Shown here one piece after another: positions 1 through 64,000 of a stretch of DNA of 64,000 nt. Every line of letters begins with the position of its first letter. Position 1 is the first letter of the stretch. The DNA is taken from contig OZ316893.1 in NCBI GenBank assembly GCA_973895155.1, forward strand, positions 8,022,963 to 8,086,962, read 5' to 3'. A program made the translations under genes and the position numbers. Source of the stretch: Marsupella aquatica. Lineage: Eukaryota > Plantae > Marchantiophyta. The notes below the pieces were generated by a model. It searched no databases. It had not been told where the DNA came from and was given only the letters and a program-made list of their open reading frames with translations.

Positions 1-870
1 CGACCCAGCTGAAGAAGGAATTGACCACAAGATCCGAGGCTCATTCATCCTTCAAGCTACAGATAAGAATTATTCTTGAGGACTTGAAATCCCCTCAGCG
101 CGAAATTAAATGCCCCTCAATCAACTCTGCCCACCACTGCTTGAAACAAATCGAATCCTTCTAGGCGTACAACAAATGCCCATTCTATGGTAGCGTCGGT
201 GTCCTGGTGGCAGAGTACCACGGTACAGTCCCCGGTGGTCAAAGCTGCTGTGACTACTAGAACGTCTCCGTCGTGAATCTGTCGTGACCAAACCTTGACA
301 ACTATGCTAAACACTAGACTTCCAGTGAAAAAAGTTTTGCGGAACTGACCATATTGAGATAAAGTGATAACCCCTTGCGCTGCAGATTTCGACCAAGAGT
401 GGAGGGCCAAAATCGAATTGTCCTCACAGGTACTCCGCTTGCTTTCCGGGAACCTCCGAATCTTCTCTATGGGCAGCAGCCTCTGTCTACCCTCCGAATC
501 TGTGAGCTTCAACAATACCAGAACCTATGTGAAACCACACTCTTCTTCTTCGAGTTCAAGTAGTGGTCCGGGATCGGATCGGCAGTGTACTCGACCTGCA
601 GTATCAAAATCAATGCATTCCAATCCACCTCGTCAGCAGATCGGGATTCATCAGCAATGCTCTTTCCGGTCCTCCTCCAGTCCTCCAACATCACCATCAT
701 CTGCTTTAGTGCTGGGCGTTCCAATCCGCTTTCAGTCCTCGATGATCACCATCATCATCGTCGTCATCATCCTCGAATCTCTGCTGGTGGTCTTTCACAG
801 TGCGGTATCATGTTTTCCAACCCACCTCCATCACCATCGTCGTCATCGTCATCGTCATTCTGCTGCTCGA
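1..870 (-). pseudogene. Decayed coding-like relic with Asp-rich DDDGDxGGL-type repeats (probably TE-derived)
   Basis: Minus-strand frames give acidic tracts (NDDDDDDGDGGGLE, FEDDDDDDDGDHRGLK, DDGDVGGLEE) and a protein-like segment (HDGDVLVVTAALTTGDCTVVLCH...) broken by stops and frameshifts; no family recognised. Confidence 0.3.
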
Positions 871-1134
871 AGGGTACTGTATTGTAACTTTATCACGAGA
901 AGGAGCAGAATGCTCGTGCATATTAGATATCCTGATAGATCCTCTTCTCTTTCCTTTTTTTCACTTTTTAGATTTGTTTTTGGGAGTCTTCATTTTTTGC
1001 AGAAGCTGAGGAGAAATTTTATAACGCCCAGATCCCAATCTGCATTGTGCATTGTTCCCCATTGAAGCACCAAACGTTATAAAGAGGAAATGCCTTTAGG
1101 GCTTAGATCATAATGATTGATCCTCTCCGTTTTT

Positions 1135-1304
1135 TTCCCTTTTTTTCCTCTTTCTTATTTTGTTTGCATGGATAGAGGGCTTTTAGTAAACATATATCAC
1201 TACCATGAGATATATGCCCTTCCCTTTTTTTCCTCTTTCTTATTTTGTTTGCATGGATAGAGGGCTTTTAGTAAACATTGATATCACTACCATGAGATAC
1301 ATGC
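1135..1304. repeat. Tandem duplication, 2 x ~85 bp
   Basis: ttccctttttttcctctttcttattttgtttgcatggatagagggcttttagtaaaca...accatgagata occurs at 1135 and again at 1220. Confidence 0.9.
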
Positions 1305-1702
1305 TTGATGGGCCCTGTGAAACTTTCTTATCCAATAGGCCCTTACAAAACTTGTTTTATCTACTAGGACTCCTTTTAATGACCTGTACAACCTGTTCTT
1401 GTGTGGTCCCTACTGTGTACATGTACAGTCAATCACAATCATTGCCTTGTAGTGCACTGGGCTCCCAAGCCCAGTCCAATAACATGAAATAGAAATCAAC
1501 ACACATAGTATATATTAATCCATAAAGGCAATTCAAATAATATGGATGATAACTCTCCATAGAAGGCATTTTTCGCGTCTCCAAGGGTGCAGTCAAATTG
1601 ATGTAGTAACTCATACCATTCGGGTACAGCAAAACAACATGGGAAAAATAACATAAAACCATATAATGAAACCTAACTTGAACCTTCTTCAGAACTCTTC
1701 CC

Positions 1703-2032
1703 TGTTAAGGATTGCTCTTAGTCTTGTGACTCAAAGGTTACGGCACTTAGGCTAACCACAGTTAGGGTCTTAGCTGAGGTTAGGTTAGTCGTGTGTGACC
1801 TTGTATATGGGCTAGTGTAAGCCGCTGGTGAGTGGTGCTTGCTCATTTTGTAACGGAGCAACTTGAGGAAGAGGGAGAGCATGTGTGTTCGTTTACTCTT
1901 GAAGTAAAGCTTGAGTGTTCGTGTGGACGTAGCCTTGGAGAAGAGGTGAACCACGTAGAGATTGTGTCGACTACGTGTGCATGGAATAAGTCATGGTTGT
2001 ATGGTCGTTACGAATGACGTCTTAGTTCAACA
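1703..2032 (+). repeat. 5' LTR (330 bp)
   Basis: tgttaagg...ttcaaca; matches the 3' LTR except for two G/A transitions. Confidence 0.97.
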
Positions 2033-2034
2033 AT

Positions 2035-2046
2035 TGGTATCAGAGC
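2035..2046 (+). promoter_or_regulatory. Primer-binding site (tRNA-iMet)
   Basis: TGGTATCAGAGC 2 nt after the 5' LTR; canonical plant iMet PBS. Confidence 0.95.
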
Positions 2047-3921
2047 AAGCCTGGGAGGTGACGTTGAGGTGATCAAAATTTTCGTGACGTGTTGGTGACG
2101 GTTTTTCCAGCGGTTAGAGTTGGTGGATTTCACGGAGATCTATCGCATGGAACTTGGAGGTGTTGGGCTCAACGGATAGATCGGGGCAAGGGCTTTCCGA
2201 CGGTGCAAAGAAATCTCTGAACGGAGTTCGTGGTGCGGAGGAATTCATGTTTCCGTCATTCTGGATTTTTTGTGATTCGTGTTCGACGGTTTTCTTCGAC
2301 GGTTCTTTTGGGGGGGAACTGAGATCGTTTTCCCGACGGTGTGAGCTTAGTGGTGCGCGAGGCGTCGCATACTATAGCTCAAATCGTAGATCGGGCAAAG
2401 CTGATCGTTTTGGTAGCTGGTCTACTATCGAAGGTGTAGCGAGTGCGACGTTCCGAGCAAAAGAGCCGTTCTGAGTTTCTGACCGGCTATGAAGTCTTCT
2501 TTTGACTGAAGCGGGGTTTCTTGTCGTTACGTCCGACTCGGAGGAAGATTCGTGAAGTGCTACGGCTTAAAGGAGAGATCGCGGTGAGGCGGTCATTTTG
2601 AGTCCGGGATTGGCACTTGACGCGGAGTGAAGGCAACGTGACGGAAATTTTTTCCCTTTCTGGTGCTGCTGACGGCGCCGGTGAAATTTGGCAACTTTTT
2701 CCCGTCGGCGGTGATCACTTTTCTTGTTGGAAAAGGCGGCGACAAGGTGTGTTCCCGACATTTTTGTTTGAGGCATTTTTTTAAAAAAAAAATTGGCTTT
2801 TAGGGGTTTTGGGGGGCACTAGTATACCCCTGCCGCCCTGTATAAGCCACCACCCCCCCTTGGGTGCGAGTATACGCCCTGTATACGCCCCCCCCCTCTT
2901 GAGCCTATCGCGCCTCCTCCCTCCCTCCTGCCTTTGCGACACCTCACCCCCCCTCTTAAATCCTCCATAGGGCATCGTGCCCCACCTCCCCTCTCGCCTC
3001 GCCTTGCCATGCGCCTCCTCCTCCCTTGTGGGCTATTAACGGTTCATAGGGCCTCGTGCCCACACTTGGCACTCGCCTGCCCAGCCTTCCCCCCCCTCTC
3101 GAGCCATTTTACCCTCTCCTTCCCCCTTCGTCAGCGGTTATCCTCCCACGCCTCGCGACCCTTGGCATACCCCCCTCATTAATGCTCCATAGGGCCTCGT
3201 GCCCTCTCTTGGCGCGCGTATAGGAGCGCGTATTTGCGCCTCCCTCACGCCATACTCCGCCTGGCCCGTCACGCGTATGGGCGACGCGTGTGCGCTTTTT
3301 AAGGCCGTATTTTTACTAAGGGGCTTAGCACCCCCTTAAGGTCCAAATTTTAATTCTCATTCTCTCTTCCCATTGGTTAAACGACATCCCGGGCCCGGTC
3401 ACCCGGCAATTTAACCGCTCCGACAGGGGGAACGGCCCCCTGTGAGACCTGCCGCACAGTCCAAGGAATATTCCGAAAAAACAGAGAGCTGTTTTTCGGC
3501 CTTTAGTTGAAGATTCCAAGGTCCGAATGGTAACTTTTTTCGGATCTTTTTTGGCGAGGACGTAGCCACTGAAGCTAGCAACGTGGTGCACCACTTGATT
3601 TGCATTTCTGACGACGGGTGGTACTTAAAATTTTTCTTATTCCCTGAGGTGGTCAAAACGGGGGAGAATTTTTTGAGTTTTATCCACCCCGACCGAAACG
3701 TGAAAAAGTTTTTTGTCGGAACTCGATTTCAATTTTGGATTTCAGCATTGGCTTGCTAGGCTGGTGGGCTACGTGGCAGTGACAAGTTTCAAGTTTTTTG
3801 GAAAGTTGTGAAAAACGATATTTTTTCGTGATTTGGATTTGAGTCAACGAGAAGGAAGGAAGGAAAAAGCATATAGGAAGCAGCACAGCAATAGCACGTG
3901 GAGAACGTTGGGAGGACAACG

Positions 3922-4824
3922 ATGGCATCCAAGTTTGGAGGTGTCAAGTTTGAGGTGGAAAAATATGATGGGCGCACAGATTATTTGCTATGGGAGAAGC
4001 AGGTTAAGGGAATTCTTCGTGCTATGGGCCTAGATCATCTGCTATCGACTCGGGAGGAGTCTAGCAGTGAGGAAGAGATCCCGTTGAGGAAATGGAGGCA
4101 AGAGCAAGTGATTGCTGTGAATGCGGTTATGCTGTATCTGAAGCCGCATATCATTAAGAAGCTGGACGACTACGAGGATTGCGTATCCTTATTCAAGGCC
4201 CTCAGAGAGAAGTACTACCGAGAGGATGCCTCAGATTGGTTGTACAAGAAGTCTCTCTTGATGAGCTTGAGGCTAAAAGAAGGAGGCAAGCTTCGAGATC
4301 ACTTGGATGAATTTGACAGCCTGGCTGTAGATTTATCAAATCTTGGCAAGGGAGTGGAAGATGAAGATAAGGCATTGCTTCTTCTCAGCTCCTTACCCCC
4401 ATCGTATCAAGGTTTGAAGCAGGTTCTCTTGTATAGAGACCTCAAAACTATTTCATATGATGAGGTGGTAAGCTCGTTGCTGTCAGATGATGCACAGAAG
4501 AAACTGGGTCATACCCAGACACCATCTTCATCTGGCAGTGCATTGAATGTGAACCGCGGGAGGACTCAACAGCGGATGACTAGCGAAAATAGGTCCTTTT
4601 CACAAACGTACCCCTCACGGAATAGAGGCAAGGAGAAGGCTCGGTCTAAGTCTAGATCCAGGTCTAGAGAGAAATCTCTAGAAAGGAAACCAATTATATG
4701 CTGGAAATGTAACAAGTCTGGCCACATGAAACGAGACTGTCGAGTCAAGCAGACACATCAACCATCAGCGAACGCAGCCACTGATGTTGATATGATTGAC
4801 TTGCTTGATGATGAAATCTTGTGA
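3922..4824 (+). CDS. gag: Copia Gag with CCHC zinc knuckle
   Basis: MASKFGGVKFEVEKYDG..YLLW; LLLSSLPPSY; CWKCNKSGHMKRDC; ends at an in-frame TGA (4822-4824). Confidence 0.93.
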   Translation: MASKFGGVKFEVEKYDGRTDYLLWEKQVKGILRAMGLDHLLSTREESSSEEEIPLRKWRQEQVIAVNAVMLYLKPHIIKKLDDYEDCVSLFKALREKYYREDASDWLYKKSLLMSLRLKEGGKLRDHLDEFDSLAVDLSNLGKGVEDEDKALLLLSSLPPSYQGLKQVLLYRDLKTISYDEVVSSLLSDDAQKKLGHTQTPSSSGSALNVNRGRTQQRMTSENRSFSQTYPSRNRGKEKARSKSRSRSREKSLERKPIICWKCNKSGHMKRDCRVKQTHQPSANAATDVDMIDLLDDEIL

Positions 4825-7800
4825 AGTCAAGATGTTGCCCTTTGCATTTCATCCAGTAACAACGGTGATGAATGGATTTTAGACTGTGCCTGTACCTATC
4901 ATATTTGTTGTATGAAAGAGTTTTTTAGTTCTTACTCAGTATCAACTGGTTCCGTGTTGATGGGGAATGATCATCCTTGTCAAATTATTGGAATTGGATC
5001 CGTGAAAATTTGGATGTTTAATGGAGCTGTGCGAACAGTGAGTAATGTCAGACACATACCTGACATGAAAAAGAACTTGATTTCTCTTGGAATGCTGGAA
5101 GCAAATGGATGTCGGTGGAGTTCTGCTGATGGTATTCTTCAAGTGTCAACCGGAGGCAAGGTTGTCATGAAGGGTAAGCGGCACAGGAATCTATACCTGT
5201 TGGAGGGCAACGTGATTTGTGAAGAAGCCAATGTAACTAGATCTCAATGCGAGATGACTTAGTTGTGGCACTGTAGATTAGGACACATGAGTGAAACGGG
5301 TTTGGCGGTACTTCGCAGGAAAGGACTTCTTTCTAATTTGGAATCTACTAAGCTAGATTTTTGTGAACACTGTGTGCTTGGGAAGCAGCACAGGAGAACC
5401 TTTGGTGTTGGAACTCACAATACCAAAGCTATACTTGAGTATGTACATAGTGATGTGTGGGGTCCAACCCCAACTCCCTCACTTTCTGGAAAATTGTACT
5501 ATGTCACGTTCATTGATGATTACTCACGGTATGTGTGGATCACATTTCTACACGCCAAGTCTGAAGTTTTTGGCACTTTTAAGAAGTGGAAAGTCCAAAT
5601 TGAGAATCAGATTGGATCCAAGGTGAGATATCTGCGATCAGATAACGGCGGGGAGTACAGTTCAAGTGAATTTGAACTATATTGTGCAGAGCAAGGGATT
5701 ACTCGTCATCTCACGACAGTTTATACTCCTCAACAGAATGGTGTTTGTGAGCGGCTAAACCGAACACTATTGGAGCGATCGAGGAGTATGTTGAGCCAAT
5801 CAGGTTTACCGCATGAATTTTGGGCTGAAGCTATAAATACGGCAACTTATTTGGTAAATCTTTCTCCTTCAAGTGCAATCAATTTCAAGACGCCATTTGA
5901 AATGAGGTATGGACGGCACGCAGACTATCAGGTTTTGAGAGTCTTTGGAAGTGATGCATATGCTCTCACACCTAAACAAAATCGATCTAAACTAGATTCT
6001 ACTTCCAAGAAGTGTCTTTTTCTTGGTTATCAACCAGGTGTGAAAGGTTACAGGCTATGGGATCCAAAAGCTTGTACATTGCTTGTCAGTAGAGATGTAT
6101 CCTTTAATGAATCCAGATCATCAAAGGAGGGGGAGGATGCTCAGGCTTCCCGTACTGACAAAGGTAAATCTCCTATCCTGGACCATGTTATGGGGGAGAT
6201 TGGTCATGAGAGTTTTCATGACATAAATGAAGGAGGTGCTCCGAGAATGGAGCTGGTTCCGGTATTGGAACAAGAGGAGCAGGTTGTTGTTGGAATACCT
6301 CAAATTCAACCAACAGAACAAGATCAACCAGAATCATCAGCTAGAAAATCGAGACGTACTACTCGAGCTCCTACAAGGTATGGACAATGGACAGATTCAT
6401 CAAGGTTAGATGATGTTGACATTGCACCTGAAGATGATAACAGAGCACTGATCTTGGAAGAAGGAGAACCTTCTTCTTATCATGAGGCGTGCATTTCAGA
6501 CGAGAAAGATGAATGGAATGCAGCGATGCAGAGGGAGATGCAATCTTTAAGTGACAACAGAACATGGGAGCTGGTGCAGCTGCCAAGTGATCAACAAGTG
6601 GTGGATAGCAAGTGGATTTACAAGCTGAAGGACAACTCTTCAGATGGAGGAGACAAGATATACAAGGCAAGGCTTGTTTCCAAGGGATTCACTCAAGAGA
6701 AGGGAGTGGATTACAATGAGGTCTTCTCTCCAGTTGCCAAGTATTCCACGATACGAATTTTGTATCAACTTGTTGTGTTTTTTGATCTGGTGTTAGATCA
6801 AATGGATGTTGTTACTGCTTTTCTCTATGGCACCTTGGAAGAACAAATTTTCATGAGGCAACCACTGGGCTTTGTGAAGAAGGGCCAAGAGAGTTTAGTT
6901 TGCAGGTTGCTTAAGTCCTTGTATGGATTGAAGCAAGCTCCTCGACAGTGGAACAAGCGGTTTGATGATTTCATGCTTGCACAAGGATTCACTAGGATGG
7001 TGTATGACCCTTGTGTGTATACAAAATCAGTCAAGAATGGTGTGTTTGGTTTGCTCATTTTGGTGCTCTATGTGGATGACATGTTGATTGCGGCTAAGGA
7101 TCAAACTGAGGTTGACAAACTCAAAGCAAAATTGAGTTCTGAATTTCGAATGAAGGATCTTGGGAAAGCCAAAAGGATCTTAGGTATGGAGATTACAAGG
7201 AACTTTGAAACTGGACAATTGTGGCTGAATCAAGGCAAGTATGCTGAAAAGGTACTTGCAAGATTCAACATGGAAAATTGTAAGCCAGTAAGTATTCCTT
7301 TGGCTCCACATTTCAAGTTATCATCGGCTTTCTGCCCCATGGATCCAGTGGAGAGAGGCTTGATGACTCAGGTTCCTTATGAGAAGGCAGTGGGCAGTCT
7401 AATGTATTTGATGACATGTACCAGGCCTGATCTAGCCCTAGCAATGGGCAAAGTGAGTAGATTCATGTCAAATCCAGGGAAGGTACATTGGGAGGCTGTG
7501 AAATGGATTCTCAGGTATCTTAAAGGCACAATAGACTATGGTCTGTTGTTTGATAGTAAATCAAACAAAACCAAATCATTGGTTGGCTATGTAGATTCTG
7601 ACTACGGAGGCTGTCTGGAAACAAGGAGGTCAACGACTGGGTATGTGTTTACTCTTGGAGGAGGATGCATAAGTTGGAGATCTACCTTGCAGAAGTGTGT
7701 ATCTCAGTCTACTACAGAAGCAGAATATGTTGCAGCAGCAGAAGCAGCAAAGGAAGCAATTTGGTTGGATAAGCTGGTCACTGAGATGGGATTGGAGCAT

Positions 7801-8052
7801 GGAAAAATGGCTCTTCATTGTGACAGCCAGAGTGCGCTTCACCTAGCTATTAACCAGGTGATGGATAGCAGGGTGAAGCACATTGACATCAGGTACCATT
7901 TTATTAGGCAAGCAGTGTCTGATAAAATGTTTAAGCTAGTCAAGATTGATGGAAAACTCAACCCGGCTGATGCTTTTACCAAAGTGATTCCTTTGGAGAG
8001 TTACTCAAGACACCGTGCTACTTTGCAGGTTTTGCATTTGCAGCACAAGTAG
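4825..8052 (+). CDS. pol: Copia Pol (protease-integrase-RT-RNaseH), same frame as gag, interrupted by TAG at 5260-5262
   Basis: WILDCACTYH (protease site, normally WILDSG); LWHCRLGH/CEHC; VHSDVWGP, LRSDNGGEY, PQQNGVCER (integrase); YKARLV, QMDVVTAFL, LYVDDML (RT); YVDSDYGG, TEAEY, KHIDIRYHF (RNaseH). Confidence 0.93.
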
Positions 8053-8245
8053 AGTAACTTAACAAGATGTGATTTCTGTATATGAGTTACTCAATCCTGT
8101 TATGGCTATGGCTTAATTCTAGTTAACTCTTAGTTAACCTTAAATGGTTTTTAGGGGGATACCTATGGTTTTAGGTGATTGTCTAGAATTTCCCGCTGAG
8201 TATCTCATATGGATAGCAGAAATTGCAGTCCCCAAGACTAGAGTC

Positions 8246-8254
8246 AAGGGGGAG
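8246..8254 (+). promoter_or_regulatory. Polypurine tract
   Basis: AAGGGGGAG 2 nt before the 3' LTR. Confidence 0.9.
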
Positions 8255-8256
8255 TT

Positions 8257-8586
8257 TGTTAAGGATTGCTCTTAGTCTTGTGACTCAAAGGTTACGGCAC
8301 TTAGGCTAACCACAGTTAGGGTCTTAGCTGAGGTTAGGTTAGTCGTGTGTGACCTTGTATATGGGCTAGTGTAAGCCGCTGGTGAGTGGTGCTTACTCAT
8401 TTTGTAACGGAGCAACTTGAGGAAGAGGGAGAGCATGTGTGTTCGTTTACTCTTGAAGTAAAGCTTGAGTGTTCGTGTGGACGTAGCCTTGGAGAAGAGG
8501 TGAACCACGTAGAGATTGTGTCGACTACGTGTGCATGGAATAAGTCATGGTTGTATGGTCGTTGCGAATGACGTCTTAGTTCAACA
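8257..8586 (+). repeat. 3' LTR (330 bp)
   Basis: Direct repeat of 1703-2032 followed by the TSD TTCCC. Confidence 0.97.
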
Positions 8587-9092
8587 TTCCCATCCAGAAT
8601 TCTTGTCAGGTTGTGAGTGTGTCTCCTTCTCCTTCCAAACCATGGCCTGTCCTTTGATGGTGGTCTGTCAACTTCAGCAATGTAGATGTCACAGACATCC
8701 CGTCTATGCCAAAGATGGAGTCTGCTTTCATCCTGCTCATCCTCAGGTGGATCTTCATCAGCTGACATGCTGATGGGTGTGCTCATTCAACTGGATTTTC
8801 ACTGTGTACGTGAGAATGAGTGGACAAAGGATCCACTCACACAACACAAGTGCCCAATTCTTGGTGACACAAAATGAGTGCCTAGTGGCAAGTGACAAAA
8901 AAAGTGTTAGTGAAAGTACCAAGATCATAATGATCGCACATTCCTCCTAACTGACAATCATAGTCAAAAACATCGAGAAAACCCTGTGTGGAGCACGTGA
9001 AAGTAAGCCCTATGACTACCTCGTGGTACGGTAAAAATTCAAATCTGAAAACATAATCCATATTGTCTTCACTTCCTTAAGTCATTCCTTTA

Positions 9093-9433
9093 CAGCATCT
9101 CCAACCCTTACTAGAAAGCCTACTATAATTGGGTGTCAACTGAACCCAGTAACTAAAATGCAAAACATCATGTCCAACCCATTCACTCTAATGCTCTCAG
9201 ATTTTCAGGCACCAGATCTTTTGGTTACTAGATCTATATTTGGGAGGAAATGTACAGTTTTGACTTTCTACCAGCGGGATTCATTGTTGGGTTCCAAGAT
9301 CATACTTAGGGTGGTGTGAAATTTATTTCTACTGTAAAGCAAACCATCCGACAGGGCTGGGGATGAGTTTCATTTTACCATGATTACTACTGGTAGTAAA
9401 CAAAAAAAAGTGTGTTGTCAGATTGGGTGTCTA
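9093..9433. mobile_element. Degenerate PIF/Harbinger (Tourist-like) MITE related to 26021-26651
   Basis: TTA followed by cagcatctccaaccc (GAGCATCTCCAA-type TIR); internal segments (atgtccaacccattcact; cagccctgtcggatgg) match the reverse complement of the 26-kb copy. Confidence 0.5.
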
Positions 9434-11648
9434 GTCCTCATAGTTATCATACCCAATAACCTTTGGTTTTGGACCAAGGTTGCTGGCAGTAGGGTCTCTG
9501 GACAAATTACTCGTCTTACCTTTCTATGTGATTTACTCGGGAGCTTTATCAGGTTTTTCAGCTGGTTGCTTCAGTTTGTGGCTCAGCAGAGGGTTAGTTC
9601 GTTTGGCTTTTGTTGGGGCTCTTTGGTATTTAGGGTTTTTCCCTGGCTTTCCCCATTCCCCCTTCGTTGGGTATCTTGTCTCCGAGAGGGGTCCCAGGGG
9701 CAACACCCATAAGGGGCGGAAAACATGCTCTTGCAAATCCAAACTGGAGTTTACAGCTCATGGAATTATGGAAAGCCACAATTCAATAACACGCCCCCCC
9801 CCCCCCAATTTATTGGGATTCTGGTCTTTTTGGGATCCTGTCTCCAGGTACGGCTCTCCAGGTAAGGCTCTTGTTGTCCTTTAATAGTGATTTGAATACC
9901 TCGAGGGAAAGCATGATTTAACGTAACTGCCACTGTGGGCTCCCATGAGGATTGCCTTTTTGTAGCACACGTTTTAATTATTTTATTTTATTTCTTTACT
10001 TTTTCTTTGCAAATGTTTTCTTTGTTTGTTTTCTACACTTTATTTCACTCGCTGGGGCTCAGACACAGTAATTTTTCTGGTGGTAGCGTAATATCCGCAG
10101 CATCTCATGGAACCAGGATGTTATGTGGAGCCTACCCAATCGAGTCTCTTCACGTGGGATACTGGGACATCGGACGGCGATTTGGGTAGGATCTTTGTCG
10201 CCCGTTGGAAAGAAGATGGTGGGCTAGTGGATTGAGTTGGGGCTCTGATGACGATAATTTGTAAGGTTTTTTCTTCGTTTCAACCATGAAGAAGGTCAGG
10301 TGTGAAGGAGAAGATGCTCAGAATCTTCCTTAAATAATTTCACTAAATTTAAAATGATAATTGTTAGATTTTTGCTGGACATTTTTTTTTAAAAACTTGT
10401 TTAATTTTTGCCAAAAGTGGAGAATTGTTTTCAGTGAGCTAGAATTTGACAAATTCTGCCCCACGCTGGCTGTGACCAGCTGGAGAATGCTGACTGACCG
10501 CGGGTTCAATGCTTGGAGTCACGACAGTGGTGCTAGTAAGAAAAAGTAAGAAAAAAATATATATGTCTTGGAAAAACATTAATCTCACAAAAATGAATTA
10601 AAATTAAAATTCATGGCATCCAACTTTATGCCAAATCTACTTTCACAACCCAAATGGATCTGCTGAACTGACTAGTTACAAAGAGATTCAAACCAGTTTA
10701 GCACTAGACCATGACACTGAACAATTGAACTAGTGGGCAGGGCTTCCACACGGTAAAACCCACTCTACCAGATTGATGACAAATTACAATACATGTTTTC
10801 TCAAGTGGAGGATGGTTGCATTTTAACCTAACTAAGGTCAGTTTCTCAATTGGCAGCTACCATTATCAAAGCCCAGGACAGTGAATGGTTTAAAACTGAG
10901 TGAGTTCTTCAACAAGGGATTCCTATCTTTGGTAGGTTTAGACACATTACAAAAAACAAAATATTTATAAAAAACAAATAGACACATAACAAATATTGGA
11001 AAGCATAACCCTCTCATCTAGATCTACTGAGGCTCCCCAAAGTGATACATGAGTGAAGGATTTTGTAGCTTCACAATGATTATATCTATGTCCTCAAAAG
11101 CAACCCGGCCTGACGATCAAACAACGTAGCAAAGTGTGGGAACACTACCTAGCAACCTCTCCAGTCATTTTCTGTGCACTCCAAAGATTGCAATACTTGA
11201 AAACAGAATCTATGAAACTCAATAGTATGGAGATAATGATTATGGTTGATTTGTGATCATGGACAGTTAATCTTTGAAAAGACCAAGATTTACATCCAAG
11301 TAGTGTATCAGCTCATAGGGGGGTGGCATAGGAAGCAAAAATGTCTAATTCATTGGGTTACTCCTAGCACATGCATGCTAAGATTGGTCCAAAACAAATG
11401 TTTTTGAAGAAACTCATAAACAAATTGGAAATTGTAAAATATAAGAAGAGGACTATCTAAAAGTCCTTGTGTCTCAAAGAATATAGATTTTATTTGAAAA
11501 ACTTCATAATAGGACTCAATGGTGCTACTTGAACAACATGAGAGGATATTAAGGGGATGAATTCATTTAGGAGCGGGTAGGTACCAAATCTCCTCCACAT
11601 TAAGTTTAATACAAAATTGTGTTGACCATGAGGCTGCTTCTTTTTCAA

Positions 11649-12953
11649 CTAGTACCAAGGGATTTCCTTGCTGTTTGCTTTTGATGTAGAGCTTGTCCCA
11701 CTGTGTTTGCCTTTGGGGGAGGAAGTTGATCGACTAGTTTTTCCTTTTGTTGTTCTTTTCTTCCTCTTTTGTTGCCTTCCTCTCGCTGGAGTAGAAGCTT
11801 GATATGTTTTAATTACCTTCTTAGTACGCAATCTATTCTTTATAGAATCTCTTAAAACTCTTGCTTGTGGAAAAAATGAATCAATGAGGGACAAATTTCG
11901 TGGAGGCAGAGGCTCAAAAATTGGTTGAACATTTGGTTTCTCATTTGGAGGCATTGTTGAAAAATCAATTGTATTACTAGTTGAAGCAAGCTCTGAGTCT
12001 TGCTCTATGTGGCGGATATCTGCTGAGTCTTGAGTAAGAGAGTTTGATGAGGGGGGAATCTGAAAAATCTGTGCCGAAGCCGCATCAAAGGAGGTGTTGG
12101 ATATCAAATTGTAGTCAGAAAATGGTTGTAGAATTGGAGTACTACTCAGTACTCCTGAAGATGACCTTATAGTTTGGGAGATAGTGTGAGCTAAGTTTGA
12201 TGATGGAGCCGTTTGTGAGCTTGAAGGCTCTAAGTTCTCTGGGGAGCTCTCTGAAAATCCAGTAGGTTGGGTCCTAAGGATGGACTTTGAAGATCCTATA
12301 GAACTGTTGTTTTCTGAAGGATCCTCCATTATTGAGGAGAATTGTACAGACCTTTTAACTTGGTTGGTATGCTCATGCAGTGGAATCTGGTTGGCAAATA
12401 TACTTGCTCTATTGTATTTAGAGGGGCCAAGTTTTTTACAATCATCGGTAGTGAAAAGATCTTCTTGAATATTTGCCGCCATTTTATCTTTCTTTGTACT
12501 TTTATTGTCCATTCCAACATGTTGTTGGCTTAATCTTCTTAGAACCTGGCCAAGTGAATGCCAGTCTTCCATGGAAGATTCTTCCTTTTGCTGGTGGACA
12601 AGGTTTGTTTCTTCCATTTCAAACTGTTGAGTCTGGCTCAACCTTCTTAAAATTTTGCCCAAAGAATGCCAGTCTTGAGCTTCCACATTTTGAGTGCTTG
12701 GGTTGTCTTCTCCAATGGGCGTCTCATTAGTTCCTTCAGATGGATCTGTAATTGGCATTTGTTGACTTTTTGTAGGTGCTGTTTGGCTCTCCTCTACTTC
12801 CATGGAGATGAGGCCATCATCCTTAAAAGAGCTGCCAATTGAACTACTTCTAGATTGATAATTGCTGTCGGCATTTTCATGAGAAGAAGTCAAGTAGGCA
12901 CCATCAACTGAGAGTGAATCTTTCTCGCTTAAATCTGTGTTGTATGGCCAATC
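11649..12953 (-). CDS. Large Ser-rich low-complexity exon (putative last TMC exon, or part of a separate gene)
   Basis: 434-codon open frame after the acceptor ttttgccggtcag; duplicated DWHSLG(K/Q)(I/V)LRRLSQ motif; basic C-terminus. Confidence 0.65.
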   Translation of the reverse strand, partial: DWPYNTDLSEKDSLSVDGAYLTSSHENADSNYQSRSSSIGSSFKDDGLISMEVEESQTAPTKSQQMPITDPSEGTNETPIGEDNPSTQNVEAQDWHSLGKILRRLSQTQQFEMEETNLVHQQKEESSMEDWHSLGQVLRRLSQQHVGMDNKSTKKDKMAANIQEDLFTTDDCKKLGPSKYNRASIFANQIPLHEHTNQVKRSVQFSSIMEDPSENNSSIGSSKSILRTQPTGFSESSPENLEPSSSQTAPSSNLAHTISQTIRSSSGVLSSTPILQPFSDYNLISNTSFDAASAQIFQIPPSSNSLTQDSADIRHIEQDSELASTSNTIDFSTMPPNEKPNVQPIFEPLPPRNLSLIDSFFPQARVLRDSIKNRLRTKKVIKTYQASTPARGRQQKRKKRTTKGKTSRSTSSPKGKHSGTSSTSKANSKEIPWY

Positions 12954-15900
12954 CTGACCGGCAAAAGGAAGTGGAAACAATTTAATTTATCCAGCTTGAG
13001 GCTTGGTAAGGATCCTCTCTAAATTCCTTAATTTTCATGCTCGCTAGCATAGAACTTTGTTCTAGCATACAACACAAAACTTCAAGTGCAAGGTCCACTT
13101 ATGCTTAAAAAATGAAACAAAAACAAAAGATTTGACTCCTTAGTTTAAACTGAGTGTGAAAGACTTCTCTAAAACGAATGCAGTTGTCACAACATAGCTT
13201 ACTAGTGGAAATTTATGGATAAAAAATGATATAATTTTATCTCTGAGTATCATGATATATCAGCATTTGGTCAAAAGTAACTTGCATCCTAGATCTACCA
13301 TTTAAGCTTCCCTATCACCTAATACAATATGATGTGCATTCAAGAACTAAACTGCAATAGTATACTTGAAACAAGTTTTAAGCTGAGTTAACTTTAAATA
13401 TACCCCTACTTAAGTATCTATGTGATCTCTCAATGTAATGCAACTCACATGTGGCCCTGCAAAATGTTTAGATCTACAATCGACCTTCACCTTAAGGCTT
13501 ACAAGTCTACAACCTTGACACCTCCTTCCAAGAGATATACGCAACAAAAACCGTACATCAACCTGATTTTTGTTTCCCTCTTAATAAACAAGATTTTCCA
13601 CCTACTTTATCTTGCAAAAATCATCTAAGAAATAACAGCAGGTTTTAAAACATAAAATGGTCGTCTCAAAACATTCTATACAGTTTTCTTCTTTTAATTA
13701 AGTACCATGACGTCAAAAAGGTTACATACTTAGTAGGAAGCCTGGTTCCACTACACAGTCACAAAGAACTTCTTGCTTATGGTAAAGAGTTACAATAATT
13801 CTGCATGGTAGGAGAATTACAGGTGGCATTTGATCATCGGGACTTAGTGTTGGTTTTTGAAACCAATTCAGTTCAGTCAAGGCAGTAGCCAGCTGAGAGG
13901 AAGTTAGGCTTCCAGTAGTACTTTTGTACAAGGAAGTTTGCACACCCTACAAAAACAAATCAACAGCAAAACATAAATTACAAGGACAACAATATATACT
14001 AAAGTAGCCAAAAGATTAGCTACAAAGTTAGCAGTGTTTTTCACAATACTCTTCTAAATTGCACCAATTGAAACATCCCCACCACCACAACAAAACGAAC
14101 AAAATGCTTGCTTCCCTTGTCCGATACTTGGAAACTCCATATTCACCTTAAATACTTGAATAGCATCATATCAAAGATTGACTCATTACCCCCGCCAATA
14201 ATATATTAAAGAGTCTCCAATTGGCACCATAATTACCTTTATATCTGGTTAAATATAGCCAGTGTAGGCAGACAGGTTGAGTATATCTAACGTTGTCAAA
14301 GTAAAGTTTAAGGTTTCTCATTTGTTAATGCTAACTGCAATTCTTGGGTGTTAGATAGAATTTCTTTGTTAGTACATGATAACCTATCTGTCAAAATTTT
14401 TATAATTCTTACACCAAGCAGAAGCCCAGGTAGAAGCCTACTATTGACCAGAACTAATTTCGTTGAGTATTTTCAAAGAGAAACTACAACTTATGGCTTG
14501 ATCCAAGCATCAGCTATAATTCACATGATCGTATACATCAGCTATGATTCACATGATGGATTTTGTTGTAAGCAATGGTACTAATTGGCCACAAATATGT
14601 TTCTTTTCTATGTGGTCATTTTTTCTTTGGTCATAGTACACATTGTAATAGTAAATCTTTCCTCAAGTGTTGATGGAGATGGAATTTCCTATCTGACTAG
14701 TGTGGTGCTTGTATAGTAATTTTTGAAGTTGCTAATATGGTGAATGCACATTTCAGATTTTGTCTTATTCAGATTTTTGTGTCATGTATTTTTATTTCAT
14801 CTGCCTTATCAAGGGGCAGCCTTTGTATTCTATACATTTTTAATTAATTTTTAGAGCCCTTTAGTTTTAGGTATTCTAGGGTGCTTTGAATTTATTTTGG
14901 CAGCCCGCTTTCACAGTATGTGTTTTCTTAGAGATAAAACCGAAGGCTCCACCACCAAGAGTGAGAGAAATGATGCTAAAGAACATGAATAGATAGCCTC
15001 TTAAGTTCTCCTCATGTTTTTCTTTCATAGGTTTATGGTTTTTATTGAAAGGAGTGTCATTCATAAGGCACCCTGAGTTAAATGCACACATCGTAGCATC
15101 GTTTGACTGTACCTTTTCTTGGTCACTGTGCTTTTCTTGGCAGACACTTTATTTATATAACAGCACTTCTATGTTCTCATTATTTATATAATAGCACTTC
15201 TATGTTCTCATATTTTATTTATTTTCAGATCATTACAAGACAAAAAAATAAAACATGTGCCAGGATGAGCATGCTATGTTTGCACTGTTATTGCTTCACT
15301 ATCCATAAGCTATAGAATGAGAAACGTGTAAATGTCTAACAAGGAACTCAATCATGCAGGAAAGGTTGCATGCAAGTTGAAGAAGTAAGTAGTTGACCAT
15401 TCAATATAAGGTGAATCTTGGACTGTTGTTATCTCCAGCGTTGGTCAATAAAGGAACCATAAATAGGAAAATATATAAGTCCACTGTAATAAGTGAATGT
15501 GCTTCAGAGAAGATCATCGTGTTTTAAGACCAGCAAGTAAGTCCTGCAATTTTAAAAACTAAATATGTCATCCTCAACAATAGTTGGCTGAAAATCAAAA
15601 TTGGCTATAAACAAAAGGTGCTAGAAATAAGAATTCTACAAGAACCATGACTAATATTCTTGTTTCCTAATAGAGGTAGAAAGACGTATACTATCAAATT
15701 GGGAAGGCTTGGCTAGCACCCTGTATTTGTGATTACTTAGAGTAATTGTTCTCAAAAATATAGAGCAATGTGGAGGATGATCATGAGCACAACTTCAATA
15801 GGAGATCTTCACAAGTTTCTTCACCTAAATATCCTTACCCAGGTAATACTTTTTAATCAAATATAGCAAAATTTTGAAAATCATTAGATAAATCCATGTG

Positions 15901-18900
15901 TTTCAGAAAAACTTAGTGACAGTCTGGGGTATGAGATCTCCATACATAACTATGCTTTGACTTTGTATGCCATAAGATGTAAGCTATGTTTACATCTTCT
16001 TGATAGATATTTGGATGGATACAAAACACATTGGCTGGTATTTTACACTCCATAGATAGACAGTGAAAATTTTATGTTAACCTTCAAACATGGTCTCAAA
16101 TTTTGTAAGCCACTACCAAAATAATAAGGATGTTTTAACAACACTCATATATGTCAAGGTTTTGACATATGTATCATAACTTGTTCTATCTTCTTTGGGA
16201 GACTGTACCGAGATTGTTTTGCATTATGTACTTTTCTTGGTACATGTTTCTTGTTTAATGTTGTTGTTTAATGCCTGGTTGGGCGGCTTTGGTCCCCTCT
16301 TATGTTTTGGGCTCCGGCCTCCCCTTTTTGGGAGAAAAACAGTAAGGAAACTATTTTGACTTATTCATTCTCTCCCTGCCTCCTCTTTATAGAGTCCTTC
16401 CCTGGAATTTGGACCTTGGACCTCAAGTTTGTCACTGGAAGTTAGGGTTTAGGGTTGTACGTTACCAAAGGACTATGAGATTTGATGAGGGTATAAAGGT
16501 GAAATTACGTTAACTAGAGATAGCGGTTACTTTTATTTAAAGGGAAAATGAGTGAAACCCTACAGAAAGGGATGCAACAGAAATTGGTTATAACATTTGA
16601 AGCCAAGATTGGTGAGTCCCTACTCAAGTGAGATACCACTTAGCTATGTCTGCTTTGTCTAAGATAGTTGTTACTTTGACATGCAAGGCCTATCACTTTC
16701 TTGGAATAGCCAAGGACTTTTATAATTTATGTTGTTTCCAAAAGCTATAATTAGTCATTTTGATATAGTAAGATTCCCTACCATCAGCACTCCCTCCACT
16801 TTTGCCCTCTAGTAATATTCTCTAGTCTTAAAATAAACTTAAAAAATTGCACCTCAAGATAAGAAAAAATGTCAGTTAATATATATACATATATATTCTT
16901 CTAAATGAGAATCTGTAGCGGGGGGAAAACACTCAAAAGGATAGTACATACACCTTTTTTCATACCTCCTCCTCAATATAATTACTTTCTTCTTTTGGGT
17001 ACATACAATATAGTACATAAAGACTTTTTACAACCTTAGCGAGAACAGCATATACTCACATATTACTTCTTAGGAGGTATGTCATCATAAGCAACAAAAT
17101 TATGTTAATCAATACGAATAAATGCTTTGCATTCAAAACAAAGTTTTTAAGAAATACTTTTTGTTCCACTTAATTTACTTTTCAAGGGTAGAGATTTTAC
17201 AACCATTTTGCATTATCTAAACTTCATCTTTCTTATAGCTTCAAGCTTAGAAATGCCTGTTATCTAATTAAGTGATTCATATCCAATCAACTAGTTAGTG
17301 AAACAGATGTAGTAAATGAAATGGGTTAGAGAAGGTCAGAAGCTAAAGATATTACCTCTCTCATCCGTTTAAGTTTCTCAATAGATTCTTTCCTTTGTGA
17401 TCCCATTTCAAATTTGGTAAGAGCCAAAAATTGTCTGGTTTCAATAAGTTGAGATTGCACCAAGACAACAATGAAAATCAAGAAAAAAATAACCCCTAGC
17501 AATACTGCAGGGTTGAGGATCCAAGTAAATGCCAGCCATAATGATGATGGTGCTTTCTGCATAATTTGTCCCACCAAAATATTTTAAAAGTTAGCCAGTA
17601 AACATATAGCTTTCTTCAAGAGTACAAGTTCTGCCTATTATAGCTTTGAAACTTTGTTGGAAAAACATGAATGGTTTCTCTATAGCCAAATATTTTTGTC
17701 AAAAATAAATATGATTGACTTCTTTCTTCTTATATAGCAATGAAATTCTAAATAGTAACTCAAGGTCTTACATCCATGCTTGGATGAAAAAATAGAATTT
17801 TTTAAATTTACTATGGGGATGACTTTGAAGATTATATTGCAACTATTTTGGCACACAGAAAGCCTGAAGCCATTGGAAAAAAACCATCGCCTCATTTTTG
17901 CCTGGTGTTTCATTTAGCTGTCTGAAAATGTTATAAATGAGTGTGCATGGTCTATCAACAATCGACATGTCATCAAAAAACAAACTAAAGTTACTTGTTG
18001 GTGCAATATATTTGATAACTTAAAAATTTTTATTGAACAATGACCAATATTAATTTAAAATTATCACAAGCTAGTTATAATCTAAAATAGACTCTCAATT
18101 CAACCTTTGAAGTTTGGATAAAATTTGCTCTTTTCAATATGGAGTTAACTATTTGTGACGTTATAAATAAAAGTCCATGTTTAGATTCCACAAAAGTTTA
18201 GAAAATCATATCCTGCTTGAATATTTGGATTGAGATTCCATCAGAGATTATACATTTCAAAGGGATATTTATTATTATAGATACCAGCACAAAATAGTCT
18301 TCCCATGTTTACGTTTATAGAAAATTCAATGACATGGGCAGTTTTAGACATGGTTATATGATTAGTCAAAGTTAGAGCAACTTACACTTAAAATCTCAGT
18401 GCATGCAAAGACTCCAATAAAAATGCAAAATGATTCAACCTATAAAATTTGGATCATGGGTAATTAAGTGGCAATTATATTTTTGGTAATGAATAACTAT
18501 ATCTAGTAACAAAATAATGACTGAAAACCAGGTAGTCTGTTTGAAACATACCTGCATATATCCACCAATAATATCATACATTGAACTTTGAGTGTAAATA
18601 GGCCCACAAAACCCATCTTTTTTCTCCATTACAAGTATGGAGACAGGAATAGTGGAAAGAATAAGTGTAAACAAGAGTACACCATAAGTAAGAGTTGATG
18701 TTCGAGATGCACTGAAAGCCTTTTCAACTGGGGCACATGTCTTGAATAGGGCAATCTGCATTCCCAACAAGGAGCTAAAGTTTGTGTTGTAACACAATTT
18801 GTTTGTGACAATCCAAAAGACCCTACTAAAGGAAGAACAAAAAATGAATCAATAAAGTGAGTACTTTAGAAGAAGCAAAAGTAATAAAAATATTCCAGAA

Positions 18901-21900
18901 GATCCCAACAATCTTATTGGTGAGACTGTGAATTATTAAAAACATTAATATTTTAGGAGAAGAGGTTTTTATTAACTAACTTCATCCAAAATATTAGAAG
19001 AGTGGGATCATTGGAGAGTAAAAAACAAGAGTATATTGTTTAAGGAGGTAAAATACTGGAGACTGAGGAGCAACGTAAGATCAACTAAGATCAATTCAAG
19101 AAAATTACAGAATTACATAGACAGAGAAATAGACAAAGCGGATGCGTTAAGAGGGTATACATTGTGATCATCATTTTTTTTTATAATGCCAAAATATTTA
19201 TATAAATTATTATTTTTCATATTTAAATGAGCAAACAGTTATGATTATACCTTCATTGTATAGAACGTAAAGAAATTGGAAAGGAACCCAAGAACAGGAG
19301 CCATGGGACTAAAACAAACTCCCCACCAAACAAGGGCTTGCACATACACAACATCCATTGCCATATCTTCTATAAGCAACTGTCTTTTATTCTGCTTACA
19401 AATATCCACAACAACCAAAAAATTTGAATTAATAATCAAAACAAGCATATGAAAAAATGAATTGTTTAATTCAGGCAAAAATACTGAGTCTTGAACTGAT
19501 CACTACCTTTAGCAAAATAGACTCAAATATGGTATTGTAAATCACTAAGACATTAGAGCGCTGACATCATACCAATACTTGTATTGCAAGGAATGGAGAT
19601 GGTAGAGACCCCATGATAAAAGATGAGATAACCATATCCGTACGCCAGTTCAAATATAGCTCTTGATACAGATGAAATAACTACTAGGCGCAAAATTTGA
19701 CCTCCCACATAGTTCTCAGCACAGGTCGGGACACATAAACGCATCTGCAAAATTCATCATAACTTGAACATCATGGTTAAGTTAAAAACCCATGTGAGCT
19801 CAAACCCAATACCTCATTGAATTTTGCTTTAAAGAATTGTGGTTCAAGCTGAATTTAGTTTGGGGCATGCATGCTCAGTTTAGGGTTGTTATGTGTTGTT
19901 CATTGGTGCCGTAGATTTTCATTCTTAAACTGCTGACTTTTCATTTTGGCTTTGGGCTTGGGCCAAAGCCAAAGACCTGAGTTGCCTAATAGCAGGAATA
20001 GGTGTGATGATAGCCATTTAATGTGAATGAGCTAATCCTGGTTAGTTGTCTTAACACACAAACAAAACAAAGGCATTGTGATCTAGGAAAAAATCAAGGG
20101 TGAGGTACTTATTATCTCAAAAAAGAGTAACATTGTAGAAAATCCCAGAACATCTTATGTTATAATCTTTCATGATAACTTACACGGAAGAAAGTTTGTG
20201 GGACCACATCTCTTGTTGCCAATGCAAACCAAAAAAATGTGAAATAAGCTCGGAAATAAGGTGAGCATTTTTAAGCAAAAGAAAGGTTGGTTATAAACCC
20301 AACCATATTGTCAAAATTACACCAAGCTCCTAGTGCTAAGGAGGTATTTGCTTGATAGACCCCCAAAATGAAACTTATTACTTGATCAACCCCCTGAGGT
20401 CTATCAACAGTCCAGATCTGAGATCTAATGGTCCATCAACAGTCCAGATTGGCCAAAAGCATGGAGGGGGTTGATTAAGCAAACTTTTTCAAGAAGGGGG
20501 TCTGCTAAGCATATCTCTCTAGTGCTAACCTTTAGAAACTGCTAAGAAAAGTTTATTATTATTTGTGGTATCTCAGTATCAAACATACTGACATTATAAT
20601 TATCTGAAAATTTTATATTAACCTGAAGTATGACATTGAGAGTCTCCAAGGAGGATCCATGTTCGGGAAACTATCCAAAGCGTGTCTAGATTTAAGATAC
20701 AACTTCAGCATTGCACCTTGTTACTCATCAGATTTATTCTCTACATAGCTTGGACCACACGCTAAGATTTACTGCATGAATTGCCATAACGTTACTGCAT
20801 ATATTGTTATGAAAAATTACTAAAGTGTCTTTATTTGGAAAGTAATGCCTGGATGGACTGAGGGGTTTTCTGTGAAGCACCCATGGATTTGCAAACGGGT
20901 TTGCAAAGCTGACTCAGAACATCAAATCTGCTCGGATAACACTCTTTACAGTTTTGACTAATATGTAGACTACTCAGGGCGTCCTTCATTAAAAGCGAAG
21001 CGTCTTTCCCAAACTACGTGGTAAGTTGGTGCTCGTGCCCAAATACTAAGGGCGTTCTTCACAAAAGCAAAGCATCCATTGGCAATTAGTTTATAATATT
21101 TGACCAACTTTGCACTCATCGGCAATGGACCAATTGGTTTCAGAAAAAATGGAAACTTTGTCAGGTAACAGATTGGACATCAGAGAACATGCTGGAATTT
21201 TGAGCTGAAATAGAAATCCAATTTCTTATATAAATGCACAAGTTAACTGAAATCAGCATTTCACAGTTGGTGGAGACACCTGGAAAAACTACTAGGGGAG
21301 TCCTTCTCAAAAGCGAAGCATCCTTCTTAAGATAGCCCAACAATGAGATTTTGGGTGTAAAATGAAACAGTGTGTCACAGTCCATGGGGATGGGCAAAAC
21401 AAACCCCTTGGTCCATCCGAGCATAACTTCACTTATTTGACTTTTATTATTGAAATGCCAAGGGTTTTTTCAAGATCAAGGCCAAAAACTGTTTCTCTTG
21501 TTGATGGCTAAGATCAATCCATGCATTTTTATAATTCAAACAAAAACCATGGCATTTAGTAACTTTTCATAAAAGTATCTGGGAACTATGAAAATTTCTC
21601 AATACAATTTTAACCGGTTCCTATTATGGAGTAAAATATGTCAATAATCCTTCCGTACGAAATGCAAATCGGTCATTTAAAATTGACAATAAAATTCTTC
21701 TAGAATATTCTTCTTATAAAATTATGTTTGGGTCTCACATTATGTTCCAAATACTCCACTAACAAACTTAACCCCCCAAGTTGAAAACTGTTTCAGTCTA
21801 TCTTGGAGGAGTCTATGTTGGAGCCTATTCAAGCGCTTGCTGTATTAATAAGAAAACTCTCAAAAGAACTTGACCTGTTGAGCAGGTGTACACTCTTAAG

Positions 21901-24900
21901 GCGAAAAACTCTAGCTAGTAGAAGTAAATCCTCAGCAGTCATAACAAGGGCCATGTGCTATTTCCAACAACTCCAATCTATCCTCCCTGAAAAACCTGGT
22001 TTGTCCTACCTTAGGCAAATTTCATAGTCCATGTAGGCCACTTTTCCTTCTATGCACATTAAGATTTTGGGTCTTTTCCAAGGAAGATTTTGGGTCTTAA
22101 GCTTAGTCTTGCCCTCAGTATTCTCCAAATCATGCAAGTTGGTATGCAATAATGATTCAATAGCATACACTGACAGATTTTTAAACAAGTTACAATGTCA
22201 TTTCATACACTATACAATTTGCCAAAAGGTACTTACTTGTATGTCCACATTATCACAAATGTTCCATTCTGGATATGCTTTGTCACAACAATGCAAGCCT
22301 TCACTACAATATTTATCAAAACAACTGCCTTGATGTCCATTGATAGCTCGCAGTGCCCTTGTAGTAGTCAGGACACGAATTGAACTAAGACAAACAAGTT
22401 GCATGTATAAGATAACACTTTCATGACGTTCTAACCACTTGCTATTAATTTCCAGCACATATGGAGAGGCAAGTTCCATGTGATGGAAAGTACACAGCTG
22501 TTCCTTTTATTTGTCTATATGATTTTTAGGGGTGCCTCTTTTCACATGGGTCTCGGTAACTGCACATCAAAATATGACATATACGATGTACGACACCCCT
22601 GCATACCGTGATAATCCTAGTTTTTTCCTTTCAATCAATGAATGCAACCACATTTTGATGTGTGATTACCAGCAGGGTTTTCACATGACTGCTCACATGT
22701 TCACTGGGCTGTCTGACTACTGGACCTAGACATCTCCTTAAAAATCTCCCAATTCGTACTTTAATTCCATTGTATGTACCCGAACTTATGCAGACTACTA
22801 CAGCTACATCAGTTGAGTGAGCTCCCCCACCCCATATGTTTGTGTTTTTCCCTTCAAGTTGTCAATTGACTCACAAGGATAAGTGTCAGAAGACTTCTAG
22901 TAATGAGTGAAAACATTGTGCAATTGAAGCATTCTCAACAATATGTATAGGAGTTAAGAAAACTAATTAGCATCAGCATATGGAGATAGTGTACATATTC
23001 AACCTGGAGTAGAAAGTTGCAAGATTGAGAAAGCGTAGAAAAAATAATTTAGTTAAAACAACTCTTTCTGCAGTGGCTGGTTTGAAGTTTTCCATATCAA
23101 CAAGTATACGAACAACGACTGGACCGATATTATTCAGAAGTCCAAACAGAACCGCCTGTGCATAGTCACTCCCTGCCATATATATCATAAAGTAATCTTC
23201 AGATAAAAACTTTTATAGTCCTATCAATGCAACCCAAATCCATGAATGATAAATAAGGGTGGCTTTACAAGAAGAGGGGGAGATGGTAGTGCTTTTCAAC
23301 CAAGGCTATCTCTTGATGGTGCACTGGTGCTAAAGAGAGTTCAGAATCCTTTAGTGGCCCCCAGCTTAATATTGCCAATTGCAGCAAGTGATGCTGGACT
23401 AATTTTCTAAGAGACAAGTTGGGAACCCACTCCACCCAAAAGTCAACTAGTGTTTGGATAGAGCCCTTCTTGCTTTGACAAGAGAAGATCTGATGAAGGA
23501 CCTGTACATGGGTTCAATTTTAATGCAAATGACTGAGAGCCAGATAAACAGATGACCTCCAAAAGAGGTGGTCCACAAAAAAAGAGGGAATTGTGCTCCA
23601 CATAAGCAAAACTTGGGATCCCTGGGCTTGGGCCCCACTCCATTCCAAGTAGGATAGCCAACAGTTTACAAGGAAACTACCCCAAATGTGTTATAAAGTG
23701 AAATGCAGCAATAATCCCCATATGACGCCGATCACATCTTGGAGACCAGAAAAAGTCAGGGGAAACTGCCCTGTAAAACCACCCTAAGACAAAGTAAAAA
23801 TATAAACTTGTTTACTTGTGCTACTCATATTGTCCATGGCGTGAAATGTTGCATCATGCCCTTTCCCGGACCTTGACTCCTATAAAATTGTTTGTTTTCC
23901 CGTCACCAGATTTTTGTACTGACCACAAATATAACTAGGTGACTAGTAAGATGGAATTTAGTCCCTTAACCTTGGTGAACCGTACCTTTGTATAGCTGTA
24001 AATTGTAACATGTTAAAATTGGTTAAATAACAAATCAGATTCTAGGTGTAATTTTGGGTAATATTTTGTGCTTTTCTTTTATCTGAACAGTGAATGGAAA
24101 ATGATTTTGTCACTTTGATTAGTGCGATGCTATTCTGTGAGTCAAACCATTGATCTTATCCATAAGTGGCAGCCGAGTGAAGTCCCTTTGCAGTTGTGGT
24201 AAGTGTGTTATAGCAATTATATATAGACATTTTGCACGAGTTTTTTTTCATCTAGTGGCACCTTCCTTGCACTCGTAAAACGTCACTGAAAGCATGTAGA
24301 ATCGGAGACTGTATTAATTGACATTATGACCAATCATTTAGTGATGGGTTTTGCCTTTTGGTCTTTCACCTCCACATTAGCCTACAGTATTAAGATGACT
24401 TAACTCAAATGATTAAGATGCCTCCTGACATTAGGGGACCACTAGATACCTCAAATTTGTAACCAGATCGACCATGTCATGCCACAACATTAACACTGAG
24501 AACTACTGTGCTGATCAGAGTGGGTTTCCACTAACATAAAAACTTATTTGACACCAAGTTCCAGGCAGGGTTGCAAGAATAGTTCCTCGTAGTTTATGGT
24601 AGAAAAACAACCTCATGAAAGCACAGTCACTATAAACAAATTTCTTACCAAAATAAGAATTGATCAAATCTGTATTTTTGGAAAGGCCATCCACTGCCAA
24701 CACAACTCCTACCATGGTCAAAGGCCACAAAATACAAAGCGCAAGAAATCTCTGCAACATCCAAAGGTATAAATTAACACAATATTGAAGATATATCCAT
24801 CTTTCTCACCTGTCATTTCAATTCATAACGTTCTCTTTGTGTTACACAATTGTGTCCAATGGGCATTCAGCACGAGAGTCAATCTTGAGGCTCATTAAGA

Positions 24901-27900
24901 GCCTCAAGTAGCCTCAAGTACATAGCTGCCTGCGCCTGCTACCTGGCCCTTTACATTTTCTTAGAGTTTTAAAGAGCATGAATGTCCCTCACTTTTGGGT
25001 GGGTGAATTTTAAGAGGAAAAACGGGCCAATGCAGGATTCAAACCCAGGACCTCTTGCACCCCACTCAACGCAGCTACCACTCAGCCTGTGGGTTCATCG
25101 CAACAAATTCTCACGCCTGGTATTTAACCAAAAACACATTTCCTGCAGACGTGGGCAGCGGGCAGCACTTACGGGGAAATTAATGAGCATTCAAGATTGC
25201 CTTCATGCTTAATCCAATGGGCATGGTCATAGAGACACAAGAACAGTCACATGTTTGGACTTTCCTAAATGCACCTCTAACCTGTGCTGACATGAATTGA
25301 TGCAGCATGGGCCCGCTCTTTTTCCTCTTCAGAAGAGCATCAGCATACAACTCCTTCAATTGCATCCGAACACCTCTTCGTAACTTAGCTGCAGCCTGTG
25401 GCATGAAAGCTACTAATTAAAAATTTTCGTTGTTACGTGTTGAAGGTCGCATTCGGAGGAGAAAACCTTTTCTCTGAGCTGCTCAACTCAGTTGAGCCTG
25501 CGGCCTCCGATCAACCGTGAAAACCGTTGAAAACAAAGTGGCGGACGGGCGAGTAATATGTGGGAATCTGCCAAACAGTTTGGGACCCTGTTTGCCTTTG
25601 GAAAACTGTCATGGTAACTACAAGTAGAAACAAATCTGAATCCCATAACTAAAGACCAGTATCATGATCAATCTGTGATATACAGGTTGGATAGAACAAA
25701 CTTATGGAACACAGATCATTGTCTTGTTCATGATGCATTGTCCTAAATAGAAGATATCTAGAACTAGAGCTAGAAGGGAGTTTCCAAGATGATCAACGGA
25801 AGGTAAATGGACCCTTTTAGAGTAGGATTTTATAGCTAATTTTGCTTTTAAAAATTGATTGGTAGTATTATCTGAGTCATTTCATCATGATTGTTGACTA
25901 TATTATGGTCGTTTCTCTTGTTAATAACATAATGGTGAAGACATCATGCAATTTGGTTTTAAGTCCTGTGGATAGATATTGTTTTCATTTAGAATGGGTC
26001 ACATAACCCATATGCTTTTAGACATCTCCAACCCAATGGGGGTTTTGCTTAGTGAGTATGTTAAATACCAATGCAGTTTTGTTCACATTAAGTAGCTATC
26101 ATGGCCAGCTGAAAAGCAGCCCACCCTGACAGGATGATTTCCTTAAATAGTAGGTATCCGCAGCTGAATTCACTAGCGAGAACTCAAGTTCTGTTCCCAC
26201 CACAAGTTTTTACCCTCAAAAGGGTTCTTGTGCCCTGATGGCCAGAAGTTTTGACCTTCGAGATACAACTCAAGGCACATTGTGCAGCAATTAGACTTTG
26301 CCTATATATGGACAGATAATGTTTTTTTTGTAGTACTCTATAAATCATCATCCTCATCCCTTTTTACATACTTGGCCCTCAGGAAATTTTGTCGGGGCTT
26401 CGGGGCCCAGGTTCCCACTGATCAGTTCAAGTGACAACCCCAGATTGAAATCTAGAAATCACGGCAACAAACCTAGTAGAGGGTCAACTATTATATATCA
26501 ATCTTTTCCAGATACAAATACACAAAACCCCGTTCCTGAAAACCCAATAACCTTTTAGTGAGTGGGTTGGACATAACTTTTTGGATTTTCTTTACTAAGT
26601 TTGGTCAACAACCCATTACAGTAACAAAACCAAGGAGGGTTGGAGATACGCTTAGTCCACACCTCTGTGAATTGAGTTAAGTGCTCCCCCAAAATTAAAA
26701 AGGATAAAGTAACTCTTCGGATACTATTTGGTTTATTTTGTTCAATCGTTTTTCAAGATATTGGATCTCACTTCAAGGGATGTGATGTGGAAGTCCCATG
26801 ATGCAAATACGAGACTTGAAAAAGGAAAATAGTGAGCTGCCATGGCAATGTCACCGGCATTCATGATTCGTCTTGCTATTCTGCATATCCATTTTGGAAA
26901 TACTTTAGATTATCTTGTAATAGGGCAATGTTGAAATTCTTTTCACTTGTTATCACTCGTGTGGAAACAAAATAAGCTAAATTATGTTTTTGCTAGTCTG
27001 CAAAAGAAAATAAAACAATCAATATTATATAAGCATATTTCCTTCTGCAGTTTATGTGGTATTTTTGAGGGGTTTCAGGTTTGAGCTTCAAGCAAGTCAA
27101 GGCTAAGTAGCAACATTTCAAACCAGCTCATAAATGTAGTAGCTCAAACACAACACTGAAGATTGCTAACGAATCATCCTTGCAAGATTTCAATTGGCCA
27201 ATTTTTTCATACATTCTCAGCATATTGATTCAGTTCTTTCAATACTGAATTGGAGTATTATAGATTAAACATTACTAAATAGTTATGCCCTAGGTTGTAT
27301 TTTTGTATGTTTTAGGTTGTAACTTGAATAAAGAGACCATTTAAAAACTGATAGCATCAAAACACGTTATGTAAAACAATTTCTTTCTAAAATAAGGGTA
27401 TTTAAACAGGGCCTAACTTGTGCGAAGGCTTCAAAAAATACATTCAAAAATCCCCTCCAATAGTTAGATTCTCCCATCATTTCAACAATAAGTGGCCAAC
27501 GATAATCGGGGAGCTTTTTATAGAGTACATAATAATTTGTAGCAATATAAACTCCAGATAGATACAAGACCAAGATTAAGATGTTTTTTTATCATTGACA
27601 TAGCGAGAAATCAAATTATTAAGGAATAAATATTATTGTTACCTCCCCAATATGCCAAGGAAACTAAGAAGAAATGTCGCACCAATAAGCAAAGGGTACA
27701 TGTAGTCTACTCTCCACAAGCCCTTTTGTTCATGAGAAGTATATGTATACCCTCCATAGAAAACAAAAGTCCTTTCCAAAGATTTACCCTGTGAAGGGAG
27801 GCAATTGGCAGGGGTTACCATGTATCAATATTCGATCTTTATTTACAAAATTTATCAACATTGATTGCAACTAACTACTGATATTAATAAACATAACTTT

Positions 27901-30900
27901 ACTAACCTGACCCCAAATTTATCAAACTGTATACCTACACCCCATGCTATTGTAAGCCACCTTGACTCCCATTCTGTGCGTGGGGCTAACTAAATGATGT
28001 AGTTACCCAAGGTCCTGCGTGATTGGTCTGGCGCCACATGGAGAGACACCATTGGTCCAGCCTTACATACCCTGGTTAAAATTTCCCCGAACAGGGCCGC
28101 CTCTTTCCCATAGGAAACTTGGGAAGGAGAGGCTCTTGTCGCAAGCTCCTGTCGCCCAATCTAGCTGTAGTCCCTGTCTATTCATTCCACCCCCCAGTTT
28201 ACTTGGAAAAAGCCAGCTGGTGTTGCTACATTCAGGACCCAATGATAGAGCGGGCAGGGGCTTGGTGCAGCAACAGTCACCCACAATCTGCAGTAGGCGA
28301 GAATGCATGTGAGTGTGGGAGGGCAGGCAATGTTTGCGATGGGGGAAGGGCTGTCCTGGTTTAGGGAAACTTTTTGTGGGGTAGGGTGAGACCAATTGCG
28401 CCTTGCAATGTGATGCTAGACCAATTACCAGGGACCTTGGGTTACCACATAATCTTTAAGTCATACATAGGCCCCCTTAAAGAAAGAAGAAAAATCTAAA
28501 TAAGGCATATCTCAAAATATATTGTGTAGAGTGACTTTAAGGATTCAATGGGCCTAGTGTAAATGCGCTCCAAAATAACCTACTTCTAAGATATTATTTT
28601 TTAGATCATCTCAGTTACTGTAGGGCTTTGCAAGCAACATCTGGTACTAACTCAAGTCTAGGTTTTCACAGGCCACATATTCACACAAAGTCTTTCTCCA
28701 TCCAATTATGCAAGAAAAACTGCAAATTATCTTGGGGCACTGCACCACTTTACCACATCTTTGCATAATCTATATAATTACGTAGAAATTTTTGGGGAAC
28801 TTCATGCATACCTTGAAGTATGCTTTATTGCTGTGACTATGTTGAGAACCTAAAACTATCCACATAATTAAGATTTTGAATGGAAATGTTGTTATATCAT
28901 ACCATAATTAGTTTTTTAATTTACCTAGTACAACACTTGTCCACTTTCTTGTAAAGATAGAAATCCTTAAACCTGTAGTTTTATCCAAACTAGTCATTAA
29001 GGAATTGTGTATAGAATGCATATTGCAGCCTCAGTCTCTTGACCTTGTAATTCCTTTCTCCAATTGTTATAGCCCGACCAAAAACCAGGTAATTGTGGAA
29101 GACATGTGGCATTTCCTTGTTGTTTAAATATTAAGGATATTACAGTCCAAATATGATAATTATAGCACAGACATGTTATTATTTCTCAATGCCTCATGAA
29201 TGCCCTGGGGCAGAATTTTCCAAGAAAGTTAGTCATGCAAGGATGGCCTGAAATAATTTGCATTTGAATCAAGTTGGCCAAACTTTCCAAGGTTAGTGAT
29301 GTATTACAAGTAAAAAACTTCTGTTCAGAAAGTGAAGTGTGTGAAAAGAGTGCTCTAAATGTGAGTCAGAACAGAATTTGGCCAATGAATATTATTCAAG
29401 AATAAAAGACCATTGTAAGCAAATGGAAGTAACATTGAGGTTTCTTGTAGGAAGAATTGCGAACCTGTATGACATCCCTTATTCCACTGGCAGTGCCAAA
29501 GGTTGTTTTCAAGGCACGCCAGTGAAAAGACTTGGGTGGACGTACTAAAAATGGAAGAATCATGAGAGCCAGCCACACACTAGCAAGAACAAAATTGAGT
29601 AGAAGGACCCAACGGATGAAGGAAAACGCAAGCATCATCGAAGATCCGTAGTCACCTTCCATTTTCTTCAATGACTCATTCCATAACTTTAGATGATTTA
29701 GGCCCTACATATAAAATCATTGGTGTTTAGAGGGTTGCTATGGTCCTATATTGTCACTCTCAAATTTAAGCCAGTGCCGCATAATTGACAGCTCTCAAAT
29801 GGAATTTATTGCAAGTCTATTCAAGTTGATTCAAAGCTAGCGTTGGCTAGCTGGAACTACATAAATATGCCAAACTACTAACACCATAACTAGTTCATTG
29901 AAATTACTCTAACTAGTCTTGTTAAAGTTTTCTAGATTGATTGATATATGAACATAATAGCACAATCAAATATTTGCCACAAATAACACGCATATTTTTA
30001 AGAACCACAATGATGGTGTTTGTCTTTGTAATTGGACCCTAATTAAATGTGTAGTTTAAATTGATGCTTCTGGTCTAGATAATTATATGCAAGTCAGTGA
30101 GGTGAGAGGTTTCTAGCTGACTGCCATGATCAAGTGAAATGGGGGAAGCTTTAAAGTTATGGTTCTTGGTCCAAATAAGCAATACATTTTTAATAATCTT
30201 GTGAGATGAGATATCCACTTTGCTGAAGACAACCTGAGCCACCAACTTGAAAAATAGGAGGTTTCCCCAAATCATACATGCTACAAAATGAAATTGTAGA
30301 ATAGCAGTTGGAGGAATTGATCACCTTGCCCCTTAATCGTTTTTGCTCTCTTTCAAACACCCATCTCCGAAATCTACCCCAAACGCCTTTTGAAATATCT
30401 CTCTTTCTTCGAACTGTCTGAACTGAAAGCGATGATAGTCGATCCCTTGCTTTTTGAACAGTACTGAATACCTGCTCCCCAGGGTCATTTTCTTGTATAG
30501 CTCATATTATGTTATAGCAAGAGGGCTCAATCAGAAAAAGTTCAAACAGCTTCAAGCTACTATTAGTCAAATATAGTGGTATAGCAGAAGACGTAAGATT
30601 GTGCATAGCATGTACCTAGAGAAGGGAAGGCATTGTAGCAATAGTGGATTTACTTCAGGGAAGGGAGATTACAGTGCATAGTATAGGTAGTGTTTAGCTG
30701 TGGATATGGTACTGGGACAACAATGATGTTCCAATAGCACCATCCTAAGATCACGCACTAGAGTGTGGGATGCAGATAAATAATGCACTAGAAAAGCTGC
30801 AAACACTATCACCACAGCACATTTAAACATTTAATGAGATTTCATCTGTCCAGTATGGACAATGTTGGATGTCAGGGGTTTCTTTTTGTAGTGGAACCAA

Positions 30901-33900
30901 CTGGTAATTATTTAGTAAAACTATTCTGTAGTGATGTGATTATATGATACGAAAGTAGTCTATGTAAGAATATTTCAACTTAGAAGCTCCTCTTAGGATA
31001 GACCATATAATTTGACTCTCACAACTCTGATTGACCCATCACTTTCAAAGAATGGGAAATGTAGGTATATGAACGGGAAAAGATGCTATCTGCGTAGAAA
31101 ATGTTTCAGAGTGGTCCATGCAAAGCTACAATAAACCATTCTAGCATCTTGTCACACTTCATGGTCTAAAACAAAATCCTTTATGGTCTATGAGAGCATC
31201 AGTTTCATCAACTTATGGTAATTCTGGAAGTTATTTTACAATCCCAAACCTTTGCTAAAATTTATTGCTCTTAAAGAGAAAACTGCCTAGGGCAAGCTGT
31301 GCAACTAGCTTGCAGGCAGGGAAAACTTCTCCTTCATGTTCTTGTATTTTTATTTTTCTATACAATTGCTACCACAAGCTCATTAGATACTTTTATTCAT
31401 TCATTGAAATTCATTTCAAAAGATCTGTACTTACGGACCCCACTAGAGGTCCCTTCCAAAATTCCTGGCACCAAAGCGTGCCACGTCAACAACAACCGCA
31501 ACAAACAAGACTCGTCGGTTTTGTGAATCAAACTTATAGTTTTCATTTGTGTTTGTGTCAATTTGGGTGTAAATTTTGGGACGCCATACTGTAAAAAGAA
31601 AAATAAAAACATTGGAAATGCAAAGAGCAAGACAGTTAAAACTATCACTATGTAACCATTTTAGTTACATTTCCAATTTTAAAACTTAAATTCAAAGATT
31701 TATAAAAAGTATTTTTCATATAATAAATAATGACTAATAAGTAACTTGATAGCTTCCTTGTTAAACCGCAACTCCCGGTATGTTAGGACCTATCTTATTG
31801 TACGGCCATTAATGCTGGGAAGAGCACAGAGAAACCTAAGATCGGGGAGAAGGAATGGCTGGAATCTTGAAAGTTCATCTAATTTTATACTCAAAACTAT
31901 TTACTCATTCTCAAAACAAAAAATACCCAGTCGTAGATCTCATTGAGATCTTTCTTTTGCACCCTAGATCGCCTTCTAACATGGATGAATAAGATTTCTA
32001 GAGGTATTACAAAATGGACGACAAAGATAGTAAAATCAACAAAATCGACGGCTAGGAGGGCTTGGATTTGTTTAATTTTTCATTTGAAAAATATTAACCC
32101 ATTTGCAAAACGGACAGAACTCATCCATAGATCTATTTGAGATCTTTCTTTTGAGCCATAGATTGGCCATTATGATGGACGGACGAGATTTCCGGAGATA
32201 AGAAATGGAGACGGCTCAGATCGACTTTTCCCCCTGATTTTATTAACCAAGGGGTCCACGAACTAATTTAGAGTCAACCTCCAGAACAAGAAGTGGCCTT
32301 CTAGTTTGTTTTGGTGAAAAAGTATTATCTAATTCAGAATAATCATAACTATGAATAATCACATTATCTAATTCACAATATTATGATTATTTTTTGTATT
32401 TATAAAAATATCACTATTTTTTATATTGATGACAAGTTTACCAAGATAAACGAAATAGCTACATTATAATATTTTTGTAAATATGAAAAATAGTGACAAT
32501 ATTATAAATTCAAACATCCTTAATGTATCTTCTGTTATGTAAATCCTTTGCTTGTAAATTGTTCGTGCTTTCGTACAAAGGATTGGCGGTTTGTGAGAGA
32601 AGTTAAGAGGCTTGCCTGTGTGCGCCTTTCGACGAGAGCTTTACTTGCCGGGGAGGAGGGGTCTCCGCTGAGCTTATGGCGATGCTGCGCCGCAGCAGCA
32701 GTGCGCTTCTGCAGGAACTCCGCCATGCCCAGCTCCTCCGTCACCGGCACCACCAGGGTAGCGCTCGTGCCCTCGAACTGGAAGTCTGCAGCTCCGGCAG
32801 GAACCGGCGCTAAGGATCCTCGAGTCGACATGAACGGAAACGGCGAGGTTGCCACGAACGAAAGCAATCTCGAGCTTAACGATGCTCTCGCTGGTGCTGG
32901 TGCGGGTGCTTCATCCGGGACTGTTTCTCCCACCACTTCTGATCCGTCACTGGGAGAAGGAGTAGTAGCTGCTGGATTTGGGTCAGGCTGTGCCCACAAC
33001 GATGACCTTCGGGACGTCTGGAGTTTTGGATCAGCAGAGGATGAGACATTTGCTGGAGCTGGGTCAGGCTGAGTCCACAACGATGACCTTCGGGATGACT
33101 GAGGTTTTGGATCAGCTGAGGATGAGACATCTGCTGGATTAGGGTCAGGCTGTGCCCACCACGATGATCTTCGGGGTGACTGAAGTTTTGGGTCAGCGGA
33201 GGATGAGGCCTTTGCTGGATTAGGGTCAGGCTGTGGCCACAACGATGAGCTTCGGGATGACTGAAGTTTTGGGTCAGCGGAGGATGAGGCCTTTGCTGGA
33301 TTAGGGTCAGGCTGTGGCCACAACGATGAGCTTCGGGATGACTGAAGTTTTGGGTCAGCTGAGGATGAGACATTGTCTGGATTAGGGTTAGGTTGTGGCA
33401 ACAGCGATGACCTTCGGGACGAGCTGACTAGTGGATAGTCAGAAGACGATGATGCTAATGAGGGCTTCCGGGACGAGGGATTAATTTCTGGGTAAGCAGG
33501 AGGGGGAGATGAGGATGATAACCTGGATGGCCTTCGGGACGAGCTGCTGAAATCTGGGTAAGTTGGAGGGGGAGATGCGGATGATAAGGACGACTTGCGG
33601 GACACACTGTCTCGGTATAAACGGAAAGATGGCGATGACGAGGATTGGTTTCGGGAGGAGCTGACATCTGGGGAAGCAGCTTCTGTTGGGGGTGTATCTT
33701 GTCCTTCGTCCTGTCCCTCCTTAACCATAACACACCACACAAGAGGAAACACATTGAAACAAATCACGGGCAGGATGGATTTTTAAGAAGATGTTCTATC
33801 GCGTTGAGGATTTGGAACAAATATGGAATTTATATCGATGGGGAGGTTTATGCCTGTTTCCCGTTCTCTACCTATTTTGTGCCCTACTTATGAGACGTGA

Positions 33901-34457
33901 AGATAACGTCTCATTCACAGTTCCTCTCCTCTCCTCTCCTCTCCTCTCAAAATGTTGGTAATGCAGAGCTCGGGGGGAAATTCTTGCCAAGCGAAATAGC
34001 TGCATTCAGAATTTCATCCTTTTCCCAAAAACAACATATTGAGAAGCCAATGCGAATCTTTCTTTAATTTTTTATGTTCAGGTAATTGAGTTTCTAAACT
34101 TAGCGAACCCCTGAACTCGGCATAACTTTCTTTTCCGTTGCCAACCTAAATTGGATTGACTGTCTGGACGGCTTGCGTTAAGAGAATTTTTTCGCTTATC
34201 TAGCGGGAAAGTTGACTTCGAAGTCACCTGATCACCTTCTAGTGTGTGGACGGATAAATTAATCAATTTCGACGTATTTTGAGTTTTCTCACCTCTTGCG
34301 GTTGCGTTGCTTCTGGAATAGTTCTTGGAGAAGACTCCGGCTTCAGGCTACTTTTTCGTGAGCTCCTTCGCCTTTCAGAGGAGACACTAGCTGTGGATGA
34401 GGTATCTTCTTTAGGATTCGGCGGAGGCGTTGAACTTGTCTCTCCTGAAACCAACAT
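11649..34457 (-). CDS. TMC: Transmembrane channel-like (TMC family) protein gene, ~17 exons, ~1590 aa if all exons join
   Basis: Phase-consistent GT-AG exons: 34457-34293, ~33719-32577, 31588-31435(?), ~30500-30325, 29704-29465, 27788-27643, 26880-26772, 25395-25282, 24751-24649, 23172-23004, 22384-22237, 19744-19610, 19391-19251, 18755-18552, 17556-17356, 13946-13821(?), 12953-11649(?). TMC motifs in the correct order: LWNESLKKMEGDYGSS..FIRWVLLLN, FYGGY, FSSLVFASWDF, CAENYVGGQILRL, VVYVQALVWWGVCFSPMAP, FSASRT, LSTIPV, CGPI. Confidence 0.88.
13821..13946 (-). CDS. Putative exon GVQTSLYK...DDQMPP
   Basis: tttttgtag acceptor, gtaatt donor, 126 nt, phase 0/0, bridges 17356 and 12953. Confidence 0.5.
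17356..17556 (-). CDS. TMC: TMC exon (TM10 and C-terminal helix)
   Basis: KAPSSLWLAFTWILNPAVLLGVIFFLIFIVVLVQ...EKLKRMRE; atgcag/gtaata boundaries. Confidence 0.85.
18552..18755 (-). CDS. TMC: TMC exon (TM9, CGP motif)
   Basis: IALFKTCAPVEKAFSASRTSTLTYGVLLFTLILSTIPV...FCGPIYTQSSMYDIIGGYMQ. Confidence 0.9.
19251..19391 (-). CDS. TMC: TMC exon (TMC domain, TM7-TM8)
   Basis: NKRQLLIEDMAMDVVYVQALVWWGVCFSPMAPVLGFLSNFFTFYTMK. Confidence 0.88.
19610..19744 (-). CDS. TMC: TMC exon (start of TMC domain, TM6)
   Basis: MRLCVPTCAENYVGGQILRLVVISSVSRAIFEL...; corresponds to CWETxVGQExxRL; the donor (gtctct) is weak. Confidence 0.85.
20340..20519. mobile_element. Mutator-like (MULE) MITE in a TMC intron
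   Basis: Perfect 9-bp TSD TAGTGCTAA (20331-20339 and 20520-20528); imperfect TIRs ggaggtatttgcttgatagaccccc / gggggtctgctaagcatatctctc. Confidence 0.8.
20838..21430. mobile_element. Degenerate MULE-like non-autonomous element
   Basis: ~50-bp imperfect TIRs (gaaagtaatgcctggatggactgaggggtt / aaccccttggtccatccgagcataacttc); near-match 9-bp flanks ctttatttg/acttatttg; internal repeats agggcgtccttc..aaaagcgaagc. Confidence 0.55.
22237..22384 (-). CDS. TMC: TMC exon encoding a Cys-rich loop
   Basis: tttgtcttag acceptor and gtaagt donor; it fixes the phase 2 to 0 gap between neighbouring exons; SIRVLTTTRALRAINGHQGSCFDKYCSEGLHCCDKAYPEWNICDNVDIQ. Confidence 0.75.
23004..23172 (-). CDS. TMC: TMC exon (TM4-TM5)
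   Basis: SDYAQAVLFGLLNNIGPVVVRILVDMENFKPATAERVVLTKLFFLRFLNLATFYS. Confidence 0.85.
24649..24751 (-). CDS. TMC: TMC exon (TM3)
   Basis: RFLALCILWPLTMVGVVLAVDGLSKNTDLINSYF; ttgcag/gtaaga boundaries. Confidence 0.8.
24873..25177 (-). mobile_element. Dispersed ~300-bp repeat (Helitron-like or SINE-like), copy 1
   Basis: Homologous to 49523-49830; internal tRNA-like A/B boxes (aggctgagtggtag, ggtttgaatcc); 3' palindrome gaggctcttaatgagcctc about 10 nt before CTCG|T. Confidence 0.55.
25282..25395 (-). CDS. TMC: TMC exon (intracellular loop 1)
   Basis: AAAKLRRGVRMQLKELYADALLKRKKSGPMLHQFMSAQ; ccacag/gttaga boundaries. Confidence 0.8.
25424..25587 (+). other. NUMT: fragment of plant mitochondrial small-subunit rRNA (rrn18) 5' domain
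   Basis: gttgaaaacaaagtggcggacgggcgagtaatatgtgggaatctgccaaacagtttggg resembles the plant mitochondrial rrn18 helix 6-7 region; GC-rich hairpin-forming insert upstream; the rest of the gene is absent. Confidence 0.75.
26021..26651. mobile_element. PIF/Harbinger (Tourist-like) MITE in a TMC intron
   Basis: TTA TSDs (26018-26020 and 26652-26654); TIRs gacatctccaaccc / gggttggagatacgc. Confidence 0.7.
26772..26880 (-). CDS. TMC: TMC exon with the conserved F..WDF motif
   Basis: IARRIMNAGDIAMAAHYFPFSSLVFASWDFHITSLE; atgcag/gtgaga boundaries; absent from the ORF track. Confidence 0.88.
27643..27788 (-). CDS. TMC: TMC exon (FYGxY loop, TM2)
   Basis: GKSLERTFVFYGGYTYTSHEQKGLWRVDYMYPLLIGATFLLSFLGILG. 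Confidence 0.88.
27997..28450. mobile_element. Fold-back/MITE with ~70-bp imperfect terminal inverted repeats
   Basis: atgtagttacccaaggtcctgcgtgattggtctggcgccacat versus atgtgatgctagaccaattaccagggaccttgggttaccacat. Confidence 0.6.
29465..29704 (-). CDS. TMC: TMC exon (pre-TM1 helices and TM1)
   Basis: GLNHLKLWNESLKKMEGDYGSSMMLAFSFIRWVLLLNFVLASVWLALMILP, the hallmark TMC W..LK.IE..FGSS...F.FLRW...LN segment. Confidence 0.92.
30325..30500 (-). CDS. TMC: TMC exon (basic N-terminal helix)
   Basis: VFSTVQKARDRLSSLSVQTVRRKRDISKGVWGRFRRWVFEREQKRLRGK followed by gtgatc; the acceptor position is uncertain (30500, 30491 or 30471). Confidence 0.7.
31435..31588 (-). CDS. Possible TMC exon
   Basis: Strong ttttctttttacag acceptor and gtaagt donor; open in a compatible frame (YGVPKFTPKLTQTQMK...). 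Confidence 0.5.
32577..33719 (-). CDS. Large Ser/Pro-rich N-terminal exon of the TMC gene with 27-aa tandem repeats
   Basis: 410-codon ORF, GC-rich coding composition, gtacga donor after RQSF. Confidence 0.8.
32966..33420 (-). repeat. Coding minisatellite, 81-bp unit x ~5.6
   Basis: tgaagttttgggtcagc recurs at 33181, 33262 and 33343; encodes SSSADPKLQSSR(R/S)SSLWxQPDPNPAxx. Confidence 0.95.
34293..34457 (-). CDS. Putative first coding exon of the TMC gene
   Basis: gccATG start, MLVSGETSSTPPPNPKEDTSS...RRRSSRKSSLK...QPQE followed by gtgaga, phase 0 matching exon 2; same S/P/R composition. Confidence 0.6.
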
Positions 34458-36438
34458 GGCGTAATGTCAGTCAATGCTATGACCGAGTGACAAATCGCAC
34501 AGCAGGCTTATATGATAAGAAGAAGAGATAAACTGCAAAACGTTGGAGCTAATGAAGGATTCAGTTTAGATTCAAATGAGACTGGTTGAGATGCCTAGCT
34601 GAACAGAATATCGGGCACCTAACCTGATTCGTCTTCCCCGTCCATTATAATCTGTCAATCCTGAACACTCATATCTGTCATACACCTTCCTCAGAACTGG
34701 CACACATCCAGAGTCTCACAGGCGCTGTAGGCGTTCAGCTAAAATGATTTTATGACTGCCAGTTGACCATATGGTAGAGACCGCTCGGCTCTCTCAATTT
34801 TGATGAACTCCAGTCAGTAATGTATGCGTGCATGCATTAAGTGGGCATTCGCTTATACTCTCCAAGAATCCACATCGAAATACTTCCAGTCCTGGATTGG
34901 GTTCAGGAGCCTAAAGCAATAAAGTATTTCGCCTCGATGTCTCGCCGTGGTATCATTATGATTGTACTGAACTTCGAGTTCGGATGCAGTCGGTGAGATG
35001 GGTACAGTGATTAAGCCGACCTTCAAACCGAGACAGGTTGAAATCCTTCAAAAAATACAGGGCTCAGGGGAAGAATGAATGCAGGTATCTAGGGCACTCG
35101 TGCCCTTTCGTGCGAAACCCCTTCCCATGTGATGACTCTCTTAAAATCTCCCAACCCAAAGACAGCCAATGCTTCAAACTACCTCACCCGTCTCTACTGA
35201 CTGATAGACGAGGGGAGGACTTTTCACAAAATGCAATTCGCCCACATGACTATTCCTCTGATGACTGATAGATGAGGGAGAGCACTTCTTCCAATGTTAT
35301 GCAAAGTCCTCAAATGACTATCCTACTAGTCACGGAGATGGGCGAATTGACAAGACATCTAGTGCTTTTCTTATGAACTGACTCAATCTGGCCAGAATAG
35401 CTGACACTTTTTGCGTTTTCTGATGTTTCTGGTGCCCGTCCATCACCGTGGCGATTCAGATCCCTTCCTTCATCTGGCTTTGTCCCATTTTCTATTGCAT
35501 TCCTTTTCATGGTTTATTACTTCATGGCATTCACTGCTGATGGAGCTCAAGTAACACGGGTAGATGGAGGCCAGGTCGGAGTGATGTCAATTACTGTGAA
35601 TGCCGTGGCTCCAGTGTAAGCTAAACTACTGGTTAAATTCAATGCAGTGACAAGAAGGCCAGTAATTTGTGATGCCTTAAATGGTCTGGGATTGTTGCTG
35701 GACAAGTTCTGCAAGCTTGTCTTAGGGGATTCTAAATGCCATAGTAGAAGTTTTCAAAACTCCACAATTCAATAAACTGTTTGCTATTGTCAGCGAGAAT
35801 GGAAATTGCCCAAAATTGGGACCGCCAACAGATGTTTCACGAACTTCGATATTGTTTCATGTAGTGCTAGGCGGTTAGGCAGTAGCTGAAATTCAAGTTG
35901 TAATGAATGCACTTCAGTTGATACCAGTGGCAGCCGTGTGTTAAATCTCAGTTTGTTCTTACCAAAAAGAACTCTTGAGAGAGTGTAGATGCGGAATTGA
36001 TGAAGTTGGGCTAGAACACGGATAAAGAGGGTTTCTAGATGGAATCCCAGAAAACATTTAGAGAGCATTCGACCCTGCAAGTCTATGAGAATACATGAGA
36101 AAGGAGAGCGATTGCCACACTCGTTCAATTCGGAATTGACAGATACAGTGTGTTCTTCAAATCCGTTATCTTCAATGAAAGGCTTGGTATTCCCCTTGAT
36201 CACAGGCATGTGAAAGTAGATGCAACTCAAGCAACAGCTCGTTGCTGAAGTACAGTACATCTTAAGCGAGAAGAGATGGCAAATGAACTTGTGACAAATT
36301 GACGAGTGTGTAGATTCCTGCACTTCTGTAGCATTCCTTGCCGACGTGGACATTTGCAGTTTGTCAAAACTGTAAACCTGTGGCAAATTGACAACTCATT
36401 GAATTGAGACGTTTTCTTTAACATTACATCGGCAATTG

Positions 36439-38478
36439 CTAGGTCTTCTTCTTTTTCTTTGCCTCCCTTTCTTTTTGCCTGTCTTTCGTATCCTTGCCCT
36501 TGTCACTCTTCCCCTTCGCCTTCTTTTCCTTTGGTTCCTCGAGAGGAGGAACTTCCTCAACCTTTTTTGGAGCATGTTCCAAATCGCTCTCTACTCCCGT
36601 GTCTTCGACAAAGAAATCTAAATGTTCTAACTTTTGTACATCTCTCAAATGCCTGTTTCTACAAGACTTGTCTTCGGCCCAAAATTGGTATGGCTCATCA
36701 AAACAATGGGTTGACCTACCCCAATATTTCCACAGCATGTCATCCTCGGGCTCTTCTTTGTTCTCACCAACGCGCTCTCCGTCCTTATTATGATTGTCCT
36801 CTACATTTCGTTTGCTTGTTTTTGAAGCCTTAGAATCACCTTTGGTGGTCTTGTCCTTGTCCTTCTTTTTCTCTTCGTTTTTCTCTTTCCTTCTAGATTT
36901 TGCATCATCCTGTTTGTCTCCATTCTCAACCTTCTTCTCTTGATTCTTCACCTTCTTATCGCGCTTTTTGTCCTTCTCGTCTTTTCCCGCTGTACTGTTG
37001 ACAGCCTCAGCAGATACCTCAGTATGAATTTTGATGGGCTGCACTATTGGTGCAATCCTTCCCTCACAGAGATATAATTCCACAACTCCCCATTGACTCC
37101 ACATTAAGGGAGTGTACTCGCATTGGGGGGTGGTGTCTAAAAGTTGAGTATACCTATCAATGTATGGACGGAGCAATAGCATGCCTTGTTTGAGGTCTCT
37201 CTTCCAAGGACTTGGCTTGTACCACTTTACCATTGAACCTTTGGGTCTGTTCTTTTTGTCTCCCCATTCATCATGCATCCATGCCCGAGGGTCACGGATG
37301 ACGATGTCTCCAAATTGGGGGCGAAATTCCCCCATGCCACATTGCATCCCTGCTTTGCTATACTTGTAGTTGCAGGTCAGGCTTGCGCGGTAAGGTCTGA
37401 AAACTGCCTCCCCTGGATGAGGAATAAAGGGGTCTGGTACTTTTTGGATTATGTTGAACAAATCTGGAATGCCATCCAAGGTAAACTCCGGTAGAGTACC
37501 AATCTGAAGCTCCTTTGCTTGCACTTCTGGATTCTTCTCCTTCCCACTCTTCTTGTCTTTCTTCTTTTCCTTTTCACTCTTTTTCTTCTTACTAGTCTTC
37601 TCTGTTCCTTCCACTTCTTTGCTTTCGACCTTTTTTGAATCCTTCTTCTTATCTTTCTTCGCCTTCTTAGTGTCCTTACTATCTTTAATCTCCAAAGGTG
37701 CAACAAGAGGGGGAGGTTTGATGGGTTCGGCTCGAACCAGAGCAGCTTGTCCGCCCAAAAACCTCCATTGTTTGTCCTTAGTCAAGGCTCGGACTTCCAC
37801 TTTGTTGTAGGGAATGTAATCGACCACATTCTTGGAGTAGGAAAAGCTTCCCAACCGTACCACAAGATCATGTTGATTAAGCTCCAAACCCCTTTGATCA
37901 CTGAAAGATGACACAAAACCCCATTCTGCCCTCAATCCGACCAGTGCTTGAGGTCCAGATGGATGAAAGATCACAATATCTCCTCGAGCCGGCTGGAAGT
38001 GAGGATCTATGTCTCCTACGCAAAGAAAGTTTTCGTAAGGGTCAATCTCTATTGGAGGGGGAGGGGTCCACTTCCAATTCCAGCGTCTCCATATCTCCTC
38101 ACATTTTTCACAGAGGTCATGCCGATGAGTTAACTCGTACTTGAAGTGGCAATCACAATTGCTCCCATCATAGTGCTTAATGATACTTGGAGGCTTGAAG
38201 GGATCATCCAAAACATTTTCAAGTTTTTGTGACCTTGTGAAGACAGAAGGATTTCCCTCGGCATTGACAATAGATATAAATTGATGCTCCCCTTGTGCTA
38301 GAGGGGGGAATACTTCTTTGCCTGTTATGAGAGGAAGAGGATTAATCCAAGGCTTGGGCACATCTGGATTCGAGGGGTCTGATGATTCCTCATTCACGAG
38401 GTCCTTCGATTTTCCTGGCTTTCCTTTCAGTTCAGGATTCTTGCTTTCTTTTGCTTCCTTCTTTCGTTTTGGAGCCAT
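36439..38478 (-). CDS. Intronless Lys/Glu-rich protein of unknown function (679 aa)
   Basis: 2-kb uninterrupted ORF starting MAPKRKKEAK; four K/E/D-rich tracts alternate with Trp/Pro/Cys-containing globular-looking blocks. Confidence 0.85.
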   Translation of the reverse strand: MAPKRKKEAKESKNPELKGKPGKSKDLVNEESSDPSNPDVPKPWINPLPLITGKEVFPPLAQGEHQFISIVNAEGNPSVFTRSQKLENVLDDPFKPPSIIKHYDGSNCDCHFKYELTHRHDLCEKCEEIWRRWNWKWTPPPPIEIDPYENFLCVGDIDPHFQPARGDIVIFHPSGPQALVGLRAEWGFVSSFSDQRGLELNQHDLVVRLGSFSYSKNVVDYIPYNKVEVRALTKDKQWRFLGGQAALVRAEPIKPPPLVAPLEIKDSKDTKKAKKDKKKDSKKVESKEVEGTEKTSKKKKSEKEKKKDKKSGKEKNPEVQAKELQIGTLPEFTLDGIPDLFNIIQKVPDPFIPHPGEAVFRPYRASLTCNYKYSKAGMQCGMGEFRPQFGDIVIRDPRAWMHDEWGDKKNRPKGSMVKWYKPSPWKRDLKQGMLLLRPYIDRYTQLLDTTPQCEYTPLMWSQWGVVELYLCEGRIAPIVQPIKIHTEVSAEAVNSTAGKDEKDKKRDKKVKNQEKKVENGDKQDDAKSRRKEKNEEKKKDKDKTTKGDSKASKTSKRNVEDNHNKDGERVGENKEEPEDDMLWKYWGRSTHCFDEPYQFWAEDKSCRNRHLRDVQKLEHLDFFVEDTGVESDLEHAPKKVEEVPPLEEPKEKKAKGKSDKGKDTKDRQKEREAKKKKKT

Positions 38479-41400
38479 GGAGATCCTACCTTGATCTCCA
38501 ATCAACTTCCAGTATGCATATTATAGCTCTCACCTTTCCTGTGCATATTATGCTGAGTCAATGTCACGACCATCCTGAGTTTGGGAAAGAATTGGTCTCC
38601 AAAATGTAAATTGGCTTGAGAAGTGACATTTCTTGTAGATTTGCACTACATTGTGATCGATAACGATAGCTTGACAAATAGCTGGATATGTTCTTGTGAC
38701 TCCACTTTGTGTTTGACAACTGCCATCAGGTGGAGCCAATCGATTGCTTGAGACAGCATTGAGACCTCAGAGTAGGAAGACAAGGTAGCAAATAAGACAC
38801 TAGGGTTTGTACAGAAATCAAGCCCTTGTAATTGGCGTCAGCTTCCAATCATATTTAAACCGAAGAATGTTGTGGTTCTTAGCTGCTTGAGGCTAAGAAT
38901 TAGATAATATAAATCGTTGTTGAGTATCATGTAGTCATGGCGTGTTGAAGTAACTACTCATGGTTTGGGATTCTTAAAACCATGTTTGAAGGGTACATTC
39001 TTTCAGCATGAGTAGCTTGTGGTGGCCATGATTAGAGACTTAGGAAGCCACGATGATGGCTGTCAGGACATTTTGCAATCTGACTATCTGGGAGATCATG
39101 AAAAGCTGGAAACTTTAAAATTGCAAGGAGACCCTAAACTCACAATGTTTTTGTGATGAAAACATTTGAGTCGGATGAGATCTGCACTGTCTGTTGGTTC
39201 CTAAATACAAAGTTCACTAACGATTCCCGACATTCATCCATGCTCATCCAATCTCTTGAGAACCATTTCTTCTATATGGCCCCCTGAGTACAAGTTGATT
39301 GAGGAGAATTTCTGTATGAAGAAGTGAATACATGTAACATTTCAGTAGTCATACCTTTTCGTATCATAAAAGCAGGATAGAATTTGAGCTCTTAGAGTGT
39401 TTCATCTCGTGCACTATAATATGTAAAGTGCCTAAGGTGCTGTCACATCTTGCAGTTTTAGGATGGACATTTGAGCTGACTATGAATTTTGTCACATACT
39501 ACACGCAAGGAAACCTGATGTTTGCTCATAAAGGACAATTGAAAGTTATTAATTCTTGGAAGACATTGCGAGAAAGAAGGAAAACATTAAAAAAAAACAT
39601 GAAAATGTCTTCAAGTTATTTTGAGGAAAAATGTCTTCAAAGTGTGAAACGGGTTGCAATTGATTCTGAAGGGTTTTTTTTTATTGCTGTGAATGCTCAG
39701 TGGGGAGGATCCCTGCCCATAGAAAACGCAGTAGCCTATCTGGAGAACATTTCATGACACCTTACACAGGATGATCGTGTATTAGTAAGGTAACACTAGT
39801 AAGGTAAACTACCAGTCAAAGTAAGTTATGGGACAATAAATTACACTACTCTAGATATAATACCAAGCCTAAACCGTTGGCTGAGAGAAAGTTAGATGCA
39901 TAGTCCATCTATCTAGTGGGTTTTCAGCTTTGTCCACAGTAGGTTATGGAAATCTGGGGGCGGCCTGGAGCATAACTAATAAAGGATGAGGCACTTGGTA
40001 CTTTGTGTTTGCTTTTTGGGAAAAAGTGACAAATTTGAACAACCACATTTAGCTTAATGGTATATTTTGGCAATCAAATCTTGATCAGTGCAAGTAAATG
40101 TGACAACATATTTTCAGATGTCTAAATTCAGCTAGTTGGAAAAAGGGCAGGTTTGAAAGTTTAGAGAATATCACAAAACTGAGGGAGTAAATTTATGCTC
40201 CGCCTGCTCAAGAGGTGAATGGAAACTGTATTTCCTGTTTGAGTACGTGTTGGAATCATCATATAGACAAGACATCTGCACGTGAATTTCACCTGCAGCA
40301 GAGAGAAAGTAGAGAGAGTCTCAGTGGGAATCACTAAACTTCTGGGGGTTGAATGAAATTTTTAGACGGTGGAGAAAACGCAAAACGAAATGAAGGGGTA
40401 TCAATGGTAAGAACAACAGACTGACATTCACGACAGTTGTATTGAATATTTCGAAAGTTAGCTCATTTCTACGCAGAGTTCATGAAAGAGCCGAGTCAAG
40501 AAGTTGTTAGAGTTGTGCAACTTTTGCGAGCATGATTGCTTTCACACGGAGAGATTTGCTTATGCATCCTTGACCTTGACCTTTGTCCAGATTTGTCTTC
40601 AATCGTGAATGCTAGCTAATCCATGTGCCATGGAGGAGTCGATGTTGGTTGTTCAATCAAGAAATGAGCCACCTGTACAAATAAAGACACTTAGTTCCAA
40701 CAACATTCATGTGCTTCCATGCATTTCATCCAAGAAGGCAAACGATTCGGCCTTGCTAGTTCACTGACAATGCAGAGCTTCCTTGTCACTTAAAGCATTA
40801 TGAGATATGGCAGGAACAATATTCTGTATTCAACAGATTGAATGCTCTATACTGACTATCCTCGTCAAGAGAGGGAGATCTAAGACTTCATCCTGGGACA
40901 TTAATGGAGGTGAAAAACATTAGTCTAATTCGCTTCAGTTGGTGGTCCTCTGGCGTTTGACATTATCATTCTGGCTGTGAATCCGCAAAAGCTTCAAGCA
41001 AAGCACCATTTTGGTATTTCGAAAAGGAACAAGAAAAGCTCAATTCCTGGTAGAGAGGTGGAAGGGTTGCGAAACTGCTCTGCTACAACCTGGGGGACTA
41101 CATCGATCTTCTCGTGGGAACATTTTACAAGCTATACTGTATTGTATATCTTGTAGACACCACCAAAATGTAGGCAAAGGTAAGAAATTAAAACATCGTG
41201 GACAGCAGTCTAACTCTGTCCTGCCGTGTGGCCATTGCAGCAGAAATATAAACCCCACCTCTGTTGGTACCAGGTTCCTGAATTCTGTCCAAGTTATCTC
41301 CGAATAGCTCTGCGCTAAATGTACGTCTTGCAAATCAACCTAGACGATCTTTTCCGGATATAGACAGCTTCGTTAAGTTGAGGGGTGGGGCTGTGCTATA

Positions 41401-41511
41401 AGTAACATCAAAATTGCCCTCCCATTTTCTCAAATGATTGTAGACAGATTAGCCTTGGAGTTGGAAGGAAGTTTCCAATTCAAAAATTCAAAAATTCACT
41501 GAAAAACTAGT

Positions 41512-42039
41512 CTATTCCTGACGAGGTGCAGTAGGATTGAGATCGCCCAGAATGTCATCTGGGCTCCACATCTTGGCCTGCTTGAACAGCTTCCTGCAAG
41601 CCTCGAGAACGTCCCTGGGCCTTGAAGTGCCAGTCACGGTCACCTTTTCTGTCTTTCTGTCGCACACCACTGATGACACACCTTCCAATTGCGTCAAGGA
41701 TTTGGCCTTGCTCTCGCATTTTCCGCAGCACATAGCAACCCTCAGCACCACGTCCGTCTCCATTTGGTGATCGTTGTCATAAGAATCCTGGGACGACTCG
41801 AGACTTCCGGTCCTGGAGTAATGCGTACCAGAGGAGTCAATGCTGAGTGTCCTTGACAGGTAGCTCGAGTACGCATCATCCAGCAGGTTCTCCTCGTCGT
41901 TTTCGGTGGCGATTGACATCCATGAAGGCTTCTCCGCCTCGCTCTTGTAGAAGAACTCGTTGAAAGCCTCCGAGGACTGGTCCATAAATCCTCCTCCTCC
42001 CAGGCCTGAATTGCCTCCAAGTAACCTCCTCGATGTCAT
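41512..42039 (-). CDS. Heavy-metal-associated (HMA) domain protein (HPP type, no CaaX)
   Basis: VVLRVAMCCGKCESKAKSLTQLEGVSSVVCDRKTEKVTVTG..P.DVLEAC..AKMW is an HMA fold with CCxxC; acidic Ser-rich N-terminus. Confidence 0.9.
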   Translation of the reverse strand: MTSRRLLGGNSGLGGGGFMDQSSEAFNEFFYKSEAEKPSWMSIATENDEENLLDDAYSSYLSRTLSIDSSGTHYSRTGSLESSQDSYDNDHQMETDVVLRVAMCCGKCESKAKSLTQLEGVSSVVCDRKTEKVTVTGTSRPRDVLEACRKLFKQAKMWSPDDILGDLNPTAPRQE

Positions 42040-43210
42040 TCGAACAAACCTTCAATTCCTCGCAAGGGGAGCTTGCTTCAACCTCAAGAGAAGTAGTGAC
42101 AAACAATAACTCAATCTTCGAAGGCTCAGCGATCTGTTAATAAGGAGCAAGCGCAAGATCTACAGTTCAACACTGTTAGCCAACAACACTGTGGACGGCA
42201 AGAAGCTTCATAGACACGCAGCTGAGCTCCTCCTCGCGGCTACTACAGTGCTGTAAAAGCAAACTGCAGTACAGTACGATCTTTCTGCACTGTAGTTCAG
42301 TTCCACTGTAGTGTTCTCATTTGAGGGTGACGCTCCATGAACACCTTTTGCAACCCATAGAAACTTCCGTGGCATCACCGAAAGCCTAGCATCGTCTGGG
42401 ACCCGCCGACCTGCTTGCCCAGGACATCAAGGTAACTGGCCTCCGATGACATATCGAATTGTTTCAGTCCCAAACATTAATGCTACGCAAGAGATGGTTA
42501 CATTATCTGGCGTGACATTGAGCAGATGATTGGTAGGATGACAACACGATGAGGATGTTAGTCTTCACCTACCAATTTCAGTAGTGACAGAAAGCAGTAG
42601 GGAGTAGCTGGCCTAAGCTCGGATACAAGACATTCGACAGAAAAGTCGAGTCTCACAGATGGGTACATGTTGAGTAAATGTTTTGATGAGCAGTATCTAC
42701 ACTCATTTAGGGACATCCCAATTGCAATTAATACTAACCAGAAGTTCACTGTGACAATTATGGAGCCGACATCACATCATGAGTTTACGAGGTGAGGTTG
42801 ACTCTACATTTCTTATTACCAAAAATGTTAAGTGACACGTCATGTATCGGACATGGTTAGGCAGTCTTTCAGCTCACTACACGATCATAGTAACAGGCCT
42901 TTGGACAGACAACTGATCGAACTGTTTGAAGTCCCAATGTTGTTCGGTTTGAAAGAGCTGAACAGTTACATGCAATTGGACATATTGTGGTAATTGTCAC
43001 ATTCACAATTAGTGCAAGAATTTTGGTAATCGTAAGATTCATTTGTTCTTCGCGCAGATGCAGCTTTGCTGGACAAGTAGAAAGAATCAATGGCTCCTGC
43101 TGTCATCAAAGAAGCGTTGATTGCACAAAAGTAATGCCGTTCGGACCATGCGTTGTCGAATCCCATGTCATCAGAACCTTTGCCTTTTGAGAGTTTGGAA
43201 GGCCAACCAG

Positions 43211-43850
43211 TTGTTCCCGGACTTGGAACCGAGTAACAGCTCAGGGAGTTCCAAATACGCAGGTTGATACAGTTTCCGACGCTTCAAGAGATTCGTCCGG
43301 GATCAAAGTCGCATGTGAAGGGTCAGCTGACAAAAATTACTGGAAGATCCCGAAGAAATTCGATGGGCCTTCTGAGGGGGACGGTGGAAGTGGACCTTTG
43401 CCTCGAATTCCATTGCCGACTCGCTATTATCGCAAGAGCTTCTTTTCCCGGACTTCGAACGCACTAAACTTAGGGAGTTCCAAATACGCAGGTTCATTAG
43501 ACTTTCCAACGCTTCAAGAGACTCCTCCGGGATCAAAGTCGAATGTGAAGGGTCAGCTGACAAATATCACGGGAAGATCCTGAAAAATTTGATGGGCCTC
43601 GTGGGGGGGACGGTGGAAGTGGACTTTTGTATCACATTCCATTGCCGACTCTATTATCGTGAGAGCTTCGTTGTTCCCGGACTTAGAACCGAGTAATAAC
43701 ACAGGTTCATGAGACTTTCCAACGCTTCAAAGGACTCCTCCGGGATCAAAGTCGAATGTGAAGGGTCAGCTGACAAATATTACGGAATGATCCTGAAGAA
43801 ATTCGATGGGCCTTGTGAGGGAACGGTAGAAGTGGCCTAACATTCCGACT
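43211..43850. repeat. Tandem repeat, ~230-bp unit x ~3
   Basis: ttcccggactt..aac units begin at ~43211, 43441 and 43671; ccgggatcaaagtcg..tgtgaagggtcagctgacaaa is present in each. Confidence 0.9.
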
Positions 43851-44486
43851 CGCTACGGACAGCTTCTCGAACCTTGATGTTGACTCCCCGACAGCTTGAG
43901 GTACTACAGTTCTTCTGGCTCAGCGAGGGAGTTTAATGGAACGTCGTTTCGATTTCACCTGCTCGAAAAAAAAAACGGCCCCAAATGGATTCCATCCGAA
44001 GATAATCATGAGTTAACAAAGGACAAAAGACGGAGGAAAGATACCACGAGGAACACGACTTAGGAGGCGGCTGAGTTTCTCAGTGACTTTATTAGAAGTG
44101 GAAGTTCGTGACAAAGAATTTCACGATAGGATGATCTCACAACCTACAGCTCGGCATCTGACGACCACCTGAAAAACGCAATCCGTCCTGGCGATCGAGG
44201 TACTTCATAAAAGGAACGGACAGTTTCAGTAGACGAAACTGTCATTCGTTGCTCACTCGGTCAGCAATAGCAGCGGGAGATAATTGCGAAGATGAATGAA
44301 ATGAGAATGAGAGTTCTCACGTCCACACCACTCCACAGATGCACGAGGATTTTTTCGAGAGATTAATTCTGTCAGTTAAGAGACTGTGACTTTGTAACGA
44401 GACTAAGCACACCGTGTCGAAATTGTAATATGATCAACATCTGTTTCAGTTGAAACTGTGCTCTCAAAAGACTCTCCTTAATCCAC

Positions 44487-44566
44487 GAAAGGGATATTTT
44501 ATTATGACATCATTCACAATGGATACTGGTTTATTGAGAAAGGTGCAATAATAGAATGTCCCTTTC
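44487..44566 (+). ncRNA. Candidate pre-miRNA hairpin 1
   Basis: Arms 44487-44520 and 44533-44566 pair at 30 of 34 positions, including 3 G:U on the + strand. Confidence 0.55.
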
Positions 44567-44719
44567 ATATTGCAAGAATGATAGAAAGGATGACAAACAA
44601 TTCAATTGTTCGCAGCTGTAGGAATTATGCTGTGAAAGTCTTTAGCCACGGACAATACTTTCACTCGAGAGAAACTCAGTATAACTAGTTGAAATCACAA
44701 CTCAATCACCATGCATTTT

Positions 44720-44850
44720 CCTACTCTCAGAGCTTTCGATACAACATCAAAGGAATATTTTACTATGACATCCTTCACAAGGGATGTTTACTTACTGTGA
44801 AGAATGCCCTAATAAAATATCCTTTCACGTTTAGTCGGAAAGCTGAAAGG
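44720..44850 (+). ncRNA. Candidate pre-miRNA hairpin 2
   Basis: Core arms 44749-44779 and 44796-44825, plus a lower stem agctttcgat/gtcggaaagct. Confidence 0.55.
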
Positions 44851-45014
44851 ATAATTCAATCCACATACATTTTCTGTGGAAAGCACTTACTCTGCAAAGC
44901 CCCACGATTTCTGCAAAAGCATTCTGCCAAGGCAATTTTTCTGCTGCTTGAGAAAACCTCTGTGCGAACAGACTCAAACCACAACATAGTCAGTACAAAC
45001 TTGAATTCACTGAA

Positions 45015-45129
45015 ATGCTCTTGATGACAAGTGAAAGGGATATTTTATTACGACGTCCTTCACAATTCGTGCCGGACAATTGTTGAGGATGTCTTAATAA
45101 AATACCCTTTCACATATCAGAACGAGTAT
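45015..45129 (+). ncRNA. Candidate pre-miRNA hairpin 3
   Basis: Arms 45031-45067 and 45078-45113 pair with 1 bulge, 2 mismatches and 2 G:U; lower stem atgctc-ttgat/atcag-gagtat. Confidence 0.6.
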
Positions 45130-45206
45130 CACTCACATAGCAAATACCGTGCATTCCTTTGCGAATAAGCAGTACATCGTAACAAAAGACAAGACCTTTC
45201 GATGCT

Positions 45207-45295
45207 AGGAATATTTTACTCTGTTACCCTCCACAATGATTTCCTCCGCAATAGTTTCCCAATTTTTGTGATGGTCGCCTCAGCAACATATTCTT
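45207..45295 (+). ncRNA. Degenerate fourth hairpin of the same family
   Basis: aggaatattttact...ccacaa pairs loosely with ttgtg...aacatattctt. Confidence 0.3.
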
Positions 45296-48200
45296 CCAAA
45301 TTTCAACGAATGTCTCATGCTAAGCATTCCCCTTCCCTGGCCCGTTACAGTGCACTTACTTCCTACCAAAAAAATTTGATCATCAAACTTCCTCAATACA
45401 AACCTCACAACAGCCAGATTATTAACAGACTCGCCGGTACATGCTTGTGTAAGGTCACATATCATATTTTCTCCAACAACGTGCACCTCAAGTTTCCTTG
45501 GAGAGTCTATCCTGTGGTTTCAGAACAACAGACGCTAGACATCAGCATTGAGGAAGTACGGTATTTGAAGCGATTGATCACATGCGCAGGCTATCTACAC
45601 CCATTCACTGTCCTACATCTACAGAACGATTACGAGTAAACGAGTCTGAATAACGAGCATGAATGGAAGTAGCTTGCTTGGTGGGTCCTGAAAAGGATGT
45701 CACCAACAAATACTGGATAGCACACTCTGCGATAGAGCAAAAAATTGGCCCGAGGTAACAGAAAACTGCAATCCATCTATTTATGTGGGGTTAGCGGATT
45801 CAGATCTCAACTATAAGACGGAACAAAAGGGAGACCTTCAGAAGTCCAGATCGGAGTAGGAAAGTCTTCACATCTCTAACACTTACTTCGATTCTCGATC
45901 ACCAAGTAGCCACCGTAGATCTTGCAAGAGGACAAACTACCGGGATACCGTCCGAATGGAGATCAACATTATGCTTCTCTGCGGACCTGGTTACGGTACT
46001 GAGAGCATGGGAATGACTCTCTAGAGGCAGATTGGGTGACAGGGCTTCTTCTTCGATCTTGCAGCAGACCCAGTTTTGCATAACTATGCTGATGGTCACA
46101 TATCTCCAATACTGCACATCGACCTCGCGACAGACACTATTCTGGGAATACAGATCTATGATGGACTATCACAAACCCGATCACAAAAATCTCCCTCTCA
46201 AGCATATCCGTAGCATATCCGTGAGACAGTTGTAGCAAAGAGGCAGCAGACACTCTCGCACTAAAGCCTGATATCAACTGACTGTCTACAGTGTTACGCC
46301 CGTTCTTCATATCTCAATCTTCTTCGAAAAGCTTCCGATCTAAATCCTTCGGCAAAACTATTGGTACCTTGTTGACAACACTTCTTCGACATCTATGGCA
46401 AGGAACTCCACAGAAGAAGTTTAGACAGGATACAGAAGCAGCCACTTCAAAAACCTTCCGGTCGAAATCCGTCCGGGGGGAAAGGGGGGGGGGGGGGGGA
46501 TGAAGAAGTCCATCATCTCTCGTCGACAAAATGTTCTCGAAGACTGTTGACAAGGCTTGTCACAAAAGATGAGTCCACGGGATGGAAAAGGCAGCACTAC
46601 GGAAACGCCTCGATCCAAATCCTTCAGAAAATCTTAAGCTAGCCTTCAACACACCTTCTTCTTGAGAAAACTTCCTCGACAAACTTGGAAAGAAACTTCA
46701 CCAGGAGATGAACGGAGTGGATGACCCAGGGACCTACTTGGAAAGCTTCCAATCAAGTTCAATCAGAGAGACCTACTTGGAAAAGTATCCGATCGAATTC
46801 ATTCAGTGAAAGACTTGGACAGTCCCTGAACATACCGGAAGATTCCTCCACAGCTAGTCGTGATGTATTCCGCCGACGCCGAATAGAGGACGATGCTTGG
46901 GAGCGATGGCCGATGCCGCAGACTTCACCCGAGGAACATAACTGTGGCCTTGCTTGTGCAGCATCGTTTTCAAGCGGGGAAGGCTGATGGGTTGTGCGGA
47001 GAAATCCCACCAGGGGGACGTTGAATAAGATGGTGGAGAGGACATAGCCACGAGAAATCTCACGAGGACGAAGACTGTGAAGAGGACTTGGCCGGCTCCT
47101 GGACTGGAGGATAGAAAGTGGGTGGCATGCAGTCTATATATAATATATTTGTGAAAAAGTATCAGGATACAATTTATTTATTATGTTGCTTTGCAAGTTG
47201 GTGAAGGTATTTTGCCTCTGTGCTACTGTGGAGTCATAGATGATGACAAAGCAATATTCAGTGGATTGTCAACTTATTGGAGTTGTTAACCAATCACAAC
47301 TCTGTGTTTTCACTACAGGACAAAAAGTCAAGCATGTTGCAAAGCATGCTATATATTGGGTATATTGTGATTTGATGCTTTTTTTTTGGTTTGTAGTGTG
47401 ATATATTTATTTGATATTTGATTTGAGTGTTGCTTTACAAGAGTCAGGATAACAGAGGGCCGTGGATCTGGTCACGCCCACATGCTGTCTACTGTACATG
47501 GTCCAAAATTCCATGGTCCAACTGCACCAGTGCCAGCATCAGGTACCCCACTTGCATAGGCCACATTAATAGGGGGTCTCAAATGTGATTTGCGAGCACT
47601 GTGAGGGCAGTCTGTGAGTTGAGGTTAGGATGGACTATGCTGCAAAATGTGCGGGGCTCCCAGAGCCTAGCCCACACACTCTATCAAGGGATTTTTTGCT
47701 TTCCTGTTGGCCACTTCCTCCCACCACATCTTGGTTGCTAACAAACCAAATAAGTGAGTTTGGAAAACTGGGCACTGGTCAAAGGCCACATTTCAGGCAG
47801 TGGCCTGTCCCACAGAAGAGAGAAAGGGATCCATACTTGAGACCCCCCTATTATCAAGGTGGTAGCAATAAACAAACTTTTCCTAGGCAGCTTTGCTTTT
47901 CATTTTCCCAATTGCAATATTTGACCTTTTTCCAAGTTGCCAAACTTGATTTGCAACTGTTGCCAACGCCATCTATGTTGTGCCACATGCTCACGTCTGA
48001 ATTAACATTCACTTGCGTTTGAGTGTAAGTTAGGGCCTTTTAGAGACACTTTTGGCAGGCACTGGTGCAATGACAAACTTCCCTGCTGACCTGGGAAAGG
48101 CTTAGGTTTGAGCTCAACTGGGAAACTTCTATTGATCACAGCGTGCACACTGGCCCCCAAAAGCGATGCAGATGCTGTACGAGGACACACCAGATTAGCA

Positions 48201-49522
48201 AAGTTAGCCGGGAAAGGCCAAGGGCCACCAAGAGTTGAATCCAGAGGGCAGTGCAAGGGGTGCAAGGTGAGGCCCTGGGCTTACTCATACCTGTCCTGTC
48301 CACTCAAAGACACTGTCCACTCAAAGACACTGTCCACTCAAAGACAATTTTTGAGGAACTGGCCTACGAGATTTTTCCATATAAGTTTGGTATGCTCTTT
48401 AATTTTTTGAATTCACTTAGGTAATTGAAACTCATGCATCTGTAGTGCATGATAGTAGTCCCTGTTGCATTATGCCCAATATTATGAATCTTATTATTTA
48501 TTAATACTATACATATTAAAAATGAAAAAAACTCTTACACCTTTATTTGCATTAACACCCTGTCAAGAGGGCATCGTGGGCAACTGGCCCTCAAAACTCA
48601 AAGCAAAAGCCCTTGGGTTTTTGGGGAGTTAACACTCACAATGCCCTTTGAATTAGTACTATGTACAAAACTCACAGAAGTCTTTATTGAACCTATGAGA
48701 TGTGCTTTCCAAATTCCCTGGCTCCATCTTTGGTCACAAATAAGGATGTCTATGTTTGTGGCAATATTCAAAACTACCCGTGTGTTTGACTTGAGGCCAC
48801 CCAAAATGGTTAGATTGATGAACTGTAAAAACTGCCTGTAAGAACAAACAACAGTTAAAAAAACAACTGTATGATTAAGCCATCAAACTTGAGATCAATG
48901 TAAGTGATCAGAGGTGATAATTTAAGAGTGACAATGTGCACATAATTGAACCTATGGTACTTTAAGTTCATCAAACTTTTTGTTTCCCAAAAATGGGCAT
49001 ACGCCTGAGAACCTTTATTAATGCCGGAGAAAAAAACAATATGCCCGCCTAAGAGGAGGAGACTGGAAACGACAAAACCAACAAGTAGGGGGGGGGGGGG
49101 GGGCAGAAGAAGGAGCACCCCAGAGAGAGAAGAAAGGGCCCAAACCAATCCAATTCGCCTAAAGGGAAGAGGCAGAACAGACAGGAGAGGTGGACAGAAA
49201 GCGGAGGACTGCCACTGAAACCTAGCCTAGAGAACAAGAATAGCACATAATAGAATTGTAACCAAAGCCAGAACTCCTGCCTGATACTGTCGAGGCTAAA
49301 ACTGAACACCACTCCCAATAGGCTGCCCAAACATTGCAATCTGCCACAATACCAACCACATTGCAGACCCAGAATTCTTCCAACAGCGCAACCCCTCCAC
49401 CACGACCAAAAGCAAGCACATAGGTGACATAGCACTGCGCTGACACCAGCCCCTGAGACCAGACATTAAGAACGAAAGGCAAGATCAAGGCTAATCAATG
49501 TCAGTGATTAGCATTGATTAGC

Positions 49523-49830
49523 TCCGTACGTGAATGCCCACTGCCCAATATTTTTGGCGTGAGTATGTGGGTAAATACCTAGAGCGAATCAACCTGGACA
49601 CCAACTGCCCCAAGGCTGGATGGTAGAGCAGCTCCTTTAGGATGCACCAGGTCTCAGGTTTGAATCTGGTCAGCACAGAAGGTGCTTTTGTCATTCACCC
49701 CACCCAAAAGTGGGGATCATTCACACTCTAGTCACACTTAGAAAAAATGTGACTTTGAAAAAAATATGGGCAGCAAGTGCGGGTGGCAAAACGGGAGGCT
49801 CATTATGAGCCTCGATCTTGCCTTTCATCG
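49523..49830 (+). mobile_element. Dispersed ~300-bp repeat (Helitron-like or SINE-like), copy 2
   Basis: Shares tgcccactgccca, aggctggatggtag, ggtttgaatc, cacccaaaagtg and the gaggctcattatgagcctc palindrome with 24873-25177. Confidence 0.55.
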
Positions 49831-51664
49831 TGAATGAGCCCAGACTATCCCTAGGACCAATAAATGCTCAACCAGCCAGAACCACCAATACTGGCAGGGC
49901 AATGCACCTCGAGCGTGCATCCGGAACGAGAGCTGGCTGATAAAATCAAACTGAGCATGGATGCTTGAATCTGGGGATATGCCATACTTAGGAGCAAATC
50001 CGAGATATATCCACCTTCTTATCACATTTGAAAGAAGGGCAACCAATGATTTTCATTCTTGAAGACCGATGATCAAATGTTCTTTTTGAGCTTTTATCGT
50101 GCTGCTCCTGGGGTATGTCATTATCCGAAGTTTTATAAAAAGAGTTCTTCAGCCATGACTTTGTTGTCTCAAGTCCTAACTTTGTTGTCTCAAGTTGTTT
50201 GCCTGAGCTAAGACTTTTTATGGTGCTGCCTAGCTTGGGGACCTAATCACTATACAAGGATTTCTCAAAGCTTTCCAATGACTCTCATCAAACCAATTAG
50301 ATGAAAGAGAAGGGAAAAAGGAAAGGTGGGAGAAGAAAAAAAGGAGCGGGAGAAGAAAAAACGAAACTACGGGCTGCTAATTGACATAAATGATTTGGGG
50401 GAATCATTTGGATCCAGATGGAATTAATTGAGGGCAGCTTGAATGGATCATGAGTGAAAGATTGTATAAGAGGCAAACGACAACAAACACTTTTCTTCTG
50501 TGACACATTGATAATACTAAGAATGTGCAAAAATCAGCACTGGACCCAATAAAAGATGATAAAATACTTAGCTCGTGTGTAAATTATGACTTAGCTCGTT
50601 ACTTTTTGAATGAATATGTTGGAGCAAACCTTTGCAATGGCCATTATTTACCTGTTTAGTATTTCATACATATAATGTTCAATCTTTGGGTCATTATTCC
50701 AAAAAGTTGTCACAGGTCCAACATGGGGTCCATGAACTAACTTTGCATACAGTATAACCCTGTTTTCACTTTGTTGTGGGCTATAGTGTCCCCCCAAAAG
50801 AGGGCTTTGGCCCAAGTTTTGAGGGGTAATGCTCCAGTAACATGGAGTTAATACACTATAATTGAGTTGTCGTACCATTTTGATATTGCTCCTCCATTCT
50901 TCACACTCAAAAACTCTGTGTGTCATGGACATTATCTCCCACAAAGCTTAGAATATACAAGAGGAAAATCTTGCACGGATTTAAGAATAGGATAATGTTC
51001 TTATTAGAGGGCATTGTGATATGTAATACCCGTAACTAGAACAGTAACACAAGTAAAAGCTTAGAGTGATTTTTTGGTAATAGACAAGAAAAAGTGAATC
51101 TCTGAAGTAGAAAATTAAAGTTAAAGGGCCATGCAAGAAGTAGTGGCTATACAATTGACCCAAATACGAAAGAAGTTAAAAGCAAATCTTGTCATCTTTG
51201 ATACAAATTATTATTTTGTTAGATATGGTGAAAATGTATTGGGGTTTCACATTTCCTACATTTATGGTGTTTTGCATAATCCCCGGCATAATCCCATCCT
51301 CAAAAGAAGGGAGGATGTATGGAATATTAATGCACTAAAAAATACAGAGAGTAAAATCACAAAGCATTTACGAGTAGAGTAAAGTCTTATTGACAATGCA
51401 TTGTGGGTCATTATATCCTAGAAAGAAGTTTTGAGCTATGGCCCATAATGCTATGGTAAAAGGGCACTAATCTTACTACTAAATTGTGATAGAAAGTTAC
51501 TTTTATGGCCTAGGTCTAGAGTGAAGCCACTGGACGTAACTCTTTTTGTGAGGTGTAGGGAATGGACAAATCATAAATGAGTGCGAATAATGAGGTTGTT
51601 TCCTGCAAGGTTATTGGTACTTACATCTATTTACGCTCAAAAGAACATGCATGCAGTCAAGCTA

Positions 51665-52385
51665 CTGTCTTCCCCCGAACACAGCGCCCGGGCGTTGTGT
51701 TCAAAAGTTGAAAATTTAGTGTCCTTATACAAAAAAGCAGGTTTTCTTCGAACACAACACCACTTTTACACAGCGCCCGGGCGCTGTGTTTGAATTTGGC
51801 ATTGTGTTCGAGGATGACGTTGTGTTTGAACTTGGGCACTATGGTCGAGTGAGGGGTTTGCTGTCATGTCTTCCGTTACAATGAAGTGTTCAAAGTTGAC
51901 AGTATGTTGGAGTGAGGACATTGTCAAAGCAAACAAAAAGCTATCGACAATGAGCGCACTGAAAGCAAATATGTTTCACATTATAATTATATGCTTACCA
52001 TGTGATAATGTTGACTTGGTGCATTTTATTCGTGAGTTGTAAGGAATTGTGATACAAATCATTTGTTCTCTGCCTATGTTGAATTCAGTGTAAATTAACT
52101 ACATATTCACAATTTAACACTTATCTCTAATACATCAGTTCTATCCTATAATTCCAGCTTATACCCCAATCCAGCACATGCCTAAATTTGAACACCGCCA
52201 CTATTCAAACACAACTTAATTTTCAAGCACAACGCCAATATTCAAACACAACGCCATATGTTACAAAAATCCAAAACAAAGTGTCAAAACTCAAACACAA
52301 CGCCCAGGGCTCACTAATCGAATATAGCGCCCTTTGACTCACTATTTGAATATAGCGCCCGGGCGCTGTGTTCGAGGGAAGACGG
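51665..52385. mobile_element. Tc1/mariner (pogo/Tigger-like) MITE
   Basis: TA TSDs (51663-51664 and 52386-52387); TIRs ctgtcttcccccgaacacagcgcccgggcg / cgcccgggcgctgtgttcgagggaagacgg; subterminal aacacaacgcc repeats. Confidence 0.85.
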
Positions 52386-52503
52386 TAGTACATGCCTAAG
52401 AATATTTTATTTTACTAGTAAAAATAGATAAGGAGTTTCATAATGAGCTCATCAAAATATTGACTTTGCATTCTTTTTCATAAATGTAAAAAACTGAAGG
52501 TCA

Positions 52504-53110
52504 TTAGTAGTGGCAAACCCATTGCACCAAGACATCATTGGGACAGTGGCAACAACGGTAGGGGCAACGGCGTCACGAGCGGCAACAACGAAGGAGGCCA
52601 AATATGCTGCCGAGCTTCATCTGATAGCTTCCTTCCTCTTGCTCTTGAATTATTTGGGCATATCCACCATCAATTCGACGGGCTTCTTCAACAAGTTGCT
52701 CGGGATGTTCATGGTCGGATGGGTCCCACCGGACCCCCACTATCTGTTTTGACCACGCGCTTTCGCCAACGCATTTAAGTCACCTTATAGCGTGCTCAAG
52801 CTCGGGCCATCCATCGTCGATCTCTGATAGTGGGTGCTAGTGTGCCTCCGCAGCGGCTAGCCCAGCCACCATAGAGGACAGTCCAGTCCCACTGGTCGAT
52901 TTAGTTTCGACACTTGATGTGGAACATTAGCTAGGAATGTTAAGGATCTCGGTTCATTTGCAGTCGTTTTAGTTCCCCTTTCTTGGTTCTTAGAGGTTTC
53001 TTTTTGCTCACTTCTTTTGCATTTGGTTTTGCCCACTTGAGACCTCTTTTGTTTATTCTTTTGTACTCTGTTTGGCTCTTTTTTGTAAAAAGTTTGTGTA
53101 TGTTAATTAG
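52504..53110 (+). mobile_element. 5'-truncated non-LTR retrotransposon fragment with restriction-like endonuclease (CRE/RLE clade)
   Basis: Frameshifted translation VANPLHQD...ASRAATTKEAKY / FLPLALELFGHIHHQFDGLLQQVAR...GPPLSVLTTRFRQRI*VTL*RAQARAI resembles the RLE C-terminus of bryophyte LINEs; followed by a T-rich 3' UTR. Confidence 0.7.
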
Positions 53111-55183
53111 TAGGGGCCATATTGTGGGCCAGAATGCTCCCAAAATGAAAGCTTTGGCTCCAAATTTGAGCTAACAGGGCCTTAGTGCACTCAGGGCGTA
53201 GTGGATTTTTCATTTGATTGTACTATTTTAATATAAATTTCATAATTCCCCAATCCAAATCTGGACCGCCTTCCTTTCTCATAGAAATCTCATTCTTCTC
53301 CATAAAAGCGCCCAGATCACAAAGAGAAAAATCACAAAGGAACAGATCACAGGGTGTTAAAGTAATCTTAATGCCCTTATTAGTACTTTTCCCTAGTTTG
53401 TATTTTTCAGGGCACTCTGGGAGCATAATGCCCTGCCAAGATCTGGATTAATTCTTTAGTAAGATTCTCCTCTACGTTTGCTGAAGTTTGAAAAAATAGA
53501 AATCTTTCAGGCCTTAATTGATTGTAATAAGGTCCTGTTTATGGAGCATTATGGGCCATTGATGGCTCCTCAAACTCAAGCTGGATTACCTCTTAAGTAA
53601 GATTCTCCTCAGATACTTCTAGCTAAAGTTTGAAAAAATTGACATCTCTCATGCCTTCAATTGTAACAAGGTCCTGTTTATGGGCAATAATGGCCCCGCC
53701 AAACTCAAGCAGAAATTCTTGTTTTGGGGCACTATATCCCATAATGCCCTCTAAAGTCATGTATACAAGTTGACCCAACACAAAGAAGATGGGAGAAAAT
53801 TTGGAAATAATTTTTAAATACATTATCACGGAAGATGTTTGAATTTACAATACTGTTATTATTTTTATAGTATTTATAAATATGCCACAGTTTTCATATA
53901 TTGTTCCCTTGGTGAGCTTTTATTTACATTAAAAAATGTACGCTATGGTTATCATAACATATGTGCATAGAAAATAATATGGTATGTTATGTATGACTAT
54001 TAAAATGATATATGTATAATAACTTTTTTTACCATTTCATTAAGTTTCAAAGAATGTGAATAAAAATAATAATTTTTGTGACTCTTTTATTCTACTCCCG
54101 CTATTTCAAATAAAGGGTAATCGGGGCTAATATTTATAAATACAAAACAAACTGGGCACTATATCTTTAGTGGAAGTATTTAAAAGCTGAATCTGGGAAA
54201 GAAACACGACACACGAGGATGGAGGGAATGGAACGTTGAGATGGTCAATTTGTGTGTCTAAGAAATAATTGTATGAGTGTGCAGCACCTTGATTGCCACA
54301 TTGGAAATGATGCACCATGATAATGGAGGGGCCGGAGGATGGACGGGAAAGTGGAAATGGTCAATTTGTGTGCCAACATCAATTGTGCCGCAGTGCTGCA
54401 TTCAATCTCGCAATCCTCATTAATTTTCCTGCTGCTCTCGTAAATTCACTCGTAGCACTGTCGCTCACGAATTCACGATTTAAAGGCAGCGAGCACGATG
54501 AAATGCTTCATCAGCCTCAAATTATTCGTTTGTGAAAGAAGACAGAACAGAACTGATCTCATGGACCACATTTCTCGGAGCTCAGAGCAAGCACTGAACC
54601 ACTACTGAGTACTGAAGCAGTCATATCTCATCTACCACACTTCTCGGAGAAGAGAGCAATCAGTGAACGACTGTAGCAGTGGAGTATTGGAGGGACGAGC
54701 ATTCAGCGAGGGAACGCAAGTGTTCGACCAGTCGGGAGGTGAGCATTGCACAATAAATGCGGGATTGCACTCGGAAGTCTTTCGATTCGTTTCCGGCCTC
54801 ATGTTTTTGAGAGGCATTGCTGAAAAATCGAGGGAGCAGAGAGGATCCGGACCTTGGGCATTTTCGATGCGTGGCAGATTGCTCCTCGGACATTCACCAT
54901 TGCATACAGAGCTTGGAACTTTTTGCTCTGCCAGTCGAGTTTAGGGTAGTAGTTTGTGTTCAGACATTGGCGACTGTAGTGGTAGAGTGACTTTTTTGTT
55001 CCTGAGGTTGAGGGATTGTGGTTTGTAGTGCAATTAGTCCGGATGCAGAGTTCTGGAGGAGGGAGTAGTAAGCTGTAGGACTCCGATTTAAGTGTTTGTT
55101 TGTTGCGTTGCCAGAATTTTCTGACCTGCATTGCGGACGAGATGAAGCTCACTGTGTAGGATTTGTGTCTTCTGCAGGAGGCG

Positions 55184-57418
55184 ATGGGGTGTTCTTGGAG
55201 GTCAGCGATGGCGCTCTCCATCCTCTCGATGGGAGTGAGCAGCGTGCTGGCATCCGTGGACGAGGCTGTGCCTACTGATGCGGCTCCTGCTCAGTCGCTG
55301 TTCACATTGCAAAACGTGCTGTATGGACTACTGGCAGCTACGGTTGGAGTGATTTTCGTCATGAAGCTGACGGAGACGAAATTGAACTCTCCTCCCGGTC
55401 CGTTTGCTTGGCCAGTTGTTGGTAACTGGCTGCAGGTGGGAGATGACTTGAACCACCGCAACTTGGCTGATATGGCGAAGACTTATGGAGATCTATACAT
55501 GCTGAAGATGGGTCAGAGGAATGTCGTGGTTGTCTCGAATGCTGAGCTCGCCAAGGAAGTGCTCCACACCCAGGGTGTTGAATTCGGATCGAGGACTACA
55601 AATGTGGTGTTCGATATTTTCACTGGTAAGGGTCAGGACATGGTGTTCACCGTGTATGGAGAGCACTGGAGGAGAATGAGAAGAATCATGACAGTTCCGT
55701 TCTTCACCAACAAAGTGGTGCAGCAGTCAAGATTCGCATGGGAGGATGAGATCAACCATGTCATTTCGGATCTTAGTTCCAGACCAGAGGCTTCCACCAC
55801 TGGAGTCATTATCAGGCGCAGGCTGCAGCTCATGATGTACAATATCATGTACCGGATGATGTTCAACAGGAGATTTCCCAAGGAAGACGATGAGCTTTAC
55901 CTGAAGTTGAAGGCTGTTAATGCAGAAAGGAGTAGATTGTCCCAGAGCTTCGAGTACAATTATGGTGACTTCATCCCCATTTTGCAGCCCTTGTTGAAGA
56001 AATACCTCACCCACTGCAAGGACCTCCAGGACAAGAGACTGGCTATCTTCAAGAAGTACTTCATTGATGAGCGCAAGTAAGTTGCTTGTTCTCATGAGAT
56101 GTTTATTGCCCATTTTGATCGTTTCTTCCATTGCAACATTTCTGGTCCTTCGGTAGGGTTGTCCGTCAGTCAACTTTGATATTTTTATCCAAGTCAGAGG
56201 CAAAGGCAGGGATCCATTGGTTCCAAATCGTGCTAGTACCTTTAAATTGTGGGGCTTGTTGCTATGGAAGCGACGTTTGTCCTGTTGTTTCTCCAGAATG
56301 CTACTGTGCCAATTTGCAAAATCTGAAAGGCATATTGGGCAGCTGTAAGGATGTGGTGTAGATTTCTAACATTCTGTTTCTGCATACAGGAAGCTTCTCA
56401 GTACTCGCGGTGCCGATGTGGGCGAAAAAGCTGCCATCGACCATATTTTCGAGTCTGAGGATAAGGGAGAGATCAACGAGGACAACGTTCTCTACATTGT
56501 CGAGAATATTAATGTTGCTGGTAAGATATCTGGAGAGAAATGCACCTGGTTTTTCGCGTCGCTGATATCCTGGATTTTGTTGGTTTAGTACTGAAACTCT
56601 TTCGAGGGCATATAATCCTGGATTTTGGGGTTCCCAGTTACTCTTTCAAGGGCATCTGGGATGATCGTGATCTCCTACTTGTCAGATTTCATGTTCGTGT
56701 CCATCTGGTTTTGCTTGCTGTGGTTTGCTCTCGGTATTGACCTTTTGGATTGTATATGGAGGCTGTTGTTCTGTATTAGTTTTGTAACTCGATGTGGCTA
56801 ACTTTTGGGTTGGTCTGGTGTCCAGCCATTGAGACGACTCTGTGGTCCATTGAGTGGGGAGTAGCTGAGCTCATCAATAACCCGAGCATCCAGAAGAGGG
56901 TACGAGCCGAGCTGGACAGCGTGCTGGGCCGAGATAATCTGATCACCGAGCCGGATACTACAAAAACTCCGTATCTGTCTGCTGTTGTCAAGGAAGTCAT
57001 GAGGCTGCATATGGCAATTCCCCTGCTGGTGCCTCACATGAACCTGAACCAGGCCAAGCTCGCTGGCTATGACATTCCCGCAGAGAGCAAGATCCTGATC
57101 AATGCCTGGTGGATTGCCAACAACCCCGCTCACTGGGACGAGCCCGAGAAGTTTAATCCTGAGAGATTTCTCAACTCGAACATCGAGGCCAGTGGCAACG
57201 ACTTCAATTTCCTTCCTTTCGGTGCTGGGCGGAGAAGTTGCCCTGGTATCATCATTGCCATGCCCCTTCTTCATCTTGTGCTCGGCCGTCTTGTGCAGAC
57301 CTTCGATCTACAGACTCCCCCAGGTGTGGACAAAATCGACATGACCGAAAAGGGCGGACAGTTCTCTCTGTTCATCAAGAACCATTACACCTGTGTGGTG
57401 AAGCCGAGGTCCGACTGA
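55184..57418 (+). CDS. C4H: Cinnamate 4-hydroxylase, cytochrome P450 CYP73A; join(55184..56076,56390..56520,56826..57418), 538 aa
   Basis: PPGP hinge, GNWLQVGDDLNHRNL, LHTQGVEFGSR, ERSRLSQSFEYNYGDFIP, ENINVAAIETTLWS, ExxR (EVMR), PERF, heme motif PFGAGRRSCPG; two GT-AG introns at the conserved C4H positions; 1617 nt, in frame. Confidence 0.97.
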
Positions 57419-57469
57419 GTCTCTCGCGACGCTAGAACACGTTATGAGAATGCGGTTTGATTAGCACCC

Positions 57470-57475
57470 AATAAA
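57470..57475 (+). terminator. Possible polyadenylation signal of C4H
   Basis: AATAAA ~50 nt after the stop codon. Confidence 0.35.
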
Positions 57476-59951
57476 AAGGACCATTTAGTACTAAAAGAGC
57501 AGAAGGAAGAATTGATTGGATAGCCCCGTCCAGCGACGATAATTTCTACAAAATACCCCACCCCAGACGAGGCTTCTCTGTTCTATCCCGAAGATTATAT
57601 TGGACTGTCTCAATTTCGGACTGTTGCAGGCTTTCCCAGATTTCAAGCCTGCTTTTGTAGGCTGTAGATGGTTTGATTTCCCAGGACGCGTAGGAGGAAG
57701 CCGCACCCTTACAAGCTTAGTTCGGTGGAATCGACAGAGGTGTGAAATGAGTCCTCCATTATGTCCACCAGTGCTGCATCATTCTGTAATAGGTGCGGCA
57801 TTGATGTGATTTCCCTTTACGGAGGACTGCATTGGATCCGAAATTCGGGAGCTATTCTATTCTATACAGGCTTTTAATGACCATCATTTTACATGCTCTC
57901 AATAAGTTTCCCCATCTCTCAGGATCGTATCTTCCCCGACCTTTGTTCTAGATCTCGCAATGTCATATTTATGCGGTAAGCTTCTTTGAGATTCTATGAG
58001 ATTTCCCGTATGTTCCACGTTGATTACTCTGTCGTTTTGGGACATTGCTTTCGAGAGATTTGTGAGGACCTAGAATTGAAACCCCAAGGCGAAAGGTCGA
58101 GACACTTGATTGGGATGCATTGGATTGCATCTTCGGAGGTGGGTCGGTCAAGTGCCATTGATCGAGAAGTTGAAAGTGTGCATTTTTCTGCAGTGTCATT
58201 GAGTCATTTCAGAATGTCAGTGTGCCAAAATAATATTCTCTGGACTTTATACGATAGTTACATGTAACCTCAAATCAGTCATGTCTCTTTGGAGATCTTG
58301 AGAGTCGGAGGTCGGCATGTTCCACGGCTAGAGGGCTGTAGCTCAGCACAGTACTGTAGTGATGGTATACTTTCTTGTGTAATGCCGTCCTATTTCAACT
58401 CTTTTGTCGCAACTCCAACACACTCGTCGGTTGCATGGACGCACTCGACTTATCGGCCTCGACGTGATTGACGTTGGAGGCGATTTAGAAGCCCGGTAAC
58501 TTTCATTCAACGTTTCACCATTCTTCTTGTGCATGATTTAGGTGAGCTTTATGACAACCGTTCCCCTCATCCAACGTATCAGAGATTTAGGTGCATGCGA
58601 GCCTTGCATGGATCAACACTAGTGTTTCATTCATGGTTTTGCATGTTGGCAAGATTGTCCCACCTCTAGTGGAACCGGTGCTGACCGCGTGTGCTTGCCC
58701 ATTGTGCGCCAACGGCCAGACAGTCACTCTACTTTGCTTTCCCTCTTTGTCAGTTCAGATGTCTCCATCGAGGCTGTTCTTTTGGTTTGGTGGCTCACAT
58801 GCGCGAAGTGCTCACGCCCAATCTGTGTCCGAAAGTGCCATTCGATGGTGGGACCTGTTTGAGCATATTTACTCGTTCTACTCGTTGCTCCCTCCCATCA
58901 CGCGTATTTTCATGTTCATCTGAACATGATGCTTGATTTGTTCACTGCCCGTAGGCATATTCTCCTTTCTTCCTAAGGGAAACGATCAAAACATTCATTT
59001 GGGCCCGCACAGCAAACACTCAGATTAGATGGGTGCTCGAGTGCCAATCGAGTAGTCACTGTCCTCTCCAGTTACAGGTGGCTCGTCTTTAATTGCTCTA
59101 TCATCAGGACATTTGTGGATAGTTTCCAAGGGTTACTCTGGACAGAGTTTGCCCAATCTTTCTGAGGCAGTAAGCCGCGAGTGAGCATCCAGGCCAACTA
59201 AATGACCTGTCGATTGAAATTGGATTCGCCACAAGTTTACGGCCACGCTTGTTAAAGACACACTAGTGATATGAGAGTCCAGACGAGAGACATCCAAAAC
59301 ACGGCATTCAGATGCCTTGACGCTCTCAACGTAGTGACGTCCCATGCGACCATTTCAAATTCATCCTGACGCTCAAGTTTCCCCTTCTAGCAGCATCTTG
59401 GGAGTTTCAGTAATTAGACCTTAACCCAAATCTAGTACGCCTAGACAATGCCTAGACAATTTTGATCACCATTTTTCCAATGCGCTTGAATTTTCGGAAG
59501 TTCCTAACACGTAGGGCCAAGGATTCATCCGGCGAGCTTCTGCAAACATATTGCCGATCTGGTCCAGAGCTACGGACAAGGTGGTCCACGGCATAGGACT
59601 CTGTGCGAGACGGATTAGTGGCACCTACGAGCCGAAAGTTGTCAGATGTACTCAGCAACCTAAGACTGAATACACAAGAGACTATGGGCTAACTCAACCC
59701 TGAAGGCGCAAGGTGCACAGTCGGGCATTGTTTCCCTGTAAAACTGCGCGAACTCAAATGAGGGGACAAACGCTCAAACAACTTATTCTGCAACGGTATA
59801 AGGTATCGTTTTGAGTTGCCACGAAAGCTCGGTTTCAGACGTGCAGCATCGGGTTACCTCTGGAAGCAGAATACTTCATACTTCAATTCACTTCTTGATC
59901 CTCTACCAAGTGATGGATGACACAAAGAGGAACTAGGACTCAGAATTACTG

Positions 59952-60037
59952 AAGATGTACACCCCTCATGTGTTCTTCTTTTCTTAATTCCTGTAAGATG
60001 TACACCCCTCATGTGTTCTTCTTTTCTTAATTCCTGT
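59952..60037. repeat. Perfect tandem duplication, 2 x 43 bp
   Basis: aagatgtacacccctcatgtgttcttcttttcttaattcctgt occurs twice. Confidence 0.95.
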
Positions 60038-61557
60038 CAGGAAGGAAAGGTTAATGGTGTGTAACCATTTCTACTAAGTGCTACCATTTCCATAACCCTC
60101 CCCTAAAAGTACTATCTCCAAGACTATCTGGTTATCTTTTTTCTGGACAGGTATTAAATACAATGAACACTGTTTGAACTCGGGTTCTAGTCTGAAACCT
60201 GTTCCCACAAAGCTCAAGAAAGTTAAAGCTCAAGAAAGTTTCCTGGCTGATGCACTTCCTCACTTTCTTGTCACAGGTTAGAGGCTAGTAACCCCAGACC
60301 ACAAACCATTATTACCCTATCCTTAATTTTATACATAATTTTGTTTGTGGTTATTATCCACACCCCCTGGCCAGCCTAGAATGTGGGTATCTATCACACT
60401 TTGAGTACTACTGGCCAGCCTAGATTGGGGGTGATGAGACTGGGTGAACTTCTCCAAATGAAACAAGGGCAAAAATACACATAAGATGTAAGCCTGGTAA
60501 TCCATGGCCACGGACAATGGGTTATCCTATGCCTGGAGAAGTTAAAAACAGTTTTTGAAGACAATACTTTAGTCACAATAAAATAACAGCAAAGGGGTTA
60601 TATGGTCATTGGTGGCGTGGCAAAGAATACAGGAGGGGGTACAGGAGACACTTCATGGTAATAATGATAGCATTGTGTTATTCCTCCTGACTCCTCGCTT
60701 GTCAGCAAACACTCTGGCCTGGAATACTTATCCCTGTGATATGCAATAAGTTGATATCTAATAGAAAGATAAACACCCATACAACCCCAATGAGCAAAAG
60801 GTGAACACCTCTCCCAGTTATAAGATTTATAATACAAAGATCAACACCTATAGACACCCCAATGACCAAAATCTACAACTATAGACAATGCCGCCATTTT
60901 TTGTCCTTCGTCCTTTTACAAACTTCACTGTCGGCAGGAATCAAAACTGGCCGTTAGATGTTTGAGTGAATTTTTTGTATCCATTTGATTAGCACTCGCT
61001 CTCCCTCGCGAGGCCACCCACGCCCAACAATACCATCCGTTCCCTCGCCTCGCTCTACGCCTTGCCTTGCCTCTACGCCTGCCCACCTAAATCTCGCGTC
61101 GGCCATCATTGAGGGGATTATCCCCCTGGCATTTGGGAGCTCCCCCCAATGCCTCATTCTCCCTCCCCTCCGTGCGTTCATGATGCACCCCCCTCGAGAT
61201 GCCTCTCCCTCCCATGGCTCCCAATTTTAATTAATGGACCTTCATCAATTCCCTCCCACCCTCGCAAATGGTCCTCCCATCCCGTCCCGTCTGGTCCCCT
61301 CGCCTCCCCTCCCCTCCATGCCGTTATGGACCCCCACCTCGCGATGCCTTGCCCTTCCCTTGATGCTCCCTCAGAATGGTCCCCCGATGCCTTGGCTCCC
61401 CTCCGTGCCTTCATAATGGACCCCCCTTGCGATGCCTCGCCCTTGCTCTCGATATTAATTAATGGAGCCCCCCTTGCTCCCGATGCCTGGCCTCAATGTT
61501 CCCAAATCCTGATGCCTCGCCTCGCCTTGCGAGCCATCAATGAGGGCCGCTACTCCT

Positions 61558-61899
61558 TGTTGAGCATAGATGACAATCGCAATGGGAAGCCCATGAAATA
61601 TCCAACGCACAAGTGTCGACACAGAGAGATATGTGGTTCACCTTCACATGAGGCTACGTCCATGGGACACACAAGATTTACAACACTATAGGCAGACCCG
61701 CCATACCAAGCATCCATAGCACAAGCTCTCCCTACCTCTCAACTGGCTCCGTAACAATGAGCTTGAGTTCCTACTCTCCAAGCAAACACCGCTTGGGTAT
61801 AGTGTGTTTGTAGCATGACTAACCTAACCTAGTTTGTGACTAAGGTTAGCCCTAACTATGGTACAGTCGTTACTCTAGACCTAAGAGTAAATCCTAACA
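61558..61899 (-). mobile_element. Solo LTR (342 bp) of a family related to the copia element at 1703-8586
   Basis: TG..CA ends; 5-bp TSD CTCCT (61553-61557 and 61900-61904); colinear matches to the reverse-complemented LTR (gtcgacaca, gtggttcacct, aggctacgtcca, gctctccct, gctccgt, gactaacctaacct, ctaagag..atcctaaca). Confidence 0.88.
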
Positions 61900-62604
61900 C
61901 TCCTCGCCGGTACTGCTTGCCATCTTGTCACCTTGTGTCGTCAATCTGGTACACCTCACCCTGCCACGGTCGCCCTCCGTCCCTGCCATGGTTGCTCCAG
62001 GGGCCTTGCTTGTCATTATTGAAAATCTATAAGTACTTCGGGTGACCCAAATTACTCACTTCCAAAATGTGAATGTCGCATCCGCAGATGTGTGCCCTTC
62101 CACAGCCTTCTGAGCTTGGTCATTCTCGTCCGTTCATCAAATGAGTCAATCTATGGTTGAAAATTCAGATCATTTTTGAGATCTACATCTGAAAAAAACC
62201 AGATTATTAGATGATGAAAAATGAGGGAGAAAATTGATAAAAACAGTCCAAACAAATTCATTGGTGGAGGCCAAAAATTTGAATTATGTTGAATTTTTGG
62301 GCAAGTTGGGCAGGGACAGGTGGCCTGGGTTACCATCAGGTGATCGGGAAAATATTCACACAATCCACTACTATTTTCTTGGTCCGTTTTGGGAAGTCAA
62401 TGAAAGACCGACGCGGTGGTGGGCATAAAGTTGCTCCTGGCAGAGTAACGATGTAGACGGGGATGTAGAGCGCCGACAATTTGCGAATTGTAGTGGCAGT
62501 GGCTTGCTGATTCTCAATAGCCAAAGAGGTATTTTTACTTGCTTCCACATATTTCAGGATGGCCATTAAAAAAATTCCAGACCTTTGTCCAGACCTTCAT
62601 GTTT

Positions 62605-62767
62605 CATCTCACCTCAACATCTTGCCCTCTTGTTGACATCTTGCCCTCACCTCAAAAACTTGCCCTCACCTCGACCGGGGACCTCGACATCTTGCCTCTT
62701 CTCGACATCTTGCCCTCACCTCAAAATCTTGCCCTCTCCTCGACATCTTGCTCTCACCTCAAAATCT
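62605..62767. repeat. Degenerate minisatellite of acatcttgccctc / cacctcaaaa motifs
   Basis: Repeated cttgccctc, ctcgacatcttg and cacctcaaaa blocks. Confidence 0.75.
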
Positions 62768-62993
62768 TTCGTGCAACGGACGGGCATGGGGCGAGTGTAG
62801 ACTATGACATATGTCCCTGTCCCCCATACTCATACAATGCCCATCCAGTCTGGCTCCCATGAATGCAACTTCTACAGAAAATCATGGTCCACAATCATTC
62901 ATTTTGGCAGCATATATCTTGGCTTGCTACAACTCAAAGCAACCTTCCATATCCTGATAACTAAGAACTATTGAGGTTGTTTCCAAGGAAGAA

Positions 62994-63167
62994 CTATTTG
63001 AGCTTATACTTCAGAAACTCTACCAAATTTAACCCAAGGGCAAGGCCATTCCCATAGTGATAGTTGTCTTTATCTCCAGGTTTGACTCTGAGTGCCCACA
63101 CAGCATTGGCCCGGGCTCTATTATGGTCCCCCAGCAAATACTTGACATAGCCATAGTCTATGAATTC
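62994..63167 (-). CDS. Possible terminal exon with a TPR-like helix pair
   Basis: tgtttcag acceptor followed by EFIDYGYVKYLLGDHNRARANAVWALRVKP...KLK*; I could not establish a link to the ARM exon. Confidence 0.35.
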   Translation of the reverse strand, partial: EFIDYGYVKYLLGDHNRARANAVWALRVKPGDKDNYHYGNGLALGLNLVEFLKYKLK

Positions 63168-63699
63168 CTGAAACAGTGTGGTCTGCAAGTACCCCTTCCA
63201 GATCCAAATCTGCAAGTGCACCTTCCATGTCTCCTAGCATTTGTTTCAGGATGCTTCTCTCCTGGAACCCAAAATTAGCTTATTTACATATGTGAGCACC
63301 ATGTATGAATCTCTGTGCCTTGCTTTCTGCACATCAAAGACACCAAGTAGATTCTGATGAGAAAAGAACTGAATTGCCAAGGGAAGATATTACAAAGGTA
63401 CCGCAAATGGCTGTCTTGCTGGTAAAAACTAAAAATCAAACAGGCCTCAGAAACCTTCAAGAACTTTCATCACAGCTTGCATACAAGGATGAACTCTCTG
63501 TCAGCTTCAAGGCTAATTTTGAAGCCATGATCTGTTCTAATTAAACAAATTATTGTATGTTACTTCTACCAACTAAGTGGTAAGATCCTTAACCCTAAAA
63601 GATAACAAATTCTGGATAACTAAACACCTTGGTATCTTCATAAGCCTGAAGTGCAAACTCATAGTTCACATGCTTCTAATATCAATAGTCATAATGCAG

Positions 63700-64000
63700 T
63701 CAATACAAGATTTTTGTACCTTGGCTGACATCCTCTGCTGAGGACACCAAAAGTCTGTCAATGACATCTGGGTAGCGGCTGATCTTGATCCTGTTTTCAA
63801 CATCCAAGGATAACTGTCCTAATGTGAAAGCTGCCAGCTCTTGTACATCCTCCCTTACATCCTTGGCCAAGAGCTCCACAAGTCTATCAATCACATTTGG
63901 AAATTGGCTGATGTTGATTCTATTTTCAGCATCCATGGCCAACTGGCCCAATATGAAGGCTGCTGCTCCTTGTACATCCTCCCTCACATCCTCAGCCAAG
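63700..64000 (-). CDS. Armadillo (ARM) repeat protein, partial (continues beyond the window)
   Basis: Two 43-aa repeats: EDVQGAAAFILGQLAMDAENRINISQFPNVIDRLVELL / EDVQELAAFTLGQLSLDVENRIKISRYPDVIDRLL. Confidence 0.85.
   Translation of the reverse strand, partial: LAEDVREDVQGAAAFILGQLAMDAENRINISQFPNVIDRLVELLAKDVREDVQELAAFTLGQLSLDVENRIKISRYPDVIDRLLVSSAEDVSQGTKILY

Follow-up and report, generated by a model that had tools for sequence, protein, structure and literature searches.

In PMC7003098 and PMC12806904, a single-copy TMC gene is already described in Marchantia, moss, Selaginella and green algae, and Marchantia polymorpha Mp8g02240 is of the type that Erives and Fritzsch named the single-copy Viridiplantae Tmc (PMC7003098). 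The existence of a plant TMC is not in itself a discovery, and the gene found in the 64-kb stretch of Marsupella aquatica DNA analysed here (the window) is another member of this reported, functionally untested group. An earlier note on this DNA had called the plant system essentially uncharacterised, which holds for its function, as no functional study of a plant TMC was found in the literature searched and the gene-name matches, among those listed, were all unrelated, but not for its existence.

Two liverwort orthologs are nearest to the window protein: an unnamed TMC-domain protein of Calypogeia fissa, 87% identical over 560 residues, and Mp8g02240, 56% identical over 662 aligned columns. 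Both have the TM6 charge pattern and the long Ser-rich tails of the window protein. However, the Marchantia tails could not be aligned with those of the window protein, and its 27-residue N-terminal repeat was not seen there. Position 843 is Arg in the window protein and Calypogeia and Asn in 12 of 18 streptophyte rows. The Calypogeia record begins at the pre-TM1 helix and is probably truncated.

The TMC proteins of C. elegans and vertebrates are about 19% identical to plant TMC and have the FYGGY, loop 1 W-D, C-x-E, F-x-P, SR and CGP landmarks in common with it. In contrast to the animal proteins, the plant TMC is non-acidic or hydrophobic at the positions of D528, E520 and the TM7 Asn, its inner TM6 acid lies four residues earlier, the TM6-TM7 link is about 16 residues shorter and the TM5-TM6 loop is short and Cys-rich. 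The superfamily fold is also shared with OSCA/TMEM63 (AtOSCA1.2, TMEM63A/B; Z 22-28), in which the inner TM6 acid appears to lie at a similar spacing, and with TMEM16/anoctamin proteins (nhTMEM16, mTMEM16A/F; Z 22-25).

Gene model and membership of the TMC family

The gene occupies positions 11649..34457 on the minus strand of the window and was modelled, from reading phase, splice signals and a single terminal stop, as 16 coding exons for a predicted protein of 1518 residues. The spliced model starts at 34457, ends with a stop at 11651-11649 and has 1518 codons without an internal stop. It consists of 11 core exons (29704 to 17356), all with AG acceptors and GT donors and joined in phase, together with three upstream and two downstream exons. 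The bounds, the exact phase of the core exons and the order of the TMC landmarks (FYGGY, F..WDF, CAENYVGGQ, FSASR, LSTIPV, CGP and others), all on the minus strand, were as the earlier note had given them. Junctions were placed by splice signals and homology, not by transcripts; the contigs of four runs span introns, and there were no exon-exon joints among the matches listed.

All exons are on the minus strand. Exon 1 (34293..34457, aa 1-55) is Ser/Pro-rich, defined by an ATG and a GT donor, without clear homology, and is the least certain. Exon 2 (32616..33719, aa 56-423) encodes a disordered Ser/Pro tail and then the first conserved helix; its 3' end, at which intron 2 requires a GC donor, is supported by alignment with Marchantia and Riccia. 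Exon 3 (30325..30471, aa 424-472; basic pre-TM1 helices) was located by tblastn with Marchantia at 50% identity. Searches by tblastn with Calypogeia, combined with the splice model, placed exon 4 (29465..29704, aa 473-552; pre-TM1 helix and TM1), exon 5 (27643..27788, aa 553-600; FYGGY loop and TM2), exon 7 (25282..25395, aa 638-675; second half of intracellular loop 1), exon 8 (24649..24751, aa 676-709; TM3), exon 9 (23004..23172, aa 710-765; TM4 and TM5, also by alignment) and exon 13 (18552..18755, aa 908-975; FSASR, TM9 and CGP). The same tblastn query identified exon 6 (26772..26880, aa 601-637; first half of loop 1 with F..WDF, which also has a structural database match described below), exon 10 (22237..22384, aa 766-815; Cys-rich TM5-TM6 loop) and, with the fold model, exon 14 (17356..17556, aa 976-1042; TM10 and a long helical extension). 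Exon 11 (19610..19744, aa 816-860), placed by alignment, encodes TM6, and the donor of intron 11 at its end is weak. Exon 12 (19251..19391, aa 861-907) encodes TM7-TM8, the core of the Pfam TMC domain. Exon 15 (13821..13946, aa 1043-1084) is 82% identical to Calypogeia over 39 residues and has an uncertain donor position, and exon 16 (11649..12953, aa 1085-1518 and the stop) encodes a low-complexity C-terminal tail, 39% identical to Calypogeia over 419 columns. Exon 1, the exon 2 acceptor and the exon 15 donor are the shakiest parts of the model.

Allelic DNA contigs differed from the window at 43 places. Among the 40 differences shown, none fell in exon 1 (165 bases), 26 in intron 1 (573 bases), nine in exon 2 and five upstream, a pattern that gives weak support to exon 1 being real. 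Five core-exon variants were among those listed, three silent and two Ile/Val. The DNA contigs of run X1 agreed with the window at every base over segments as long as 5.4 kb; high-copy repeats of the plant's own genome lie in several introns.

That the gene belongs to the TMC family is as good as certain. The open stretch holding exon 12 matched the Pfam domain PF07810 (TC 1.A.17.4) at 33.1 bits, above the gathering cut-off of 25, and the Calypogeia protein contains the full-length domain at 49.1 bits. When this protein was used in tblastn, all 11 core exons matched at 68-94% identity and 54-130 bits; the reversed protein, as a control, gave at most 26.9 bits. A profile built from 132 non-green TMC rows matched the spliced model over aa 421-1044 at 383 bits (E 1e-118). 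The level of the match is far beyond chance, and as judged from the alignments the homology spans the whole ten-helix TMC core. The only PDB sequence matches of the Marchantia ortholog were TMC-1 and TMC-2. Furthermore, the plant profile matched PDB 6WUD chain B, which we take to be the CIB-bound TMC1 peptide, at intracellular loop 1 (E 2.5e-4), and the loop 1 segment that binds CIB/CALM-1 in animals thus seems to be conserved. No Pfam match to the OSCA/TMEM63 domains RSN1_TM, PHM7_cyt and RSN1_7TM was obtained with nine core-exon stretches or the orthologs, and the TM2-TM3 loop has about 70 residues, against the large cytosolic domain expected of OSCA/TMEM63. A likeness of the Cys-rich TM5-TM6 loop to granulin was rejected (E 3.6).

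Fold comparisons were run on a model of the Calypogeia core (pLDDT 87.7, pTM 0.88), 87% identical to the window protein and used in place of the window's own spliced product. In a structure search this model had TM-scores of 0.67-0.71 to four TMC entries and of at most 0.47 to the other listed rows. The Z scores were 37.9-39.0 for TMC structures, compared with no more than 28.2 for any other structure, among them TMEM63 at 28 and TMEM16 at 25; the C. elegans TMC-1 and TMC-2 entries (PDB 7USW, 7USX, 7USY, 8TKP) were superposed at Z of about 39 and an rmsd of 3.4-4.2 A over 431-480 residues. A Sphagnum model was likewise closer to TMC. The predicted fold is thus closer to the TMC structures than to those of OSCA or TMEM16. 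In the Atlas of predicted structures a TMC7 cluster was nearest (TM 0.80), and a long TM10 helix was predicted in the Calypogeia model. Since hydropathy alone (threshold 1.4) found eight of the ten expected helices, the topology was taken from the fold model. Pfam, profile, ortholog identity and fold agree with the earlier note that a land plant here carries a complete gene of the TMC family; it is neither OSCA/TMEM63 nor anoctamin.

Distribution of plant TMC and the acidic residues of TM6

In the tree, the window model was sister to Calypogeia (100/100) within the liverworts (100/99) and land plants (97/97), with Coleochaete as the sister group (100/100); a FastTree tree agreed with the order of plant phylogeny. 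The green clade fell outside all animal subfamilies, including the clade that holds paddlefish TMC2, and the plant gene is not orthologous to TMC1, TMC2 or TMC3. The liverwort gene is intact, vertically inherited and an ortholog of Mp8g02240. The streptophytes that hold TMC by name are liverworts, Sphagnum, lycophytes, ferns, which have two copies, Coleochaete and Mesostigma, all lineages with flagellated cells. No unnamed tree row branched beside the ferns. Seed-plant TMC was absent among 30 matches looked up (14 without a name) and 13 further matches, a negative that is weak because Physcomitrium and Klebsormidium, reported TMC holders, were also absent by name. With copies present in ferns, plant TMC would have been lost no earlier than in seed plants, which weakens the published explanation of this loss by the cell wall. 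Protein P0176 of Chloropicon roscoffensis was considered a doubtful member because Pfam gave no TMC match for it at E 0.1 and its branch in the tree is long.

Paddlefish TMC2 (P0054) served as the reference for mouse E520 and D528, with the two positions assigned by their distance from the TM6 cysteine. The D528 position was acidic in none of 18 streptophyte rows versus 121 of 132 non-green rows, and the E520 position in none versus 85; the window protein has Q831 at E520 and S839 at D528. Conversely, position 847 was acidic in 18 of 18 streptophyte rows and in 0 of 132 non-green rows. The 18 rows come from 14 species, with alleles, isoforms and close relatives among them, and therefore stand for fewer than 18 independent events. 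Gln at the E520 position was also present in 30 of the 132 non-green rows, several animal TMC rows among them. A hair-cell-type acidic pore neck (E520, D528) appears to be missing from plant TMC. Either substitution, D528N or E520Q, reduces the conductance of mouse TMC1 by about 35% and also lowers its Ca2+ permeability (PMC9564823). Because these acids are absent, the label "animal mechanotransduction-type" in the earlier note was too strong.

The Glu at position 847 adjoins two TM7 aspartates (D869, D873). HMMER aligned E847 with the animals' own inner TM6 acid through a four-residue gap, so E847 may be the animal inner acid shifted by one turn and not a new residue. In OSCA1.2 the pore acid E531, eight residues past D523, affects conductance (PMC6235563), and the same spacing separates 839 from 847; E847 may be equivalent to OSCA E531 or nhTMEM16 E452. 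A profile search of the PDB for the TM6-TM8 register against TMEM16 or OSCA gave no usable alignment. With the register of the TMEM16 Ca2+ ligands inferred from PMC5868767, the TM6 N-x-x-x-E and TM7 acids may form a partial counterpart of that site. However, only 847 and 873 of the ligand positions are acidic, both TM8 positions (902, 906) are non-acidic in 18 of 18 rows, the first TM7 position (870) is hydrophobic and there is no Anoctamin Pfam match. The full set of six ligands in TM6, TM7 and TM8 thus seems to be lacking.

Proposed function and its alternatives

We tentatively favour, at a little short of an even chance, the view that this protein of TMC fold, without the two outer TM6 acids, either leaks cations with little Ca2+ permeability or scrambles lipids, and does so in ordinary gametophyte cells under stress. 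The absence of the two pore charges makes a leak channel or scramblase likelier than a force sensor of the hair-cell type. The TM4-TM7 groove of each subunit would be the path taken by ions or lipid head groups. With Gln in place of E520 and Ser in place of D528, the protein is predicted to have low conductance and low Ca2+ permeability, and on the cytoplasmic side cations would be drawn in by the inner TM6 acid E847 and the two TM7 aspartates beside it. In place of a tip-link tether, regulation would come from an EF-hand protein bound to the conserved intracellular loop 1 and from phosphorylation of the long tails rich in RRxS/T.

The tails contain an 81-bp tandem repeat of 5.6 copies (32970..33427, minus strand, within exon 2), several of whose 27-residue units carry RRxS, and a duplicated 14-residue basic amphipathic motif ending in RRLS (12525..12674, minus strand), also present twice in Calypogeia. 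In liverwort tails, Ser or Thr stood three places after RR in 21 of 23 pairs, whereas six other offsets gave 3-13 of 23 and the background frequency of Ser or Thr was 21-30%; these counts take in repeats and orthologs. The motif was absent from three moss and Selaginella rows checked and occurred at most once, in the core, in other vascular-plant rows. L-x-R-x-x-S (CDPK/SnRK2-type) motifs were not enriched in the tails.

Expression is known from the Marchantia ortholog, 56% identical to the window protein. In gemma-grown plants 15 days old, Mp8g02240.1 was called UP in darkness, cold with dark, heat, and heat with dark (PMC9946954, supplement file 11). It was present at a low level, mean logCPM 1.0-1.3, in thalli on which no gametangiophores were visible (PMC13190419). 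In a line in which radial spoke protein 3 (logFC 3.27) and DUO1 (logFC 2.03) rose, the two Mp8g02240 isoforms had logFC of 0.0003 and 0.52, with FDR of 1.0 and 0.65 (PMC13190419); the sample was early thallus, in which a response of late sperm genes may still have been to come. The per-genotype logCPM columns of that study contradict its logFC for a control gene and were unused. The ortholog is transcribed in vegetative thalli.

An unlikely reading, which takes up the sperm link suggested in the earlier note, is that flagellated sperm or spermatids are the main site of plant TMC action, where it might provide an ion pathway under the control of CAPE-cAMP-PKA, and that the gene was lost with swimming sperm. 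All named streptophyte holders belong to flagellated lineages, and the liverwort tails have the RRxS/T excess. CAPE is reported with the same distribution profile, and PKA regulatory subunits are expressed in Marchantia antheridia (PMC11032487). In the mouse, TMC7 is specific to the testis, and acrosome formation depends on it (PMC11398861). Non-motile Chloropicon primus retains nearly all flagellar genes (PMC6731263), so the divergent C. roscoffensis match is no counter-example. However, the Mp8g02240 isoforms stayed flat while the sperm genes rose, the heat and dark induction was in vegetative plants, and RRxS/T is also used by other basophilic kinases and is missing from the moss and Selaginella rows. 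Capsaspora and Fonticula are non-flagellated. Both nevertheless hold TMC (PMC7003098). The gene was not found in the sperm-expression supplements of PMC12849711 (six files), PMC11923412 and PMC6290024 (older gene ids, guessed), and the PMC12806904 supplements gave no TMC match. The sperm link is unproven. The streptophyte distribution and the PKA-type motifs fit a sperm role and a stress-leak role equally well.

It is improbable that the protein works in the manner of hair-cell TMC1/2, as a force-gated, Ca2+-permeable channel of the plasma membrane that detects touch or turgor. The fold is the same, the C. elegans TMC complexes are the closest structures and loop 1 is conserved, but the protein lacks the acids of D528 and E520 as well as the TM7 Asn, and the nearest Atlas structure is the TMC7 cluster, not TMC1/2. 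To our knowledge, TMIE, LHFPL5 and the tip-link cadherins, the hair-cell partners, are animal proteins, and Mp8g02240 was seen responding to heat and dark. The related OSCA/TMEM63 channels are tension-gated (PMC6235563).

It is quite improbable that the protein controls pH and ion balance in Golgi or other secretory compartments, as mouse TMC7 does (PMC11398861): the Atlas match and the loss of the outer-neck acids agree with it, but in the tree no animal subfamily includes the green clade, and the plant gene is therefore not a TMC7 ortholog. A pseudogene, assembly artefact or animal contamination is scarcely credible, since, despite one GC donor, one weak donor and long low-complexity tails, the frame is open over 16 exons, identity to Calypogeia is 87% in the core against 39% in the tail exon, the listed core variants are silent or Ile/Val, the X1 contigs match the window and the tree follows plant phylogeny.

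The function of TMC outside animal sense organs is largely open, and liverworts offer a gene reported as single-copy in a haploid, easily edited plant. New here are the two fern copies, the TM6 acid pattern in 18 of 18 streptophyte rows and the RRxS/T-rich liverwort tails. The natural absence of the D528 and E520 acids makes a direct prediction for permeation, and, given the fern copies, genomes of Ginkgo, cycads and Zygnematophyceae can serve to test the sperm hypothesis. As a long shot, streptophyte TMC may be a distinct subtype with an altered TM6, in which the outer acids are gone and the inner acid makes up a partial TMEM16-like cation site together with the two TM7 aspartates, and the liverwort protein may be the membrane target of the sperm CAPE-cAMP-PKA module through its RRxS-rich tails. 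If so, the protein would fill the place of the ion pathway that is missing for swimming plant sperm, its loss in seed plants would have accompanied that of flagella, and its single-copy gene would give genetic access to the function of TMC before hearing arose.

Gene model and family identity

The TMC gene was modelled as 16 exons running from 34457 to 11649 on the minus strand of the window, with 1518 codons and a single stop at the end. The exons were assembled from the nearest database proteins and splice signals, so that the junctions are inferred from these and not from RNA. The introns comprise 14 of the GT-AG and one of the GC-AG type, and confidence is lowest for exon 1 and for the acceptor side of exon 2 and the donor side of exon 15. 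The earlier note had described, from the sequence, eleven core exons and an ordered series of TMC motifs. These exons correspond to exons 4-14 of the model, which is open to its terminal stop, and the motifs are present on the minus strand in the order described. A search of the window showed that the Calypogeia fissa protein matches all 11 core exons at 68-94% identity, while the reversed protein, used as a control, gave a best score of 26.9 bits. Five core-exon allelic variants appear among the 40 listed of 773, and all are silent or Ile/Val. The GC donor of intron 2 (32614-32615, minus strand) and the unusually weak GT donor of intron 11 (19602-19609, minus strand) are candidate sites of alternative splicing.

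Several analyses were employed to establish the family. One exon on its own passed the Pfam TMC cut-off. Identity of the spliced core was 87% with the Calypogeia protein and 56% with Mp8g02240, the Marchantia polymorpha ortholog, and a profile built from 132 non-green TMC rows (one protein sequence each) gave the model 383 bits. The PDB matches of the Marchantia ortholog were C. elegans TMC-1 and TMC-2 only. As a stand-in for the window's own spliced protein, the core of the Calypogeia protein was folded using 126 sequences, with a pLDDT of 87.7 and a pTM of 0.88. It matched four TMC structure entries with Z scores of 37.9-39.0, compared with at most 28 for TMEM63 and at most about 26 for OSCA and TMEM16; the Atlas structure comparison agreed with a TMC identity. 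The assignment made in the earlier note is therefore firm, and an OSCA or anoctamin identity is ruled out because the Pfam, identity, profile, PDB and fold scores all favor TMC.

Other features of the window

A copia-type LTR retrotransposon, classified by eye from its ORF order, lies at 1703-8586 on the plus strand. Its 330-bp terminal repeats are 99.4% alike, indicating that the element is young, and its polyprotein frame has two in-frame stops (4822-4824 and 5260-5262). On the same strand as the TMC gene and 2 kb upstream of it, a single-exon ORF (36439-38478, minus strand) encodes 679 Lys/Glu-rich residues, for which Pfam gave no match and Atlas no usable match. At 41512-42051 on the minus strand, an ORF scores 36.4 bits against the Pfam heavy-metal-associated domain (HMA). 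A cytochrome P450 gene with at least two long exons, which we take to resemble cinnamate 4-hydroxylase CYP73A, is located at 55160-57418 on the plus strand. The TMC introns contain short high-copy repeats, recognized by contig depth, at about 14735-15277, 20341-20519 and 22548-22680; their summed depth is hundreds of times the single-copy level, and they are probably MITE-like.

Inheritance and distribution among green plants

Trees were calculated with FastTree from 159 rows, after removal of 15 of the 174 matched proteins that covered fewer than 330 profile columns, and with IQ-TREE from 36 selected rows. The topologies agree. The model is placed next to Calypogeia, nested in the liverworts and then in the land plants (97/97), with Coleochaete sister to the land-plant TMCs (100/100) and all of them inside the green clade. 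Given this placement, the host is most likely a leafy liverwort or a near relative of one, and the gene was inherited vertically; acquisition from an animal is rejected. The Calypogeia record (P0001) opens with the pre-TM1 helix, its first exons probably being absent, and parts of TM1-TM2 are missing from the Riccia and M. paleacea records too.

The earlier note had called the gene an essentially uncharacterized sensing system retained in non-seed plants. As to function this stands, for no functional study of a plant TMC was found in the searches, which covered openly accessible papers and some of their supplements. Its presence there is already known, and the existence of the gene is not new. 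Erives and Fritzsch reported a single Tmc gene in Coccomyxa, Klebsormidium, Marchantia, Physcomitrella and Selaginella (PMC7003098), Selaginella and Coccomyxa were named as TMC holders (PMC12806904), and Viridiplantae were included among the TMC-bearing groups (PMC5868767). Plant TMC is called single-copy in published surveys, including PMC7003098. Two paralogs were found in each of two Adiantum ferns (proteins P0157/P0009 and P0010/P0011), the only plant duplication seen, and further copies in Diphasiastrum, Sphagnum, Riccia, Coleochaete, Mesostigma and Myrmecia. All of these are new relative to the three papers. PMC7003098 also put forward an incompatibility of Tmc with rigid walls such as those of ferns and seed plants; since ferns carry TMC, the explanation as written is weakened. 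No seed-plant TMC surfaced among the protein matches, which is weak evidence of absence. PMC7003098 contains neither 'sperm' nor 'flagell'.

Pore residues and site of action

The pre-TM1 helices and TM10 are retained, as is the part of loop 1 that matches chain B of 6WUD. Pore positions were numbered on paddlefish TMC2 (P0054), onto which the mouse residue numbers were placed by their spacing from the TM6 cysteine. At the D528 position (S839 in the model), an acid occurs in none of 18 streptophyte rows versus 121 of 132 non-green rows; at the E520 position (Q831), the counts are none of 18 and 85 of 132. Conversely, position 847 is acidic in 18/18 streptophyte and 0/132 non-green rows, while D869 and D873 are each retained in 16 of the 18, these rows representing 14 species of common ancestry, with six other green rows tallied separately and three near-copies excluded. 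Judged by sequence, E847 may be the inner TM6 acid of animals shifted by one turn. Two papers offer putative equivalents: the D523-E531 spacing of OSCA1.2 (PMC6235563) equals that from the D528 position to E847, and N448-E452 of nhTMEM16 (PMC5868767) recalls N/R843-E847 of plant TMC. The TM8 ligands of TMEM16 are missing. The mouse D528N and E520Q mutations each lowered conductance by about 35% and reduced Ca2+ permeability (PMC9564823). Because the outer acids are absent, a low Ca2+ permeability is predicted by analogy for the liverwort channel.

The TM5-TM6 loop (22237-22384 and 19721-19744, minus strand) has seven cysteines and a low pLDDT. It is largely common to other streptophytes and two trebouxiophytes, is absent from the non-green rows listed, and is possibly a small disulfide-bonded extracellular domain.

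Our tentative choice, held at a little below an even chance, is a low-Ca2+ leak channel or scramblase of vegetative cells. Among the rows listed from PMC9946954, Mp8g02240.1 was up in vegetative plants under darkness, under heat and under two combined treatments. In PMC13190419, expression of Mp8g02240 was low in thalli that lacked gametangiophores, and it did not change where those of radial spoke protein 3 and of DUO1 rose four- to tenfold. Both tables cover samples other than antheridia; the vegetative induction and the lack of a rise with sperm genes disfavor a sperm-only gene. A sperm role is rather unlikely. It agrees with a streptophyte distribution matching that of CAPE, part of the sperm CAPE-cAMP-PKA module (PMC11032487), and with the precedent of mouse TMC7, testis-specific and needed for acrosome formation (PMC11398861). 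PKA-type motifs in the liverwort tails also fit: both tails are long and of low complexity, and RRxS/T occurs at 21 of 23 RR pairs in five liverwort proteins, a tally inflated by repeats and orthologs. However, non-motile TMC holders such as Coccomyxa oppose this role. The Cycas papers examined contributed no evidence on this point. A force sensor like that of hair cells is improbable, and an endomembrane role very improbable. The value of the finding lies in a pore pattern that is open to experimental test and in the fern copies, more than in the existence of the gene.
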